Source: an uncultured Gemmatimonadota bacterium (lineage in GTDB: Bacteria; Gemmatimonadota; Gemmatimonadetes; Palauibacterales; Palauibacteraceae). From it: DNA of 64,000 nucleotides. The stretch spans positions 1,674 to 65,673 of the forward strand of contig CAZDZJ010000135.1 of the NCBI GenBank assembly GCA_964509895.1, read 5' to 3'. The position numbers were made by a program, and so were the translations under genes. The notes under the pieces were generated by a model. The model saw only the letters and a list, made by a program, of their open reading frames with translations, was not told where the DNA came from and ran no database searches. Shown piece by piece: positions 1 through 64,000 of the stretch (positions are counted from its first letter, which is position 1; every line of letters starts with the position of its first letter).

Positions 1-2035
1 CTTCGACGGCGGCCTCTCCTGGTCCAGCCTCCTGAACCAGGCGACCGCACAGATGTACCATGTGACCGCCGACAACCAGACGCCGTACCGGCTCTACGCT
101 TCCCAGCAGGACAACACGTCGATCTCCGTCCCCAGCCGATCGGACTTCGGCCGGATCTCGATCGAGGACTGGTACACGGTTGGCGGGGGCGAGGACGGTT
201 ACATAGCGGTGAACACCGAGGACCCGAACATCGTCTACGCGGGTGATCACCACTGGGTGTACCGCTACGACCACCGCAACCGGCAGGTGAGGGACATCTC
301 TCCGAACCCGGAGACGCACTACGGCTGGGGTTCGGCGGACATCAACTACCGCTTCTGGTGGACGTATCCGGTAATGACCTCGCCCCACGATCCGGACATC
401 CTCTACGTCACCTCGCAGCACGTGCATCGGACGACCGACGAAGGCCACAGCTGGGAGGTCATCAGCCCGGACCTCACGCGCGCGGACCCCCGCACGCTGG
501 AGCCGACGCCTTCGTACGAGAACGAGGACACGGGCGAGTACTGGGGCCCGATCACGCGCGAGGCGTACGGCCCCGAGTGGTACGCGACGATCTTCGCGTT
601 CGCCGAGTCACCGATCGAGCCCGGACTCCTGTGGGCGGGATCGGACGACGGGTACATCCATGTGTCGCGCGACGGCGGAGCGAACTGGGAGGACGTGACG
701 ATCCCGGATCTGCCCGAGTTCGCGCTGATATCCATCCTCGAGCCCTCGCACCACGATCCCGCGACGGCGTACGTCGCCGCGACGCGCTACAAGCTCTCCG
801 ACCACACCCCCTACCTGTACCGGACGACGGACTACGGGGAGACCTGGACCCGGATCGCGACGGGGATCCCCGGCAACGACTTCACGCGCGTGATCCGGGA
901 GGACCCGGGGCGGGAGGGGCTTCTGTACGCCGGCACCGAACGGACGGTCCATGTGTCGTTCGACGCCGGTGACTCCTGGCAGCCGCTGAGCCTCAACCTC
1001 CCGGTGGTCCCCATCCACGACCTCGTGCTCCGGGACGGGGACCTCGCGGCGGCCACGCACGGACGTTCGTTCTGGGTGCTGGACAACGTGGAGTTGCTCC
1101 ATCAGGTCGGGGCCCGGGAGGCGGCCACCGAGCCCACGCTCTTCCGTCCCCCGACCACGACGCGCTTCAACCCGGGCGCCTCGCCCGCCGCACTGTTCTC
1201 GGCCATGGGTCGGCCGGGCGCGGGCGATCCGGCCGGTGCGAACCCACCCGACGGCGTCGTCATCCCGTACCACCTGCCGGAAGCCGTGCCCGGCGGGGTC
1301 ACGCTGCGCGTCCGCGAGGGCGGGGCCCTGATCCGGGAGTTTTCGAGTGCGTCGGACGGAGCGGCGCCGGTCGGCATGGACTTCTTCGGCGGCGGCGGGA
1401 GCGCCTCCAGGCTTTCCGCCGATGCCGGCGCCCACACCTTCGTGTGGAATCTGCGCGTGGAGCCGGCGGCGGTCCTCGACGACGCCGTCTTCCAGGGAAG
1501 TGCCCAGGGCCCGCGCGTGCCTCCCGGCGACTACACCGTCGAACTCGATCTGGGCGACCGCACGCTCACGCAGCCCTTTGTCGTCGTTCGCGATCCGAGA
1601 GTGGAGGTGTCGGACGAGGAACTGAGGGCGCAGTTCGAGTTCCTGCTCGAGGCGAGAGACCGCCTGACGGAAACCATGGAACTCGTGGCGAGAATCCGCG
1701 ATCTGCGGGAGCGGGCGGAGCAGGCGGTGGAGCGGGGCGGCGACAACGACCGGTTGCGTGCCGCGCTCGCGGAGTTGAACGGCGAACTCTATCCCGTCGA
1801 AGAGCGGCTCGTGCAGTACCGGGCGCGCGCCGGACAGGACCTGATCGCGAACCCCACGGCCATCGACAGCAAGCTGGCGCGGCTCATGGGATTCGCTTCA
1901 ATGGGGGATGGCCCCCCCACGCAGGGACAGCTGGACCTGTTGGCGCGCCTCGCCGCCGGCATCGAGGCGCGCACGGCGGCGGTGGACGAGATCGAGCGCA
2001 CGACGTGGACGAACCTCGTGCGGCTCGTGCCGTAG
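1..2035 (+). CDS. VPS10/BNR-repeat beta-propeller glycosyl-hydrolase-like protein (5' partial, runs in from window edge)
   Basis: Multiple BNR/Asp-box motifs (RTTDEGHSW, SRDGGANW, RTTDYGETW, SFDAGDSW), ATHGRSFWVLD, C-terminal coiled-coil; frame is open upstream of ATG 53. Confidence 0.8.
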   Translation, partial: FDGGLSWSSLLNQATAQMYHVTADNQTPYRLYASQQDNTSISVPSRSDFGRISIEDWYTVGGGEDGYIAVNTEDPNIVYAGDHHWVYRYDHRNRQVRDISPNPETHYGWGSADINYRFWWTYPVMTSPHDPDILYVTSQHVHRTTDEGHSWEVISPDLTRADPRTLEPTPSYENEDTGEYWGPITREAYGPEWYATIFAFAESPIEPGLLWAGSDDGYIHVSRDGGANWEDVTIPDLPEFALISILEPSHHDPATAYVAATRYKLSDHTPYLYRTTDYGETWTRIATGIPGNDFTRVIREDPGREGLLYAGTERTVHVSFDAGDSWQPLSLNLPVVPIHDLVLRDGDLAAATHGRSFWVLDNVELLHQVGAREAATEPTLFRPPTTTRFNPGASPAALFSAMGRPGAGDPAGANPPDGVVIPYHLPEAVPGGVTLRVREGGALIREFSSASDGAAPVGMDFFGGGGSASRLSADAGAHTFVWNLRVEPAAVLDDAVFQGSAQGPRVPPGDYTVELDLGDRTLTQPFVVVRDPRVEVSDEELRAQFEFLLEARDRLTETMELVARIRDLRERAEQAVERGGDNDRLRAALAELNGELYPVEERLVQYRARAGQDLIANPTAIDSKLARLMGFASMGDGPPTQGQLDLLARLAAGIEARTAAVDEIERTTWTNLVRLVP

Positions 2036-2066
2036 CGGGCTCGCGGGCCGAGATCCGCTGCCTACG

Positions 2067-2852
2067 CTAGCGGTTTCGCAGCGTGATGTTGATCGCGCCC
2101 ACGAAGCCATCGCCTCCGTAGCGCGCCGACGCCTCGGTCCGCGTCAGAATCTCGATGCGGCTCACTTCATCGATCGACATGTCGCGGATGGCTCCGATCG
2201 CGTCGGGTTCCCGCCGCTCGTTGACCCTCAGCTGGATCGACTGCATCGCGCCGGCGCGGGAGCTCGACGACGCGGACATGAGGAGGATGACCTCGCCCAC
2301 GCCGCTCATTCGATCGAACCTCAGGAGCTGGTGGCGGCGAAGCAGTTCGTACACGCTCATCTCGGGCAGATTGAGGAGATCCTCGGCGCGGATGATCTCG
2401 GAACTGAACGCCCGGCCGGATCCGCCGGGCCCCCCGCCGCTGAGGGAACCGACCTCCTCGCGCACCTCGGGCTCCCCGGTGAGCGAGATGAACAGGTCCT
2501 GCTGGGCGAGTGGCGCCGCCGTCGAGTAGGGCACGGCATCTCCGCGCCGGTCCCCGAGCAGAGCCCGCAGCGAGACCTCCATCTCCTTCGGGAGCCCGCA
2601 CAGGATGTAGAGACCCTCCATGCTGGTCTGCACTTCCACGCGTTGCCGCGCGTTGTCCGCCACCCAGCTTGCGGCGACCGTCGCGCCGGGGACGATCGTC
2701 TGCGCCTCGGGGTCGGTCACATACCCCACGACCGCGGCTTCCGACTCCGCGTCGCCGGTGGGACAGAAGTCAATGTAGGATTGGGCCGTAGCGGAGTCCG
2801 CGACGACCAGGAACAACACAGGCGCCAGAAGGCGCACGAGCGAATGCCGCAT
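2067..2852 (-). CDS. Secreted carboxypeptidase-regulatory-like domain + TonB-dependent receptor plug-like domain protein (no barrel)
   Basis: GGAGG SD before ATG 2852; signal peptide MRHSLVRLLAPVLFLVVADSATAQ; VVGYVTD..PGATV and EGLYILCGLP; C-terminal IEILTRTEASARYGGDGFVGAINI plug motif. Confidence 0.65.
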   Translation of the reverse strand: MRHSLVRLLAPVLFLVVADSATAQSYIDFCPTGDAESEAAVVGYVTDPEAQTIVPGATVAASWVADNARQRVEVQTSMEGLYILCGLPKEMEVSLRALLGDRRGDAVPYSTAAPLAQQDLFISLTGEPEVREEVGSLSGGGPGGSGRAFSSEIIRAEDLLNLPEMSVYELLRRHQLLRFDRMSGVGEVILLMSASSSSRAGAMQSIQLRVNERREPDAIGAIRDMSIDEVSRIEILTRTEASARYGGDGFVGAINITLRNR

Positions 2853-3096
2853 CTCGACTTCTCTCCTCCGCGATGGTTCGCTGGGCAGTGAGCAAGGATT
2901 CGGGCGCGATCCCCGCACGCTGTCGCGGTGCGAGCGATCCACCGACCCTTTAGGATACTCCCGGTCCGGTTTGCGTCTAGTCCGGGCCGGGTCGTGGGGA
3001 TTGCGACCCCGGATCCACGGATCGCACGACTGCAATAACGAATCTGTTACCCCACAACATGCTCTGAGTGCCGCCGAGCGCGCTACGGAGGAGCCA

Positions 3097-4464
3097 CTGA
3101 GCACAATCGCGAGACGAGATTTCGTGCGCAGGGCCGGACGCTGGGCGGGAGCGGCGGCGCTTGCTCCCTCGCTCTCCGGTCTCGCGGCGTGCGCCGGCCG
3201 CAGGACCCCCTCCGGTTCGGTGGCGGCGAGCGCCGGATACGGGCCCCTGCGCGCCGCGGGCCCGGAGCTCGCCCTCCCCGAGGGGTTCTCCTACGCCGTT
3301 CTCGGCGTGGAGGGGCACCCCATGTCGGACGGTCGGCCGACGCCGCGTGCTCATGACGGCATGGGACTGTTTCCCGTGAGTGACGACATCGTCCGCCTGG
3401 TGCGAAATCATGAGGATCAGGATCCCCCGGGCGTCGCGGTTCCACTTGTCGCCCCGGAGCTGGCGTACGACCCGCTGGCGGGCGGGGGCACGACCACGCT
3501 GGAGCTTCGGCTGGAGGCGGACGGGCGCCCCACCCTTCTGCGCGATTTCGTGAGCCTGGGGGGCACGACGATCAACTGTGCGGGCGGCCCGACCCCGTGG
3601 GGCAGCTGGATCACCTGCGAGGAGACGACCTTCGGTCCGGGCCGCGGCTGGTCCGTCCCCCACGGGTACGTGTTCGAGGTCCCGGCCGACGCCGACGGGG
3701 CGGTGCGGGCCGAACCGATCCGCGCCATGGGCCGGTTCGTGCATGAGGCCGTCGCGGTCGATCCCGAGACGGGATTCGTCTACGAGACGGAAGACTACAA
3801 CCGGCGCTCCGGCTTCTACCGTTTTCGGCCCCGCGTCCCGGGTTCCCTGAGGGACGGCGGCGCCCTGGAGATGCTCACCGTGCGGGACGAGCCCCAGGCG
3901 GATCTCCGAACCGGCCAGCGTCCGGGCGAGTGGCGCGGCGTCGAGTGGGTGCCCATCGAGAACCCTGATCCTCCGGAGGCGGAGCGGCGCGCGACGACGG
4001 TCTGGCTGGAGGGATACGAAGCGGGCGGGGCGCGCTTCTCGCGCCTCGAGGGCTGCTGGCACGCGGACCGGAGCATCTACTTCCACGCCACGAACGGCGG
4101 CGATGCCCAGCTCGGCCAGGTCTGGCGGTACAGCCCCGGGGAAGAGGCGCTCGCGCTCGTCTTCGAGTCACCCTCGGAGGATGTCCTCGCCGGTCCGGAC
4201 AACCTCACCGTGAGTCCCAGGGGCGGCATTCTCATCTGCGAGGACAACTCGGGCGTGACGCACCTCCGGGGCCTGTCGCCCGCGGGAGACATCTTCCCCT
4301 TCGCGCGGAACATCCTGAACTCGCGTGAATTCGCCGGTGCGTGCTTCAGTCCCGACGGTCGAACGCTCTTCATCAACCTCCAGGGGGACACGATCTCGAT
4401 GGGCCCGGGGAACCTCGGCCAAACCTTCGCGATCTGGGGGCCGTGGGAACGCGGCCCGCTCTGA
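3097..4464 (+). CDS. phoX: Tat-exported alkaline phosphatase PhoX family (DUF839)
   Basis: Tat motif ARRDFVRR; HDGM, RNHE, NCAGGPTPWGSWITCEE, GRFVHEA, PDNL and EFAG motifs; probable CTG start behind GGAGGA. Confidence 0.85.
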   Translation: MSTIARRDFVRRAGRWAGAAALAPSLSGLAACAGRRTPSGSVAASAGYGPLRAAGPELALPEGFSYAVLGVEGHPMSDGRPTPRAHDGMGLFPVSDDIVRLVRNHEDQDPPGVAVPLVAPELAYDPLAGGGTTTLELRLEADGRPTLLRDFVSLGGTTINCAGGPTPWGSWITCEETTFGPGRGWSVPHGYVFEVPADADGAVRAEPIRAMGRFVHEAVAVDPETGFVYETEDYNRRSGFYRFRPRVPGSLRDGGALEMLTVRDEPQADLRTGQRPGEWRGVEWVPIENPDPPEAERRATTVWLEGYEAGGARFSRLEGCWHADRSIYFHATNGGDAQLGQVWRYSPGEEALALVFESPSEDVLAGPDNLTVSPRGGILICEDNSGVTHLRGLSPAGDIFPFARNILNSREFAGACFSPDGRTLFINLQGDTISMGPGNLGQTFAIWGPWERGPL

Positions 4465-5099
4465 TCGGGCGGCGGGCCGGGCTCGGAGCGGCACTCTCGG
4501 TTGCGCTCCTCGGACAGGCCTGCGTGTGGTCCGTGCCGCTGGCGACCACGCCCTCCGCCGATCCTTCGGTCTACGTCGTCGGGTGGACGCAGACCGGCGT
4601 CGCCTCCTGGTACGGCGAGCCGTTTCACGGGCGGCCCACCGCGGCCGGTTGCATCTACGACATGGAGGCGATGACCTCCGCCCACCAGACGATTCCCTTC
4701 GGGACCCGCATCCGCGTGGACAACCTCGAGAACGGGCGGTCCATCGACCTCCGCGTGAACGATCGCGGCCCGTTCGGCCGGGGGCGGATCCTCGATGTGT
4801 CGCGGGCCGCCGCACGGGACCTCGGCATGATGGGTCCCGGCACGGCGCGTGTGCGGATCACCGTCATCGAGGTGGCCAACCTGGTGTCCGCGCGCGGGGG
4901 GTGCGTCGTCGTCCAGGTCGGTGCGTACGGCGAGCGCGCGAGCGCCGAAGAGAAGCTGCGGGAAGTCGCGCGGGCGGGTTTCGAGGGCTCGATCGAGCCG
5001 TACGACGACGTGTACCGCGTCGTCGCCGGACCGTTCACGGATGCGCCGACGGCGCGGCTGGCCCGGGAGGTGCTGGGAGGATTCCATCGCCGCTGCTGA
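4443..5099 (+). CDS. rlpA: Septal ring lytic transglycosylase RlpA family lipoprotein with SPOR domain
   Basis: GVASWYGEPFHGRPTA, AHQTIPFGT, VNDRGPFGRGRILDVSRAAA; C-terminal VQVGAY SPOR repeat; lipobox-like GQAC; GTG 4443 chosen as start. Confidence 0.85.
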   Translation: MGTRPALIGRRAGLGAALSVALLGQACVWSVPLATTPSADPSVYVVGWTQTGVASWYGEPFHGRPTAAGCIYDMEAMTSAHQTIPFGTRIRVDNLENGRSIDLRVNDRGPFGRGRILDVSRAAARDLGMMGPGTARVRITVIEVANLVSARGGCVVVQVGAYGERASAEEKLREVARAGFEGSIEPYDDVYRVVAGPFTDAPTARLAREVLGGFHRRC

Positions 5100-5154
5100 G
5101 CGATACCCGGGTGCGCGCCCCGTCCGAAAGGTGACCCGACCCGCCGTTCGGTCG

Positions 5155-5163
5155 TGCTAGTAT
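5155..5163 (+). promoter_or_regulatory. Extended -10 promoter element (TG-C-TAGTAT)
   Basis: TGnTAnnnT match in an otherwise GC-rich intergenic region, about 5 nt before the structured 5168-5331 segment. Confidence 0.4.
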
Positions 5164-5167
5164 CGTT

Positions 5168-5331
5168 GCAGAAACGGTGCGCCATCCGGAAGAAACGCGC
5201 GCACGCAACCGCATAGCGGACGTCTGGCGGCGCGGGTAGCTTTCGATACCCCGCGACTGCCCGCCGCCCGCGAGGCGGCACGCCCACCCGGGGTCCAGGA
5301 ACCCGGGCCGGACGATGGCAGTAGTCTCCTG
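5168..5331 (+). ncRNA. Putative 6S RNA-like long irregular hairpin RNA
   Basis: Closing stem tgc-gccatc-cgg (5178-5189) pairs with ccg-gac-gatggc-a-gta (5308-5323); A-rich unpaired 5' strand; apical stem cgcgggta/taccccgcg; 3' side hairpin cccggg..cccggg; ~165 nt; preceded by a -10 box. Confidence 0.45.
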
Positions 5332-5342
5332 GTGGAGGATGC

Positions 5343-8300
5343 ATGCTACGGAGAACTCGCGCGCTCGGCGCGCTCGCCGCTCTCGCGGTCTTCTCGGGTC
5401 CCGCCGCAGAGATGCTGGAGGGGCAGGCAGGCCGTCGTTTCGGGCGGAACAAGGTCGTCTATGAGTCCTTCGAGTTCGAAGTGCTCAAGACGCAGAACTT
5501 CGACATCTACTACTACGAGGGCAGTGCCGCCGGGGCGCAGATGATCGGGCGTCAGGCGGAGCGCTGGTACGCCCGCCTCTCGCGGGTGCTCAATCACGAA
5601 TTCCGCCAGCCGCAGCCGATCATCCTCTACGCGGACCACCCGGACTTCGAGCAGACGAACACCTCCGGCCAGTTCATCGACGAAGGCACGCAGGGCTTCA
5701 CCGAGATTCTCAAGCGTCGCCTGGTGATGCCGATGATGGTTTCGATCCACGAGACCGATCACCTGCTCGGCCACGAACTCGTGCACGCCTTCCAGTTCGA
5801 CATGACGGGGCAGGGGACCGGTGGCCCCGGGCTGGACGTGCCCGGCGCGATCCGGCTCCCGCTGTGGTTCATCGAAGGGATGGCGGAATACCTCTCCATC
5901 GGCCCCATTGACCCCTTCACCACGATGTGGATGCGGGATGGACTGGACCTGGAAGACGGGTTCCCGACCATCCCGGACCTCGCAAACCCGCGGTTCTTCC
6001 CGTACCGGTACGGACACGCCTTCTGGTCCTATGTCGGGGGCGCGTTCGGAGACGACCGGATCGGCCGGATCCTGAACCTCGCGGCGCGCACGGGGAACGC
6101 GCTGGGCGCGATCGAAGCCGTTCTGGAAGTGCCGATCGGCGAACTCTCGGACCGCTGGAAGAGCGAACTCGAGACCTACTTCGTGGACGCACGGCAGGAG
6201 ACCAACTCCCCGGATGACTACGGCCGCCGGGTCATCTACGACCCGGAAGGCGAGGGGAAACTCAATCTCGGTCCGGCGATCAGTCCGGATGGCGACGAGA
6301 TGGTGTACGTGTCGCAGAGCGACCTCTTTTCGCTCGAGATGTTCCTTGCCGACGCGCGCACGGGCGCGGTCAAGCGCCGTCTCACGAACAATGCGGTCGA
6401 CCCGCACTTCGAGAGCCTCCAGTTCATCCATTCGGCGGGGGACTGGCACCCGAACGGGCGTCTGCTCGCGGTGGCGGGGATCAAGACCGGCAATCCGCTG
6501 CTCACGATCATGGAGGCGCAGACCGGGAACATCGTGCAGGAGATCCGGATCGACGGCTTCCAGATCGGCGCGATTTTCACGCCGAGCTGGTCGCCGGACG
6601 GCACGCACATCGCGTTCAGCGGACACTCCGCCGGATTCACCGACCTGTATATGGTCGCCGTCGAAACGGAACAGTTGACGCGGCTGACGGCGGACCCGTT
6701 CGCCGATCTCCAGCCCGCATGGTCGCCCGACGGACGGTCGCTCGCGTTCACCACGGATCGGTACACGACGGATCTGGAGTTGCTCGTCCCCGGGCCGTAT
6801 CAGGTCGCGGTCATGGACCTGGAGAGCCGTGAGGTCGAGGCGATGCCCGGCTTCGACGACCAGTTCAGGAACTACAATCCGCAGTGGTCGCCGGACGGAC
6901 GGAACCTGTACTTCGTGTCGGATCACGACGGCATCGCGAACCTCTACCGCCTCGATCTCGAGACGCGCGCGCCCTACCTGGTCACGGACCTGTGGACGGG
7001 GGTGAGCGGGCTCACGGGGATCAGTCCCGCCGTGTCCGTGGCGCGGGGCACGGGCGACGTCGCGTTCAGCGTAAACAAGGGCGGACCGTTCAGCTACGAG
7101 ATCTATGTGGCCGACGATCCGCAGGTCCTGGCCGGAGTGCCGGCGCCCGAGATGCTCGTGGGCGTCGATGCCTCGATCATCCCGCCGCGCGAACGGATTT
7201 CGACCGCGCACGCCGAACTGCTCGACAACGCCCGGCTCGGCCTGGCCGACCCGATCACGTTCGAGGATGCCGAGTACCGTTCCCAACTGTCGCTGGATTT
7301 CATCTCACAGCCCACGCTGGCTTTTGGAGCGAGCGACTTCGGGACCTTCTTCGCCGGCGGCGCGAGCCTCTTCTTCTCGGACCTGCTCGGGAACCGGACG
7401 TTGCAGACCATCGCGCAGGTCAACACGAGCTTCGGCAACATCGTGCAGGGGACGGCGCTGCTCGCCGGCTACGAGAACCGGTCGAGCCGCTGGAACTGGG
7501 CCCTGATCGGAGGGCAGATACCGCTGGTCTCGCGCCAGGTCGGGTACCAGCGAATCCAGCAGGGAGACCGGGTATTCGATGTCTTCCGGGACTTCCGCTG
7601 GTTCGAGATCAACCGGGAGGCGACGGGGATCGTCGCCTACCCCTTCAACCGCAACTCGCGGATCGAGTTCTCGGCGTCCGCGCGGCAGATCGATTTCTCG
7701 GGGGAGATCGAGGAACTCGGCTTCGATGGGTTCACGGGCCAGTTGCTGGCGGTCGAGGAGACAGACCTCCCGGACTGCGAAGGCGAGACGCTGTCTTTGG
7801 GGGGGGCGCCCTGCGCGCCGGAATCGCTCTACATGGCGAGCGGCAGCGTGGCCCTCGTGTACGACAGCTCAATCTTCGGCGGCACGAGTCCGATCGCGGG
7901 AATGCGATACCGCGTGGAAGTGGAGCCGGCCGTGGGTACGCTGGACTACGTCACGGTCAGCGGTGACGTCCGGCGATATGTCCGCGCCGGGCCGTTCACG
8001 CTGGCGGGACGGGCCCTGCACTTCGGCCGCTGGGGCGGGGGCTCGGACGACTGGCGGCTGGGGAGACTCTATCTCGGCGTGCCGTCGCTGGTCCGGGGAT
8101 ACGGCGACAGAATCGGCGTCGCCGAGTGCACGGGGGCGGGTGGACAGGCCGGCGTCTTCAGTTGTCCCCTCATCGAACAGCTCATCGGGAGCCGCGTGGC
8201 GGTGGGGAACCTGGAGTTGCGTCTTCCGCTCCTGGGCGGGATCGGCGTCGTCCGGGCCCCCGGCGTGCCGCCGGTCGAGGTGGGCATCTTCTACGATACC

Positions 8301-8504
8301 GGGAAAGCCTGGCACGGCGAGACGCCCCTGAACTGTCCGAGCGGGACCTGCGGATTCGAGGACCGCGACTGGGTATCCAGTGCCGGCCTGCTTACCCGGA
8401 TCAACCTCTTCGGCCTCATGATCGCGGAAATCGACTTCGTGAAACCCTTCGACCGACCCAGCAAGGGCTGGACCTGGCAGTTCGCCCTCACGCCGGGGTT
8501 CTGA
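5343..8504 (+). CDS. Omp85/BamA-family outer membrane protein with N-terminal zinc-metallopeptidase-like domain and PD40 (TolB-like) propeller
   Basis: FGRNKV start, HELVH + EGMAE zincin motif, repeated P.WSPDG PD40 motifs, VRGY barrel-loop motif, C-terminal Phe. Confidence 0.8.
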   Translation: MLRRTRALGALAALAVFSGPAAEMLEGQAGRRFGRNKVVYESFEFEVLKTQNFDIYYYEGSAAGAQMIGRQAERWYARLSRVLNHEFRQPQPIILYADHPDFEQTNTSGQFIDEGTQGFTEILKRRLVMPMMVSIHETDHLLGHELVHAFQFDMTGQGTGGPGLDVPGAIRLPLWFIEGMAEYLSIGPIDPFTTMWMRDGLDLEDGFPTIPDLANPRFFPYRYGHAFWSYVGGAFGDDRIGRILNLAARTGNALGAIEAVLEVPIGELSDRWKSELETYFVDARQETNSPDDYGRRVIYDPEGEGKLNLGPAISPDGDEMVYVSQSDLFSLEMFLADARTGAVKRRLTNNAVDPHFESLQFIHSAGDWHPNGRLLAVAGIKTGNPLLTIMEAQTGNIVQEIRIDGFQIGAIFTPSWSPDGTHIAFSGHSAGFTDLYMVAVETEQLTRLTADPFADLQPAWSPDGRSLAFTTDRYTTDLELLVPGPYQVAVMDLESREVEAMPGFDDQFRNYNPQWSPDGRNLYFVSDHDGIANLYRLDLETRAPYLVTDLWTGVSGLTGISPAVSVARGTGDVAFSVNKGGPFSYEIYVADDPQVLAGVPAPEMLVGVDASIIPPRERISTAHAELLDNARLGLADPITFEDAEYRSQLSLDFISQPTLAFGASDFGTFFAGGASLFFSDLLGNRTLQTIAQVNTSFGNIVQGTALLAGYENRSSRWNWALIGGQIPLVSRQVGYQRIQQGDRVFDVFRDFRWFEINREATGIVAYPFNRNSRIEFSASARQIDFSGEIEELGFDGFTGQLLAVEETDLPDCEGETLSLGGAPCAPESLYMASGSVALVYDSSIFGGTSPIAGMRYRVEVEPAVGTLDYVTVSGDVRRYVRAGPFTLAGRALHFGRWGGGSDDWRLGRLYLGVPSLVRGYGDRIGVAECTGAGGQAGVFSCPLIEQLIGSRVAVGNLELRLPLLGGIGVVRAPGVPPVEVGIFYDTGKAWHGETPLNCPSGTCGFEDRDWVSSAGLLTRINLFGLMIAEIDFVKPFDRPSKGWTWQFALTPGF

Positions 8505-8538
8505 CGGGGGCGCCGACGACGCCGGCGGCGCATGGGCC

Positions 8539-8892
8539 ATGGGCCTGATCAGGCGTTGGCTGGTCAACGCGGTGGCTCTCTACGCCACTGCGCGACTCCT
8601 GGCCGGCGTCCGGGTCGAGAGCCCGGAGGCGCTGATCGGCGGGGCGCTCGCGATCGGGCTCATCAACGCCGTGGTCCGGCCGATACTGCGCTTCGTGACC
8701 TTCCCGATCACGGTCCTGACGCTGGGCCTGTTCTACTTCGTCCTCAACGGCCTGATGTTCCAGCTGGCCGCGTCACTGATCCCCGGGTTCGAACTCGACG
8801 GTCTGGTGACGGCGATCGGCGGCGCGCTCGTGATGTCGGTGGTCGCGACGGCCCTGCACGTCTTCCTCAAGCCGCGCAGGAAGAAGAAGTAG
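8539..8892 (+). CDS. Phage-holin-family (YvlD-like) 4-TM membrane protein
   Basis: GLINAVVRPIL..TFPITVLTLGLFYFVLNG signature; basic C-terminus. Confidence 0.85.
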   Translation: MGLIRRWLVNAVALYATARLLAGVRVESPEALIGGALAIGLINAVVRPILRFVTFPITVLTLGLFYFVLNGLMFQLAASLIPGFELDGLVTAIGGALVMSVVATALHVFLKPRRKKK

Positions 8893-8952
8893 TCCCGATG
8901 TCGTCGGGGAGGGCGCCAACCTGAGCCGGCGCCCCCCTCGCGGCAGGCCGCG

Positions 8953-9549
8953 CTAGCGGTAGTAGGGGTTGCTGCCGGCGGCGTGGTCGGTCACGTCCTG
9001 GACGTCGACGATCTCGGGCGCCGCGTCGCGGATCATCTGCTTGATCCCCTGCGTGAGCGTCACGGAAGCCATGCCGCAGCCCTGGCAGCCGCCGCCCATC
9101 GTGACGTAAACGACGTTGTCGCGGATGTCGACGAGGCGCACGGTGCCGCCGTGCGACGCCACCCCCGGGTTGATCTGCTCGTCGATCACGCGGCGAACGC
9201 GGTCGACGAGAGGGCCGTCCAGGGGCCGGGCGCCGAGCGGCTGGATGTTGGGGTTATTGAAGTGAAAGCCCGAGCCCTGGAGGGACTCCACCCAGTCGAT
9301 GCGGGTGCCCTCCAGGATGTCCACGCTCTTCGGATCCACGACGACCTCGAAGCCGGGGGCGTCGAACGACCGGTCCTCCGCTTCCCGCTCGAAGGGTTCG
9401 ATGAGCGCCATCTCGTACTCCGGCGCGATCGGGCTCGCGTTCTGGACGCTCACCCGTACCGCGAGACCTTCGGCCGGGTCCTCGTCGATGAACGATCGGA
9501 TCCGCTCGCAGGCGGCGTCGGTGAATTTCAGGAAATCCTGGTCGGACAC
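8953..9549 (-). CDS. nfuA: Fe-S cluster biogenesis protein NfuA-like (degenerate HesB domain + NifU domain)
   Basis: GFHFNNPN then INPGVASHGG and GGCQGC, DVTDHAAGSNPYY. Confidence 0.85.
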   Translation of the reverse strand: MSDQDFLKFTDAACERIRSFIDEDPAEGLAVRVSVQNASPIAPEYEMALIEPFEREAEDRSFDAPGFEVVVDPKSVDILEGTRIDWVESLQGSGFHFNNPNIQPLGARPLDGPLVDRVRRVIDEQINPGVASHGGTVRLVDIRDNVVYVTMGGGCQGCGMASVTLTQGIKQMIRDAAPEIVDVQDVTDHAAGSNPYYR

Positions 9550-9591
9550 GGCTTCTTCTCCCAGTGAATCGGGCGTGCTGTCACGCCTCCT

Positions 9592-10167
9592 CTACGATGC
9601 CGAACTGCCGGCGGCCACCGCGGCCCTCAGATCGCTCGCCGTAAAGAGCACCATCGTCCGCAGCCCCGCCTGCTCCAGCGTGGCTCGTCCTCCCTCTTCG
9701 CGGTCCACAAGCCCCAGTACCCCGAGCACCTCGCCGCGGGCATGGTTCACCGCCTCCACGGCCTGGAAGGCGGATCCCCCGGTCGTGATCACGTCCTCGA
9801 CGACGACGACCCGGGCCCCGGCCTCGAAGCAGCCCTCGATCCGCTGTCCCTTGCCGTGCCGCTTGGCCCGTTTGCGCACCGAGAAGGCGTGGATCGGATC
9901 CCCCGCGCGCCAACTGGCGGCGGCGATGGCATAGGCCAGCGGATCCGCGCCCATCGTGAGGCCGCCGACCGCGTCGGGCCGCAGTCCGGCGTCACGGATG
10001 GCCGCGAGACCGACCTCGCCCATCAGCACCTGTCCGTGCGCGTGCATGGTCGACGTCCGGCAGTCGATGTAGTAGTCGCTCCGTGCACCGGAGGCGAGTA
10101 CGAAATCCCCGAGCCGGAACGAGCGCTCGGCGAGCAGGTTGAGGAGTCTCGTATGGGCGGAACTCAG
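9592..10167 (-). CDS. pyrE: Orotate phosphoribosyltransferase
   Basis: GDFVLASG..SDYYIDCR, RKRAKRHG, VVVEDVITTGGS PRPP motif; probable CTG start after GGGGAGG. Confidence 0.93.
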   Translation of the reverse strand: MSSAHTRLLNLLAERSFRLGDFVLASGARSDYYIDCRTSTMHAHGQVLMGEVGLAAIRDAGLRPDAVGGLTMGADPLAYAIAAASWRAGDPIHAFSVRKRAKRHGKGQRIEGCFEAGARVVVVEDVITTGGSAFQAVEAVNHARGEVLGVLGLVDREEGGRATLEQAGLRTMVLFTASDLRAAVAAGSSAS

Positions 10168-10204
10168 CGGAACCTCCCCTGGTTCTCGTGGTTTCCTGCG
10201 TGGA

Positions 10205-10705
10205 TCAGCCGACCTGGCGGAGCGCCTGGCCGGATTCGGCGTCACAGCGGAGACAGAGGCCGTACAGCTTGAGCTGACGGTGCAGCACATGGAAGCCGAA
10301 CTGGCCGGCGACCTCGGCCTGGAGCCGGTTGAGTTCATCGCGCTCGAAGCGGACGACATCCCCGCAGGAGGTGCAGATCAGGTGGTCCTGCTGCGCCTGC
10401 CCCACCTTCGCCTCGTATCGCTTGAAGCCCTCGTCGAAATCGTGTTCCGTCGCGAGGCCGACCCGGACGAGGAGGCTCAGGGTCCGGTAGACGGTCGCCT
10501 TCCCCGCGCGCTCGCCTTCCCCGCGCAGGCGTTCCACGACGTCGTCGGCCGAGAGACGCTGCCCCGACTCGAACAGCACGCGCGCGATCGCTTCCCGCTG
10601 CTGAGTCACGGGCAGATGATGCTCCTGCAGTGCGGCTCGGAAGAGGCCGAGCATCACGGCGGCGCAGCCGAGAGGCGGTCGGGGAGCAAGAGTGTCGGTC
10701 GTCAT
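10205..10705 (-). CDS. Fur-family transcriptional regulator (degenerate His ligands)
   Basis: TQQREAI, ATVYRTL, HLICTSCG, LYGLCLRC. Confidence 0.88.
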   Translation of the reverse strand: MTTDTLAPRPPLGCAAVMLGLFRAALQEHHLPVTQQREAIARVLFESGQRLSADDVVERLRGEGERAGKATVYRTLSLLVRVGLATEHDFDEGFKRYEAKVGQAQQDHLICTSCGDVVRFERDELNRLQAEVAGQFGFHVLHRQLKLYGLCLRCDAESGQALRQVG

Positions 10706-10739
10706 GGTTCTCAACGCGCTGAGAAAATAATCCCGCTCG

Positions 10740-11474
10740 TCACGCCTGCAACCAGCGAGACTCGAAGTCGTCCACGACCTGACGCAGCAGCCGGTCGACC
10801 GGGGAGGCCGGACGCGGCGTCAGAAAGCGGTCCGAAAAGCGGTTGAGCGCGACGCGGAGGGCAGAGAAGGTCTTCGCGGCGTCCCGATAGCAGCCATCCA
10901 GGTGTTGGCGGCGGGCGAAGGGCGCGTCGGCGGCCAGCGAGAAGCCCGTCTGCCCCATCGCCTCGTAGTAGCCGAGGTCGGGCCCGCCCCGCCGCCGCTC
11001 CCGGGTACAGATCCAGTCCGGGAAGAGGCCGGACAGCCAGAGCGCGAAGTTGCCGAGGTGGGCGCTGAGCAGGAAGCCGCGGCGACCGTCCGATTCGGAG
11101 ATCTCCGTCATCAGGTCGACGAGATAGTGGTACTCGCGGTCGTCGTATTCGGCGATCCGGTGTGCCCGCGCCTCGCTGGCGAAATGAAGGAAGATCGACG
11201 TCACGTAGTCGGCCAGGAGGCGGGATTCGACGCCGCCCTCGAGCAGGCTGTGCCGCAGCGCGACGTAGGAGAAGAGTTCCAGCGGCAGCGCCGAGACCCC
11301 GGATTCGGCGGCGAGCGCGGCGGGCGCCCCCGGATGGTCGAGCAGCGCGTCGATCCCGCGCTCGGACACCAGCGACTCGAGGCGGGTTCGATCCTCGCCC
11401 CGCCGGGCCAGCAGGTGGACGAGTCGGGCCGCATCGTCCCGGCCGAAGGAAGCTCTGACGTCCGGACGAATCAT
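10740..11474 (-). CDS. Conserved hypothetical protein
   Basis: Clean codon usage, co-directional with fur-pyrE-nfuA; HLGNFALWLSGLFPD and GPDLGYYEAMG conserved-looking blocks. Confidence 0.7.
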   Translation of the reverse strand: MIRPDVRASFGRDDAARLVHLLARRGEDRTRLESLVSERGIDALLDHPGAPAALAAESGVSALPLELFSYVALRHSLLEGGVESRLLADYVTSIFLHFASEARAHRIAEYDDREYHYLVDLMTEISESDGRRGFLLSAHLGNFALWLSGLFPDWICTRERRRGGPDLGYYEAMGQTGFSLAADAPFARRQHLDGCYRDAAKTFSALRVALNRFSDRFLTPRPASPVDRLLRQVVDDFESRWLQA

Positions 11475-11606
11475 GCCGCTCCCCCTTCCCATGGTCCTCA
11501 CTCCCGCCGGCCCCGCACCACGTTCCATACCCCAACCTCGTCTGCTAGTTTTTGTCACAACACCGAAGACCGCAACGGAGTCGACCCCCGACGATGGTGA
11601 CGTGAC

Positions 11607-12119
11607 ATGCTGAGAGAACGCTGGAGAGAGCCCGGATTCCGGCTGCTGTCGGCCCTTGTGGTCGTTACCGTGGCGTGCAACCCGGCGGACGCGGGCATGC
11701 GCGACACCGCCATCGAGAGGGCGGCTGTACAGGAGGCCGAAGCGGGCGCCGCCGCCGTATCCCGGGCCGCGGAACTGGTCCCGCTCAGGGTGGCCGGCAT
11801 CGAGATCCGGGTCGAGATCGCCGCCGACGCCGACGAACGCCAGCAGGGACTGATGTTCCGGGAGTCACTGGAGGAGAATCAGGGGATGCTGTTCGTGTAC
11901 CCCGAGCAGCGGACCCTGGGATTCTGGATGAAGAACACGCTCATCCCGCTCGACATCGCCTACATCGACCGCGAAGGCCGCATCGTCGACATCCAGCAGA
12001 TGGAGCCGCAGACCACGGAAACCCACAACTCGGCCGCCCCCGCCATGTACGCGCTGGAGATGAACCAGGGGTGGTTCGAGGCCAACGGCATCCGCGTAGG
12101 GGACCTCGTCGAGTTCTGA
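11607..12119 (+). CDS. DUF192 family lipoprotein
   Basis: GLMFRESL..GMLF, FWMKNTLIPLDIAYID, YALEMNQG; lipobox TVAC. Confidence 0.88.
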   Translation: MLRERWREPGFRLLSALVVVTVACNPADAGMRDTAIERAAVQEAEAGAAAVSRAAELVPLRVAGIEIRVEIAADADERQQGLMFRESLEENQGMLFVYPEQRTLGFWMKNTLIPLDIAYIDREGRIVDIQQMEPQTTETHNSAAPAMYALEMNQGWFEANGIRVGDLVEF

Positions 12120-12143
12120 CCGGAGCCAGGGAAAACGCAACGC

Positions 12144-13535
12144 ATGGATCACCGCATAGAGAAGGACTCCATGGGGGAAATGGCGATCCCCGCCGACCGG
12201 CTTTACGGAGCGCAGACGGAGCGGGCCCGCCAGAACTTCCCCATCTCCGATCTTCGCTTCGGGCGCCGCTTCATCGAGGCGCTGGGCGCGATCAAGCTCG
12301 CGGCCTCCCGCGTCAACCGGGAGCTGGGGCTGCTGGAGGCCGGACTCGGAGAAGCGATCGAGCGGGCAGCCGCCGAGGCGATGACCGGGGAGCTGGATTC
12401 CCACTTCGTGCTGGACATCTTCCAGACCGGATCCGGCACGTCGACGAACATGAACGCGAACGAGGTCATCGCGAACCGTGCCATCCAGCTCCTGGGCGGC
12501 GTCGTGGGGTCACGGAGCCCCGTGCATCCCAACGACCACGTCAATCTGGGACAGTCGTCGAACGACGTGATCCCGACCGCGACGCACGTCTCCGGACTCG
12601 TCGCGATTGAACGGGAGCTTCTGCCCGCGCTCGAAACGCTGCGCTCGGAGCTGGCCGCGAAGGCGGAGGAATTCGATCACATCGCGAAGGCCGGGCGCAC
12701 CCACCTGCAGGACGCGACCCCCGTCCGGCTGGGGCAGGAGTTCGGGGGCTACGCCAGCCAGCTGAGGCACGCGATCCGGCGCGTGGAGGCCGTCCGCCCG
12801 GCGCTTGCGGAACTGGCCATCGGCGGGACGGCGGTCGGTACCGGCATCAACACGCCGGCCGACTTCGGCGTGCGCATGTCCGCGGCCCTGAGCGAGATCC
12901 TCGGGGTGGCGTTCGTCGAGGCATCGAACCACTTCGAGGCGCAGTCGGCGCGCGACGCGGTCGTCGAGGCGAGCGGGGCGCTGCGCACGGTCGCGGTGAG
13001 CCTGACCAAGATCGCGAACGACCTGCGCTGGCTGTCCTCCGGCCCGCGCACGGGCCTGGGCGAGATCAACCTCCCCGCCGTGCAGCCGGGCTCGTCCATC
13101 ATGCCGGGCAAGGTGAACCCGGTGATGGCGGAATCCGTGCTCCAGGTGTGCGCGCAGGTCATCGGCAACGACGCCGCGATCGTCGTCGGCGGCCAGTCGG
13201 GGAACCTCGAACTCAACGTCATGATCCCCGTCATGGCCCACAATCTGCTCGAGAGCATCCGGATCCTCTCCACCGCGAGCGTGGAGTTCGCCGAACGCTG
13301 CGTGCGCGGCATCACCGCGAACGAGGAACGGTGCCTGCGGAACGCCGAGTCCACCGCGGCGCTCGCCACCGCGCTCGCGCCCGTCATCGGCTACGACAAG
13401 GCGGCCGAACTCGCCAAGCTCAGCCTCGCGGAGGACCGCACGCTGAAGGAACTCGTGCTGGAACAGGGACTCGTCGACCCGGCGGAACTCGACCGGATCC
13501 TCGACTTCCGCGCCATGACCGAACCCGGCTGCTAG
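12144..13535 (+). CDS. fumC: Class II fumarate hydratase
   Basis: RIEKDSMGE, QTGSGTSTNMNANEV, GSSIMPGKVNP. Confidence 0.95.
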   Translation: MDHRIEKDSMGEMAIPADRLYGAQTERARQNFPISDLRFGRRFIEALGAIKLAASRVNRELGLLEAGLGEAIERAAAEAMTGELDSHFVLDIFQTGSGTSTNMNANEVIANRAIQLLGGVVGSRSPVHPNDHVNLGQSSNDVIPTATHVSGLVAIERELLPALETLRSELAAKAEEFDHIAKAGRTHLQDATPVRLGQEFGGYASQLRHAIRRVEAVRPALAELAIGGTAVGTGINTPADFGVRMSAALSEILGVAFVEASNHFEAQSARDAVVEASGALRTVAVSLTKIANDLRWLSSGPRTGLGEINLPAVQPGSSIMPGKVNPVMAESVLQVCAQVIGNDAAIVVGGQSGNLELNVMIPVMAHNLLESIRILSTASVEFAERCVRGITANEERCLRNAESTAALATALAPVIGYDKAAELAKLSLAEDRTLKELVLEQGLVDPAELDRILDFRAMTEPGC

Positions 13536-14461
13536 GGAACCGGGAGCAGCGCCTCCGGGAGCAGGCGGTTGACGGTGAGGCTCGAGAGCCGGAAGGCCTC
13601 GCTGCCGTCGGTCAGATGCGCGATCCAGTCGCCGCGCTCTTCGTCCTCCAGGAGGAGGATGGAGAGTTCGAGTTGCCGGTCGGTCACGTCCGCCCCGCCC
13701 GCCGAGAACACCTCGAAGGAGGCGTCCGCAAACGTAAAATCGGCGGCCGCCACTTCCTCCTCCGTCGGAAAGCCGGAGGCGGAGATGGAAGGCAGTAGCA
13801 CGAGAAGCCTCTGCACGAGAGCTGAATCCGCCGGTGCGTCACTCGCGAGCCACCCTTCGTCGCTCCGGCGCAGCACGGCTTCCGCATCCCCGCGACGCAT
13901 GAGGACCTCGCGCACCCCCGCGGTGTCGACGGAGGCGACCAGGCGGGGACGCCAGCCATCGCGGTCGCGGTTCAGGTAACCCCCGGTCGGACCGTCGAGC
14001 CGGTAGACGACGTCGTCACCGGGGAGGCGAACGAAATACCCGCCCGAGCGCGTATCGCGGTCGCCGAGATGGAAGTCCCGCACCTCGCCGTCGGCCGTTC
14101 GGATCTCCACGCGCCGGCCGTCCTCCGCCACGCCGAGATTCGCGTGATTGGAGGGGTTGCGGGCGACGAGTTCCGCCGAGGAAAGCTGTCCGATCACGTC
14201 GAGCAGATCCCGGATCTTGGGCTCGTCCGCCACATATCCGTCGACCCTCCACCCGGCCTCCGCCCGCTCGAGCCGGATCGTTCCGGCATTCCCCGCGAGC
14301 ACGATGTTCACGCCCGTGATGGAGTCCGCCACCGCGACGGAGAAGCCGTCACCTACATCCAGCGTCCCGGCCTCGCCGCTATCCCGGAACAGCCGGGGCA
14401 GGTAGAGGAGCACGGCCAGCCCGAGCACGACCGCGATGACTTTCAGTTGCTTCGCGTTCAT
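13532..14461 (-). CDS. DUF4340 domain protein (partner of GldFG-like ABC system)
   Basis: N-terminal TM anchor, tandem GWRVDGYVAD / GWLASDAPAD repeats; ATGA overlap with upstream gene. Confidence 0.7.
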   Translation of the reverse strand: MNAKQLKVIAVVLGLAVLLYLPRLFRDSGEAGTLDVGDGFSVAVADSITGVNIVLAGNAGTIRLERAEAGWRVDGYVADEPKIRDLLDVIGQLSSAELVARNPSNHANLGVAEDGRRVEIRTADGEVRDFHLGDRDTRSGGYFVRLPGDDVVYRLDGPTGGYLNRDRDGWRPRLVASVDTAGVREVLMRRGDAEAVLRRSDEGWLASDAPADSALVQRLLVLLPSISASGFPTEEEVAAADFTFADASFEVFSAGGADVTDRQLELSILLLEDEERGDWIAHLTDGSEAFRLSSLTVNRLLPEALLPVP

Positions 14462-16716
14462 ACCAGGGCGCCTCCTTCCTCGAACGAGCGCTGCTGCACC
14501 TTTCTCCTCCGCGCGAGCCGCAGCACGCCCACGAGGACGAAGAACAGCGGGACGCCGGCGAGATTCCCGTACCGGGTCAGATCCGGGAGCCATTCGTTCG
14601 GGAAGAGGAGGGGGGGCGGCGCGCGATCCTTGGACCGGATCGAGATCAGCGCCTCATCCTGCGCCAGCCAGTCGATCGCGTTCTGGAAGAAAACCATCCC
14701 CGCGATACCGGACATCGACTGCGAGAGCGTCTCGTCGTGGATCAGCGACGACGAGCCGGCGAGAACGATACGGCCTCCTCCCGGTTGGGCGTAGGCAAGC
14801 GCGAGCGTCTCCACCGCCACGTCTTCCTCCGATATCTCTCCGTCGTCCGGCGAGATGACCTCGTTCCACTCCTGCATGGCGTCGATCGAGAGCGGGGTGG
14901 GCAGTCGGCCGCCACCCTCCGATGTCGCCAGAAGCGGGGTCACCAGCGTGCTGTCCTCCACCTCGACCAGCAGCGGGCTGCCGAACCGGATCGGCACGTT
15001 CGCGACGCCGTCCACGATCACGTGTCCGGAAGCCGGCTGGGCGAGCGTCCAGAGCGGATAGGGTACGATGAGCGCTCCGAGCGCGGACGGCACCTGCACC
15101 TGTTCATTGAAGGCGAGGTCGAAGGCCATCGACGGGATGATGCCGAGCCCTCGCGCCTGCAGCAGGGAATCGAGCGCCGGATCGAAGGTGGGGCCCGCGT
15201 AGCGTGCCTGCATGTCCGCCGTCACGCCGGACTTCAGGATGAAGAGGCTCCCGCCGTCGTCGACGAACCGGCTGAGGATCTCGCCGGCCACGGGCTCGAG
15301 CGGCATCCGCCCGCCCGCGATGACGATGATGTCGATCGAATCCGGCACCGCCGTCGTCGTCGAGTCGACGGAGAACTCCATCACGTCGTACTCCTGGACG
15401 AGGCGCCCGCGGGCGAGACGGAGCCCCGCGTTCAGGCTCAGTTCGCCGTGCCCGGTCAGGATCCCGATGGTGGGCCGCTGCGTCCTGGTGAGCGCGCGCA
15501 CCATCGAGGCGAGGCGGTACTCCAGATCGGCCGTCTGCGTGAGCAGCGGGATGACCTGGTTCTCGCCCGCGTACTGGACCGCGAGGCCGAAGTAGCGCTC
15601 CTGGATCGACAGTTCGTCGTCCGCGACGATCTGGAAGGGCACCGGGCGGATGCCCAGCAGGCCCGCCTCCTCCTGGGCGTCGGGATCCTCGTCGGGGTCC
15701 GCGCGGACGAGGTTCACGTTGGCGCCGCCGGTCGCATCGAGGTCCCGGAGAAGGTCGTCCACGTCGCGGCTCACGGGCGCGAGTTGCGCCGGCAGGTCCG
15801 CGGACTGGAAGAGCTTGAGGGTGACGAGATCGTCGAGGCCCCGCAGCAGGTCGGCCGTCGGCGGAGAAAGCGTGTAGACCTTGCCCGGGGTGAGGTCGAG
15901 TCGCCCGCGCAACTGGGCGCCGGCCAGCGCGGCGAAGATCGCGATCCCGACCAGGCCGAGGACGCCCATGCGCAGTCGCCCGTAGGCCGGCCGCGCGCGG
16001 CTCAGGCGTTCGCGCATGACCGAGAAGTATGTGAGCGAGAGGAACGCCGTCGCGAGCGCCGCGAAATACAGGACGTCCCGGAGGTCGATCACGCCTCGCG
16101 CCACGTTCGAGAAATGCCCGAGGACGCCCAGACGCGCCACCACCGCCGCGAGCGGGCCGGGGAGCGAGAGCGTGACCGTGGGGAGCCCGATGAGGTAGAG
16201 GGCGAAGCTCACGGTGACCCCGATGATGAACGCGGTCACCTGGTTTCTCGTGAGCGAGGAGGCCCAGAGGCCGACCGCGACAAGGGCCGAAATCAGGAGC
16301 ATCGCCCCCAGGTACTGGGAGAAGACGACGCCCCACTGGAGGTCCGCGCCCAGGGTGAGACCGATCGGAATCCCGAACGTCCCCGCCAGGGCGACGAACA
16401 TGAAGAGGATCACGCCGACGAACTTGCCGAGCAGGAACTCCACCACCTGGATCGGCTGCGCGAGCACGAGTTCGAGCGTCCCCGCGTTCCGCTCCTCCGC
16501 GAACGACCGCATGCAGACGGCCGGAATGAAGAAGAGCAGGAGCCATGGGAGGAGCGACAGCATGGGCCGCAGGGAGGCTTCCCCGAGGAGATACGCCTCC
16601 TGATAGTAGAAATAGAAGTTGATTCCGAGGAAGATGACGAGGAGGATGTAGGCGGTCGCGTGGTCGAAGTAACCCGCGAACTCCCGCTTCGCGACGGTGA
16701 GGATGCGGGCGATCAT
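14458..16716 (-). CDS. ABC-2 permease (GldF-like) fused to GldG-like periplasmic domain
   Basis: AEERNAGTLEL..GKF permease motif; RLDLTPGKVYTLS, LTGHGE, NAIDWLAQDEALISIRSK. Confidence 0.85.
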   Translation of the reverse strand: MIARILTVAKREFAGYFDHATAYILLVIFLGINFYFYYQEAYLLGEASLRPMLSLLPWLLLFFIPAVCMRSFAEERNAGTLELVLAQPIQVVEFLLGKFVGVILFMFVALAGTFGIPIGLTLGADLQWGVVFSQYLGAMLLISALVAVGLWASSLTRNQVTAFIIGVTVSFALYLIGLPTVTLSLPGPLAAVVARLGVLGHFSNVARGVIDLRDVLYFAALATAFLSLTYFSVMRERLSRARPAYGRLRMGVLGLVGIAIFAALAGAQLRGRLDLTPGKVYTLSPPTADLLRGLDDLVTLKLFQSADLPAQLAPVSRDVDDLLRDLDATGGANVNLVRADPDEDPDAQEEAGLLGIRPVPFQIVADDELSIQERYFGLAVQYAGENQVIPLLTQTADLEYRLASMVRALTRTQRPTIGILTGHGELSLNAGLRLARGRLVQEYDVMEFSVDSTTTAVPDSIDIIVIAGGRMPLEPVAGEILSRFVDDGGSLFILKSGVTADMQARYAGPTFDPALDSLLQARGLGIIPSMAFDLAFNEQVQVPSALGALIVPYPLWTLAQPASGHVIVDGVANVPIRFGSPLLVEVEDSTLVTPLLATSEGGGRLPTPLSIDAMQEWNEVISPDDGEISEEDVAVETLALAYAQPGGGRIVLAGSSSLIHDETLSQSMSGIAGMVFFQNAIDWLAQDEALISIRSKDRAPPPLLFPNEWLPDLTRYGNLAGVPLFFVLVGVLRLARRRKVQQRSFEEGGALV

Positions 16717-17723
16717 CCCTCCACCTCCTCCCTGGCCGAAGCGGGCTCGTCGGCTGTCGCCCCGGCGGTCTCGCCGGCCGATCCCGCGCCGTCCGCGGTG
16801 AGCCGGTGGAAGAGATCCTCCAGGCTCGCCTGGGCGAGGTGCAACTCCCACAGCGGCCAGCCCCGTGCCGCGGCGAGCGAGGAGATGTCGGGCCGCGGGT
16901 CCCGGCCGGACGCACCCTCGACGGCGAACCGGGCGCGCCCGCCCGCCTCGGTTTCGAGGGCGTCGGCCCGGGCCACGGACGCGAGATCGCCCATCGCGGC
17001 CCCCGCGGCCTCGGCGGGCGCCTCGAGTTCGACCAGCACCCGGACGCCACCCTGCCCGGCGACGAGTTCATCGACGGAGCCGTCGGCGACGATGCGCCCG
17101 TCGTTGATGATGACGACGCGGGAACACGTCTTTCGGACTTCCTGCATCACGTGCGTGCTCAGCAGGACGGTGCGGTCGGTGCCGACATCGCGTATGAGGC
17201 TGCGGATCTCGACGCGCTGGTTCGGGTCGAGCCCCTCCGTCGGTTCGTCGAGGATCAGGATCTCCGGCTGCGAGAGGATCGCCTGGGCGAGCCCGACCCG
17301 CTGCCGGAACCCCTTCGAGAGCTGGTTGATCGGCCGGTAGTAGACCGCCTCGATCCCGGTCTGCGCGACGATATCGTCGGTCCGCGCCCGGATCTCGTGG
17401 CGGGCCATCCCGCGCAACCGGCCCATGAACGTGATGTACTCGCCGGCCAGCATGTCCCGGTACAGCGGATTCGTCTCGGGGAGGTAGCCGATGCGGCGGC
17501 GCAGCTCGACGGGGTGATCCTCGATGGAAAGCCCGTCGATGGTGATCGTCCCCCCGTCGGGTTCGAGGTACTGCGTGAGGAGGCGCATCGTCGTCGTCTT
17601 GCCGGCGCCGTTGGGCCCGAGGAATCCGACGACTTCTCCGCGGTCGATCGAGAAGCTCGCGGAGTCCACCGCGACCGTCTCGCCGAAGGTCTTCACGACA
17701 TCGGTAAGTGATACGAGTGACAT
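16713..17723 (-). CDS. ABC transporter ATP-binding protein (GldA-like)
   Basis: GPNGAGKTT, LSKGFRQRVGLAQA, ILDEPTEGLDP. Confidence 0.9.
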   Translation of the reverse strand: MSLVSLTDVVKTFGETVAVDSASFSIDRGEVVGFLGPNGAGKTTTMRLLTQYLEPDGGTITIDGLSIEDHPVELRRRIGYLPETNPLYRDMLAGEYITFMGRLRGMARHEIRARTDDIVAQTGIEAVYYRPINQLSKGFRQRVGLAQAILSQPEILILDEPTEGLDPNQRVEIRSLIRDVGTDRTVLLSTHVMQEVRKTCSRVVIINDGRIVADGSVDELVAGQGGVRVLVELEAPAEAAGAAMGDLASVARADALETEAGGRARFAVEGASGRDPRPDISSLAAARGWPLWELHLAQASLEDLFHRLTADGAGSAGETAGATADEPASAREEVEG

Positions 17724-17987
17724 TCGAGTGACACAGGATCCGGGTTGAAGTACGGGAATGGCCCGCGGTCGACCGGGCATCGCCGGGGAAACCCGCCGAT
17801 GGACAATCGAGTCGGGTGCACTGTTGCCAGCGCGACGACCGCGTCTCCCGCGGCGTCCCCGACGGGGCGGAAAGGTAGATCGGGCGCGACACGAGTCAAG
17901 CGCCGCGCGGCGCGCCGGCCCTGCGCCGTCCGTCGCCGACCGCGGGGATCGCAGACAGCCGGGCGCGGTGCGTGTAGCTTCCACGGC

Positions 17988-19928
17988 ATGAACGTGTTCC
18001 TCGATGCCGGCCGGCGGGTGCTGGGGCTGTGCCTGGTGGTGCTGGTCGCCGTCCCGGTGTTCCTGATCCTCGACCCTGACGGGTCCACGACCCCGCTCGA
18101 CGTCCCCATGCGCCGCGCGGGGTTCGAGTACTGGTCGTATACGTGGGGCGCGGCGACCGGTGTCTGGACCCTCCTCGTCGTCGGAGTCGCAGTCCTGGCC
18201 GGGCTGTTGGGGAAGGGCAGGGTGTCCGGCATCCTGTCCCGGGTCGGCCGAGGCATCGCACGTCCGCCACCGTGGTCCGCGGCCGCGTTCATGGGGCTGC
18301 TCGGCGCCGGGCTCACGGCCGCCATCGCGGTGTGGGTGTTCGAGGGACGCACGCTGTTCAACGACGCGAGCGTACAGCTCGTACAGGCCCGTTATTTCGC
18401 CGGCGGGCAGCTGTCCGGACCGCCCCTCGCGCTGCCCGAGTTCTGGACGATTCAGTTCATGGTGCACACGGCGGCGGGGTGGGTGTCCCAGTATCCCCCG
18501 GCCCACGCGCTGTGGCTTGCGGCCGGCATGAAGCTGGGTGGCCCGTGGATCGCGGCGGCGGCGACCATGGGCATGCTCGGGGTCTTCTCCGTCCTCTCCT
18601 TCGAGCGCCTGTTCCCTGATCGGGCGGCGGCCGCGCGGCTCGGCGCCCTGCTCGCGGTCACGAGCCCCATGCTGCTGGCCCTCGCCGGGGCCTACATGAA
18701 CCACGCGACGGTCGCGGCCTTCGCCGCGCTCGCCCTCTGGCTTGCGCTCCGGGCGGAGACGGGCCGGACCGTGTGGGCGCTGGCGGCGGGCGGCGCGATG
18801 GGTTTCATGGTCGCGGCGCGCCCCGTCTCCGGGCTGCTCATCGGCGCCGCCGTGACGGCGGGCGTGTGGCTCACCGCGCCACGCCGGGAACCGGGCCTGC
18901 ACCGGCCGTGGCTCCTGCGCCGCTTCGCCTGGTGGGCCCTGGGCGGCCTCCCGTTCGCGGTCGGCTTCGCCTGGTACAACGCCCGCTTCTTCGGTGGCCC
19001 GCTCACCCTCGGCTATACGGCCGCCGCCGGCCCGAGCCACGGCCTCGGCTTTCACGTCGACCCGTGGGGTCGCGCATACGGCTTCACACAGGCGCTCGGC
19101 TACACATCGACCGAACTCATCGCGCTCGGACGCGAACTCCTCGGGACCGTGCTCCCGGTCGGTGCCCTGGTCGGCCTCTTTCTGCTCCTGGCTCGACGCC
19201 TGGATCGCGGCGAGCGGGTCCTGACCGCGTGGGCGCTGCTGCCCGTCCTGGCCAGCGCGCTGTACTGGCATCACGACCTCATCGTCGGCCCCCGCATGCT
19301 CGCCGACGCCGTCCCCGCGTGGTGCGCGCTCCTCGTGCTGGGGGTGGTCGGCCTCGCGCGCGTGGCCCGTCGCGGCTGGCTCTCGGACGCGGTCGCCGTT
19401 CTCGTGCTGGTCGCCATCGGCTACGGCCTCGCGGCCGGGGGGCGGGGGCGCGTCGTGCGCCTGACGGGCCGCCTCGCTCCCGTTCCGGAGGTCACGGAGC
19501 CCGGCCCGTCGCTCGTCTTCGTGCACGAGTCGTGGCAGGACCGGATCGGGGCCCGGCTCGCCGCGCGGCCCATGCGGCTCGACAGCGTGCGAGCCCTCAT
19601 CAACCAGTTCTCGCCGTGCCGCCTGGAGGGCGCGCTCGTCGGCGCACAGCGGCCGGAGGAAGTGGAGGCGCGGTGCCGGCGGGAGGCCGCCTCCGATCGG
19701 CTGAGGTGGCTCGGTCTCACCGATTACCTGTGGCGCGGCGACCTGCCCGGCCTCGGCGACTCGGGCGTGCTGTGGGTCCGCGATCTCGGCCCCGAGGCGA
19801 ACGCGCGCGTCATCGAGGCGTATCCCGACCGAACGCCCCTCTTCATCATGCCGGACAGCGGGGGTGGTGGTCAGCCGGTCCAATACGAGGTGGGCGTGAA
19901 CGCCCTGTGGGGCCCCGCTCCGCCCTAG
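17988..19928 (+). CDS. Polytopic membrane glycosyltransferase (GT-C / ArnT-like)
   Basis: About 13 hydrophobic segments; ND..VQLVQARYFAGG, SQYPP, YNARFFGGP, GPRML motifs. Confidence 0.65.
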   Translation: MNVFLDAGRRVLGLCLVVLVAVPVFLILDPDGSTTPLDVPMRRAGFEYWSYTWGAATGVWTLLVVGVAVLAGLLGKGRVSGILSRVGRGIARPPPWSAAAFMGLLGAGLTAAIAVWVFEGRTLFNDASVQLVQARYFAGGQLSGPPLALPEFWTIQFMVHTAAGWVSQYPPAHALWLAAGMKLGGPWIAAAATMGMLGVFSVLSFERLFPDRAAAARLGALLAVTSPMLLALAGAYMNHATVAAFAALALWLALRAETGRTVWALAAGGAMGFMVAARPVSGLLIGAAVTAGVWLTAPRREPGLHRPWLLRRFAWWALGGLPFAVGFAWYNARFFGGPLTLGYTAAAGPSHGLGFHVDPWGRAYGFTQALGYTSTELIALGRELLGTVLPVGALVGLFLLLARRLDRGERVLTAWALLPVLASALYWHHDLIVGPRMLADAVPAWCALLVLGVVGLARVARRGWLSDAVAVLVLVAIGYGLAAGGRGRVVRLTGRLAPVPEVTEPGPSLVFVHESWQDRIGARLAARPMRLDSVRALINQFSPCRLEGALVGAQRPEEVEARCRREAASDRLRWLGLTDYLWRGDLPGLGDSGVLWVRDLGPEANARVIEAYPDRTPLFIMPDSGGGGQPVQYEVGVNALWGPAPP

Positions 19929-20114
19929 CAGGCCGTGGCAAAAGCCCCGCTACGTTCGAGCGGCGCTGCATCTCGCCTGAAACGCTGCGCTCTGCGTCGC
20001 TCCTCGGTCAAATAGCGGTGCTATTCTCCGTCGTCGCTCCTCTCCCCAGAGGGGCCCCCGCCGAGCGCTTCACCGCTCTCGGCGCTGACGCGGGGTTTTG
20101 CCACGGCCTGCTAG
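19925..20114. mobile_element. MITE-like palindromic element, terminal type A (190 bp)
   Basis: Terminal inverted repeats ctagcaggccgtggcaaaa(g)ccccgc / gcggggttttgccacggcctgctag; CTAG at both ends; central hairpin aatagc-ggt-gctatt. Confidence 0.85.
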
Positions 20115-20156
20115 TCTACTGCCACAGAAGTCCTCGGGTGGTCGACCGACCTTGCT

Positions 20157-20573
20157 TCAGGAGCGTGATTCGGGCACCGGAGGTACGACGAGTTCGAGTT
20201 CCGTGTAGCGGGCGATCGTGCCGAAATCGCGGTTTCGGGCCAGCAGCGGGCGTCGCGCACCCACGGCTGCGGCGGCGACCATGCAATCGGTCATGGACCG
20301 AATCGTCCACCCCGCGCGCCGGCAGGTACGATAGATCCGCGCCGCGCTCCGGAAGTGGCCCAGCGAGTCGGGGATCACGATCTCGAAGCGGCCGAGCAGT
20401 TTCAACAGATCCAGCTCCTCGGATTCGCTGCGACAGCCTGCGAGGAGTTCCATGACCGCTGGAGCGGGCGTGGCGATCGCGCCTCCCGCCTGTACGGCGT
20501 CGTCCAGGCAGAGGTCGAAGGGGCTCTCCGTGCGGCGCAGGTATTCGATCCACGCGGATGTGTCGACGATCAC
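20157..20573 (-). CDS. vapC: PIN-domain toxin VapC
   Basis: [31 protein letters not shown]; GTGA overlap with antitoxin. Confidence 0.9.
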
Positions 20574-20986
20574 AGGAGTTCGACCGTGTTGCCGTCCCGC
20601 ATCTCGTCCAGGTCGCCCGCCCAGCCCACACCCCGCATGGCGAGCGCCTCCTCCTTCGTCATTGGGACGAAGGACTGGCGGACCACGGCCTCCGCCACGG
20701 CCGCTGACCAGTTGGCCAGTCCGTACCGCCGGCGCACCGCCTCCAGATCTTCCTCCGGCAACCTCACTTCCAGATCGACGAACCGCAGGAGCCCCTCCTC
20801 GGCCGCTCCGTAACGTGGGCCCGTCTCCCGGACGGCATTGGCGCCTCCACCCCGCAACTCGCGCTCGCGGGCGTCTCGCAGCACGCGCCGCACCCACGCG
20901 GATACCGTGACGCCGTTGCGCCGCGCCGCGTCGCGGATCTCGTCCAACTCCGCCTCCGGCATCACCACCTGCAGTCGCGTGCTCAT
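20570..20986 (-). CDS. vapB: VapB-type antitoxin with additional N-terminal ribbon-helix-helix domain
   Basis: [21 protein letters not shown]; C-terminal [22 protein letters not shown] VapB-like tail; directly upstream of PIN toxin. Confidence 0.75.
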
Positions 20987-20990
20987 AACA

Positions 20991-21007
20991 TGAGTATGAT
21001 ATACTCA
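20991..21007. promoter_or_regulatory. Palindromic operator of vapBC overlapping the -10 box
   Basis: TGAGTAT-gat-ATACTCA perfect 7-bp arms, 4 nt upstream of the antitoxin ATG. Confidence 0.7.
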
Positions 21008-21037
21008 CGCGCGCATCGCAAACGCCGGGGTCGGAGG

Positions 21038-22042
21038 TCAGTCTTCGGAGAAGGCGGCGTCGAAGGCGGTGGCGGAGGGCGGGAAGGTCAGGGCCCGGAG
21101 CCGTTCGCAGGCTTCGCGGGCGCCGTGTTCGCGGTCCATGCCGCTGTCCTCCCATTCGATCGACAGGGGACCGTCGTAGCCGGCGCGGTCGAGGGCGCGC
21201 AGGACCTCCTCGAAGTCCACGCGCCCGCGCCCGATCGAGCGGAAGTCCCAGCCGCGGTCCGCGTGCCCGAAGTCGAGGTGGCCGCCGAACACGCCGGAGC
21301 GGCGCGGCGTGTCCGACCACCACACGTCCTTCATGTGGGCGTGGTGGATGCGGTCGCCGAATTCGAGGATGAACCCGACGTAGTCCACGCCCTGGTAGGC
21401 GAGGTGGCTGGGGTCGTAGTTGAAGCCGAACGCGGCCCGGCCGTCCACCGCTTCGATCGCGCGGGCGGCGCTGCTCGCGTCGAACGCGATCTCCGTGGGG
21501 TGTACCTCGAGGGCGAACTTCACGCCGGCGGCGTCGAAGGCGTCGAGGATCGGATTCCAGCGGTCGGCGAAGTCGGCGAACCCCGCTTCGACGAAGGCGG
21601 GCGGGTGCGGGGGGAAGGCGTAGGCGGCGGCCCAGATCGAGCTGCCGGTGAAGCCGTTCACGACCGGCACGCCGAGCGCACCCGCCGCCGCGGCCGACCG
21701 GCTCATTTCCGCCGCGGCCCGCCGCCGCACGGCCTCGGGGTCGCCGTCGCCCCACACGCGCGCCGGCAGGATGAGCTGGTGGCGGGCGTCGATCGGATCG
21801 CACACGGCCTGGCCGACGAGATGGTTGGCGATCGCGTGCACCTCGAGGCCGTGGGACGCCAGCAGGTCGCGCTGCCCGGCCGCGTAGCCGTCCTCCTCCG
21901 TCGCGCGCACCACGTCGAAGTGGTCGCCCCAGCAGGCGAGCTCGAGCCCGTCGTAGCCCCACGCGGCTGCCTTCGCGGCGAGCGTCGCCAGCGGCATGTC
22001 CGCCCACTGGCCGGTGAACAGCGTGATCGGTCGGGTGCTCAT
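21038..22042 (-). CDS. Sugar phosphate isomerase/epimerase (xylose-isomerase-like TIM barrel)
   Basis: [49 protein letters not shown]. Confidence 0.9.
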
Positions 22043-23226
22043 CGCGTGGCCTCCCCCGGCTCCCCCGGCGGCTCGTAGCTTGCGTCCACCCACGCGCCGC
22101 GCCGCCCGCTCTCGACCGCCCGTTCGAGGAAATGGACCCCCCGCGCCCCGTCCCACACCGTGGGGAAGTCGAGGTCCGCCTTGTCCGGCGTCCGCCCCTC
22201 CTCGAGCGCTGCGATCGTCGAGATCACGTTCCGGTACAGGTTCCCGAACCCTTCGATGAACCCTTCGGGGTGCCCGGGTGGGACCCGCGAGGCACGGGCG
22301 GCCGCGGGCGAAACCCAGCCGTGTCCCCGGCGCCTGGTGCGCGCCCGGCCATCCGGCGTCCGCAGCCAGAGCGTCTCCGCGTCGTCGTGCCGCCAGGCGA
22401 TGGAGCCCTCGCTTCCGAACACGCGGATCGCGAGCCCGTTCTCCTCGCCCGCCGCCACCTGCGACACCGTCAGCGTGCCGCGCACCCCGCCGCTCCAGCG
22501 CATGAGCAGGCTCGCGTCGTCTTCGAGGCGCCGCCCCGGGACGAACGTCGTCAATTCTCCGCACAGCGCCTCCACCTCCAGCCCGGTCACATAGCGGGCC
22601 AGATGGTGCGCGTGCGTCCCGATGTCGCCGAGCGCGCCCGCCACCCCCGCCCGCCCCGGGTCGGTGCGCCACACGGCCTGCGGGTGCCCCGTCTCCTCGA
22701 GCGGCGTCGCCAGCCACCCCTGGAAATACTCGAGCTGAATTCGGCGGATCTCGCCCAGCGTCCCGCCGCGCACCAGGTGGCGCGCGTCCTTGATCATGGG
22801 ATAGCCGCCGTAGTTGTGCGTGAGCGCGAACACGCGATCCCCCGCGGCCACGAGCCGGCACAGCGCCTCCGCGTCCCCGAGATCCGTCGTCAGAGGCTTG
22901 TCGCACACGACGTGGAAGCCCGCATCGAGGAACGTCCGTGCCACATCGAAGTGGAGGTGGTTCGGCGTGACGACGATGACGAAGTCCAGCCGCTCGTCCC
23001 CGTCACGCGCCGCCTCGCGCGCCGCCATCTCCGCGTAACTCCCGTAGACCCGGCCGGCGTCGAGTCCGATCTCCGCCCCCTTCGCCGCCGACCGCTCGGG
23101 GTCCGACGAGAAGGCGCCGGCCGAGATGCGCGCGAGGCCGTCGAGTTCCGCGGCCATGCGGTGCACGTCTCCGATGAAGGCCCCGGGTCCGCCCCCGACC
23201 ATCCCGTAGCTGAAGCGGCGCGTCAT
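22039..23226 (-). CDS. Gfo/Idh/MocA family oxidoreductase
   Basis: [39 protein letters not shown]. Confidence 0.92.
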
Positions 23227-23233
23227 CCGTGCG

Positions 23234-24712
23234 TCATCCGACGTCCGGCTCCGTCCCGATTCGGACGGCCCGGTATCCGCCCGCCCGCCGGTCGCGCATG
23301 CGGATGATGCCGAAGATCAGGATGAGCACGGCCGTGATCGGCACGAGGCGCCGGAAGGAGACCCGGCCCCCGTAGTTGTCCGCCGGCCCGAGGATCGCAT
23401 TCGCCCGCGCCACCAGGGCTTCGTCCCCCCCGGAGTCGATGATCGCCCTGAGCGCATTCGCCGTGACCGACACCGGGAGCCCGCCATCCGGTCCGACGCC
23501 GGCGAGGGCCTCGCCCACCGCTTCACGCGCCGCGGCCAGGTCCGGGGCGGTGCGCTCGTCTGCCCCCGCGAACGCCATCGACGCCTCCGTCAGGAGCGCC
23601 GTCGTCTCGACCACGGGAAGGCGCTCGTGCCCCTCCTCATCGGCGATCCGCCCCATCCAGGGCGTCGTCCACAGCCCGACCACCGCCATCCCGGTGGCCC
23701 CCATCATCCCCAGGCCGAGGGCCCCGGAGCGCGGGACCCGCTCCGACACGAAGCCGAGCATGGTCGGCCAGAAGTAGCACACCCCGACCGCGAACACGGT
23801 GGCCGAGGCGAAGGCCATGACCGTCGTTTCCGCGTAGCTCAGCCACAGCAGTCCCAGGACGGAGACCGCCGCGCTCGCCGACAGCACGCCCGTCGGCGAC
23901 AGGTTCTCGACGGCGAACCCCGCCTTGTAGCGCAGGATCGCCATCAGGCCGTTGATCCACGCGAGCACGAGGATCCCGGGAATCCCGCCCGCCTCCAGCA
24001 CCGCCGGCACCCAGCGGTTCGGCCCCAGTTCCGTCGACGCCGTGATCGCCATGCAGAACAGCATCAGGATCATCAGAGGCGTCATGAAGGTGGCCCTGAA
24101 CATCTCCCCCATGCCGACCCCCGCCCGCACGCCCTCCGTGGGCGGGAACTCCTCGCGCCACATCAGGTGTCCGTAGATGAGGGTCGGGATCAGGATGAGG
24201 CCGATCTTCAACTGCCACGCGGTGAGCCCCGCCGCGTCGAGCCCGAATGCGAGCACGGAGCCGATGACGATCCCGCCCGGGAACCAGACGTGGAACTGGT
24301 TCAGCTTGACCGTCTTCCGGTCCGGATAGAGCGCCGCCACGAGCGGGTTGCAGGCCGCCTCGACGAGCCCGTTCCCCAGCGCCAGCGTCAGCGCCCCGAT
24401 GAACGCCTGCCACAGGCCGCCGGCCGTGACGAGGACCAGCGCCCCCACCAGGTGACACCCGAACGCGAGCCGCAGCAGGAAACGCATGCCGAGCGTGTCG
24501 CAGAACGGCGCGAAGACGACCTGCGACACGGCGAAGCCCCAGATCGCCGCGCCGCCGATGAGGCCCACCTCGTAGTTGGTGAGCGTGAACTCGCTCTTCA
24601 GCGTGAGCATGACCGCGCCGACCACCGCGAAGGTGACGGAGGTCGCGATCAGCGACACGCAACTGCCCAGGAAGAGCCGCCCCGGGCGGACGGCCGACGA
24701 GGTCGTGTTCAC
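23234..24712 (-). CDS. MFS transporter (probable sugar/glycoside)
   Basis: 12-TM profile; GNGLVEAACNPLV, LNQFHVWFPGGIVIG, YFWPTMLG. Confidence 0.88.
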   Translation of the reverse strand: MNTTSSAVRPGRLFLGSCVSLIATSVTFAVVGAVMLTLKSEFTLTNYEVGLIGGAAIWGFAVSQVVFAPFCDTLGMRFLLRLAFGCHLVGALVLVTAGGLWQAFIGALTLALGNGLVEAACNPLVAALYPDRKTVKLNQFHVWFPGGIVIGSVLAFGLDAAGLTAWQLKIGLILIPTLIYGHLMWREEFPPTEGVRAGVGMGEMFRATFMTPLMILMLFCMAITASTELGPNRWVPAVLEAGGIPGILVLAWINGLMAILRYKAGFAVENLSPTGVLSASAAVSVLGLLWLSYAETTVMAFASATVFAVGVCYFWPTMLGFVSERVPRSGALGLGMMGATGMAVVGLWTTPWMGRIADEEGHERLPVVETTALLTEASMAFAGADERTAPDLAAAREAVGEALAGVGPDGGLPVSVTANALRAIIDSGGDEALVARANAILGPADNYGGRVSFRRLVPITAVLILIFGIIRMRDRRAGGYRAVRIGTEPDVG

Positions 24713-24853
24713 GGAAAACTCCTCGGATGGGGTCGGCGGGCACGCTAGCGCCGCCTCGTTCGCCGCCGCAACGGCGCGGCAACGCCCGCCACCCTACCGG
24801 CCGGCGAACGCTCCGTCCTATTGTTCCCCGAGTCCAAGAACCAGGAGGATCCC

Positions 24854-27202
24854 GTGATACGTCCTACGATTCCCGGCCCGTCCGCCCTCGCGCTGGCCGC
24901 CCTTGCGATCGTCTCGTCGGCCCCCGTAGCGGCCGCCCAGTCCCGGCCCCACGCGCCGGAGTCGGTGAGCGCGAGCGAGTACGCGCGCGCGGAGCAGTTC
25001 CTGTTCTGGAACGCGGAGAAGCTCACGTCGGGTGTGACGGTCGCCCCGCAGTGGGTCGACGCGAACCGCTTCTGGTACCGGAACCAGGTGTTCGGCGGGC
25101 ACGAGTTCATCATGGTCGATGCCGCGGCCCGCACCCGCGCGCCCGCCTTCGACCACGACCGGCTCGCCGCCGCGCTCTCCGAGGCCTCCGACGCGAGCCA
25201 CGAAGCCACGGACCTCCCCTTCGACGCGTTCGAGTTCAACGACTCCGGCGGGATCCGCTTCTGGACGGACACGTACGAACGCTGGGACTGCGATCTCGGC
25301 GCCTACCGCTGCGCCGGACCGGACTCGGTCGCCGAGGCCACGCATGAGATCGAGTACTCCGGCGGCGGACGCGCCGTCTTCTCGCGGGACGAGAACCTGT
25401 GGGTGCGGGACACCGATACCGACGAGGAGCGCCAGCTCTCGACCGACGGCGAATCGCACTGGGGCTACGGCGTCGCGCCGGAGGGCTGCTGCTCGGAGAT
25501 CTCGAACCGCCGCCGCGGGTTCAAGCCGCCGCCCGTGGCCGAGTGGTCGCCGGACGGCCGCCGCATCGCGACCCACCGCTACAACGAGCAGGATGTCGAA
25601 TCGCTGCACCTGCTCGAGACGGCCACCGGCCGCCCCATCCTCCACAGCTACAGGTACGCGCTCCCCGGCGACTCCATCGTCCCGACGTGGGAGCTGTACG
25701 TGTTCGACGCCGAGACGGGCGCCTCGGTGAAGGCCGACTACGATCCGGTGCCCGGCTACTTCGGGAGCGCGGACACCACCTGGCACGCCACGCAGTGGTC
25801 CCCCGACGGCGACCGTCTCTGGTTCTCGCACCACTCGCGCGACTTCAAGAACCAGACGCTGGTCGAGGTCGACGCGGAGACGGGCGCGGCGCGCAAGGTG
25901 ATCGTCGAGAGCGGCGACACCTGGGTGGAACTGAACCAGCTCCGCACACCCTACAACTGGCGCGTGCTCGACAACGGGCGCGAGTTCGTCTGGTTCTCCG
26001 AACGCGAGGGCTGGGGGCACCTCTACCTGCACGACCTCGCCACCGGAGAGATGAAGAACCGCATCACGCAGGGCTCCTGGCTCGTCGTCCAGCTCCTGGC
26101 CGTCGATGAGGACGCGCGGCAGGTCTACTTCACCGCCGTCGGCCGCGAGCCCGGACGCGACCCCTACATGCACCACCTCTACCGGGCCTCGCTGGACGGC
26201 GGCGGCGTGACGCTGCTCTCGCCGGAAGACGCGCACCACGCCGTCTCCGCCTCACCCGACGGCCGCCATTTCGTGGACACCTGGTCCACGCGCTCGACGG
26301 CTCCGCTCACCGTTCTCAGGGACCGCTCCGGGCGCGCCGTGATGACGATCGAGCAGGCCGACATCGGCCCGCTGCTCGAAGCGGGCTGGGAGCCCCCGGT
26401 GCGCTTCTCCGCCAAGGCGCGCGATGGCGTGACGGACGTGTACGGCTACCTCTGGCTGCCGGCGAAGATGGAGGAGGGGACGGTCTATCCCGTCATCGAC
26501 TACGTCTATCCCGGCCCCCAGATCGGCCCCATCCGGACGCCCGGGTTCACGACGGGGCCGCGGGGACAGGGTCACGCCTTCGCCCAGCTCGGGTTCATCA
26601 CCTTCGCCGTGGACGCCATGGGGACGCCGTACCGCTCGAAGGCGTTCCACGAGAGCTACTACGGGAACATGCGGGACAACGGGATTCCCGATCACGTGTC
26701 GGCGCTCAAGGCGCTCGCCCTCCGCTATCCGATCGACATCGACCGGGTGGGGATCTTCGGCCACTCCGGGGGCGGATTCTCCTCGACGGACGCCATCCTG
26801 ACCTTCCCGGACTTCTTCAAGGTCGCGGTGTCGGGGGCGGGGAATCACGACCAGCGGGGCTACCACTTCCCGTGGGGGGAGAAGTACCACGGCCTCCTGG
26901 AGCGCTACGACGACGGGACGGACAGCTTCGATTCGCAGGCGAACCAGAACATCGCCTCGAACCTGAAGGGGAAGCTGCTGCTCCACTACGGGTCGCTCGA
27001 TGACAACGTGCACCCGAACATGACGCTGCTCGTGGCCGACGCCCTCATGGAGGCGAACAAGACGTTCGACATGCTCGTGTTCCCGAACCGGAACCACGGC
27101 TACGCGCGCGAGCCGTACCTCATCCGGCGCACCTGGGACTACTTCGTCGAGCACCTCATGGGCGCCGAACCGCCGGTCGACTACAGGATCGTCCAGCCGT
27201 AA
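24854..27202 (+). CDS. S9 family (DPP IV-like) secreted peptidase
   Basis: AGGAGG SD before GTG; signal peptide; GHSGGG nucleophile, DDNVHP, PNRNHG triad. Confidence 0.9.
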   Translation: MIRPTIPGPSALALAALAIVSSAPVAAAQSRPHAPESVSASEYARAEQFLFWNAEKLTSGVTVAPQWVDANRFWYRNQVFGGHEFIMVDAAARTRAPAFDHDRLAAALSEASDASHEATDLPFDAFEFNDSGGIRFWTDTYERWDCDLGAYRCAGPDSVAEATHEIEYSGGGRAVFSRDENLWVRDTDTDEERQLSTDGESHWGYGVAPEGCCSEISNRRRGFKPPPVAEWSPDGRRIATHRYNEQDVESLHLLETATGRPILHSYRYALPGDSIVPTWELYVFDAETGASVKADYDPVPGYFGSADTTWHATQWSPDGDRLWFSHHSRDFKNQTLVEVDAETGAARKVIVESGDTWVELNQLRTPYNWRVLDNGREFVWFSEREGWGHLYLHDLATGEMKNRITQGSWLVVQLLAVDEDARQVYFTAVGREPGRDPYMHHLYRASLDGGGVTLLSPEDAHHAVSASPDGRHFVDTWSTRSTAPLTVLRDRSGRAVMTIEQADIGPLLEAGWEPPVRFSAKARDGVTDVYGYLWLPAKMEEGTVYPVIDYVYPGPQIGPIRTPGFTTGPRGQGHAFAQLGFITFAVDAMGTPYRSKAFHESYYGNMRDNGIPDHVSALKALALRYPIDIDRVGIFGHSGGGFSSTDAILTFPDFFKVAVSGAGNHDQRGYHFPWGEKYHGLLERYDDGTDSFDSQANQNIASNLKGKLLLHYGSLDDNVHPNMTLLVADALMEANKTFDMLVFPNRNHGYAREPYLIRRTWDYFVEHLMGAEPPVDYRIVQP

Positions 27203-27230
27203 TCCCCCCGGGCGACGGCAGCCCTGAACA

Positions 27231-27272
27231 CGTTCCCGCGGGAACGCCCGGCCTCCGCCTCGGGGCCGGGCG
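27231..27272 (+). terminator. GC-rich palindrome plus hairpin downstream of the S9 gene (possible terminator/stability element)
   Basis: Perfect 16-bp palindrome cgttcccgcgggaacg followed by cgcccggcc...ggccgggcg; no U-tract. Confidence 0.3.
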
Positions 27273-27345
27273 AACCGCTTGTCAGCCCCCCTCATCCGGC
27301 GCACGTTCAGCCGGAACGCGGCCCGACCCTTATCCGGAGGATCCC

Positions 27346-28872
27346 ATGCGCGCCCCCGATCGAACGTTCGTCACGCACCTGTGCTGTGCGCTTTCCCTCT
27401 CCCTGATCGGCCTCTCGGCCTGTGCGCCGGAGGACGCCGGCGAGGCCGGCGGGGACGAAGGCTCCGGCGAGACGCTCGCCGAGCGCCTGATCGCGCGCGG
27501 GGAAACGCTCGAGCTTCCGACGGAGTGGGATCCGCCGCCGGGCGAGCCGATCGTGCACCACACGGCGGGCTTCGCGAAGACGCTCTGCTCCGGGACGTTC
27601 ATCACGGGTCTGGACTGGCGCGACGCGGCGGCGAACGTGGGCGGCTTCACGGCGCCCTTCCAGCACCGTGGCGCGGTCGTCGACACGGTGGTCGACATGG
27701 AGGCACAGACGGTGAGCCTCACCCTCGGCTCGGGGATCACGCGCACGGCGAAGCTGTACGGCAGCCAGGGCTGCATCACGCACCCGCTGGGCCGGGACTC
27801 GATCTACTTCACGCCCTCCGTGGTCGAGCCGATGACCCCGGATCCCGCGACCACGCCGTGGCCCATGGGGGACGTCCTCCCGGACGAGCCGTTCCCGCCC
27901 GAGATCGACATGGAGAAGGTCGGGCAGGCGGTCGAGATCGCGATGGACCAGGAGGGGAAGACGCTCGGCTTCGTCGTCACATACAAGGGGCGGATCATCG
28001 GCGAGGACTACGGTCCGGGCGTCGACATGCACACGCCGTTCGAGAGCTGGTCGAAGGGGAAATCGCTCACCGGGACGCTGATGGCCGTCCTCATCCAGCA
28101 GGGCGTGTACGGCCTGTGGCAGCGCGCCCCGATCCCCGAATGGCAGGATGACGCAAGGAAGAACATCCGCATCGCCGACATCATGCGCATGTCGAGCGGG
28201 ATCCGGATCGTGGCGCCGCAGGACCCCGGCTATACGGAGGAGATGGGGTATCCCGACCACCTCTATCTCTACACGGGCGAGAACGCCTTCGAGTGGGCGG
28301 CCACCCGCCCGCAGCAGTGGGAGCCGAACACCGTGGGGCGGTACCGGAACACCGACCCGGCGCTCACGAACTACCTGGTCCGCCTCGGCGTGGAGGGACG
28401 CGGCGAGGACTATCACGCCTTCCCGCAGCGGAACCTGTTCGACAAGCTCGGGATCCGGAACTTCATCATGGAGACGGACCCGAACGGGAATTTCCTCACG
28501 CAGGGCTACGAGTTCGGCTCCGCGCGCGACTGGGCGCGGCTCGGCAACCTCTACCTGCAGGACGGGGTGTGGGAGGGCGAGCGCATCCTCCCGGAGGGCT
28601 ACGTCGACTACGCGATGGAAATCGCGCCGGCCTGGATCGCGGACGGACGGCCGACGTACGGCGGCGGCTTCGTGTGGAAGGACCTCGGCTTCCCGATCGA
28701 GGACGACTACGGCGCCTTCGCCGGGGCAGGTGGACAGTACACGGTCTTCGTCCCCGCGCGCGGCCTCGTCATCACGCGCCTCGGCAAGTACACGGGCCAG
28801 GGCCCCGGCGGGGACAACCTGGACGCCGCCATCGCCCTGCTCATGGAGGCCGTGCCCCCGATCAGCGACTAG
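27346..28872 (+). CDS. Serine hydrolase, beta-lactamase (class C-like) family lipoprotein
   Basis: Lipobox LSAC; SKGK (SxxK), YRN, ARDWARLG, GAGGQY. Confidence 0.85.
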   Translation: MRAPDRTFVTHLCCALSLSLIGLSACAPEDAGEAGGDEGSGETLAERLIARGETLELPTEWDPPPGEPIVHHTAGFAKTLCSGTFITGLDWRDAAANVGGFTAPFQHRGAVVDTVVDMEAQTVSLTLGSGITRTAKLYGSQGCITHPLGRDSIYFTPSVVEPMTPDPATTPWPMGDVLPDEPFPPEIDMEKVGQAVEIAMDQEGKTLGFVVTYKGRIIGEDYGPGVDMHTPFESWSKGKSLTGTLMAVLIQQGVYGLWQRAPIPEWQDDARKNIRIADIMRMSSGIRIVAPQDPGYTEEMGYPDHLYLYTGENAFEWAATRPQQWEPNTVGRYRNTDPALTNYLVRLGVEGRGEDYHAFPQRNLFDKLGIRNFIMETDPNGNFLTQGYEFGSARDWARLGNLYLQDGVWEGERILPEGYVDYAMEIAPAWIADGRPTYGGGFVWKDLGFPIEDDYGAFAGAGGQYTVFVPARGLVITRLGKYTGQGPGGDNLDAAIALLMEAVPPISD

Positions 28873-29035
28873 TGTAGTGTCGCAGAAATCCTCGAGGCAC
28901 CGAGAGTGCCGGGGCGCCGGCCTCCGCAAGGCGCTCCGACGAGCAATAGCCGTACTATTGCGAGGAGGAGCAACGCCGCGGGGACGGATGCAGCGGCGCT
29001 CGAATGACCGCAGGATTTCTGCGACACTACACTAG
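28869..29035. mobile_element. MITE-like palindromic element, terminal type B (167 bp)
   Basis: Perfect 24-bp TIR ctagtgtagtgtcgcagaaatcct / aggatttctgcgacactacactag; central hairpin gcaatag-ccgta-ctattgc; lies between convergent genes. Confidence 0.9.
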
Positions 29036-29920
29036 GCCGGTCGGGCCGCGCTCCGCGGCCAGGCGCCGGGCGCGAGGACCGAGGTCGGGGGCGTCGAGGA
29101 TGGTGGCGACGAGTTCGAAGTCGTCGCGGGGGCCCGTCCATTCGAGGTCATCGACGCTCGCTGACACCGGGGCGTCGCGGACGAGTGTGGCGAGGTGGCG
29201 GAAGAGGAGCGCGTCTTCCAATCCGCCACGCAGTGTCCGGGCGAGGCGTTCGGGGCCCCGGACCGAGACATCCCAGTCTCGCCCGTCCGAGGGGATGTCA
29301 TCGATGCGGCCATAGCGGGCCAGCACCGCAGCGGCGGTCTTCGCGCCGAAGCCGCGGATGCCGGGGAAACCATCCGCGGAATCTCCGACCAGGGCCAGCC
29401 AGTCGGGGATCGCGGCGGGTGCGACGCCGAACTTCTCGATGACGCCGGTCTCGTCGCGCAGCAGGCGCTGCCGCCGGTCGAACTGCACGATGCGGTCGCC
29501 CTCCACGCACTGGGCGAGATCCTTGTCGGGCGTGCAGAGGAAGACGCGCTCCACGCGCGGGTCCGCGGCGGCCATCCGGGCGCCGGAGGCCATCCCGTCG
29601 TCCGCTTCGTGCTCCACCATCGGCCACACGACGAACCCCGCCGAGGCGAGGGCCTCCTCGACAAGCGGGAACTGCGAGTAGAGCGCCGGATCGATCCCGC
29701 TGCCGTCCTTGTAGCCGGGCCACAGGTCGTTGCGGAACGACTCGATGACGCGGTCCGTGGCGATCGCGACGTGGGTGGCGCCGCCCTCGAGGAGCCCGAG
29801 CATCGAACCCACCACGCCGCGCGCCGCCCCCACCTCGTGGCCGCCCGCGTTCTTCGCCGAGGGCGCTCCGTAGAAGTGCCGGAACAATTCGTAGGTGCCA
29901 TCGATGAGGTGGACCTGCAC
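29027..29920 (-). CDS. Stand-alone 5'-3' exonuclease / flap endonuclease
   Basis: HLIDGTYELFR, SFRNDLWPGYK, EADD, DKDLAQ, LVGDSADGFPGIRGFGAKTA (H3TH). Confidence 0.9.
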   Translation of the reverse strand: MQVHLIDGTYELFRHFYGAPSAKNAGGHEVGAARGVVGSMLGLLEGGATHVAIATDRVIESFRNDLWPGYKDGSGIDPALYSQFPLVEEALASAGFVVWPMVEHEADDGMASGARMAAADPRVERVFLCTPDKDLAQCVEGDRIVQFDRRQRLLRDETGVIEKFGVAPAAIPDWLALVGDSADGFPGIRGFGAKTAAAVLARYGRIDDIPSDGRDWDVSVRGPERLARTLRGGLEDALLFRHLATLVRDAPVSASVDDLEWTGPRDDFELVATILDAPDLGPRARRLAAERGPTGLV

Positions 29921-30119
29921 GCGAACCCGACCTCCGCTGATTCTCTCGCTGGCGACTGCCCCCCGTCCCGATCCCCGCCCCGGAAGCGTCGTGGTCCGGA
30001 GCGCCGCGTGCAACGGGCGGGTCCGGGGACTGGTGCCGGGGGGGCGCCGGTGTACCTTTGGTGGCCTTCCGCCGGCCCCGTTGGCCGGCCGCGGTTCCGC
30101 TCGCTGCGAGGCGTTCGAC

Positions 30120-31298
30120 GTGAGCCAGCTCCAACAGGTCTCGACCCCCGGGGGTGACATCGCTACGCCGCCCATCACCCGGGCGGCGATCGCGGGCGCC
30201 GAGCGCATCGTCCTCAAGGTGGGGACGGGGGTCGTCACGCATGCCGACGGGACGATCGCCCTCTCTCGGCTTTTTCGAGTGGTGGAGAGCGCCAGCCGCC
30301 TGCGGCGGGAGGGTCGGGAAGTCCTGATCGTCACTTCGGGCGCGGTGGGCCTGGGTCGTGTCGCCCTCCAGCTCCCCGAACCGCCCGCGACGGCCGAAGA
30401 GAAGCAGACGTGCGCCGCCGTCGGCCAGAGCCGGCTCATGGAACTCTACCAGCAGGGCTTCGGCCGGCTCGGCGTCACCTGCGCGCAGATTCTCATCACG
30501 TGGACGGACTTCGATGACCGGGTCCGCTACCTGAACCTGCACGAGACGCTCCAGAGCCTCTTCCGGCTCGGCGTGGTTCCGGTGGTGAACGAGAACGACG
30601 CGATCTCGCTGAACGATCGCGTGTACCGCGGGACCGGCAAGCGGCCGATCTTCGACGACAACGACCGGCTGGGAGCCCTGGTGGCGAGCGAACTGGCGGC
30701 GGATCTGATCGTGCTGCTGACCGACGTGCCGGGGGTCATGACGGCCGACCCCAGGCGCGACCCGGAGGCGCGGCTCATCGGCCGGATCGAGCGCCCGGAC
30801 GACCACGGGCTCGATGTGGACGGCCGCTCGGGGCTCGGCCGCGGCGGCATGGCGAGCAAGCTGGAGGCGGCGTCGGTCGCGTCCCGCGGCGGGTGCCACA
30901 CCGTCATCGCGTCGGGCGTCGATCCCGAGGCCCTCGACCGGGTCCTGGCCGGCGAGGAGGAAGGGACGTGGATCCCGCCTCGGGCCGCGCTGTCCTCGCG
31001 CAGCCGCTGGATCGCCTATTGTTCACATCCGCGCGGGACGCTCGTTCTGGCCGAGGGAGCCGCCGAACGCCTGCGGCGCGGTGAATCGCTGCGGGCCGCC
31101 GACGTCGCGCGGGGGGACGGCGCGTTCCGGCGGGGCGACGTGGTCGAGGTCCTGGCGCTCGACGGATCCCTCGTCGGCCGGGGCGTCGTCGCGCTCGATT
31201 CGAGGCTCGTCCTCCAGGCGATCTCCCACGATCGTGCCGCCGCCGTCGAACTCGTGGGGCGGGAGCATCTCATCCTCAAGGAAACGAGCGATGACTGA
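30120..31298 (+). CDS. proB: Glutamate 5-kinase
   Basis: IVLKVGT, VTSGAV, AAVGQSRLM, VNENDA, DNDRL, GRGGMASK, C-terminal PUA domain; start approximate. Confidence 0.93.
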   Translation: MSQLQQVSTPGGDIATPPITRAAIAGAERIVLKVGTGVVTHADGTIALSRLFRVVESASRLRREGREVLIVTSGAVGLGRVALQLPEPPATAEEKQTCAAVGQSRLMELYQQGFGRLGVTCAQILITWTDFDDRVRYLNLHETLQSLFRLGVVPVVNENDAISLNDRVYRGTGKRPIFDDNDRLGALVASELAADLIVLLTDVPGVMTADPRRDPEARLIGRIERPDDHGLDVDGRSGLGRGGMASKLEAASVASRGGCHTVIASGVDPEALDRVLAGEEEGTWIPPRAALSSRSRWIAYCSHPRGTLVLAEGAAERLRRGESLRAADVARGDGAFRRGDVVEVLALDGSLVGRGVVALDSRLVLQAISHDRAAAVELVGREHLILKETSDD

Positions 31299-32580
31299 GA
31301 CGCTGCGGGAGCGGGCGGCCGGGGTACGGAAGGCGCAGCGCACGATCGGAAGCGTGCCGGCGGCGCGCCGGACGGCGGCGTTGCGCGCCCTGAGAGCCGT
31401 GCTGGTCCGCTCGCGCGGCGAGATCTCGCGGGCGAATGACGAAGACCTCGAGCGGGCCGCGGAGGAAGGGCTTTCCGGGGCGCTCCTCCACCGACTGGGG
31501 CTGCCCGACGCCAAGTTCGAGAGCCTGCTCGACGGGATCGACGCGCTCGTCGAAGGCGAAGATCCGATCGACCGTGTCCTGACGCGGACGGAACTCGATG
31601 AGGGTCTCGTCCTCGAGCGTGTGAGCAGCCCGCTCGGCGTGCTCCTCATCATCTTCGAGAGCCGTCCCGACGCGGTCATCCAGATCGGGTCGCTCGCCAT
31701 CCGCTCGGGGAACGGCGTGATCATGAAGGGGGGGCGCGAGGCGGCGCGTTCGAACGAGGTGCTCGTCGGCTGCCTGCAGCGGGCGCTGGAGGAGGCGGGA
31801 CTCGATCGTCGGGCGGTCCTCGGCGTCCCGGACCGGCGCGATGTCGACGAATTGCTCGCCCTGGACGACCTCATCGACCTCGTCATCCCCCGGGGCTCCG
31901 GGGCGCTGGTGCGTTCGATCCAGGAGCGGAGCCGGATTCCGGTGCTGGGTCACGCGGAGGGGGTATGTCACCTCTTCGTGGACGCCTCGGCCGATCCGGA
32001 GATGGCGATGCGGATGGCGGTGGATGGGAAGTGCGACTACCCGGCCGCCTGCAACGCGACCGAGACGCTGCTCGTGCACGCAGCGTTTCTGCCGCGGTTG
32101 GGGCCGGTCGGAGAAGCCCTGCGCGAACAGGGCGTGGAACTCCGCTGCGACCCGCCGGCTCGCGGTGCCCTGCCGTGGGCCGAAGCCGCCTCGAACGAAG
32201 ACTGGGGAGTCGAGTTCGGGGAACTGACGCTCGCCGTGCGGACCGTCGGGAGCCTGGAGGAGGCCGTCGATCACATCCACACCTACGGGAGCAGCCACAC
32301 CGACGCGATCGTGGCCGAAGACCGGGAGGTGGCGGAGCGGTTTCTGACGGCGGTCGACGCGGCGAGCGTGTTCCACAACGCGAGCACCCGCTTCGCGGAC
32401 GGCTTCCGATACGGGCTCGGGGCCGAGGTCGGAATCAGCACGGCGCGCATCCACGCGCGCGGGCCGGTCGGTGTCGAGGGCCTCCTGACGACGCGCTGGC
32501 TGCTGCGCGGCGAGGGGCAGGGCGCCGCGGACTACGGCCCCGGCAAGCGAAGCTTCACGCACCGCCCGATGGACGGCTAG
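31291..32580 (+). CDS. proA: Glutamate-5-semialdehyde dehydrogenase
   Basis: IFESRP, IPRG, ACNATETLL, HNASTRFADG..GAEVGIST..HARGPVG. Confidence 0.95.
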   Translation: MTETLRERAAGVRKAQRTIGSVPAARRTAALRALRAVLVRSRGEISRANDEDLERAAEEGLSGALLHRLGLPDAKFESLLDGIDALVEGEDPIDRVLTRTELDEGLVLERVSSPLGVLLIIFESRPDAVIQIGSLAIRSGNGVIMKGGREAARSNEVLVGCLQRALEEAGLDRRAVLGVPDRRDVDELLALDDLIDLVIPRGSGALVRSIQERSRIPVLGHAEGVCHLFVDASADPEMAMRMAVDGKCDYPAACNATETLLVHAAFLPRLGPVGEALREQGVELRCDPPARGALPWAEAASNEDWGVEFGELTLAVRTVGSLEEAVDHIHTYGSSHTDAIVAEDREVAERFLTAVDAASVFHNASTRFADGFRYGLGAEVGISTARIHARGPVGVEGLLTTRWLLRGEGQGAADYGPGKRSFTHRPMDG

Positions 32581-32743
32581 TGTCGTGTCCCGGAAATACC
32601 ACGGCTATTCGAGCGCCGATGCATCCGGCTCCGTGGCGTTGCTCCTCCTCGAAATGGCGCTGCCATTCCTCGTCGGAGCGCCTTGCGGAAGCCGGCGCCT
32701 CGGCACTCTCGGTAGCTCGCGTATTTCCGGGACACGACACTAG
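32577..32743. mobile_element. MITE-like palindromic element, terminal type B (167 bp), opposite orientation to the 28869 copy
   Basis: 23-bp TIR ctagtgtcgtgtcccggaaatac / gtatttccgggacacgacactag; ungapped alignment to reverse complement of 28869-29035. Confidence 0.9.
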
Positions 32744-32844
32744 ACCGGCCTTCCTTTCGGCACCGGAGACCGTCAACCGCGTCCGGGTTCGAACGTTAAT
32801 GCACCAAGAACGTGGTGCGGACTTCGACTCGGGGAAGACGACAC

Positions 32845-33492
32845 GTGAGAGGCAGTATCGCTCTGGTGGGTTGCTTGCTGCTCATTGCGGTTCCGGCGGC
32901 TGCGCAGACACGACTGGGGATTCGGACGGGAATCGGAGTGAACTCCGTCTCCCCCGGATACGAATCCCTCTTCCGGCCCATGGCCGCCGCCGATGTCACG
33001 GTCCCGCTACACGGCATCCTCGGCATGCGATTCGGAGCGGCCTACGCCCCTCGCGGCGGGTCGTACCACAATCCCAACATGCCCGATGCCCCGTTCGGAC
33101 ACAGTCTGCCTCGTTCGATGAGCTCCGCGAACGCAGCACACCGGGGCACCGCGCTCGTGATGAGCTATGCCCAAGTCTCCGCCCTGTTACATGCTGCGCT
33201 GGAGACGGATGCCGGTCTTGTTGAATTCGGTGTGATGGGCGGGCCGTGGTTCGGCTTGATCACCCGGTGCAGTTACGCGAATGATCCGTGTGCCGGCCGG
33301 GGCAGAGACTTCGACAGCTACGACTACGGGCTGGCGCTCGGTGGTGGTGCGGAAATGGCGATCAGCGCTGACGTGGATCTGGCACTCGAACTGGTACAGT
33401 TCTTCGGGCTGGCGGACCTCAGGGACACCCGTCGCAGGACGACCTCATCGCACCTGGCGGGTCAGATCGGGTTCGTGTTCGCGATCCGATAA
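32845..33492 (+). CDS. Outer-membrane beta-barrel (PorT/porin-family-like) protein
   Basis: Signal peptide ..AVPAAAQ, GIRTGIG first strand, SYAQVSALL, GGPWFG, DYGLALGGG, C-terminal aromatic strand. Confidence 0.6.
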   Translation: MRGSIALVGCLLLIAVPAAAQTRLGIRTGIGVNSVSPGYESLFRPMAAADVTVPLHGILGMRFGAAYAPRGGSYHNPNMPDAPFGHSLPRSMSSANAAHRGTALVMSYAQVSALLHAALETDAGLVEFGVMGGPWFGLITRCSYANDPCAGRGRDFDSYDYGLALGGGAEMAISADVDLALELVQFFGLADLRDTRRRTTSSHLAGQIGFVFAIR

Positions 33493-33526
33493 CCCCACCC
33501 GGTACCCGGCTCCGTCCGGAACGCAG

Positions 33527-34285
33527 CTACAGCCGGCGGACGCGGATGTTGCGGTACCAGACGGGGTCGCCGTGGTCCTGCAGGCCGAGGTGGCCATCGT
33601 GGTGCCGGCCGTAGTCCGGCCACTGGATGAACTTGCTCCCGGCGACGAGTGCCTCCCACTCGGGAGACGCGATCTCGTACTCGACCACCCGGACGCCGTT
33701 CAGCCAGTGCACGACCTGGTTGCCGTGGCGCACGATCCGGACCTCGTTCCACTCACCGGCCGGCCGCGACACGTCCTCCGGCGGCGCGTGCAGGCCGTAG
33801 TTGGACCCCGCCGACGTCAGCGGATTGCCTCCGTCGTAGTGCCCCGCGTTGTCGAGCACCTGCATCTCGGGTCCCGACTGAAAGGCGCTCTCGGTGCTCT
33901 CCACGATTCCGAAGAAGATCCCGCTGTTGCCGCCTTCGCCGACCTTCCACTCGAGACGAAGGTCGAAGTCCATGTAGGTGTCGCGCGTGATGAGCGTCCC
34001 GCCCCCGACGCCGGGCGTGAAGGCGAGGGCCCCGTCGGCGGCGCTCCAGCCGGCCGGTGCGTCCTCCATCTGGAAGCCGCGCCACGCGTCGAGCGATTCG
34101 CCCTCGAACAGGAGCTCGAACCCTTCGGCCGCTTCCTCGGCGGACAACCGGTTCGCGGCGGCCTGGGACTCCATCGCCGCGTCCGACGCGTCCTCTTCAG
34201 CTGCTTGCGATCCGGCCTCCGCCTGGCCGCAGGCGGTTGCGGCGATCGCGACGAGGGCGGGCGCCCCCCACCTGTGTCGTCTCAC
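33527..34285 (-). CDS. DUF1080 / 3-keto-disaccharide hydrolase family lipoprotein
   Basis: GFELLFEG, DFDLRLEWK, GNSGIF, PEMQVLD, GEWN, LQDHGDPVWYRNIRVR; lipobox ATAC. Confidence 0.9.
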   Translation of the reverse strand: MRRHRWGAPALVAIAATACGQAEAGSQAAEEDASDAAMESQAAANRLSAEEAAEGFELLFEGESLDAWRGFQMEDAPAGWSAADGALAFTPGVGGGTLITRDTYMDFDLRLEWKVGEGGNSGIFFGIVESTESAFQSGPEMQVLDNAGHYDGGNPLTSAGSNYGLHAPPEDVSRPAGEWNEVRIVRHGNQVVHWLNGVRVVEYEIASPEWEALVAGSKFIQWPDYGRHHDGHLGLQDHGDPVWYRNIRVRRL

Positions 34286-34394
34286 GTCTGAACTCCGGGC
34301 TCGAATCAGGTTTGGTATCCGGCTCACGGTAGACCCTGCCAGTACGGGCCGCCAGCCGACCGCCAGCCGCCGGTGAGCCACCGGCGAGCCCGGG

Positions 34395-35630
34395 TCAGCG
34401 GCGGCCGCCGGCGATGCGGGCGGCCTCGGGCCGCCGGCGCAGCGCCAGCATGCTCCAGGTGCCGAGCGCCGGGCCGATGGCCAGCGGGGCGAAGGCCCAC
34501 TCCCAGCCCAGCGACGACTCCCACACCGGGATGAGGCGGATGGTGGCGATCGTGAGGAGGAAGCCGACGGCCGTTTGAAGCGTGAGCGCCGTCCCCACAT
34601 ACCCGGGTTCGGCGAGTTCGCTCACGCAGGCGGAGAACTGCGCGGAGTCGGCGACGATCGCGAACCCCCACACGAGACACACTGCCGCGATCACCCACGC
34701 AGTCCCCCCGAAGAGCGGCCCGATTGCGAGGCAGCATGCCCCGCTCACCACCATGCTCCAGCTCGTCACGACCGTCCGTCCGATGCGGTCGGCGAGGACC
34801 CCGGCGACGGCGGCGCCCAGCCCTCCGGCCGCGATCGCCCCGAAGGCCAGGTACGAGGCGAGGGAAGGGGTCGTCCCCGCGCTCGCGTCGGCGGCGAAGC
34901 TCGCCGCGAGGAAGGCGGGAATCCACGTCCACATGGCGTAGAGCTCCCACATGTGCCCGAAGTAGCCGCCGTTGGCGAGCATCGTGGCGCGGTCGCCGAG
35001 GATGCGGCGCACCGCACGGGGGTCGAAGGGCGCGGCCGGCGCCTGATGGGGGCCGGCGCGGAGCCCGGTCGCGGCGAGGATGGCCGCGACGACGGCGAGG
35101 CCGGAGGCGAGCAGAAGCACGGGTTGCCAGGCACCGATCCCGCCGATGGGGCGCAGCAGGTGCGGCGATGCGCTCCCGACCGCGAGGGCGCCGATGAGAA
35201 CGCCGATCGCCGTGCCGCGTCCCGCTCGGAACCACCCGGCGACGATCTTCATCCCGGGCGGATAGACCCCCGCGAGGGCCACCCCGGTCACGAACCGGAG
35301 TGCGACCGCCAGGCCGAGCCCGTCGGCGAAGACCGCGATCGCGGCCGTGGACGCGGCGCCGACGAGCGCCGACCCCGCGATGAGCCGGCGCGGGTCCCAC
35401 ACGTCGGAGAGCGTGAGCAGCGCCGAGAGGACCGCGCCCGTGGCGAAGCCGAGCTGGACCGACGTCGTGAGCCACGCCGCGCCGGCGTCGCCCAGATCCC
35501 ACGCCTCCCGCAGCTCCGGCACGACGGCGCTGGCCGAGAACCAGAGCCCCATCGCGAGCAACTCGACGATCGCGAGGAGGGCGAGTTGACGGCTTCGGCG
35601 CACGCCGGCGCTCTCGGCGGACGCGGTCAC
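34395..35630 (-). CDS. MFS transporter
   Basis: LWFSASAV, GVYPPGMK, GYFGHMWELYAMW, ADRIGR, ADSAQFSA. Confidence 0.88.
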   Translation of the reverse strand: MTASAESAGVRRSRQLALLAIVELLAMGLWFSASAVVPELREAWDLGDAGAAWLTTSVQLGFATGAVLSALLTLSDVWDPRRLIAGSALVGAASTAAIAVFADGLGLAVALRFVTGVALAGVYPPGMKIVAGWFRAGRGTAIGVLIGALAVGSASPHLLRPIGGIGAWQPVLLLASGLAVVAAILAATGLRAGPHQAPAAPFDPRAVRRILGDRATMLANGGYFGHMWELYAMWTWIPAFLAASFAADASAGTTPSLASYLAFGAIAAGGLGAAVAGVLADRIGRTVVTSWSMVVSGACCLAIGPLFGGTAWVIAAVCLVWGFAIVADSAQFSACVSELAEPGYVGTALTLQTAVGFLLTIATIRLIPVWESSLGWEWAFAPLAIGPALGTWSMLALRRRPEAARIAGGRR

Positions 35631-35643
35631 GGGCTGCCTCCGG

Positions 35644-37629
35644 TTAACCCTCGCTGTCGGCGAACTTCTGCTGCAGGCTCCGCACCACGGCGGGGTCGGC
35701 GAGCGTCGTCGTGTCGCCCAGCGCCCGGCCCTCCGCCACGTCGCGCAGGAGGCGCCGCATGATCTTCCCGCTTCGCGTCTTCGGCAGTTCGGCCGCGAAG
35801 ATGAGGTCGGCCGGGCGCGCGATCGCGCCGATCTGTGTCGCCACGTGCCCCCGCAGTTCCTGCCGTAGCGCCTCGGAGGTCTCCGTCCCCTCCACCACGC
35901 TCACGAACGCGGCCACCGCCTGCCCCTTGATCTCGTCCGAACGCCCCACGACGGCCGCCTCGGCCACCGCCTCGTGGTCCACCAGCGCGGACTCCACCTC
36001 CATCGTCCCGATCCGGTGTCCGGCCACGTTCAGCACGTCGTCCACGCGCCCCATGATCCAGTAGTAGCCGTCCTCGTCCACCCGCGCCCCGTCGCCGGGG
36101 AAGTAGATGTCGGGCCACTTCGCCCAGTACGTCTCGCGGTAGCGCTCCTCGTCTCCCCACACGCCCCGCAGCATCCCGGGCCAGGGCGACGTGATCGCGA
36201 GGTAGCCGGACTCCGCCGGGTTCCCCTCCTCGTCGAGGATCGCCGCCTCGACGCCGGGGAAGGGGACCGTCGCCGTCCCGGGCTTCGTCGTGATGGCCCC
36301 CGGGAGCGGAGTGATCATGATCCCGCCCGTCTCCGTCTGCCACCATGTGTCCACGATCGGGCAGCGCCCGCCGCCGATGTGCCGGTCATACCACACCCAC
36401 GCCTCGGGGTTGATGGGCTCGCCCACCGTCCCCAGCAGTCGGAGCTTCGACAGGTCGTATCCCGCGGGCCAATGATCCCCCCACCGCATGAAGGCGCGGA
36501 TCGCCGTCGGCGCCGTGTAGAACACCGTCACCGCGTAGCGCCCGCACAGCTCCCAGAACCGGCCCCGGTCCGGCCAGTCGGGCGATCCCTCGTACATCAC
36601 AACCGTCGCCGCGTTCGAGAGCGGGCCGTACACGATGTAGGAGTGGCCCGTCACCCACCCCACGTCCGCCGTGCACCAGTAGATGTCTTCGTCCTTGAGG
36701 TCGAACACCCACTTCGTCGTGGCGGTGACCTGGGTCATGTAGCCGCCCGTCGTGTGCATCACGCCCTTCGGCTTCCCCGTCGTCCCGGAGGTGTAGAGGA
36801 TGTAGAGCAGATCCTCCGAATCCATGGGCTCGGCGGGGCAGCGGGCGTCCGCGGCGGCGATCAGGTCGTGGTACCAGTGGTCCCGACCCTCCGTCATGTC
36901 GCACGACGGCGTCTCGACCCTGTCGCCGTGGGGAGCCGCCCCGGGGTCGGTCACGGCGGAGCGCTGCACGACGACGACGCTCTTCACGTAGTCGAGACCC
37001 TCGATCGCCGTGTCCGTGCTCGCCTTGAGGGGGATGATCGCGCCGCGGCGATATCCCCCGTCCGCCGTGATCACGCAGGTCGCGTGCGCGTCCTCGATCC
37101 GGTCGCGGAGGGACTGCGGCGAGAAGCCGCCGAAGACGACCGAATGCGGGGCGCCGATGCGCGCGCAGGCGAGCATGGCGATGGCGGCCTCCGGGACCAT
37201 GGGAAGGTAGATCGCGACCCGGTCGCCCTTGCCGACGCCGAGGCCCCTGAGCGCGTTCGCGAACCGGCACACCTCGTCGTGCAACTCGCGGTAGGTGTAG
37301 CGGCGCACATCGCCCGGCTCGCCCTCCCAGACCAGCGCCTCCTTCGACCCCCGGGCCTCGAGGTGCCGGTCGAGACAGTTCCAGGCGGCGTTGAGCGTGC
37401 CCCCGACGAACCACTTCGAGAAAGGAGGTTCCCATTCCAGCACCGTCTCCCAGGGCGTGAACCAGTCGAGCTGCCGGGCCCAGCCCTCCCAGTAGGCATC
37501 GCGGTCGCGGGCGGCGTCCTCGTAGGGGCCGCGGTCGCCCACGTGGGCGGCGGCGACGAACTCCGCCGAAGGTTCGAAGGTCCTCTGCTCGTCCAGCAGG
37601 ACGTCGATTTCCCGGTGCTGTTCGGTCAT
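35644..37629 (-). CDS. acs: Acetate--CoA ligase
   Basis: [46 protein letters not shown]. Confidence 0.96.
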
Positions 37630-37802
37630 GGAATCGCTCGAATCGGGGGGAGAAACGGACCGTTGCGCTTGTCACGAAGCCGACGGAGACCCCATTTAGC
37701 GGGCCGGTCGCGGGCCGCACGGCGTGACAGTAGACGACGCCCGGCGGCGCAGGCAAGAACCCCTCGCGACCGGCACGACGAAGCGACGAAGCACGGAGAT
37801 TC

Positions 37803-38111
37803 ATGACCGACGATACGCTGACCTCGATCCTCATCATCGCGGGCTCGGTGGCCGCGCTGCTCGCCCTTGCGTTCGGCATCTGGATCGGGCTCGGGTCTCC
37901 GGGACTCTACGACCGGTCTGAGCCGACCGGCAGGGCGCCGCGCGAATCGCCCTGGCGCTGGCTGCTGGGAGGGCGGCAGCGCGCCCGGTCGAGCCGCTTC
38001 GATGCCGTGATGCGCGATGCCGAAACGGAGGAGGGCGAGGCCGAAGGGGGACGGTTCGAGCCGCACGCGTCGAAGCCGGATTTCAGCCGGGGACGTCGCT
38101 TCCGGCGATGA
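37803..38111 (+). CDS. Small hypothetical membrane protein
   Basis: GGAG SD before ATG; single N-terminal TM segment. Confidence 0.55.
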   Translation: MTDDTLTSILIIAGSVAALLALAFGIWIGLGSPGLYDRSEPTGRAPRESPWRWLLGGRQRARSSRFDAVMRDAETEEGEAEGGRFEPHASKPDFSRGRRFRR

Positions 38112-38151
38112 ATCGCGCGCGGCGGATACGCAGGCGGCGAATACGCCGGCG

Positions 38152-39027
38152 GTGAGTACGCCGGCGGATCGTCACGAGCGGGTGCGGCGCATCCTCCTGT
38201 GGGTGCTGCTCGCGAACGTGGCGGTGATCGCGGCGAAGGTGGTCGTGGGGCTGCGTTCGGGGTCGATCGCGGTGCTGGGCGACGCGGCCCACTCGGGCGT
38301 CGACGCGATCAACAACGTCGTGGGCCTTGCCGCGATGCGCCTCGCGTCCGCCCCGCCGGACGCCGAGCATCCCTACGGTCACGGCAAGTTCGAGACGCTC
38401 GCGGTGCTCGCCGTGGCGGCCTTCCTCTCGGTCACGTGCTTCGAACTCGTCCAGGGCGCCATCGAGCGTCTCATCCAGGGCGGTGCTCCCCCGAACCTCG
38501 AGCCGCCGATGCTGATCCTGCTCGCGGCGGCCCTGATCGTGAACACGGTCGTCGCGCTGAGCGAGGCCCGCGCGAGCCGCAGGCTGTCGAGCGAGATCCT
38601 CGCGGCGGACGCGCGGCACACGGCGGCCGATGTGCTCGTGACGGCGGGAGTTCTGGTCGGACTCGCGATCACGACATGGACCGGCTGGGCTCCCGCCGAC
38701 GCGTGGCTGGCCCTCGCCGTGGCCTTCGTCGTGGCGCGCTCGGGATACCAGATCTTCCGGGAAACCATCCCGGTACTCGTCGATGAGCGGGCGGTCGATC
38801 CGGTGGAAATCGAGGATGTCGCGAGGGAGGTTGCCGGCGTGCGCGCCGTGACCCGGGTCCGTTCACGCGGCAAGTCCGTGGGGCGTTTCGCCGAACTCAT
38901 CATCCAGGTCGCGCCCGGCGAGACGGTGGTCAGCGCCCACGAAATCGCCGATGAAGTGGAACGGCGCATCGCGGACCGGATGGGCTTCACGGATGTGACG
39001 GTCCACGTGGAGCCCGAAGGCTACTGA
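38152..39027 (+). CDS. Cation diffusion facilitator family transporter
   Basis: DAAHSGVD, HPYGHGKFE, DARHTAAD, AHEIADEVE, VHVEP; start approximate. Confidence 0.9.
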   Translation: MSTPADRHERVRRILLWVLLANVAVIAAKVVVGLRSGSIAVLGDAAHSGVDAINNVVGLAAMRLASAPPDAEHPYGHGKFETLAVLAVAAFLSVTCFELVQGAIERLIQGGAPPNLEPPMLILLAAALIVNTVVALSEARASRRLSSEILAADARHTAADVLVTAGVLVGLAITTWTGWAPADAWLALAVAFVVARSGYQIFRETIPVLVDERAVDPVEIEDVAREVAGVRAVTRVRSRGKSVGRFAELIIQVAPGETVVSAHEIADEVERRIADRMGFTDVTVHVEPEGY

Positions 39028-39031
39028 CGGC

Positions 39032-39736
39032 TCAGTCGTCCGCCGCGTCGTCCGTTTCGTCGTCCGGGCCGGAGTCCGGGTCGGGCTCGACGGCGAACGC
39101 CCAGGCGCAGCGGTCGTCCGTACCGGCTTCACAGTGGGTATGCACGGCGTGCCCGTCTCCCACCCGATATGCCTCGAAGAGGGCATCGATGATCCCGGTC
39201 AGAAGCGCGCAGCCGGCTCCCCCCTTTTCGGCGGTCGCAAGCGCCGGCAGTCCGCGCTCGATGACGAGCGTCCCCTTGCTTACCCGGATGCCGGAGGCGG
39301 GGCAGAGCAGGCGCGCGATCTGTCGAGCCTTTCTCCAGGCGCGCAGTCGCCGCCATGCCAGCGGCATGAGCCGCCACCCGCCGCGCATGACCACCACGCC
39401 CCGCGCGCCCAGCTCCTCGCGGGCGATCCGGTGTCCCGTGACACCGAAGATCTCCGGAGAATCCACGCGCTTCGCGACGAGGTCGAACAGGCTCCCGACC
39501 TCTGTCGCGCTTACGTCGCCGCCCTCCGCCTGGTAGCGGTGAATCTGCTTGAGAACGACGCTGGAGAGCCCGAGCCTCCGGCGCAGATTGAGGGAGAGGT
39601 CCCCGCCCTCGAGTTCGCTCGGATCCTCGGGCGTGTCGAGGTCTTTGAGGGTCAGCAGGAGGGCCAGCGGGATGCGAACGGGAATGTCGCCCTCGAACTC
39701 CCCGTCTTGTGTATGCGGAGAATCAACCGGCATCAT
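39032..39736 (-). CDS. Hypothetical protein with C-terminal V4R-like motif
   Basis: GCALLTG...HTHCEAGTDDRCAWAF Cys pattern. Confidence 0.55.
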   Translation of the reverse strand: MMPVDSPHTQDGEFEGDIPVRIPLALLLTLKDLDTPEDPSELEGGDLSLNLRRRLGLSSVVLKQIHRYQAEGGDVSATEVGSLFDLVAKRVDSPEIFGVTGHRIAREELGARGVVVMRGGWRLMPLAWRRLRAWRKARQIARLLCPASGIRVSKGTLVIERGLPALATAEKGGAGCALLTGIIDALFEAYRVGDGHAVHTHCEAGTDDRCAWAFAVEPDPDSGPDDETDDAADD

Positions 39737-39812
39737 GGTGCGCAAGGCTACGGCGGCACTTCCGGGCCTGCAAGCGGTGCCGGACGCCGGAGCCCACCGC
39801 ATGGGAGGCGCC

Positions 39813-40220
39813 ATGAATGCACCCGTCTCGAAGGAAACCACCCACGCCGTCCTCCGGGTTACCGCCGGCCTCATGCTATGGCAGCACGGCGCCCAGAAGC
39901 TGTTCGGCATGTTCGGGGCCACCGCAGTCGAATCCTGGTTCGCGTGGCCCCGGGGGATCGCCGGCATCATCGAGTTCTTCCTGCCGATCCTCATCATCCT
40001 CGGGATACGGACGCGCTGGGTCGCCTTCATCCTCACGGGGCACTTCGCGGTGGTCTACTGGTGGCGCCACTTCTTCGCCCGCGAGATGGAGTTCTGGCCG
40101 ATCGTGAACGGTGGGGAGCTCGCCATCCTGTATTGCGCGATTTTCCTCTTCCTGTGGACGACGGGCAACGGGAAGTTCAGCCTGGACCACATGGTCCCGG
40201 GTCCCGGCAGCGACGACTAG
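39813..40220 (+). CDS. DoxX family membrane protein
   Basis: HGAQKLFG, AGIIE, GIRTR, NGGELAILY, GKFSLD; GGAGG SD. Confidence 0.9.
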   Translation: MNAPVSKETTHAVLRVTAGLMLWQHGAQKLFGMFGATAVESWFAWPRGIAGIIEFFLPILIILGIRTRWVAFILTGHFAVVYWWRHFFAREMEFWPIVNGGELAILYCAIFLFLWTTGNGKFSLDHMVPGPGSDD

Positions 40221-40307
40221 CTGCACGACGCTGGCGCAAGTTGTTCGGCCGCCGGTCCGGCCCCATCTTGTGCGGCCGGCCGGCGGCCTCCCGCAGGGTG
40301 CCGCCGC

Positions 40308-40412
40308 GTAGCAGTCCGTGGAAAAACCCCGCGTCAGCGACGTTGGCGTAGCGATTCAGGCGAGGTGCATTCGCCGCTCGAACCAAGCGGGGCTTTTGCC
40401 ACGGGCTGCTGG
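40308..40412. mobile_element. Internally deleted, degenerate copy of the type A element (105 bp)
   Basis: gtagcagtccgtggaaaaaccccgcgtcagcg...cgctcgaaccaagcggggcttttgccacgggctgctgg matches both ends of the reverse complement of 19925-20114. Confidence 0.8.
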
Positions 40413-40458
40413 TACATCTTCCCGGAGTGACCCCGTAGACGGAGCGGACCCTCGAGCC

Positions 40459-42969
40459 ATGTACGACCCCGGAGCCGTCGAGTCCCGATGGCAGGCCTGG
40501 TGGGAGGAGAACCGGACGAACGAGCCCGACCTCGACGCCTCGAGGCGTCCGTTCTTCAACCTGATGATGTACCCCTACCCGTCCGCCGAGGGACTCCACG
40601 TGGGGAACCTCTACGCCTTCACCGGGGCCGACATCTACGGCCGGTTCCGCCGCCTGCGGGGCGACGACGTGTTCGAGCCCATCGGATACGACGCGTTCGG
40701 CATCCACTCGGAGAACCACGCGCTCAAGGTCGACACGCACCCGATGGAACTCATCCCCTCGAACATCCGCAACTTCGAGCGGATGCTGCGGGCGTCGGGG
40801 CTCATGGCGGACTGGTCGCGCACGGTCGATACGACGGATCCGGGTTACTACAAGTGGACGCAGTGGATCTTCGTCCAGCTGTTCAAGGCGGGACTCGCGG
40901 AGAAAAAGGAAGCCGCGGTCAACTGGTGCCCGAAGGACCAGACCGTCCTCGCCAACGAACAGGTGATCGCCGGGCTGTGCGAGCGCTGCGATACCGCGGT
41001 CGAACAGCGGATGCTGAGCCAGTGGTTCTTCCGGATCACGGACTACGCGCAGCGCCTGCTCGACAACCTGGACTGGATCGACTGGTCCGAGACCACGAAG
41101 ACGGCGCAGCGAAACTGGATCGGCCGCTCGGACGGCGCGCGGCTGCACTTTCCGCTTTCGAGCGCCGCCGCCCCCGGGGACTCCGCCGCCTCGGGGGATG
41201 TCGCGGGCTCCGGGGATGTGGACCAGATCGAGGTGTTCACGACCCGTCCCGATACGCTCTTCGGGGCGACCTTCATGGTGCTGGCGCCGGAGCACCCGCT
41301 CGTCGAGCGCCTGACGACGGACGAACGGCGCGCCGACGTGGAAGCCTACGTGCGCGAGGCGGCGACCGTCGATCTCGTGGAGCGGCAGAAGACGGAGGAG
41401 CGCGAGAAGACCGGCGCCTTCACCGGCGGCTACGCGCGGAACCCGGCCACGGGCGGCGACATCCCCGTGTGGGTCGCCGACTACGTCCTCATGGACTACG
41501 GCACCGGGGCGATCATGGCCGTGCCCGGACACGACCAGCGGGACTTCGATTTCGCGCGTCAGTTCGGGTTGCCCGTCGTACGGGTCGTGTGCTCCCGCGC
41601 GGCGCTCCCGGAGGGCGAGGATCCGTCGGCCGTGGAAGGAGACGAGGCGGAGGCTGCCTTCGTCGAGCACACCGCGGACGAAATCCTCATCAACTCGGGC
41701 CGCTTCAGCGGGATGGAAGCGGACGCGGGCGGCCGCGCCATCACCGAGGCGCTGGCGGAGAACGGCCTGGGGGCGGCCGAAGTGAACTATCGGTTGCACG
41801 ACTGGTGCATCTCGCGGCAGCGGTACTGGGGACCGCCGATCCCGATCATCTACTGCGACTCGTGCGGGCCGCAGGCGGTGCCGGAGGAGGATCTGCCCGT
41901 CGTTCTCCCCTACGTGGAGGATTTCCGTCCCACGGCGACGGGGGTGAGCCCGCTCGCGCGCGACCCGGAGTTCCATGCGGCGGCGTGTCCGGCCTGCGGG
42001 GGCGATGCCCGGCGCGAGACCGACGTCTCCGACACCTTCCTCGATTCGGGCTGGTACTTCCTGCGCTATCCCTCGACCGAGTTCGACGACCGCCCGTTCG
42101 ACGCGGAGAGGACGAGGAAGTGGCTGCCCGTGAGCAGCTACATCGGCGGCGAGGAACACTCCGTCCTTCACCTGCTCTACTCCCGCTTCCTCACCATGGT
42201 GCTGCACGACCTCGGGCACCTCGACTTCGAGGAACCGTACGACCAGTTCCGGAAGCACGGGCTGCTGATCAAGGAAGGCGCGAAGATCTCGAAGTCCCGC
42301 GGCAACGTGATCCTGCCGGACAGGTACATCGCACGGTTCGGCGCGGACACGTTTCGCACGTACCTCATGTTCCTCGGTCCCTTCCAGCGGGGGGGAGACT
42401 TCCGCGACAGCGGGCTCGCCGGGCCGGAGCGGTTCCTGAAGAAGGTTTGGGACAGCGTGCTGGGGGCCGTCGAGTCCGGGCGCACGGGTTTGGACGACCC
42501 CGGCGTGGAGCGCGCACTGCACGGAACGATCAAGCAGATCTCGGAGGACCTCGAGGCGCTGAGTTACAACACGGCGATCGCCGCGGCGATGGACTACCTC
42601 AACACCGTGCGCTACGGCGGGAGAACCGCCTCGGTGGACGAGGTGCGCCCGCTCGTCATCATGATCGCCCCGATCGCGCCGCACATCGCCGAAGAGTTGT
42701 GGTTCCGGCTCGGAGGCGAGTCGAGCATCTTCGACCACGCCGAGTGGCCGGCCTGGGACAAGAGCAAGCTCGTGGTCGACGAGGTGGAGCTTCCGGTGCA
42801 GGTGAACGGCAGGCTGCGGGCGACGATTCGGGTCGCGCGCGGAGCGCCGGAAGACGTCGTGCGCGAGGCGGCGCTGGCCGAGGCGAACGTGAGCCGGCGT
42901 CTCGATGGAGCCGCGATCCGCAAGGTGATCCACATCCCGGATCGCATGCTCAACCTGGTCGTCTCCTAG
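40459..42969 (+). CDS. leuS: Leucine--tRNA ligase
   Basis: MYPYPSAEGLHVGN, FTTRPDT, GTGAIMAVPGHDQRD, DWCISRQRYWG, KISKS, VQVNG. Confidence 0.96.
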   Translation: MYDPGAVESRWQAWWEENRTNEPDLDASRRPFFNLMMYPYPSAEGLHVGNLYAFTGADIYGRFRRLRGDDVFEPIGYDAFGIHSENHALKVDTHPMELIPSNIRNFERMLRASGLMADWSRTVDTTDPGYYKWTQWIFVQLFKAGLAEKKEAAVNWCPKDQTVLANEQVIAGLCERCDTAVEQRMLSQWFFRITDYAQRLLDNLDWIDWSETTKTAQRNWIGRSDGARLHFPLSSAAAPGDSAASGDVAGSGDVDQIEVFTTRPDTLFGATFMVLAPEHPLVERLTTDERRADVEAYVREAATVDLVERQKTEEREKTGAFTGGYARNPATGGDIPVWVADYVLMDYGTGAIMAVPGHDQRDFDFARQFGLPVVRVVCSRAALPEGEDPSAVEGDEAEAAFVEHTADEILINSGRFSGMEADAGGRAITEALAENGLGAAEVNYRLHDWCISRQRYWGPPIPIIYCDSCGPQAVPEEDLPVVLPYVEDFRPTATGVSPLARDPEFHAAACPACGGDARRETDVSDTFLDSGWYFLRYPSTEFDDRPFDAERTRKWLPVSSYIGGEEHSVLHLLYSRFLTMVLHDLGHLDFEEPYDQFRKHGLLIKEGAKISKSRGNVILPDRYIARFGADTFRTYLMFLGPFQRGGDFRDSGLAGPERFLKKVWDSVLGAVESGRTGLDDPGVERALHGTIKQISEDLEALSYNTAIAAAMDYLNTVRYGGRTASVDEVRPLVIMIAPIAPHIAEELWFRLGGESSIFDHAEWPAWDKSKLVVDEVELPVQVNGRLRATIRVARGAPEDVVREAALAEANVSRRLDGAAIRKVIHIPDRMLNLVVS

Positions 42970-42982
42970 TGTAGTGTCGCAG
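42966..42982. repeat. Solo terminal remnant of the type B element
   Basis: ctagtgtagtgtcgcag, identical to the first 17 nt of the 28869 TIR and containing the leuS stop. Confidence 0.75.
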
Positions 42983-43002
42983 CGGCTGGCCGGGCCGCTC
43001 GT

Positions 43003-43290
43003 CTACCACTCGACGGAGCCCTCCGCTCCGGTGTCGATGGGTGCGGCGGTCCCCTCCTCGCCGAAGAGGTGGATGCGCAGGTTCTTGTAGAGGAACTCCC
43101 GCGCCGCCGCCTCGTGGAGCTTGAGTCCGTAGTGGTTGATGAGGAGCATCTGCCGGTTCTTCCACTCCTCCCAGCACGCGGCGCAGATCTCGGCCACGAT
43201 TCGCTCGCCCAGGGCGCTGGGGAACGGGATGCGGTCGATCCTGCCCTGGTCGCCGCGGCCGCAGCGGGTGCATGCGAACGATTCGGTCAT
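43003..43290 (-). CDS. Fe(II)-trafficking / oxidative damage protection protein (YggX family)
   Basis: PFPSALGERI..ICAACWEEWKNRQMLLINHYGL..AREFL. Confidence 0.85.
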   Translation of the reverse strand: MTESFACTRCGRGDQGRIDRIPFPSALGERIVAEICAACWEEWKNRQMLLINHYGLKLHEAAAREFLYKNLRIHLFGEEGTAAPIDTGAEGSVEW

Positions 43291-44387
43291 GTCGAGCCGT
43301 CGGTGGTCTGGGGGTCATCGCTCCGGCCGGCGGCGGGGTCGCCGGGATCGGCAGCCCCCGGCCCCGCCAGCCGCGTAAGGGCCTCCCACGGGTCGCCCGC
43401 CGCCAGTTCCCTCATGAGGGCCTCGACGGAGGGCACGAGGGAGCCGTGCGACTCGTACACGCGCTCGAAGTCGTCCAGCCTCGTGTAGTACAGCAGGCGC
43501 GAGATGATCCACGCGTTGTCGAGGCCGTCCGGGTCGAGCGAGCCGTACTGCGCGTGGAGCCGCGGCTTGTACTCGGTCTCGAAACGTTCGGCCGCCTCCT
43601 CGAACACTTGCCGCTTGGCTCTCCGCTTCGCGTCGTCCGCCATCGAGGAGGCGTACACCTCTTCCAGCGGTGCGAGAATTGAATGGAAGAAGTGGCCGAA
43701 GACGCGCGTGTCCTCCCAGCGCCACCGCGCGCGCCGGCAGGCGCTCTCGTCCGCCACGGCCTCGCAGAAGAACTCGATCGCGCCGTGATGCCCGACGAAG
43801 TTCGCGAAGCTCTCGTTGAAGTCCGCCTGGCCGGTGGGGAAGTAGGTGCTGTGCGTGATCTCGTGGATGACCGTTTCGACGAGCGCGAGGCTGTCGAGCC
43901 TGAGCGTCGTCGACATGATGGGGTCGGGGAACCAGCCGAGCGTCGAGAAGGCGGACACCGGGCGAAGGGAGACGTCATACCCCTCCTCGGCGAGGCTGGC
44001 GGCCTCCGCGCGGGCGGCGTCGAAGTCGAAGTAGCCCTTGTAGGGCAGGTGGCCGACGATCGGGAACCACCAGGTCTTCCACCGCAGCGCGAACTCCGGG
44101 GCGGCGAGGACGTTCAGGACCAGCGTGTCCCGGTGGAGTTGCGCGAACGACTCGTAGCTCGCGCCCGCCCGCAGCCCGAGATCGCGCTCGGCGAAGTCCC
44201 GGGCGTCGAGGACGAGCCGCAACTTGTCGCGGGTCTCGCGCGCCACCGTCGTGTCGTGGATCACGGCCCGGATGGGGCGGCGCGCCGAGAGGATGCGCGC
44301 CTCCTCCCAGCCGGCGCGAAGGACATAGGCCGGCGAGCAGCCGCCCGCGCCGAGCAGCAGGAGGAGGAGCAGGGCGCGCGTGCGCAT
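43287..44387 (-). CDS. Putative zinc aminopeptidase lipoprotein (DUF2265-like)
   Basis: Lipobox AGGC; WWFPIVGHLPYKGYF, AFSTLGWFPDP, HEITH, FNESFANFV. Confidence 0.85.
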   Translation of the reverse strand: MRTRALLLLLLLGAGGCSPAYVLRAGWEEARILSARRPIRAVIHDTTVARETRDKLRLVLDARDFAERDLGLRAGASYESFAQLHRDTLVLNVLAAPEFALRWKTWWFPIVGHLPYKGYFDFDAARAEAASLAEEGYDVSLRPVSAFSTLGWFPDPIMSTTLRLDSLALVETVIHEITHSTYFPTGQADFNESFANFVGHHGAIEFFCEAVADESACRRARWRWEDTRVFGHFFHSILAPLEEVYASSMADDAKRRAKRQVFEEAAERFETEYKPRLHAQYGSLDPDGLDNAWIISRLLYYTRLDDFERVYESHGSLVPSVEALMRELAAGDPWEALTRLAGPGAADPGDPAAGRSDDPQTTDGST

Positions 44388-44440
44388 GGTCGCGATGGGG
44401 GCGGCCTCCCGGCTGCGGGCGCCCTCCGGGCGCGGGACGC

Positions 44441-45580
44441 TCACGAGCACCTCACGTAGTGGAGGTGTTCGCGTACGTCGTCGCGGAGGTAGCTCCGCTG
44501 CGGGCCGTCGGCGTCGCTCCGGTAGCGGCGGTAGGGCCGGACGAAGAACTCGTACGTATCGGACAGGCCGCGTTCGCGCAGCGCCCCTTCGATGGCGGCG
44601 CGGTCCAGCAGCCCCTCGTCGTTGTAGCTGAACAGGATGTGTCGTGCGTCGGCGGCCTCCAGCACCTCGCGCAGAGCCCCCGGGGCGCGTTGCTTCCGGC
44701 ACCAGTCGGAGCGCTGCGCCTCGTCGGGAATGAGCCCCGTCTTTCCCCGAATCTCCGGCGGCTTGGCCCAGCCGAGCGCGAGGAGTTCGGGGATGTGATA
44801 ATACGCGGGATATTGCCGGCCGTTGTAAGGGGGGTCGAGATAGACCAGATCGACGGGACCGATGGATGCCAGGAGGTCGGAGGCGAGTCCGCGGAACGCG
44901 CTGCAGACGCCGGCTCCCTCCCGCCGCGGGGTCGGCTCGATGGGGCGCAGTTCGATCGGACGCCGCGCGTTGGGCTGCATCGTCTTCACGAAGGAGGCGT
45001 AGACGCCGGTCGTGTTCGCGACCCGGTCGGCGGCCTCGATGAGCGTCGCGATCAGCAGTTGCGCCGCGGTTTCGCTGTGGGAAGACCCGCGCGTCCAGCG
45101 TTCGATCCGCGTCCGGACGAGGTCGATCTTCCGCCCGTTCTCGGGGGAGAAATACATGCGCCCGTGCTCCCGGCCAGCCGCTCCGCCGCTCGTGTAGTGT
45201 TCGGAGATGAAGCCGCGGGCCGGCCGCTCTCCGTCCCGGCGATCGCCGACCGCGTCGATGCCGTCCGGGTCATCGAGTTCGGCCAGGCCCTCGAGCAGGG
45301 CGCGGTAGCCGATCTCCCGCTTTCCGTTGCGGGCCGCCGCCGGGAGGAGCGAAGCGGGGTAGCGCGGGGGCGCGTCGAGATGGACCCGGGCGACCTGCAG
45401 GGCGTAGGACGACGCCATCAGGTCGCCCGCGTGGACCTGCCAGCCTTTCTCCTTGAGCGCCGCCGAGACGCTGGCGGTGCCGGCGAAGGGATCGCATGCA
45501 ACGCCGGGCGTCTCCTGGAACCGCGCCACGGTCTCCAGAAGGAAGGGGACGAGCTTCGTTTTGTTCCCGAGATAGCGCAC
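44441..45580 (-). CDS. DNA adenine methyltransferase (D12 class, NlaIII/FokI-like), orphan
   Basis: MRYLGNK, DPFAGTASV SAM motif, DRVANTTGVYASF, YLDPPYN.RQY..YH, SYNDEG. Confidence 0.9.
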   Translation of the reverse strand: MRYLGNKTKLVPFLLETVARFQETPGVACDPFAGTASVSAALKEKGWQVHAGDLMASSYALQVARVHLDAPPRYPASLLPAAARNGKREIGYRALLEGLAELDDPDGIDAVGDRRDGERPARGFISEHYTSGGAAGREHGRMYFSPENGRKIDLVRTRIERWTRGSSHSETAAQLLIATLIEAADRVANTTGVYASFVKTMQPNARRPIELRPIEPTPRREGAGVCSAFRGLASDLLASIGPVDLVYLDPPYNGRQYPAYYHIPELLALGWAKPPEIRGKTGLIPDEAQRSDWCRKQRAPGALREVLEAADARHILFSYNDEGLLDRAAIEGALRERGLSDTYEFFVRPYRRYRSDADGPQRSYLRDDVREHLHYVRCS

Positions 45581-45630
45581 GCGGGAGAATATGGAGCCGG
45601 GATGCGGGCGAAAAGTTCCGGGGCGGGGGC

Positions 45631-46938
45631 GTGAACGCCGGGGCGCACCTCACGGAGGTCGTCAGCGGCTTGGCGCTGGCGGCGTCGCCCGTGCTTCGGC
45701 GCGTCCGGCCGGAGATCGCGCGGGCGCTGGCGGAGCGGCGGCGCGCGGCCACGGAGCTGACTGCGTGGGGCCGGGACAGGGAGCCCGGACCGCTCGTGTG
45801 GCTGCACGGCGCTTCCGCAGGCGAACTGATCGGCGCGGCGTCCGCCGTCCGGGCGCTCCGGGGTCCGGGGTCCGGACCGCCCGGCGCCGGTCGGTCGCAA
45901 CTGCTCGTCACGCACGGCTCGCCGTCGGGGAGGGCCGCGCTCGGCTGGCTGAACGCGGATCATTCGGGCGCGCCGCCGCTCGACCGTGCGCGGGACTGCG
46001 ATGCGGTGTTCGCCGCCGTGCGGCCCGGGCTGCTCGTGTTCGCGAAGCTGGACGTGTGGCCCGGACTCGTGGCCGCGGCCGGCCGGGCCGGCGTGCCGAC
46101 GGCGCTCATCAACGGCACGGTCCGCGATGGCAGCCGGCGCTCGGGTGTCCTCGCCCGCCGCCTCTTCCGCGCTTCGTACGCCCGCCTGGACGCGGTCGGT
46201 GCCGCGAGCCCGGAAGACGCGACGCGGCTCGAAGCGCTCGGCGTCCGGCCCGAAGCGCTGACCGTAACGGGCGACGCGGCGTTCGACCTCGCGATTGAAC
46301 GGGCCGACCGCGCGCGGGCGGATGGTTCCGCCGCGGGTTTCCGGGCCGCGCTCGGCGCGGCGGACGTGCGGCTGGTCGCCGGCTCGACGTGGCCCGCGGA
46401 CGAGCGGGCGCTGCTCGATGCCGTGGCGGCCGCGCGGCGCGGGGGCGGCCCGGGCTGGCAACTCGTCATCGCGCCGCACGAGCCGACCGCCGCGCACGTC
46501 GACGCCCTCGTCGCGTCGTGCAGGGCCCGCGAGGAGCGCGTGGTCCGCTGGAGCACGGTCCGCGACGGGGCCGCGGAGCCCGGCGCATCCGTCATCGTGT
46601 TCGACGAGGTCGGCCGGCTCGCGGAACTGTACGCGGCGGGCGATGTGGCCTATGTGGGCGGTGGCCTTGCGGGCACCGGGCTCCACAACGTGCTCGAGCC
46701 CGCCGCGGCCGGGTTGCCCGTCGTCTTCGGCCCGCGCCACGACCGGGCCGACGCCCGCGCGCTCGCGTCAGCCGGCGGCGGGCTCGTCTCCCCGGCCGGC
46801 GCGCTCGCCGACACCCTGGCCGGGCTGGCCCACCCGCCTCGACGGGAGCGCCACGGCCGGGCCGCCCGCACGTTCGTCGAGGCGGGCGCCGGCGCTGGCG
46901 CCCGCGCGGCCGATCTCCTCCGCCCGCTCTGGCACTAG
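45631..46938 (+). CDS. waaA: 3-deoxy-D-manno-octulosonic acid (Kdo) transferase
   Basis: WLHGASAGE, LDVWPGL, LING, AGSTWP.DE, IAPHE, YVGGG, HNVLEPA. Confidence 0.85.
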   Translation: MNAGAHLTEVVSGLALAASPVLRRVRPEIARALAERRRAATELTAWGRDREPGPLVWLHGASAGELIGAASAVRALRGPGSGPPGAGRSQLLVTHGSPSGRAALGWLNADHSGAPPLDRARDCDAVFAAVRPGLLVFAKLDVWPGLVAAAGRAGVPTALINGTVRDGSRRSGVLARRLFRASYARLDAVGAASPEDATRLEALGVRPEALTVTGDAAFDLAIERADRARADGSAAGFRAALGAADVRLVAGSTWPADERALLDAVAAARRGGGPGWQLVIAPHEPTAAHVDALVASCRAREERVVRWSTVRDGAAEPGASVIVFDEVGRLAELYAAGDVAYVGGGLAGTGLHNVLEPAAAGLPVVFGPRHDRADARALASAGGGLVSPAGALADTLAGLAHPPRRERHGRAARTFVEAGAGAGARAADLLRPLWH

Positions 46939-47153
46939 CGCTTTTCCGCCCGGGGTTTTGGTCCGAAGACGAACCAGAACATGCCTCCGATGATGGGACA
47001 GAGGAAAATCACCGCGATCCAGAGCGCCTTTTCCCGCCTCGGCGCGTCGGTCGCCAGAGTGAGCCCGGTGGACCAGGTGTTGAGGGCCAGGAGCAGGGCC
47101 ACGAGCGCGAGCCGCGGATCCACGGCAGCCGCCCAATCGAGCACGGCGTTCAC
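46935..47153 (-). CDS. Small PLDc N-terminal-domain membrane protein
   Basis: EKALWIAVIFLCPIIGGMFWFVFGP. Confidence 0.75.
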   Translation of the reverse strand: MNAVLDWAAAVDPRLALVALLLALNTWSTGLTLATDAPRREKALWIAVIFLCPIIGGMFWFVFGPKPRAEKR

Positions 47154-49042
47154 GCGGCGGCCGTCGGCTTCTGGAACTGGAGGCGGTGGAGCTGCGCGTA
47201 GAGGCCGCCCCTCTCGAGCAGCGTGTCGTGCGTGCCCGATTCGCTGATGCGCCCATGGTGAAGGACGAGGATGCGGTCCGCCCCCCGAATCGTCGACAGC
47301 CGATGCGCGATGACGAGGCTCGTCCGCCCTTCCATCAGCCGCTCCAGCGCCGCCTGGATCTCCGCCTCGATCTCGGAGTCCACCGAACTCGTCGCCTCAT
47401 CCAGGAGGAGGATCGGCGGATCTCCGGCCAGGGCCCGCGCGAAGGACACCAGTTGGCGCTCGCCCACGGACAGGTTTCCGCCGCGCTCGCTCAGCGGCTC
47501 GTCGTACTTCTTCGGCAACCGCGCGAGATGCCGATCGACCCCGACCTGCCGCGCCGCCTCGCGGATCTCGCCCCGGCCCACCGCCGCGCGCTCGAGCGCG
47601 ATATTGTCCGCGGCGGAGCCCGAGAAGAGATAGACGTCCTGCAGCACGAGGCCCATCTGCCGGCGCAGATCAGCCAGGCGAAGATCCCGAATGTCCACGC
47701 CATCGAGCGTGATCCGCCCGCGCTGCGGCTCGTAGAAGCGCATGAGGAGGCTGAAGAGCGTCGTCTTGCCCGCTCCGGTCGCCCCGACGACCGCGAGCCT
47801 CTGCCCCGGCTCCGCCACGAAGCTGATCCCTCGCAGCACCCAGCCGTCGTCGGGCGCGTCTTCGTCCAGGCGCCCCTCCGCTCCTTCCCAGGCCGCCGCA
47901 TGGGCCAGCGCAGGCGTCGTGACGCCCGCCGCGTCCTCCTCGGGCGACAGGTAGCGGAACCACACATCCTCGAACGCGATGCGCCCCTTCAGGTCCGGGG
48001 GGAGGTCCGTCGGGTCCGTCGGGTCCTCGATTCCGGGGGCCTCGTCCAGGAGCCGGAAGATCCGCTCCGAACTCGCCATCGCCCCCTGCAGGATGTTGTA
48101 TTTCTCCGACAGGTCCTGAATCGGCCGGAAGAACCGCCGCGCGTACTGCAGGAAGGCCGCGATGACCCCGATCGTGAGGGTCCCCTCCAGGGCCTGGTTC
48201 CCGCCGTACCAGATGATCAGTGCGAGCGCGACCGACGCGAGCACCTCGACGACCGGGAAGAAGAGCGCGTAGTACGCGATCGAGCGCAGGTGGGCCTCGA
48301 GGTGGTCGTCGTTGATCTCGCCGAACCAGCGCGTCGCCGCCCGCTCCTGCCGGAACAGCTGCACGACCCGCACACCGGTGATCCGTTCCTGCAGGAAGGC
48401 GTTGATGCGCGCGAGCCGGATCCGGATGTCGCGGTACGCCTCGCGCACCTTCTTCCGGAAAAGCCAGGCGGCCACGAACACGAGCGGGAGGACGGCGAAG
48501 GTCACGAGGGCGAGGCGCCAGTCCATGACGAGCATCGCGATCATGATGAAGGCGACGGTGAACACGTCCCCGAAGATCGTGACGACGCCGGAGGTGAACA
48601 TTTCGTTCAGGACTTCCACGTCGCTCGTGAGCCGCGTCATCAGGCGCCCGACCGGGTTGCGGTCGAAGTAGGCGAGCCGCAGCCGCTGGAGGTGCCGGAA
48701 GATCTCCTGCCGCAGGTCGAGCATCACGTTCTGGCCGATCCACGTGGTCAGGATCGTGCGCGCGTACTCGAGCAGGCCCGAGAGGAGCAGCGAGATGAAG
48801 AAGAGGATCGCCAGGATGCGGATCTGGCGGAAGTCGCCCGCCGGGATCGCGTGGTCGATGACCTCCATCGTCAGCCACGGCCCCACGAGCGCGAGACCCG
48901 AGGCGGCCACGAGCATCAGGACGGCGAGCGCGACCCTGCCCCGATACGGGCGCAGGTACGCGAGCAGGCGCCTCATGAGGCGGGCGTCGTACGCCTTCCC
49001 GAGCGCTTCTTCTTCCTGGAGGGGGCCTTCCGGCATGTGCAT
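47150..49042 (-). CDS. ABC exporter, fused permease/ATP-binding protein
   Basis: GKAYDARLMRRL, FDRNPVGRLMTR, GATGAGKTT, LSVGERQL, LDEATSSVD, IAHRLSTI. Confidence 0.93.
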   Translation of the reverse strand: MHMPEGPLQEEEALGKAYDARLMRRLLAYLRPYRGRVALAVLMLVAASGLALVGPWLTMEVIDHAIPAGDFRQIRILAILFFISLLLSGLLEYARTILTTWIGQNVMLDLRQEIFRHLQRLRLAYFDRNPVGRLMTRLTSDVEVLNEMFTSGVVTIFGDVFTVAFIMIAMLVMDWRLALVTFAVLPLVFVAAWLFRKKVREAYRDIRIRLARINAFLQERITGVRVVQLFRQERAATRWFGEINDDHLEAHLRSIAYYALFFPVVEVLASVALALIIWYGGNQALEGTLTIGVIAAFLQYARRFFRPIQDLSEKYNILQGAMASSERIFRLLDEAPGIEDPTDPTDLPPDLKGRIAFEDVWFRYLSPEEDAAGVTTPALAHAAAWEGAEGRLDEDAPDDGWVLRGISFVAEPGQRLAVVGATGAGKTTLFSLLMRFYEPQRGRITLDGVDIRDLRLADLRRQMGLVLQDVYLFSGSAADNIALERAAVGRGEIREAARQVGVDRHLARLPKKYDEPLSERGGNLSVGERQLVSFARALAGDPPILLLDEATSSVDSEIEAEIQAALERLMEGRTSLVIAHRLSTIRGADRILVLHHGRISESGTHDTLLERGGLYAQLHRLQFQKPTAAA

Positions 49043-49117
49043 GCCCCATAGTACGGACTCGGCCGCCGGGGTCCAATCAGGTTGGCGCGCCCCGCCGCCG
49101 CCGGCCATCATGCTCCC

Positions 49118-52039
49118 ATGAGCGACCGGATCCGGGTCCGAGGCGCCCGGCAGCACAACCTCAAGGGCGTCGACATCGACATCGAGCGCGGGGCCCTCAC
49201 GGTCCTCACGGGACCTTCCGGCTCCGGGAAGTCCAGCCTCGCCTTCGACACGATCTACGCCGAGGGGCAGCGCCGGTACATCGAGTCGCTGTCGACCTAC
49301 GCCAAGCAGTTCCTCGAGCGGATGCCGAAGCCCGATGTCGATCTCGTCGAAGGCGTGAGTCCTTCCGTCGCCATCGACCAGAGCAACCGGGTACAGTCGA
49401 GCCGCTCCACCGTCGGCACGATCACGGAGGTCTACGACTACCTGAGACTCCTGTGGGCGCGCGTGGGGACGACGGTATGCCCCCGCTGCGAGCGCACCGT
49501 CGTCCCGGACACCGTGACGTCGGCGACGGATGCGCTGCTCGACCTGGGTCCCGACGCACGGCTCGCCATCGCCTTCCCCGTCCCCCCCGAGGAGCGCGCC
49601 GATGCCCCGAGGGCCGTGGCACACCTCAGAGCGCGCGGGTATGTGCGCGTCCTCGCCGATGGTCGCGAACTCTACCTGCCCGACATCGACCTCGCGGCCG
49701 TGGAAGAGGAGGAGGGAGGGGAGCCGGTTCGGGCCCTGGCCGGGGCCGGCGAGGCGGTCGTCGTCGTGGACCGCGTCAGGTGCCGAAGCGAGGATCGGGA
49801 ACGGATCGCGGATTCGCTGGCGGCGGCCTTCGCCGAGGGGAAGGGTGCCGCCGTCGCGCTCGTCTGGAAGGGCGGCGGTTCGACGCCCGGGCGCCACGAC
49901 TTCGAGGAGGCCCATCGCTGCGCGCGGTGCGGCTCCGGATTCCCGCGGCCCACCCCCCAGCTGTTCAGCTTCAACAGCCCCGCCGGAGCGTGCGACACCT
50001 GCACGGGCTTCGGCGCGGTGCTGGAGTACGCTCCGCAACTGATCGTCCCCGACCCGGGCCGTTCGCTGGAAGGGGGGGCGCTCGATCCGTGGTCGAAGCC
50101 CCGTTACCGGCGCGAGCGCACGCGGCTGAGACAGTTCGCGGTTTCCTCGGGGCTGGACATGGCCCTCCCCTGGGATCTGCTGCCCGAGGACGGACGCAAT
50201 GTCCTCCTCAACGGAGGGACCTACGCGGGGGAGCGCTTCCGAGGCGTAGTCCCGTTCCTCCGCTCGAAGGAAAGGAAGCGGTACAAGGCGTATATCCGCG
50301 TCTTTCTGCGCCAGTACCAGCTTCCCGAGCGGTGTTCGGGATGCGAGGGCAACCGCCTGAAGCCGGAGGCGCTGCACGTCCGCGTGGCGGGACGACACAT
50401 CGCCGAGGTGGCCCGCTGGACGGTGAAGGAAGTCGCCGGCTGGCTCACGGGGGACCTCGATCTGACTCCGTTCGAACGCAAGGTGGCGGGGACCATCCTG
50501 CGCGAACTCGAGCAGCGGATCTCGTTCCTCGGGGAAGTGGGGCTTGGGTACCTGACGCTGGATCGACAGGCCCGGTCGCTCTCCGGCGGCGAGATGCAGA
50601 GGATCCGGCTCGCGAGCTGTCTCGGGAGCAGGCTGGTCGGCACGCTCTATGTCCTCGACGAACCCACGATCGGGCTGCACCCGCACGACATCGACGCCTT
50701 CACGGGCGTCCTCGAACGGCTCGCGACCCGCGGCAATACGGTCCTCGTCGTCGAGCACGAGCCCACGGTCCTGGAGCGGGCGGACCGGATCGTGGAACTG
50801 GGCCCACGGGCCGGCGAGCACGGGGGCGAGATCGTGTTCGAGGGCGACTGGGACGGCCTCCTCGCGTCGGAGACCGGGACGGGGCGGGCACTCGCACGCC
50901 GGGCGGCGCCGGCCGGCGTGGTCGGTGTGCGGGAGGCGGTCGCCCGGCCGGGCAGGCCACGGGGGCGACCTCCGCCTGCGGGCGAACTCGTCCTTCGCGG
51001 CGCGCGGCTCCACAACGTGCGGGATGTGGATGTGGCGATTCCGCTCGCGTCGCTCACGCTCGTGACCGGCGTCTCCGGATCCGGCAAATCGACCCTTGTC
51101 CGCGGGGTGCTGTACCAGGCCCTCGAGCGGGAAATCACGGACAGATCCTCCGCCAAGCCGCACCTCGGCGAACCCTCCGGCGCGTGGGACGCTCTGGAAG
51201 GGATCGATTTCCTGGAGGATGTCGTGCTCGTCGACCAGCGGCCGATCGGGCGCACGCCGCGCTCCAACCCCGCGACCTACATCGGAGCCTTCACCCCGCT
51301 GCGGAGCGCGTATGCGGCCCTGCCGGAGGCCCGCGCGCGGGGTTACGAGGCGGGGTACTTCTCCTTCAACCGGGCGGGCGGCCGTTGCGAGCGCTGCAAG
51401 GGGGCGGGCGAGGAGACCGTGGAGATGGTCTTCCTGGCCGACGTCTCCGTGCCGTGCGAGGCGTGCGGGGGCTCGCGCTACCGCCCCGAAGTGCTGGAGA
51501 TCGGGATCCGCGGGCGCTCGATCCGGGACGCGCTCGACATGACCGTGGACGAGGCGATCCGCTTCTTCATTCGCCACGATCGCCTCGGGGCGCGCCTGTG
51601 GCACCTGCAGCGCGTGGGTCTCGGCTACCTCCGGCTCGGCCAGCCGGCGACGACCCTCTCGGGTGGCGAGGCGCAGCGGCTGAAGATCGCAAGGGAACTC
51701 GCGCGTCGCCGAAGCTCCGGCCAAAGGCTGTACATCCTGGACGAGCCGACGGTGGGCCTCGGCGTGGCGGAGGTGGGCACGCTCGTGGCGGTGCTGCGGG
51801 AGCTCGTGGGAGAGGGGCACACCGTCGTCGTGGTCGAACACAACCTCGATATCGTCGCGGAAGCCGACTGGGTCATCGACATGGGACCCGGCCCCGCCGA
51901 TCAAGGCGGGCGAATCGTGGCGGCGGGCCCGCCCGGGGCGATTGCGGAGGCGGAGCATTCCCGCACCGGTGCCTTCCTGAAGGCGCGAGCGCAACGGCTC
52001 GCCCTCGACGCGGCCGTCGGCGGGGCGGAGTCGGCGTGA
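49118..52039 (+). CDS. uvrA: Excinuclease ABC subunit UvrA
   Basis: GARQHNLK, GPSGSGKSSLAFDT, zinc-finger CxxC pairs, LSGGE twice, GVSGSGKST. Confidence 0.95.
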   Translation: MSDRIRVRGARQHNLKGVDIDIERGALTVLTGPSGSGKSSLAFDTIYAEGQRRYIESLSTYAKQFLERMPKPDVDLVEGVSPSVAIDQSNRVQSSRSTVGTITEVYDYLRLLWARVGTTVCPRCERTVVPDTVTSATDALLDLGPDARLAIAFPVPPEERADAPRAVAHLRARGYVRVLADGRELYLPDIDLAAVEEEEGGEPVRALAGAGEAVVVVDRVRCRSEDRERIADSLAAAFAEGKGAAVALVWKGGGSTPGRHDFEEAHRCARCGSGFPRPTPQLFSFNSPAGACDTCTGFGAVLEYAPQLIVPDPGRSLEGGALDPWSKPRYRRERTRLRQFAVSSGLDMALPWDLLPEDGRNVLLNGGTYAGERFRGVVPFLRSKERKRYKAYIRVFLRQYQLPERCSGCEGNRLKPEALHVRVAGRHIAEVARWTVKEVAGWLTGDLDLTPFERKVAGTILRELEQRISFLGEVGLGYLTLDRQARSLSGGEMQRIRLASCLGSRLVGTLYVLDEPTIGLHPHDIDAFTGVLERLATRGNTVLVVEHEPTVLERADRIVELGPRAGEHGGEIVFEGDWDGLLASETGTGRALARRAAPAGVVGVREAVARPGRPRGRPPPAGELVLRGARLHNVRDVDVAIPLASLTLVTGVSGSGKSTLVRGVLYQALEREITDRSSAKPHLGEPSGAWDALEGIDFLEDVVLVDQRPIGRTPRSNPATYIGAFTPLRSAYAALPEARARGYEAGYFSFNRAGGRCERCKGAGEETVEMVFLADVSVPCEACGGSRYRPEVLEIGIRGRSIRDALDMTVDEAIRFFIRHDRLGARLWHLQRVGLGYLRLGQPATTLSGGEAQRLKIARELARRRSSGQRLYILDEPTVGLGVAEVGTLVAVLRELVGEGHTVVVVEHNLDIVAEADWVIDMGPGPADQGGRIVAAGPPGAIAEAEHSRTGAFLKARAQRLALDAAVGGAESA

Positions 52040-52704
52040 CGGGAGCCGGCGGGTCGGGAGCCGCGGCGCCGCGTGTCGCCATCCTCCTGCCGTGCCGGGA
52101 CGCCGAACCGTTCCTGGGCGCGTGCATCGACAGCCTTCGGGCCCAGACGGAAACGCGCTTCGAGGTGCTTGCCCTCGACGACGGCTCGACGGACGGCACC
52201 GGGGCGCTGCTGCGGGCGTGGGCGGACCGGGATCCCCGCGTCCGGCTCGTCGACCGCGAGGGCTCGGGGATCGTCGCGGCCCTGCGCCGGCTGTCGGGCG
52301 AAGCGGGGGCGCCGCTTCTCGCGCGCGTGGATGCCGACGACATCGCGCGCCCCGGCCGGCTGGCCGCCCAACTACATCTCCTCGCCCGGCGACCCGACAT
52401 CACCGCGTGCGGCACCGGCGTCCGCTACTTCCCCCGGCCCGCGTCCGGCTCGGGCTATCTCCGCTACGAGAACTGGATCAACGGGCTCACCGATCCCGGC
52501 GCGGTCGAGCGGGACCTGTTCGTCGAGGGTCCGATCGCCCACCCCACGCTGATGCTGCGCCGCGAGGCGTTCGAGGCGCTCCTGCCATGGACGATCGCCG
52601 AGGAACTCCCACTCGATGTCGTCGAACTGTCGGAGCAGGTCGGCGCCGTAGGCCGAGGACGGCGTCTGGTACCCGACACTGAAGTCCCCGGCCAGGGCGC
52701 GTAG
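52036..52704 (+). pseudogene. Family 2 glycosyltransferase, apparently truncated at ~52578
   Basis: LPCRDAE, DDGSTDGT, RVDADD, IAHPTLMLRREAFEA, then sequence antisense to the neighbouring gene; expected GGY...EDYD segment absent. Confidence 0.7.
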
Positions 52705-53661
52705 CGCAATGGCGACCGCGGTCGCGGCCGTGAATCCATAGGGGTCCGGCGTCCGCACGCGGGCAGCCGCGCGATTCCCTTCCGCGTCTTCGATCTCCGC
52801 GACCAGAATCGCGTGCGCCGTTCGGCGCGCCGATTCGCTCGGCCCCTCCGGCGCGCGGTCGAGCAGGCGGTTCAGCAACGTCCTTCCCGTCCGTCCGGCC
52901 AGCAGCGGACCGAAACCGCGGAGGATCCTCGTGAGGCGCGAGAAGGTCCGGGTCGCCTGCAGGTACGTCTCGATATTCGGTATTCCGGTGGAGTGGAAGG
53001 CCGTCGACACGTCACCCAGCACACCGACGAGCGCCGCGTCCGGAGGGCATCCGAAATCGAACGCGTGGTGCAGTTGACCGGGCCGCACCGTCGCGATCGC
53101 GCCATCGCGCCGGATCCAAAACCGCCCGATCGCCTGGGCGACCGTGCGCAGGGTGCCGCGGGAGGCGCCGCTCCGGGCCGCGAGGCCCAGCCTCAGCGTG
53201 CGGCCGCCCGGATGCCGCGCGGCGAGGTCGGCGATGAGACAGTCGCTCGGTACGACATCGAACCCGACGCCCGGCATGACCATGATGCCCGACCCGGCGG
53301 CCTCCGCACTTCGCGCGGCCAACGCCTCGAACACGTCGATCTCGCCGGTGATGTCGAGGTAGTGCGTGCCCGTCCCGAGGCAGGCGTCGTACATGGGGAG
53401 GGCGGTGCTGGAGAATGGTCCCGCGCAGTGAAGAACCACGGATATGTCTTCGAGGGCGGCGACGAGTCCGGCCGGATCGTCCAGCCGGAAGGCCCGGGTC
53501 TCCAGCCCGGCCGCGGCGGCGGTCGTCGACGCCAGCGCAGCGAGCTTCTCCGGGTCCCGGGCCCCGAGCACGGGCCGCAATCCCACTCGCACCGCCTCGG
53601 CGACGACGAGCCGTCCGGTATACCCGGTAGCGCCGTAGACGAGCAACTTCGATTCAGTCAT
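52372..53661 (-). CDS. Saccharopine dehydrogenase NADP-binding domain / trans-acting enoyl reductase family protein (run-on C-terminus)
   Basis: VYGATGYTG, HCAGPF, HYLDITGE, GVGFDVVPSD, GYQTPSSAYG. Confidence 0.85.
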   Translation of the reverse strand: MTESKLLVYGATGYTGRLVVAEAVRVGLRPVLGARDPEKLAALASTTAAAAGLETRAFRLDDPAGLVAALEDISVVLHCAGPFSSTALPMYDACLGTGTHYLDITGEIDVFEALAARSAEAAGSGIMVMPGVGFDVVPSDCLIADLAARHPGGRTLRLGLAARSGASRGTLRTVAQAIGRFWIRRDGAIATVRPGQLHHAFDFGCPPDAALVGVLGDVSTAFHSTGIPNIETYLQATRTFSRLTRILRGFGPLLAGRTGRTLLNRLLDRAPEGPSESARRTAHAILVAEIEDAEGNRAAARVRTPDPYGFTAATAVAIALRALAGDFSVGYQTPSSAYGADLLRQFDDIEWEFLGDRPWQERLERLAAQHQRGVGDRTLDEQVPLDRAGIGEPVDPVLVAEIARAGRGPGEVADAGAARGDVGSPGEEM

Positions 53662-53687
53662 GCCCTCAACCTACGGAGTGACTCGCC

Positions 53688-54311
53688 ATGCGTCTGCTTC
53701 TGTTCAGCGATCTTCACACGGATCTCGCCGCCGCCACCTCGATCGTCGAGCGGTCGGCCGGCTTCGACGTCGTGGTCGGCGCCGGCGACTTCGCGGTGAA
53801 GCGGCGCGGTCTGGCAGGGATCATGCGCGTCCTCGCCGCGATCGAGACCCCCGCGGTCCTCGTCCCCGGAAACGGCGAGTCCGCCGGGGAACTCTCCGCG
53901 GCGTGCCGCGACTGGCCGGCGGCCCACGTACTGCACGGAGAGGGCGCGGACATCGGCGGCGTGCCCTTCTTCGGACTCGGCGGCGGCGTGCCGGTGACGC
54001 CGTTCGGCGCCTGGAGCTACGACTTCACGGAAGACGAGGCGCAGGGCCTCCTCTCCACCTGCCCCGAGAGGGCCGTCCTCGTCTCCCACTCCCCTCCGCT
54101 CGGTCACGGCGACGCCGACGGGGCCGGACGCCACATGGGCAGCACGGCGGTGCTCGAGACCATCGAACGGGCCCATCCCCGCCTCGTCGTCTGCGGGCAC
54201 ATCCACGGCTCCTGGGGCGTCGTGTCACGGGCCGGTGATACGCCGGTCGTGAACGCGGGTCCGGGCGGTGTGGAATGGCGTCTCGAGAGGGAAACCCGAC
54301 CGGGTCGCTGA
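53688..54311 (+). CDS. Metallophosphoesterase (calcineurin-like)
   Basis: SDLH, AGDF, PGNGE, SHSPP, CGHIH. Confidence 0.9.
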   Translation: MRLLLFSDLHTDLAAATSIVERSAGFDVVVGAGDFAVKRRGLAGIMRVLAAIETPAVLVPGNGESAGELSAACRDWPAAHVLHGEGADIGGVPFFGLGGGVPVTPFGAWSYDFTEDEAQGLLSTCPERAVLVSHSPPLGHGDADGAGRHMGSTAVLETIERAHPRLVVCGHIHGSWGVVSRAGDTPVVNAGPGGVEWRLERETRPGR

Positions 54312-54496
54312 GGTCTCGCCGACCTCGTCATCGGCTCGGTCGCGGAACCCGCCGGGGAGGTGCGTCGGGAGACGGCGAACAAGTCGCGAAATGCCCGAAA
54401 ATCCGGTAGATTGTAGCGTCTCACCGACAGTGGCCCGGTCCCCTCCGACGGCTGCGTCCCCCGGGATCTCGAAAACGCCAGTTTCAGCGGGAATCC

Positions 54497-57013
54497 ATGA
54501 CCACCGAGAGCATAGAACGCGTCGAGCGGAGACCGCTCGAAGAAGAGATGCGCGAGTCGTTCATCGACTACTCGATGAGCGTCATCGTGCAGCGCGCCCT
54601 GCCCGACGTCCGCGACGGGCTGAAGCCGGTGCACCGGCGCATCCTGTACGCGATGCACGAGGCCGGCCTCGGGCCGACCCGACCCTACCGGAAGAGCGCC
54701 ACGGTCGTCGGCGACGTGATCGGGAAATACCACCCGCACGGCGACTCGGCCGTGTACGATTCGCTCGTGCGGATGGCGCAGGAGTTCTCCCTCCGCTATC
54801 CGCTCGTCGACGGGCAGGGAAACTTCGGCTCCGTGGACGGCGACTCCGCCGCGGCCTATCGCTACACCGAGGCCCGTCTCGCCGGGTTCGCGAGCCAGCT
54901 TCTCGGCGATATCGACAAGGACACGGTCGACCACACGCCGAATTTCGATGACCGGCTGCAGGAGCCGACGGTTCTCCCGTCCGCGCTCCCCAACCTCCTC
55001 GTCAACGGGTCGTCGGGCATCGCGGTGGGCATGGCCACGAACATCCCCCCGCACAACCTCCGAGAGGTCGCGGAAGCCTGTCACCGGCTCATCGAGGCGC
55101 CCGACACATCGCTCGACGAGTTGATGGAGATCATACGCGGCCCGGACTTCCCCACCGGCGGCACGATCTTCGGCGGCGCGGGAATCCGCGAAGCCTACCG
55201 GCAGGGGCGCGGACGCGTCGTGATGCGCGCGAAGGCCGACATCGAGGAGGGGAGGGACGGACGCGACCGCATCATCATCCGCGAGATCCCCTTCATGGTA
55301 AACAAGACCCGCCTCATCGAGCAGATCGCGGGTCTCGTGCGGGACAAGAAGGTCACGGACATTTCCGACCTGCGCGACGAATCCGACCGCGATGGCATCC
55401 GCGTCGTCATCGAACTCAAGCGCGATGCGGTCCCCCAGATCGTCCTCAACCAGCTCTTCAAGGGCACGCAGCTGCAGTCCACCTTCGGCGTCATCATGCT
55501 CGCGCTCGTGGGCGGCGAGCCGCAGGTGATGGACCTCAAGACGATTCTCGGACACTTCCTCGAGCACCGGCACGAGGTCGTGGAGCGGCGCTCGAAGTTC
55601 GACTTCGGCGTGGCGAAGGACCGGGAGCACGTCCTCGAGGGCCTCAAGATCGCGGTCGACAATATCGACGAGGTCATCCGCATCATCCGCGCCTCGGCAG
55701 AGACCGAGATCGCGAGCGCGGAACTGCGGGCCGGCTTCGATCTCAGCGAACGCCAGGCCGACGCGATCCTCAACATGCGGCTCGCCCGCCTCACGGGTCT
55801 CGAGATCGAGAAACTCGAGGCGGAACTGGAAACGGTCCGTGAGCGCCGGCAGGAACTCGAAGCCATCCTCGCATCGCGCGAGCGGCGGATGGAGATCGTC
55901 GGCCAGGAGCTGTCGGCGCTCGTCGACAGGTTCGGCGATGAGCGCCGCACGGAGATCGTGCCCGACACCTCCGACCTCACCGACGAGGACCTCATCGCCG
56001 AAGAGCGGATGGTCATCACCGTGTCCCACACGGGCTACATCAAGCGCATCGAGCCCCAGGTCTACCGGGCGCAGCGGCGCGGCGGGCGCGGGATCGCGGG
56101 CATGGGCACGAAGGAGGAGGACTGGGTCGAGCACCTCTTCCTCGCCTCGACACACGACTACCTCCTCATCTTCACGCGGGATGGGCGGCTGTACCGGCTC
56201 AAGGTGTACCAGATCCCGCTCGCACGCCGGACGGCCCGCGGCAAACCCATCGTGAACCTGCTCCGGATGAACAAGGGCGATGAGGTCGCGTCCATCGTGC
56301 GCGTGCGGGAGTTCTCGGACGACCGTTTTCTCATCTTCGCGAGCCGGCAGGGACTCGTGAAGCGGACGAGCCTCGCCGCGTACCGCAACGTGCACGCCGG
56401 AGGGCTGCGGGCGATCAACATCCTCGAAGACGACCGCCTCATCGACGTCAAGCTGAGCGATGGCTCGAACGATGTGATTCTTGCCACGCGGCGCGGGATG
56501 GCGATCCGATTCTCTGAGAGCGACGCGCGAGAGATGGGTCGGGCGACGCAGGGAGTGCGCGGCATCCGGCTCATGGACGGGGACACGGTCGTGGGGCTCG
56601 TGGTCGCGCGGCGCGGCGGGTCTCTCCTGACCGCGACGGAACTGGGGATGGGGAAACGGAGCGAGGTCGACGACTACCGGATCCAGAAGCGCGGCGGAAA
56701 GGGCCTCATCAACCTCAAGCCGACGGAGAAGTCCGGGTTCGTCGCGGCGGTGCGCGAAGTGACGGACGAAGATGAGTTGATGTTCGTGACCCGGAACGGC
56801 GTCATCAACCGGCAGCCGGCCGAGGGCATCCGGGTGATCGGACGCAACACGAAGGGCGTGCGGCTGGTTTCCCTCGACGAGGGCGATGAACTGATGGATG
56901 TCGCCGGCTTGATCGACCCGATCGGGACGGACGAGGAGGAGGGAGAGAATCCGGCGGCGGACGGCGCCGAAGCCGACGCCGGGGCGGGTGCCGAGACCGG
57001 GGACGCCGAGTGA
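54497..57013 (+). CDS. gyrA: DNA gyrase subunit A
   Basis: [32 protein letters not shown], GyrA-box QRRGGRG, acidic tail. Confidence 0.97.
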
Positions 57014-58008
57014 GAGGGGCCGTCGCGACCCTCGTTTCGCTCGCGGACATCGAGGCCGCGCACGAACGGATTCGCGGAGCGGTTCGGCGCACCCCGCTGA
57101 TCCGGGCCCCCTTCCCGCGCGCCGGGGGGCGGGGCGCGACGGATGCTCCGGACGGCGTGTGGCTGAAGTGCGAGAATCTCCAGCGCGTGTCGGCCTTCAA
57201 GGCGCGCGGCGCGTACAACTACGTGAGCCTGCTCTCCCCGGAGGAGCGGGCCGCCGGACTCCTCACGTACTCCTCCGGCAATCACGCGCAGGCCGTGGCC
57301 TGGGCCGCGCGGGCGTTCGGCGTGCCGGCGAGGATCGTGATGCCGGTGGATGCGCCCGACGTGAAGCGCGAGGCGACGATCGCGCTTGGCGCGGAGGTCG
57401 AACTCGAGGGCACGACGTCGTCCGAACGAAAGGCGCGCGCCGAAGAGATTCAGCGAGAACTCGGCGGGACCATGGTGCCGCCCTTCGACGACCCCGACAT
57501 CATCGCGGGGCAGGGCACGGTGGCGCTCGAGATCGTCGAGCAACTCGGCGCGCGGGAGCCGGGGGTCGTGCTGGCTCCGATCGGCGGCGGCGGGCAGCTG
57601 TCGGGCGTCGCGGCGGCCGTGCGGGGCCTGTGCCCGGAGGCCGAGATCGTCGGCGTCGAGCCCGCGGGGGCGGCCTCGATGCTGCGCTCGCTCGAGCACG
57701 GCGCGCCCGTGACGCTCGACCGCGTCTCCACGGTTGCCGATGGCCTGAAGCCGGTTCGCCCCGGCGACCTCACCTTCGCCCACACCCGCGATCTCGTGAA
57801 CCGGGTCGTCACGGTCGACGATGACGCGATCCGCGACGCCGTGCGTTGGCTCTTCGGCCTGCGGCTCGTCGTCGAGCCCTCCGGCGCGGCGACCGTCGCG
57901 GCCCTGCTCGCCGGCGCGGTGACGCCCCCGGCGCGGGGCGAGACCGTGGCGATCCTCTCCGGCGGAAACATCGAGCCGGCGCTCCTCGCGGACTGGATCG
58001 GCGATTGA
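57010..58008 (+). CDS. Threonine/serine dehydratase (PLP fold II)
   Basis: [42 protein letters not shown]. Confidence 0.92.
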
Positions 58009-58721
58009 CCGGCGCCAACGGTGCCCCGGCGCCCGGGCTCGCGCTGTTCGACATCGACGGAACGCTTGTGCACGCCGCGGGCGTCGGCCGGGCGGCGATC
58101 GAGGGCGCGATGATCGACATATACGGGACCGCCGGCCCCATCGACGACCTCCCCTTCGATGGGATGACGGACCCGCAGATCGTGCGCACCCTCCTCCGCG
58201 CCGAGGGTCTTTCCGAAGAGGAGATTGCCCCGGGCCTGGAGCCGCTGTGGCCTGCGTACGCCGCCCGGCTGGAGGATGAGATCGAGGAGCGGCGCGAGCG
58301 GATGCGTCCGACGCCGGGTGTCCCGGAGATCCTCGATGCGCTCGAGGAGGAGGGAACGGCGCTGGGGCTCCTGACCGGCAACATCGCCGCCGGCGCCGAG
58401 GGAAAGCTCTCGGCCGTCGGACTCTGGCGCCGCTTTCCGTTCGGCGCCTTCGGGTGCGACCATGCCGACCGGAACCGCCTGCCGCCCATCGCCCTCGAAC
58501 GGGCCTTCCGCCACACGGGAGCGCGATACGGCCCCGGCCGCACCTGGATCATCGGGGACACGCCGCACGACATCGAGTGCGCCCGCGGGTCCGGCCTCTC
58601 CGTGCTCGCGGTGGCCACCGGACGGTTCACTGTGGACGACCTCCGCCGTGCCGGCGCCGATGAGGCCCTCCCGTCGCTCGCGGACACCGGCCGCGTGCTG
58701 TCGACTCTGGCAAGCGCATGA
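58005..58721 (+). CDS. HAD family hydrolase
   Basis: LFDIDGTL, DGMTD, LTGN, IGDTPHD, VATG; TTGA overlap. Confidence 0.9.
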   Translation: MTGANGAPAPGLALFDIDGTLVHAAGVGRAAIEGAMIDIYGTAGPIDDLPFDGMTDPQIVRTLLRAEGLSEEEIAPGLEPLWPAYAARLEDEIEERRERMRPTPGVPEILDALEEEGTALGLLTGNIAAGAEGKLSAVGLWRRFPFGAFGCDHADRNRLPPIALERAFRHTGARYGPGRTWIIGDTPHDIECARGSGLSVLAVATGRFTVDDLRRAGADEALPSLADTGRVLSTLASA

Positions 58722-60133
58722 ACCGGAGGGGGCAACCCGATCCCAGGGCGTACCGCTTCGATGTCCACCTCGCGGGCGAGGACGTCCGTCCGCAGGTTTC
58801 GGTCGTCTGCATGCCCACCGGCATCCACTTCGAGGACCAGCAGGTACCGCTCCCGTCCGTCTTCTGGGTATCCCGGCGGGCCGGCCTCATCCTCGTCTTC
58901 GCGCGGGAACACACGATCGCCTTCTTCGGGGAGAGCGGCGACCTGGAGGCGTTCGCCCGGCACGTGGAGCAGGGAAGCGACGTGGCGGCCCGGCGGTCTC
59001 TCCTCCGCCCGCTGGCGGCCGACATCGTCGTGTGCACCGCCGGCACCGAGGTCGACGGCCGCATCGGCGAGACGCCACTCAGCGGGTTGTTCCTCGCCGT
59101 GTTCACCCGGCAGGGGCTCCACCTTTTCGCGGAAGACCGGGAGTACACGCTGCAGTGGCCCGTAGCTCACGTGGCCGAGGCACCCGTCGAGACCGGTGCG
59201 GACGACCGGCCCGTCCTGGAACTCGCGAAGGGCGAGACGGCGCTTGCGATTCGCTATCTCTTTCCGGAGGAGATCCAGGCCGTGCTCCCGGTGGCGCGCA
59301 CGACGCCGGCGCCTCCCGACACCGCCGATGTCCTCGAGATGTTCGGAAAGGGGGAAGTCGCCCGCCCGGTGCCGGCGCAACTGCCCGGTTTCGGCGTGGG
59401 CACGGACACCCTCCAGCAGGTCTGCGAAGAGGCCGTCGCACGCGTAAGGATCGACCCGTCGATCGGGGAACGCTTCGACCGGCGCTATTTCGAGCGCCAC
59501 TTTCGCACGCTCGGCGAGATGGCGCTCGGGCCGCTGATGCTGCGGCGCTCCGCAGCGATCGAGGCGGATTCGCTGGTGGCCGCGATCCAGGCCATGAGCG
59601 CGGAGCAGATGCGGCAGGACGCGATCGCCGCCTTCCGCGCCGTCACGCAGGAGTTGATGCGCGTGTACCGCGCCGAAGTGCGGGCGGTCGTCCGGGCGAA
59701 GCGCCTGGACCGCGAGCGCGGAGAAAAGGCACTGGACGCCGTCGACGAACCTGCCCTGCGAGAGGCAGTGTCGGAGCACCTGGACGCGCTCGACCCGGCG
59801 TTCGATGCCGCACTCGCGCGGCAACAGCTCCTCCTGCAGCGCCTGCACGCGCGCGATGTCGCCCCGCCGGATTCGGAGGAGATCGGTGTCGAGGAGGCGA
59901 TCCGCGCCTGGACGTACGAGGTGACGAAGCTCGATACCGCTTACACAGCCGGGGCGGCGGCGGCGCTGCTCGAAGTCGGGACCCTGTGGTCCGATCGCAT
60001 GATCCCGGGCCTGCGGGCACTGGCGGCCCTTCGCGCCCGACGCTTGTCGAAGCGGGCCCGATGGGCGATTCTCGCGATCGTGCTGGCGTTCGCAATCGCC
60101 GCGCTGGCCTGGCTGGCCCGCGATCTGATCTGA
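58718..60133 (+). CDS. Hypothetical protein with C-terminal TM anchor
   Basis: ATGA overlap with HAD gene, genome-like codon usage, terminal WAILAIVLAFAIAALAWL segment. Confidence 0.7.
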   Translation: MNRRGQPDPRAYRFDVHLAGEDVRPQVSVVCMPTGIHFEDQQVPLPSVFWVSRRAGLILVFAREHTIAFFGESGDLEAFARHVEQGSDVAARRSLLRPLAADIVVCTAGTEVDGRIGETPLSGLFLAVFTRQGLHLFAEDREYTLQWPVAHVAEAPVETGADDRPVLELAKGETALAIRYLFPEEIQAVLPVARTTPAPPDTADVLEMFGKGEVARPVPAQLPGFGVGTDTLQQVCEEAVARVRIDPSIGERFDRRYFERHFRTLGEMALGPLMLRRSAAIEADSLVAAIQAMSAEQMRQDAIAAFRAVTQELMRVYRAEVRAVVRAKRLDRERGEKALDAVDEPALREAVSEHLDALDPAFDAALARQQLLLQRLHARDVAPPDSEEIGVEEAIRAWTYEVTKLDTAYTAGAAAALLEVGTLWSDRMIPGLRALAALRARRLSKRARWAILAIVLAFAIAALAWLARDLI

Positions 60134-60194
60134 ACCGGGCCGGCCACGGCACCGGGCAGGAACAAGACAGGAAGCGAGACAGGGAGCAGGACAC

Positions 60195-60941
60195 ATGGCA
60201 AAGAAGAGGGTACAGCAGCAGAGCGCTCCCCCGCGCAAGAACAGGTGGTTCCCGATCGCCTTGGTCGTCATCGTGGCGGCCGGCGCGTTCTGGCTCCTTG
60301 TGGGGGGCGGACAGGGCGGCTCGGGCCCGCCGCCGACGCCCACGGAACTGGCCGAAGTGCTGGCCGAGGCGGAGGCGGATCCCGCGGTCGGCTACGAGCT
60401 TGCGGAATCGGCTCCGATTACGATCGAGGAGTTCTACGACCCGTCGTGTCCGGCCTGCGCGCAGTTCTCCGGTTTCGCCGGCAAGCTGATCCGGCAGAGC
60501 TACGTCGAGCGGGCGGATGCTCCGGTGCGCTGGGTCTCCTACACCATCATTCTCGGCAGTTTTCCCAACTCGATCGCGGCCGCGCTGGCCGAGCGCTGCG
60601 CGAACGAGCAGGGCCGCTACTGGCCCATGCACGATCTCCTGCTCGCTCGCCAGACGCGCTGGTACACGCAACAGGATCCCGCCGCCGCGATCGCCGAAAT
60701 CGCCCTCGACGCGGGCGTCGACTCCGGCACCTTCAACGAGTGCATGCGCGAGCGCCGGCACCTGGAGGATGTCGCCAGGTCGCAGAGGGTCGCCGAGTCG
60801 CGCGGCGTGAACTCGACGCCCACGATCTTCTTCGACGGAGAGCGCGTGAACTGGCAGGGCATGGACCCGTACATGTTCCTGGAGGGGCTGATCCAGACAC
60901 GGCTGGAGGAACTGTCGTCCGCCGACGCTTCTTCCCCGTGA
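60195..60941 (+). CDS. Membrane-anchored DsbA-family thioredoxin
   Basis: EFYDPSCPAC, EQGRYWPMHDLL, GVNSTPTIF; N-terminal TM segment. Confidence 0.88.
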   Translation: MAKKRVQQQSAPPRKNRWFPIALVVIVAAGAFWLLVGGGQGGSGPPPTPTELAEVLAEAEADPAVGYELAESAPITIEEFYDPSCPACAQFSGFAGKLIRQSYVERADAPVRWVSYTIILGSFPNSIAAALAERCANEQGRYWPMHDLLLARQTRWYTQQDPAAAIAEIALDAGVDSGTFNECMRERRHLEDVARSQRVAESRGVNSTPTIFFDGERVNWQGMDPYMFLEGLIQTRLEELSSADASSP

Positions 60942-60954
60942 GCACCGCAGACCC

Positions 60955-61395
60955 GTGAGCGAACTGAACCGGCGGCGGGGGATCGCGCTCCTGGCGCTGG
61001 CCGGCGCCTTTCTCTCGACCTACCTCTTCCTCTACGCGCTCGGCTACTACGGCGAACTCGTCTGCGGAGCGGGAGGCGGCTGCGATCTCGTCCAGGGCTC
61101 GCGCTGGGCCCGCTTCCTCGGCTTCCCCGTGGCCGGATGGGGCGTGGGCTGGTACGTAGCCGTGTTCGGGGTCTCGATGCTGGGGACGAGGGACGGCAGC
61201 GGCGCGGCCGGCTGGATCCCGCTGGCGCTGGTCGTGCTCGCGCTGGGAGGACTCGCCTTCACGATCTACCTGACGGCGCTCGAGTTATGGGTCATCCACG
61301 CGATCTGCCGCTGGTGCGTGGGGAGCGCCGTCATCACCCTCGGAATCTTCCTCCTCAGCCTCCCCGAGTTCCGCGCGTTTCGCACCCCTGCCTGA
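60955..61395 (+). CDS. Vitamin K epoxide reductase (VKOR) family protein
   Basis: CGAGGGC..VQGSRWA..LGFPVA, ELWVIHAICRWC. Confidence 0.9.
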   Translation: MSELNRRRGIALLALAGAFLSTYLFLYALGYYGELVCGAGGGCDLVQGSRWARFLGFPVAGWGVGWYVAVFGVSMLGTRDGSGAAGWIPLALVVLALGGLAFTIYLTALELWVIHAICRWCVGSAVITLGIFLLSLPEFRAFRTPA

Positions 61396-61410
61396 AGCGC
61401 CTCGGCCGGT

Positions 61411-62367
61411 TCAGGGGCCGGGGGGGCGCAGTTCGTTCCAGCGCTCGATGAAGGCGACCGCGGCGTCGACCGTCACCTCCGTTGCGATCCGTCCGCGCTC
61501 GAGCGTGGCCTCGGCCGGGTCGCGCGTGCCCCACACGCCCGTGGACGACATCTCGATCGACGACGTGCCCTTGCCCGTGGATTCGTCCTTGAGCCCCTCC
61601 GCGAGGAACACGGCGAGCGCCGTCGGATCGCCGGCCAGCACGTCCGGTACCATGGCCTGCAGATGGTCGGGCATGGTGAGTTCGGCGGGGACCGCCGCGT
61701 CCAGATCCACCAGCGTCGGCATGAGGTAGAGCGAACTCGACGTCTCGGGCGTCCCGCCGTGGCGGTCGAGTTCGTCAGGCGGAGGCGCAGGGACCGCCGC
61801 CATGCGGGTCCGGTCGCGGAACGGCCCCGAGACCGCGCCCAGATCCACGGCGATCCCCGCCGTCTCCTGGTTGATGCGATCGACGATGAACGTGGTGATG
61901 GCGCGGTTGCCGCCGTGCGCGTTCATGATCAGGAAGCGCTTGAAGCCGTGGGCGATGAGGCTCTTGACCGACTCGACGTACACCTCCTGCACGAGCGGCG
62001 AGGGGAGGGTGATCGTCCCCTCGAATCCCATGTGGTACGGGGACTGTCCCGGCAGGAGGATCGGCGCGACGAGGACGTCGGCCCGTTGCGCGATGAGCTT
62101 CGCCTGCTCGACCCCGTTCAGGTAGTCGGTGCCGATCGGCAGGTGGTTCCCGTGCTGCTCCAGCGAGGCGACCGGGATGATGACCATGTCGCTCCGCGCC
62201 AGGAAGTCGCGCACCTCCGGCACGGTCATGTGCGGCAGGTAGTTCTTCACCTTCTCCTGCGTCCACAGCGGGTTCGTCTGGGCGGCCGCTGCGGAAGGGA
62301 GGTCCGCCGTCGCGGCGACGGCGAGGAACAGGAAGACGGGCAGGGATCGTCGGCTGGATCGTCGCAT
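61411..62367 (-). CDS. Creatininase / amidohydrolase family protein with signal peptide
   Basis: SLEQHGNHLPIGTD, SPYH, NAHGGN, HGG..ETS. Confidence 0.88.
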   Translation of the reverse strand: MRRSSRRSLPVFLFLAVAATADLPSAAAAQTNPLWTQEKVKNYLPHMTVPEVRDFLARSDMVIIPVASLEQHGNHLPIGTDYLNGVEQAKLIAQRADVLVAPILLPGQSPYHMGFEGTITLPSPLVQEVYVESVKSLIAHGFKRFLIMNAHGGNRAITTFIVDRINQETAGIAVDLGAVSGPFRDRTRMAAVPAPPPDELDRHGGTPETSSSLYLMPTLVDLDAAVPAELTMPDHLQAMVPDVLAGDPTALAVFLAEGLKDESTGKGTSSIEMSSTGVWGTRDPAEATLERGRIATEVTVDAAVAFIERWNELRPPGP

Positions 62368-62419
62368 GGGACCGGCTCCTGTCGGAGGGGTGTCAGCGTC
62401 CTGCCAGGAGTTCAGCGCG

Positions 62420-64000
62420 TCAGAACGCGGCCACTGGCATCGTGAGGAGCGCCGCGTAGAGGTCGATCGCGTACCACAGGTTCGCGATGCGGAGGTTCTC
62501 GTCGGGCGCGTGCTGGTTGTTGTCGTGGTTCGCGACGGGGACGTTGACGGCCGGCTTCCCGGCCACGTCGGTGAACAGGTAGAGGGGCAGGGTGCCGCCC
62601 AGGCCGGGTGCGAGGACGAGCGAGCCCGTCCCGAAGGCGCGGTCGGCCGCCGCCGAAGCCGCGGTGATGATCTCCTGCACGAAGGGGTCGTCCATCGAGG
62701 TGCGGGCCGCGGGATAGCCGCCCCCGCCCGTTACCTTGGCGATGCGCGGGTACCGGAGGCGTGTCTCCATGTCCGGGTCCTCGGACACGACGTGGAAGCC
62801 CTGCGACTCGATGTGATCCACGACGAGTTGCCGCAGGTGGGCCGCCTCGTTGCCCTTGACGAGCCGGATGCCCAGCGCGGCGACGGCCGTGTTGGGGATG
62901 ATGTTCCGGGCCAGCGCGCCCGTGTTTCCGCTCGTCAGGCCGCGGATGTTGAGCGCCGGCAGGAGGATTCGCTCCGACAGCGTCTCCGGTTCGCCCTCGG
63001 TCCAGAGGAGCCCCATCTCCCGCTTGAGCGCCTCGTCGACCGGAGGCATCGACTCGAGCGCCGCCCTTTCCTCCGCCCCCAGCGGATCGGCCGTGTCGTA
63101 CCAGCCCTCGATGAGCACGCGCCCCGTCTCGTCCTTCATCGAGGCGAGGAGCCGGGCGAGGATGTTTCCGGTATCCGGCGCCCAGTTGCCGTAGTGGCCC
63201 GAGTGCAGGTTCCGGGTGGCCCCGTAGACGGTGACCTCCATCCCCATCGAGCCCCGCACCCCGAAGGTGAGCTGCGGGCGACCGCTCTGGTGCGCCGGTC
63301 CGTCGAAGAAGAGCCACACATCGATGTCGTCGATACGGTCGGCCGCCATCTCCATGTACCGTCCCAGGTGCCTGGATCCGGCCTCCTCCTCCCCGTCGAA
63401 GAAGAAGATGAGGTTCGAGGTCGGCTGGATGCCCTCCCCCCGGAACGCCCGCAGCACCGGCAGGAGCGCGGCGATCGGCGCCTTGTCGTCCCCCGCGGAG
63501 CGCGCGTAGATCCGCCACTCCGGGTCCACCGGCTCTCCGGCCGCCGGGAAGTCGCGTGGCGCCCCGCCGACCTCCATCGAGGCCGTGTACAGCGTCGGCT
63601 CGAAGGGGGGATGGGTCCAGTTCCGCGGGTCGACCGGCTGCCCGTCGTAGTGCACGTAGATCCCCAGCGTCCGCTCCGCGTCCGGCGCGAGCAGTTCGCC
63701 GTACACGAGAGGCGCGACGCCCTCGATGCCGAGCAACTCGGAGGTAACGCCCACCGCCCGCAACTCGTCTCGGATGTACTCCGCGGCCCGGGTCACATCC
63801 TCCAGGTCACGCGCCCGGTTGGGATAGGTCAGGAGTTCGGCGAAATCCCGCAGGATCGCGGCTTCGTTTGCCTCCCGGTACGCGCGCGCTACGTCGGCCC
63901 CCGACTGCGCGTGCAATCCGCCGGCGAGGCCGAACAGCAGCGCGACGGCCAGAAAGCACGGTTGCGGGAGGAGCGGGGTCAGGCGGCCGAATCTCGAACG
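62420..64000 (-). CDS. M20/M25/M40 family metallo-hydrolase, secreted (5' end beyond window)
   Basis: YVHYDGQP, ARSAGDDK, DGEEEAGS, LHSGHYG, NQHAPDEN; signal peptide upstream of 63916 and frame open to the window edge. Confidence 0.88.
   Translation of the reverse strand, partial: RSRFGRLTPLLPQPCFLAVALLFGLAGGLHAQSGADVARAYREANEAAILRDFAELLTYPNRARDLEDVTRAAEYIRDELRAVGVTSELLGIEGVAPLVYGELLAPDAERTLGIYVHYDGQPVDPRNWTHPPFEPTLYTASMEVGGAPRDFPAAGEPVDPEWRIYARSAGDDKAPIAALLPVLRAFRGEGIQPTSNLIFFFDGEEEAGSRHLGRYMEMAADRIDDIDVWLFFDGPAHQSGRPQLTFGVRGSMGMEVTVYGATRNLHSGHYGNWAPDTGNILARLLASMKDETGRVLIEGWYDTADPLGAEERAALESMPPVDEALKREMGLLWTEGEPETLSERILLPALNIRGLTSGNTGALARNIIPNTAVAALGIRLVKGNEAAHLRQLVVDHIESQGFHVVSEDPDMETRLRYPRIAKVTGGGGYPAARTSMDDPFVQEIITAASAAADRAFGTGSLVLAPGLGGTLPLYLFTDVAGKPAVNVPVANHDNNQHAPDENLRIANLWYAIDLYAALLTMPVAAF

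Follow-up and report, generated by a model that had tools for sequence, protein, structure and literature searches.

A probable cross-phylum family of small CTAG-inserting MITE-like elements with one folded core and two types of insertion-sequence arms

How can the same interior come to lie between two different kinds of transposon ends? This question is raised by a stretch of 64,000 nucleotides from an uncultured Gemmatimonadota bacterium (contig CAZDZJ010000135.1), the whole of which was analysed and is referred to here as the window. The initial annotation had reported five related non-coding pieces with two end types, A and B, and all five are present (Table 1). The full-length elements are dispersed, about 165-190 nt long and non-coding, and they consist of complementary arms of ~30 nt on either side of a core of ~105 nt. 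We propose, with a probability of roughly 0.7, that they are members of a family of small MITE-like transposons, non-autonomous and present in more than one phylum, which insert at CTAG and in which an independent folded core is combined with exchanged IS630 or IS1182/IS5-like arms.

Table 1. Positions of the elements and of the stop codons overlapping them in the window
Feature	Position	Strand	Description
A1	19925..20114	-	Full-length type A, 190 nt; core on the minus strand; covariance model score 116.8 bits
TAG stop of + ORF 27346..28872	28870..28872	+	Within the left flanking CTAG of B1
B1	28869..29035	+	Full-length type B, 167 nt, CTAG on each side; covariance model score 150 bits
B1 core	28900..29004	+	CCGAGAG to CGCTCGAA; P2, P3, apical hairpin P4 and invariant loops
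TAG stop of ORF 29032..29901	29032..29034	-	Within the right flanking CTAG of B1
B2	32577..32743	-	Full-length type B, second subfamily, 167 nt; covariance model score 152.1 bits
A2	40308..40412	+	Type A with internal deletion, 105 nt; covariance model score 36.5 bits
Solo type B terminus	42966..42982	+	17 nt

The arms of A1 are 23 nt long and 96% complementary, and A1 carries an insert of 13 nt relative to the 176-177-nt type A copies found elsewhere in the same genome. The arms of B1 (24 nt) and B2 (23 nt) are perfectly complementary; they differ from each other by compensating changes on both sides, and B2 is 83% identical to the reverse complement of B1 over 167 nt. The core of B1 is the portion common to type A and to copies from other phyla. 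A2 has both ends in common with A1, with its terminal CTAGs degenerated to GTAG and CTGG. The CTAG of the solo terminus supplies the TAG stop codon of the long plus-strand ORF 40318..42969, and at the empty B1 site a single CTAG is common to the two convergent ORFs listed in Table 1. Beyond the window, its genome contains 22 full-length copies, six of type A and 16 of type B, besides truncated ones. CTAG is very scarce in this genome, and ~16% of its occurrences lie at the ends of the family's elements. A search with a core-only HMM gave 34 hits; the full and near-full ones coincide with copies typed as A or B, and on these hits a third end type in this genome was rejected. Copies cluster beside IS elements and form arrays. 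Four copies of ~70 nt have retained only the arms. Since these four share one common deletion, movement may not require the core.

Evidence for mobility comes from empty sites. B1 is absent at all 12 resolved loci of relatives (13 were fetched), and a single CTAG or CTAA occupies the site in 9 of the 13. A clean single CTAG was found at the A1 site in one (in genome G043) of the four loci in which both flanks could be located. In another sponge metagenome (run X2), a contig joins position 32576 to position 32740, skipping 163 nt with an ambiguity of 4 nt, and this contig is an empty allele of B2. CTAG flanks the elements on both sides, and a single CTAG is present at empty sites; duplication of TA or of CTAG would give the same sequence. 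One source gives duplication of TA upon insertion for IS630-family elements and cites, in its reference list, a preference for CTAG (PMC2170065), and another gives a 4-nt duplication of CTAG/YTAA for an IS5-type MITE (PMC3189936). Type A and type B elements alike have genuinely inserted at CTAG, and their sites vary among genomes, as expected for the mobile family that had been proposed.

The two element types share their interior. After 30 nt had been trimmed from each end, the interiors of types A and B aligned locally with a score of 57, which corresponds to a z of about 13 relative to 2000 shuffles that preserve dinucleotides (18.7 +/- 2.9, maximum 36). The score fell to 18 against the reverse complement. 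The interiors are homologous, which agrees with the common core described in the initial annotation. Past the CTAG, 12 of 27 and 13 of 26 arm positions are identical, where shuffled sequences give about 9.4 +/- 1.6 (p 0.12 and 0.03), and calling the ends unrelated beyond CTAG was essentially fair. The core could be regarded as the leftover of an internal deletion in a parent IS. This explanation was ruled out, since a covariance model search of 17 IS loci with the filters off detected no core inside an IS interior and found only abutting small elements. The core is an independent module that derives from the interior of neither IS.

No transposase is encoded in the window, as noted before, and no match to PF13358 or PF01609 was obtained in the whole assembly, which is 93% complete. 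The sole trace of an IS1182-like transposase in this assembly is a 65-aa remnant on another contig. Full-length insertion sequences with matching ends were found in other genomes. For type A, the ends of a 1,473-bp IS match the arm of the local small elements at 19 of 20 positions. This IS is present in genome G052 in 11 copies with 97-100% protein identity and encodes a 456-aa protein with the domains DUF772 and DDE_Tnp_1 (64.5 and 25.3, both above the Pfam cut-offs). Its best NCBIfam match is IS1182, although the score of 159.7 bits against NF033551 (IS1182) lies below the curated cut-off of 270, as does the score of 83.7 bits against NF033581 (cut-off 140). One end of a relative of this IS in genome G048, 56% identical, matches the A arm of the window at 18 of 20 positions. 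Judged by these similarities, the type A partner transposase falls in the IS4/IS5/IS1182 group, and the type A arms correspond to the ends of an insertion sequence of IS1182/IS5-like kind.

The type B arms correspond to terminal repeats of the IS630 family. IS630-type (PF13358) elements end in CTAGTG. One such end in G052 agrees with the B2 arm over 22 of 28 positions, with a 12-nt block among them, and an IS630-type end in G048, which belongs to the same genus, matches the type B arm at 12 of 13 positions. The best type B end match lies in a genome of another phylum; no PF13358 gene was detected in three complete genomes of congeners that carry the element. Unusual B-like arms occur in five more MAGs, and a search of these for resident IS630-type elements whose ends match was negative: three lack a DDE_3 gene, one has two genes without CTAGTG ends, and one has CTAGTGT ends with no further match. 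Taken with the type A matches, these similarities support the earlier suggestion that transposon ends of different kinds carry one and the same folded cargo.

We propose that transposases acting in trans use the arms as handles. Type B elements, with IS630-family repeats, would insert at TA, preferably within CTAG, and duplicate the TA. Type A elements would use IS1182/IS5-like repeats, and relatives of that IS duplicate the 4-nt CTAG. As both routes would leave CTAG on each side, CTAG alone would be shared by the two end types. The fold of one strand of the core would be preserved while the arms are exchanged. IS630-type and IS1182/IS5-like transposases probably are the enzymes that move the elements.

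The family extends well beyond this locus. It was found in at least 115 stretches from Gemmatimonadota and Acidobacteriota MAGs and in one Spirochaetia MAG. Among 151 genomes sampled from each of two phyla, the core is present in 22 from the window's phylum and in 31 from the second. About 111 scored copies reside in G052, further arm variants occur outside the window's genome, and exact pattern searches of viral contigs gave no matches. The core is predicted to form a rod in which four helices surround invariant loops; for B1, the predicted rod has a free energy of -107.3 kcal/mol (z -11.6). A conserved folded interior had been postulated, and the covariance model built here reveals covariation across all four helices. 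Compensatory changes occur in 32 of the 49 pairs, 94.0% of the cells are paired (77.2% after shuffling and 28-43% when the alignment is slid), and the covariation score of 0.489 (0.176 shuffled, at most 0.10 slid) was reached by none of 500 shuffles.

These data bear on the simplest alternative, in which no core is selected at all and a young family has spread by horizontal transfer with undiverged interiors and arms replaced by chance. Many copies within a genome are indeed nearly identical (at least 18 in G334 have the same score, and 62 private substitutions were counted over 100 copies in G052), and the distribution is patchy. However, the sequences of P3 and P4 differ entirely between lineages and are nevertheless paired, while the loops separating these helices do not vary among the 33 non-redundant copies, a pattern that requires many substitutions together with selection. 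Contradicted already by the compensatory changes, this alternative is highly improbable.

The family does not appear to have been catalogued. Rfam gave no match across the window at gathering thresholds, and at five element loci, with E-values up to 1, only long-hairpin miRNA models were obtained (32.9 bits versus 268), on both strands; no description was found in the literature. Two other identities were considered and rejected. A peptide starting at a conserved ATG, assessed by reading only, is contradicted by variable bases that covary with their helix partners and by a frame and stop codon that are not conserved. The CCGA/GAA loop, inspected by eye only, does not fit a K-turn or sarcin-ricin motif.

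The asymmetry of its strands bears on whether the core works as RNA or as DNA. The core helices contain 93 G.U and 14 A.C cells, or 14 versus 3 by position (p 0.013), counted in related copies on a structure predicted on that same strand. The plus strand is the more stable one in 30 of 33 copies. Since the non-canonical pairs are G·U and not A·C, one strand seems to be constrained, and we regard the G.U excess as suggestive rather than decisive. The wobbles in the outer arms mirror a left/right difference that already exists in the IS ends. In the Logan contigs of one RNA run, a 58-nt contig lies on positions 32692-32742 with a depth of 85.6 and carries no strand information; B1 is uncovered in the contigs of that run, which is not evidence that a transcript is absent. 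We put the chances that the core acts as a folded transcript slightly below even.

If it is transcribed, the core might serve the host, for example as a cis-regulatory RNA in 3′ untranslated regions that stabilises the mRNA or acts as a processing site or terminator. For REP, ERIC and Correia repeats, roles of this kind have been suggested. The predicted structure has a very high stability, and the copies lie at the 3′ ends of genes: 75 neighbouring genes read into an element and 38 read away, and in ~39 cases the flanking CTAG contains the TAG stop codon of the neighbour. Nevertheless, the CTAG target is by itself enough to explain this position next to stop codons, and scans for promoters (sigma-70-type consensus only) and canonical terminators found no sites. 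No orientation bias relative to genes was detected with crude gene calls (ORFs no shorter than 80 aa and GC-rich at the third codon position), read-through being sense in 31 and antisense in 44 cases and tandem pairs being divided 7 to 11. Resident copies are also not visibly protected, because the 100 G052 copies, which were located with the covariance model, a choice that still favours conserved copies, have 0.26 private substitutions per family-invariant core column and 0.38 per variable column (p 0.32). A role in serving the host is quite unlikely. We infer instead that the core is selected for aiding the element's own proliferation.

The core could also do so as DNA, either as a hairpin, cruciform or protein-binding site that would draw the ends of the short element together for the transposase, or as a site for a tyrosine recombinase. 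An island points in this direction. It carries a P4-type integrase with Arm-DNA-binding, central and catalytic domains and is inserted in the apical hairpin of an element. The two junctions have a core of 11 nt in common, and the insertion rebuilds the stem-loop sequence at one of them. By our reading of the alignment, two similar direct repeats flank this hairpin, which is the attachment site of the integrase-bearing island. The elements are oriented at random both relative to genes and along one complete chromosome (49 plus and 62 minus, p 0.87), as expected if no transcript matters; the promoter scan was empty, and either transposase family would have the same need for such a site. A duplex or cruciform, however, predicts equal numbers of G.T and A.C cells, which is at odds with the counts given above and with the greater stability of the plus strand, and simple hairpin extrusion leaves the invariant unpaired loops unexplained. 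The asymmetry would be consistent with a fold adopted by a single strand of defined polarity, as in attC sites, but no enzyme using such a fold was found. Function as DNA is possible, if somewhat unlikely.

MITEs are usually defined by their ends, and their interior is treated as junk, whereas in this family the interior is the conserved part. Its fold and invariant loops have been kept over at least two phyla while the ends swap between two superfamilies that share only the target. A core conserved under swapped ends argues that a selected activity is carried by the cargo itself. We tentatively suggest that the core is the unit of selection, a selfish and horizontally spreading folded RNA (or ssDNA) which repeatedly exchanges its handles to ride whichever CTAG-targeting transposase, IS1182/IS5-like or IS630/Tc1-like, the host offers, and whose hairpin has since become a landing pad for integrase-borne islands. 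If this suggestion holds, genome plasticity would centre on the core hairpin in several phyla of marine and sponge-associated bacteria. The family provides a concrete and testable case of cross-mobilisation and end exchange. It shapes genomes through the occupancy of CTAG, stop codons shared by convergent genes, arrays and an integration site for islands, and it is missed by annotation pipelines because Rfam holds no model for it.

Several known repeats resemble the elements in part. The closest analogue of type B is RUP, the repeat unit of pneumococcus, an IS630-related MITE of one genus which is defined by its ends. It is likewise short and non-coding, has IS630-like terminal repeats, inserts at TA and is presumed to be mobilised in trans, but it lacks a core common to elements bearing the ends of another IS family. 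The Correia elements of Neisseria and the ERIC/IRU repeats of enterobacteria are imperfect palindromes of ~100-170 nt, present in many copies at TA-type targets and without a transposase of their own. Their interiors are also conserved beyond expectation, and they give long hairpin transcripts. In contrast to the present family, they have one end type each and are spread within related genera, and their proposed functions depend on a transcription context for which no bias is seen here. We know of no exchange of ends between transposase superfamilies in either of them. The tRNA and tmRNA genes are attachment sites of P4-type integrases, which there too recombine within a sequence encoding a stem-loop that is rebuilt at one junction; those targets are single-copy RNA genes, whereas the present island has inserted into a mobile element that exists in many copies. 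The attC sites of integrons are imperfect palindromes in which the fold of one strand is conserved and not the sequence, and they suggest by analogy how folding of one particular DNA strand could be important in the core. Unlike attC sites, the elements end in CTAG and IS-type repeats, and they occupy conserved chromosomal surroundings, for which relatives have empty sites, and not cassette arrays. REP and BIME sequences are ~35-nt palindromes with a conserved tetranucleotide head and a link to RAYT transposases. Identity with them was rejected, as the element size, the long arms matching the ends of DDE-type IS and the duplicated target do not fit. The nearest analogue of the target behaviour of type A is MITEPsy1 of Pseudomonas syringae, a 100-nt element with IS5-like ends that inserts at CTAG/YTAA and duplicates these 4 nt (PMC3189936). 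The repeats of MITEPsy1 suggest an origin from a resident IS (PMC3189936), whereas the interior of the present elements does not come from the matching IS and is conserved across phyla.

All five related pieces described in the initial annotation were found in the window where they had been placed. The arms of A1, B1 and B2, which are the complementary ends of these elements, are 23-24 nt long and 96-100% complementary. The search of the window's genome (3.40 Mb, 143 contigs, 69% G+C, 93% complete) with a covariance model of the element gave 34 matches, 22 of them full length, which were typed as 6 A and 16 B copies. Type B comprises two subfamilies whose arm differences are matched on both sides. 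The tetranucleotide CTAG occurs in this genome at 589 sites, where base composition predicts about 9,700, an approximately 16-fold under-representation, and an A or B terminus is located at 92 of 588 CTAG sites. Some type B copies contain an 18-nt duplication that forms a second apical hairpin and extends the element from 167 to 185 nt. Four type A copies, about 70 nt long, consist of arms only and have one deletion in common, between 8-nt direct repeats flanking the core; either they form a subfamily that moved without a core, or the deletion has occurred repeatedly.

Locations of the elements and associated features. Positions without a prefix refer to the window; G000 is the window's genome, and G, L and C denote genomes, loci and contigs.
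Feature	Location	Remarks
A1	19925-20114	CTAG at both termini
B1	28869-29035	CTAG at both termini
B2	32577-32743	CTAG at both termini; reverse complement of B1, 83% identity
A2	40308-40412	type A copy, most of interior gone, degenerate ends
Remnant	42966-42982	solo type B terminus
Type B copies with 18-nt duplication	G000:C59:68-252; G000:C53:49074-49258; L020 (G016:C4:961049-961231)	
Arm-only type A copies	G000:C57:71405-71473; C63:2889-2958; C118:33083-33152; C21:8347-8417	
Head-to-tail arrays	L023:4652-4992; L026:6991-7348; G114:C1:4079349-4079874; G114:C1:3738486-3739347	
Integrative unit	G000:C21:20605-22471 (L201:2106-3972); G000:C137:9152-10606; C43:74864-75116	
Left junctions of integrative unit	C110:3034-3124; C102:12908-12998; C125:1768-1858	
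Small element and IS with common CTAG	L058:6349-7840; L189:1271-2940; L184:354-449; L186:2264-2450	

As judged from orthologous sequences, the A and B elements are insertions. Empty sites with a single CTAG, which the initial annotation had proposed to look for, were found at the B1 site in congeners and at the A1 site. The B1 locus was compared in 13 congeners, 12 of which were resolved. The flanks are directly joined by one CTAG (seven loci) or CTAA (two loci) in nine of the 13, one locus contains a 23-nt duplication, two contain other inserts of 776 and 1,020 nt, and for one a flank was missing from the search result; the B1 element is present in none of the 12 resolved loci. The 1,020-nt insert (L141 in genome G010) and the 776-nt insert (L148 in genome G042) occupy the same CTAG as B1, which suggests that this site is a recurrent insertion hot spot. 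In the window, the TAG stop codons of the convergent ORFs 27346..28872 (+) and 29032..29901 (-) are supplied by the CTAGs flanking B1 at 28869-28872 and 29032-29035. The two stops overlap in one CTAG in the relatives, and the B1 insertion preserves both. For A1, the two flanks could be located in four of 13 loci, one with a clean CTAG and three with a short remnant resembling a type A end. In a contig from another sponge metagenome, position 32576 is followed directly by 32740; the 163 nt in between are absent, with an ambiguity of 4 nt, which corresponds to a B2-less allele. Loose ends cluster exactly at the six element boundaries. The runs in which 20% or more of the words sampled from the stretch occur are sponge metagenomes from three studies.

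The proposal that types A and B share a core held against shuffled controls. The local alignment of their consensus interiors (6 A and 15 B copies, 30 nt trimmed from each end) scored 57, versus 18.7 ± 2.9 for dinucleotide-preserving shuffles (n=2000, maximum 36) and 18 for the reverse complement. The arms match at 12/27 and 13/26 positions versus about 9.4 ± 1.6 when shuffled (p 0.12 and 0.03). The A and B arms are thus at most faintly alike, in essential agreement with the earlier view that the ends are unrelated beyond CTAG.

The fold of the element was predicted with RNAalifold from 33 copies less than 88% identical, aligned with MAFFT. Three of them come from the window and one from the unpublished genome G200, which was also used for one negative check. 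The prediction is an unbranched rod consisting of the arms (P1), a short helix, P2, P3 and the apical hairpin P4. The loops between the helices are invariant in all 33 copies (e.g. CCGAGAG, GGCGCC, CAAGGCG, GAGCAACGC and GGATGCA..CGCTCGAA), and in 32 of the 49 pairs the pairing is kept through two-sided changes. Paired cells amount to 94.0%, versus 77.2% with shuffled columns and 28-43% with the partners slid. The covariation score of 0.489, versus 0.176 for shuffled alignments (reached in 0 of 500) and at most 0.10 for slid ones, supports a covarying fold. B1 folded alone gives -107.3 kcal/mol (z -11.6). The comparison with Rfam suggested in the initial annotation returned nothing comparable to the element.

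The core helices contain 93 G.U versus 14 A.C non-canonical cells, or 62 versus 14 without one invariant G.U; counted by position, G.U prevails at 14 versus 3 with 4 ties (p 0.013). Taken alone, the arms have no significant bias, and their wobbles reproduce a difference between left and right that the IS ends already have. Of the two core strands, the + strand, on which the fold was predicted, is the stabler one in 30 of 33 copies, with a mean advantage of 7.3 kcal/mol. Among 106 copies, genes reading into the element do so 31 times in sense and 44 times in antisense. Along the chromosome of G052, a Vicinamibacterales genome, 49 elements lie on the + and 62 on the - strand, without a switch (p 0.87). 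Since orientation is random, a mutational strand bias cannot account for the asymmetry, which points to one strand being under selection. In 100 G052 copies, private substitutions per column are 0.26 in the family-invariant core, 0.38 in the variable core and 0.48 in the arms; the invariant core differs with p 0.32 from the variable columns and p 0.08 from the arms, a comparison of low power in which retrieval by the model favours conserved copies. Resident copies are thus not visibly protected. From these results we infer that conservation is imposed on proliferating lineages, the core aiding the spread of the element and not the host at each site. The core may do this in transcribed form or as folded DNA. 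The scan of the element found neither a sigma-70-type promoter nor a canonical terminator.

The core is far wider in distribution than the window suggests. Its exact pattern matched at least 115 stretches; the MAGs among the matches listed belong to Longimicrobiales, Candidatus Palauibacter, other Gemmatimonadota, Vicinamibacterales, Thermoanaerobaculia and Bryobacterales, and include one Spirochaetia MAG with a partial copy. No viral contig matched the exact pattern. In the window's phylum, 22 of the 151 genomes sampled were positive with the model, as were 11 of 82 genera, with an uneven distribution over families; in the phylum of G052, 31 of 151 genomes were positive, including the unpublished G252. 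None of the conclusions depends on the unpublished G200 or G252. The arms are far more variable than the core, with several types besides the A-like and B-like ones, and are always complementary. At least 18 copies with an identical model score (157.2 bits) lie on many contigs of genome G334, suggesting a very recent burst. The element also forms head-to-tail arrays that repeat about every 171-178 nt; their units overlap by a common CTAG in genome G114 and have degenerate junctions in L023 and L026. In many Vicinamibacterales copies (G052: L024, L040, L058, L059, L105, L122), the stretch that separates the apical hairpin from the GAGGAGCAACGC block is longer by one or two units of roughly 17-18 nt, so that the element reaches about 184 or 201 nt. 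The listings and abstracts retrieved on MITEs (sponge symbionts; IS1182/IS630; Acidobacteria, Gemmatimonadetes) do not describe the family, and an Acidobacteria paper among them names MITEs only in its reference list. None of the titles and abstracts retrieved for Palauibacter concerns repeats.

In the window's genome, three right and three left halves of type A elements could be taken for truncations. This reading was rejected, as they mark the two junctions at which a unit has integrated. The unit of at least 1.45 kb lies within the apical hairpin of type A elements, and two copies are 94% identical. It starts with a 407-aa tyrosine integrase with arm-binding, central and catalytic domains (Arm-DNA-bind_3, Phage_int_M, Phage_integrase). 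Both junction types have 11 nt of the apical hairpin in common, and the same junction is present in L131 from another Longimicrobiales genome.

The absence of a transposase noted for the window extends to its whole assembly, which has no match to PF13358 or PF01609; the IS1182-like transposase is left there only as a 65-aa remnant. PF13358 is also absent from three complete congeners carrying elements. IS copies with matching terminal repeats, sought as initially proposed, were found for both end types in G052 and in G048, a congener. IS630-type genes number 6 in G048 and 27 in G052, and their IS copies of 1,155-1,230 bp all end in CTAGTG. The B2 arm matches one such G052 end at 22/28 positions, 12 of them consecutive, and a G048 end matches the type B arm at 12/13. 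None of five other MAGs with unusual B-like arms was found to contain an IS630-type element whose ends match them. A 1,473-bp IS, present in 11 copies in G052 (protein identity 97-100%), has ends matching those of the local small element at 19/20 positions. Its 456-aa protein contains DUF772 and DDE_Tnp_1 domains and is nearest to IS1182 and IS5 models, with scores under the NCBIfam cut-offs. In G048, a 56%-identical relative is present in three copies, and one of its ends agrees with the A arm of the window at 18/20. The covariance model found no trace of the core inside the IS elements. Small elements often abut IS copies with the CTAG in common; since the target is restored on either side with every insertion, elements accumulate side by side. 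In the literature, IS630-family elements target TA, which is duplicated on insertion (PMC2170065), with a preference for TA within CTAG described in a paper cited therein, and an IS5-type MITE duplicates the 4-nt CTAG/YTAA (PMC3189936). Two unrelated enzymes with the same target would explain why the A and B ends are alike only in CTAG.

Follow-up and report, generated by a model that had tools for sequence, protein, structure and literature searches.

Mobile MITEs with IS630-type ends in an uncultured Gemmatimonadota bacterium combine a covarying one-strand hairpin with an apical core found in several phyla

Relation to described mobile repeats

RUP, the repeat unit of pneumococcus attributed to IS630-Spn1, has ends resembling those of IS630-family ISs and inserts at TA (PMC2229807). 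The bcr1 repeats of the Bacillus cereus group and the Correia/NEMIS repeats of Neisseria are mobile, about 105-155 bp long and give folding transcripts. Compensatory base-pair changes preserving the RNA structure are reported for bcr1, and Correia elements affect neighbouring mRNAs (passages in PMC3184786, PMC2229807). In the CIR repeats of Caulobacter and Brucella, both an interior motif and the predicted RNA structure are conserved from one genus to the other (PMC2229807).

We analysed two 167-nt copies, B1 and B2, of a repeat located in a stretch of 64,000 nucleotides, hereafter called the window (Table 1). Like RUP, the B elements are short, non-coding and bounded by terminal inverted repeats (TIRs). 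Their ends match IS630-family ISs, and their insertion sites are CTAG. For RUP, no structure or functional motif beyond the TIRs is reported in PMC2229807, whereas the B elements exhibit a covarying rod and an asymmetric core shared across phyla; furthermore, the ISs matching the B elements were found in other genomes of the genus and not in their own assembly. We found no sequence likeness of the B elements, known here from DNA, to bcr1 or Correia/NEMIS, nor any Rfam match. The passages on bcr1 describe 5-bp direct repeats, in contrast to the CTAG/TA target and IS630-type ends of the B elements, and the passages on bcr1 and Correia/NEMIS report no core common to several phyla. The conserved motif of CIR is a loop-borne GANTC methylation site, within a structure of two arms joined by a linker. 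The B elements instead form one rod, their core is a G.A-rich internal loop, and the spread is across phyla.

Mobility, target site and IS630-family ends

Aligned without gaps, B1 and the reverse complement of B2 differ at 28 of 167 positions (83.2% identity), in agreement with the original prediction, which had counted 28 mismatches by hand. Without reverse-complementing there are 84 mismatches, and a repeat search of the window returned the same 167-nt pair at 83%. The prediction had also described four arm differences that are mirrored so that the stems stay intact. We found the same four pair changes from B1 to B2 (A-T to C-G, G-C to C-G, A-T to G-C and C-G to A-T at positions 8/160, 14/154, 16/152 and 22/146, respectively), and the terminal stem is perfect in either copy, with a length of 24 bp for B1 and 23 bp for B2. 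At a fifth mirrored pair, 24/144, B1 has T-A and B2 has G/G. The likeness of the two copies and the mirrored differences are far above chance.

Table 1. Features of B1 and B2 in the window
Feature	Position	Strand	Remarks
B1, 167-nt MITE copy, B1 subfamily	28869..29035	+	model + strand equals window + strand
B2, 167-nt MITE copy, B2 subfamily	32577..32743	-	model + strand equals window - strand
B1 left terminal inverted repeat	28869..28892	+	begins CTAG; 24 nt, 100% complementary to 29012-29035
B1 right terminal inverted repeat	29012..29035	+	ends CTAG
B2 terminal inverted repeat, window-left arm	32577..32599	+	23 nt, 100%
B2 terminal inverted repeat, window-right arm	32721..32743	+	23 nt, 100%
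B1 apical core module	28927..28978	+	model R1 match C135:30584-30666, E 4.8e-16
B2 apical core module	32634..32685	-	model R1 match C135:34292-34374, E 5.6e-15
TAG stop of ORF 27346..28872 (beta-lactamase family)	28870..28872	+	inside B1 left CTAG
TAG stop of ORF 29032..29901	29032..29034	-	inside B1 right CTAG
TAG stop of proA-like ORF (Aldedh family)	32578..32580	+	inside B2 CTAG

B1 and B2 are mobile MITEs. In run X4, obtained from a related strain, contigs span the empty sites of both copies. The B1 site is joined 28872>29035 with one extra base left, and the B2 site is joined 32576>32740 with 4 letters (CTAG) fitting both sides; the depth over the elements was 5-14 times that of the flanks. 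A TA duplicated within CTAG and a 4-bp duplication of CTAG yield identical sequence, and degenerate flanks such as CCAG..CCAG at one locus (L065) show only that the repeat covers at least the central two bases. CTAG is rare in the genome, occurring 588 times where 9700 are expected, a deficit of about 16-fold. A terminal CTAG doubles as a TAG stop in 25 of 57 copies. B2 lies antisense to a read-through of proA.

The source genome contains 16 full-length copies, 8 of the B1 and 6 of the B2 subfamily, plus fragments. From the genus we collected 57 distinct full-length copies, and a search of 34 further genomes of the genus detected copies in 20. None of the 16 genomes searched from the sister family contained a copy, and neither the viral contigs nor the plasmids searched (the latter by blastn) gave a match. 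A mini-ORF running from an ATG at element position 120 to the terminal TAG was rejected as coding, because 7 of its 15 codons are not the same in B1 as in B2 (5 of these altering the residue), other families have a frame that continues beyond the element, and the length of the apical hairpin varies by non-multiples of three. Between B1 and B2 this short frame shows no conservation at peptide level, and the element is short, non-coding and dispersed.

Each subfamily has its own counterpart among the IS630-family ISs of the genus. The B2 end is identical to an IS end in L076 at 22 of 23 positions, and the B1 left end to the left end of an IS in L356 at 20 of 23. Ends of B2 type occur on the ISs of L076, L088 and L083, those of B1 type on L356, L357 and L358. 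All are located in genomes of the genus other than the source assembly. The ISs of L076 and L356 are 1140-1177 bp long and encode HTH_23/28/29/32 and DDE_3 proteins, and both types code for HTH and DDE_3 transposases. As each end type matches a different IS, the four mirrored arm changes mostly mark two transposase/end classes, the arms being the probable transposase-binding ends. The likeness stops at the ends: an nhmmer search with the MITE profile against 23 IS loci detected no likeness in the interior, and an origin of the interior as a deletion derivative of an IS was rejected for lack of likeness past about 23 nt. The MITE arms are perfect over 23-24 nt, whereas the two ends of a matching IS agree over only about 15 nt. 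No transposase gene was found in the source assembly (93% complete), which counts against the explanation favoured below. Within the phylum sample, a DDE_3 gene was present in 8 of 18 core-bearing and 29 of 133 core-less genomes (p 0.045), a comparison of related and hence not independent genomes that includes the unpublished G107.

Rod hairpin, covariation and strand preference

In 56 copies from the genus the whole element folds as one rod hairpin. Over 64 pairs, these copies comprise 3184 Watson-Crick, 218 G.U, 45 A.C and 137 other cells. In the interior we observed 18 single-branch changes on both sides of a pair, and 34 departures of G.U type compared to 11 of A.C type. Counted by parsimony on a tree made from the same 167 columns of mutually related copies, internal branches have 27 G.U-type and 4 A.C-type states (p 3e-5), whereas terminal branches have 39 and 22, respectively; the internal branches also contain 27 double changes. 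The G.U excess does not stem from mutation bias, since unpaired columns show no matching bias (C>T plus A>G 16, G>A plus T>C 26). Across 22 family representatives the ratio of G.U to A.C is 66:33.

The predicted covariation of the central hairpin, including a G.U, is visible already between B1 and B2 as one compensated pair (A-T to G-C) and one change from C-G to G.T. The GACGA and GAGGA blocks, proposed as an invariant internal loop, have the same letters in both copies and face each other in the fold, and the core containing them is conserved far beyond the genus. The expectation that the fold prefers one strand was borne out as well. With RNA parameters the + strand is the more stable one in all 56 genus copies and in 37 of 38 metagenome elements; with DNA parameters this applies to 54 of 56 and 38 of 38, respectively.

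The original prediction had inferred selection on a single-stranded fold, probably RNA, or arm-to-arm conversion, rather than selection on a fixed transposase-binding sequence, and had named the resolution of the arms into two IS subfamilies, together with a lack of interior covariation and strand preference, as evidence to the contrary. For the arms the prediction does not hold, as they fall into two subfamilies (8 B1-type, 6 B2-type) that each match a different IS630-family IS end. For the interior, selection on a single-stranded fold is supported, be it RNA or DNA: with more copies the covariation, the G.U excess and the preference for one strand persist.

An asymmetric apical core shared across phyla

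The 5' side of the B1 core reads C, an AA bulge, GGC, GC and then, here after TC, C GA C GA G; following a variable hairpin, the 3' side reads C GA G GA G GA GC, an AAC bulge and GCC G. The core is asymmetric and nearly invariant in sequence, with tandem G.A pairs, C-G pairs between them, and the AA and AAC bulges bracketing both. Members of the B family have U-A/C-G in place of one G.A/A.G step, a substitution that is intelligible only with the two core blocks facing each other in a helix.

We found the core in at least 120 metagenome loci, which form 34 arm clusters, and the elements carrying it have quite different ends. A genome scan with a loose pattern detected the core in 4 of 120 loci (in Acidobacteriota, Rokubacteria and deltaproteobacterial MAGs), the other 116 being chance matches. 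The left block CAAGGCGCGA, which is absent from the search pattern, is at least 90% conserved, whereas the 24 core letters demanded by the pattern are invariant by construction. Of 20 pairs assigned by RNAalifold 18 covary, and the helices that flank the core are among the covarying parts. The covariation score is 0.422; shuffled alignments give 0.133 +/- 0.010, with none of 500 as high, and sliding the partners gives at most 0.096; covarying helices around non-canonical blocks are expected of any strand-specific hairpin, whether RNA or DNA.

Rfam searches yielded no match for the whole window at gathering score, and matches at chance level only for B1 (E up to 10) and for a set of 20 loci with the core (E up to 1). 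Among these chance-level matches were Pseudomon-Rho, nhaA-I and plant miRNA models. The exact core strings are absent from the literature searched, and word searches returned only general MITE papers. It is conceivable, and we suggest this tentatively, that a functional motif not described before, and widespread across phyla, resides in the apical module. It would ride MITEs as cargo and would repeatedly have swapped or re-evolved their ends, thereby using different IS630-type transposases. The motif, with its three tandem G.A steps, C-G pairs as spacers and AA and AAC bulges, placed between two covarying helices, might then act as RNA or as single-stranded DNA, e.g. by binding a universal cellular machine or by forming a small catalytic fold.

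Nature of the selected form

The explanation we favour, with moderate confidence, is a two-subfamily MITE moved by IS630-type transposases whose + strand rod is selected, most likely as a transcript with a partner-bound core. IS630-family transposases would move the 167-nt non-autonomous element in trans into the TA of CTAG, and the two arm classes would reflect two transposase/end classes. As the CTAG target often coincides with a stop codon, the element restores TAG stops at its own ends. Above this end layer, selection would maintain one rod hairpin over the full length of the element and on a given strand, with pairs changing via G.U intermediates and double changes, and with A.C states failing to propagate. 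MITEs with unrelated ends in several phyla have the apical core in common. Mobility, target site, match to IS ends, covariation, strand asymmetry and spread of the core are observed, whereas RNA as the selected form and binding of a partner by the core are inferred. Selection may see the single-stranded + strand form, most likely a transcript, and the core would probably be bound by a conserved cellular partner.

The orientation of 50 copies relative to neighbouring genes shows no bias, which counts against the favoured explanation; by crude GC3-based gene calls, 11 copies are co-oriented, 8 opposed, 7 located between convergent genes and 24 unclassified as neither. Neither a sigma-70-like promoter nor an intrinsic terminator was detected in or beside either copy, which, like the lack of an Rfam match, also counts against it. 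In the metatranscriptome run X24 (assembled contigs, word share 0.05) B1 is not covered. Two contigs of 58-59 nt fall on 32692-32742 with 5-6 differences, in data that carry neither strand nor ends; other copies or DNA are possible sources.

G.T wobble and tandem G.A pairs are stable in DNA as well, and the fold evidence therefore fits RNA and single-stranded DNA alike. The + strand might fold as a single-stranded DNA hairpin that aids or is required for mobilisation or copy gain of the 167-bp element, a reading we regard as rather unlikely. The hairpin could be exposed e.g. at the replication fork or during repair, and a conserved host protein that handles DNA might recognise the core. Internal branches show a stronger G.U excess (27:4) than terminal ones (39:22; Fisher p 0.027), which fits selection acting when copies are made, and not on every copy already in place. 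An absence of gene-orientation bias would be expected for such a hairpin, the + strand is favoured with DNA parameters too (54/56 and 38/38), and the perfect arms of 23-24 nt, compared to about 15 nt of agreement between matching IS ends, point in the same direction. Integron attC sites and IS200/IS605 ends are sequence-variable, structure-conserved hairpins read on one strand as DNA. The likeness of the B elements to these systems holds only for a single-stranded DNA form, and the B elements differ in lying outside cassette arrays, in their TIRs and TA/CTAG target, and in that no Y1 transposase was found in the genome. IS630/Tc1-mariner transposases act on double-stranded ends, and we know of no single-strand step for them. 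Orientation relative to local GC skew in the source genome (9 of 16 copies) shows no bias, and no match to a Y1 (HUH) transposase (PF01797) was detected in this 93% complete assembly; both speak against a DNA hairpin (the former also against the favoured explanation), as does the description of an IS630/Tc1-mariner transposase as cut-and-paste in the abstract on ISY100.

It is unlikely that no fold is selected at all and that arm symmetry and interior covariation result from arm-to-arm copying, by foldback or template switching or by mismatch correction in a transient hairpin. The arms would then differ on account of two transposase classes, and the common interior would be a mere inheritance in a young MITE lineage that spreads horizontally. 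Such copying would agree with the identity of arm classes and IS classes, with scans lacking an orientation bias, promoter or terminator, and with the fact that MITEs generally require no function. Many double changes are moreover of transversion type (G-C to C-G, pairs 8, 14, 51, 58 and 69), for which a wobble route is impossible. However, arm copying treats G.T-type and A.C-type states alike and predicts neither the 27:4 nor the 66:33 ratio (22 representatives), nor that the + strand wins in 93 of 94 elements. The core would also lose its asymmetry if copying ran through the apex. Between families the arms can no longer be aligned, whereas the non-palindromic core is nearly invariant, including letters outside the search pattern, which indicates purifying selection on the core rather than recency. 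An origin from RAYT/REP (REPIN) elements was rejected, as no Y1 transposase was found in the 93% complete assembly and the elements have long TIRs and a CTAG target.

The usual view of MITEs is that of junk recognised by its ends. In the elements described here it is the ends that vary, whereas an asymmetric core in the interior is conserved between families whose ends are unrelated, and between phyla. The B family accounts for many of the TAG stops, CTAG sites and contig breaks seen in these high-G+C uncultured genomes, and model R1 allows its copies to be annotated. If the core has a partner, it would be a structured nucleic-acid motif of a new kind, available for study in thousands of natural variants, and would exemplify how a functional module spreads by hitch-hiking on several transposases.

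The B1/B2 pair and the fold of the B family

Realigned, B1 and the reverse-complemented B2 match without gaps and differ at 28 of 167 positions (83% identity). The terminal arms are perfect (24 bp in B1, 23 bp in B2), the arm differences at positions 8, 14, 16 and 22 being mirrored at 160, 154, 152 and 146. The central hairpins show one compensated pair and one G.T, and the GACGA and GAGGA blocks do not differ between the copies. The original prediction, which had counted 28 mismatches and described mirrored arms, central covariation and invariant GACGA/GAGGA blocks, was therefore correct.

Between the inverted copies lie a proB-like gene (AA_kinase+PUA) and a proA-like gene (Aldedh), overlapping by a few bases. 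The two copies could in principle behave as a composite unit, but no sign of this was detected, and in contigs of the sequencing run X4 each site is empty independently. In both copies a 15-codon frame starts with the ATG at element position 120 and is closed by the terminal TAG; we rejected it as coding because the peptide differs between copies and the frame is open in other families. The nucleotides GGATGCA are kept across many families of the elements.

The interior was analysed in an alignment of 56 full copies; of the 57 distinct ones, locus L102 was dropped for its internal deletion. RNAalifold folded the entire element into a single rod with an energy of -155.6 on the model + strand (the window + strand at B1, the - strand at B2) versus -141.0 on the opposite strand. 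Its 64 pairs comprise 3184 Watson-Crick, 218 G.U, 45 A.C and 137 other cells over the 56 copies, and at pairs 8, 20, 29, 39, 55 and 80 both Watson-Crick states and the G.U intermediate were all seen. Changes were counted by parsimony on a midpoint-rooted FastTree tree; the CTAG ends (pairs 1-4) did not enter the totals for G.U, A.C and double changes. Internal branches took 27 changes to G.U versus 4 to A.C, terminal branches 39 versus 22, and of the 27 double changes placed on internal branches 17 concern interior pairs. All these counts are to be read with the copies being related, the tree built from the same columns and ties resolved towards Watson-Crick states. Unpaired columns showed no excess of C>T/A>G changes (16 against 26). 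The + strand was more stable in all 56 copies with RNA parameters (mean 15.8 kcal/mol) and in 54 with DNA parameters. The interior covariation and strand preference proposed from two copies thus persist in 56.

Neither a promoter-like nor a terminator-like site was detected at B1 or B2. In a metatranscriptome run, two contigs of 58-59 nt lie on 32692-32742 with 5-6 differences and may stem from other copies or from DNA. Copies showed no preferred orientation relative to adjacent genes (of 50, 11 co-oriented, 8 opposed, 7 both, 24 neither) or, in the source genome, to GC skew (9/16).

Terminal arms, insertion sequences and the CTAG target

The arms resemble the ends of IS630-family insertion sequences (ISs). 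ISs of 1177 bp (loci L088, L083) and an end in L076 share up to 22 of 23 positions with the B2 arm, and the left end of 1140-bp ISs in the genomes G012 and G009 (L356-L358) is identical to the B1 arm at 20 of 23. HTH+DDE_3 proteins are encoded by ISs of both types. Beyond about 23 nt there is no likeness between MITE and IS, the interiors being unrelated, and the MITE arms are symmetric over 23-24 nt, the ends of the matching IS over about 15 nt. Since the B1 and B2 arms match the ends of different ISs, the four mirrored changes mark two end/transposase classes. The reading of the arm covariation as selection on a fold is thus not supported; the mirrored changes are real, but largely reflect end classes matched to two IS types. 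Other genomes hold further end classes, with arms matching within each. The DDE_3 gene occurs in 9 of 36 genus genomes and was not found in the source assembly. In L076 (G042:C42:1-2876) two kinds of IS630-family element abut at common CTAGs (ends 791/792 and 2015/2016); here one IS is inserted into, or at the end of, another.

CTAG is the preferred target of IS630. Every intact copy is bounded by CTAG..CTAG, and the source genome contains 588 CTAG sites versus 9700 expected, 90 of them adjoining B-type ends. B1 is flanked by convergent ORFs whose TAG stops both fall within the CTAGs at its ends, the proA-like gene takes its TAG from B2, and a terminal CTAG serves as TAG stop in 25 of 57 copies. 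As CTAG is rare and the target of the element, this stop-codon location is a by-product of target choice.

Copies and mobility

The source assembly (3.4 Mb, 69% G+C, 143 contigs, the window belonging to contig C135) holds 16 full-length copies, namely 8 B1-type, 6 B2-type, one hybrid (C48) and one divergent (C53:49074), as well as many half copies, several at ends of contigs. Copies were detected in 15/24, 4/5 and 1/5 other genomes of the genus in three searched sets, and in 0/16 sister-family genomes. In X4, a DNA run of a strain with about 95-97% identity, separate contigs join 28872 to 29035 and 32576 to 32740, the latter joint with four letters compatible with either side; these are empty sites for B1 and B2 alike. 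Contigs of the runs X3, X4 and X5 part from the window at precisely 28869, 29035, 32577 and 32743, and the elements are covered 5-14 times as deeply as their flanks. The elements are IS630-type MITEs, an ordinary kind of element.

The C48 hybrid combines a B1-like left arm and a partly B2-like right arm, and its pair 8/160 is T.G. Another genus genome carries this very insertion between the same flanks (orthologous copies L035, L249). Forms of 185 nt carry an 18-nt insertion duplicating the apical hairpin (also in L064 and L065). This duplication is present in copies of differing end classes, which suggests subfamily exchange or an old polymorphism. Solo arm starts are numerous, with 105 genomic sites at most 2 mismatches from the 13-nt arm start; together with the short palindromes and the deleted copy they are possibly excision footprints or decayed copies. 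On C18, C59 and C139 the copy begins at contig base 68, and those of C70 and C130 lie at contig ends. Such contig-end copies have pairwise common flanks, hence the repeat breaks the assembly, and part of these "copies" may be assembly-graph variants.

Positions of elements and related features in the window and in the source genome (G000); R1 is the model of the apical core
Feature	Position	Strand	Remarks
B1	window 28869-29035	+	
B2	window 32577-32743	-	
15-codon frame in B1	window 28988-29035		
proB-like and proA-like genes	window 30120-32580		
Type A copy, 190 nt	window 19925-20114		core-like module on window - strand; R1 match 19977-20059, E 1.3e-4
Second type A copy, about 105 nt	window about 40308-40413		deletion form, degenerate ends
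Hybrid copy	G000 C48:7683-7849		
185-nt forms	G000 C59:68-252, C53:49074-49258		
Very short palindromes, 23-38 nt	G000 C1:51333-51358, C110:38369-38391, C10:12270-12307		two facing arm starts
Copy with internal deletion, 108 nt	G000 C118:7923-8030		

A G.A core beyond the genus

In its usual form the core runs C, AA bulge, GGC, GC, (GA C)x2 GA G, variable hairpin, C (GA G)x2 GA GC, AAC bulge, GCC G, i.e. three tandem G.A steps with C-G pairs as spacers. In the B family TC replaces the first GA and pairs with the opposite GA. The type A elements, whose ends begin CTAGCAGGCCGTGGCAAAAGCC and adjoin 32 genomic CTAGs, belong to the same superfamily as B1 and B2. A complete genome belonging to the same class (L362, G113:C1:4079240-4079800) has type-A-like elements in a head-to-tail tandem array, with junction bases common to neighbours and a two-G.A variant of the core in every element.

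A loose scan of species genomes yielded 4 true relatives among 120 loci (Acidobacteriota, Rokubacteria, a deltaproteobacterial MAG), with ends unlike those of the B family. The two-block pattern occurs at at least 120 metagenome loci. Among the matches listed, 79 loci with 45 nt on either side gave 76 distinct sequences in 34 arm clusters, 4 of which look like chance matches in coding DNA. A 14-nt inverted repeat brackets the core in 44 of the 67 listed loci with sufficient flank, and the core-bearing listed loci have numerous end types unrelated to one another, in elements that measure 150-305 nt.

We next compared 40 sequences chosen by hand: roughly one from each cluster, together with B1, B2, two further types from the genus, type A and three genome loci. 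Across this set the block to the left of the search pattern, on which the search placed no demand, shows conservation of 90% or more, and 18 of 20 RNAalifold pairs covary. The covariation score was 0.422, versus 0.133 +/- 0.010 in shuffles (0/500 reach it) and at most 0.096 with slid partners. When the two arms of each of 22 family representatives were matched, one of them reverse-complemented, 66 mismatches were of the G.U type versus 33 of the A.C type. Among 38 metagenome elements the + strand was the more stable in 37. Searching the phylum with R1 gave core matches in 18 of the 151 genomes sampled (13 of 82 genera); 8 of these 18 carry a DDE_3 gene versus 29 of 133 core-less genomes (p 0.045; p 0.041 without genome G107).

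Rfam 15 has no entry for the core and its sequence strings do not occur in the searched papers; the conserved G.A core is undescribed. Going by published accounts (PMC2229807, PMC3184786), RUP/IS630-Spn1 is closest to these MITEs in mechanism, and among folding, transcribed repeats bcr1 and Correia come nearest. The rod is real, strand-specific and covarying, and RNA or single-stranded DNA would fit it alike.
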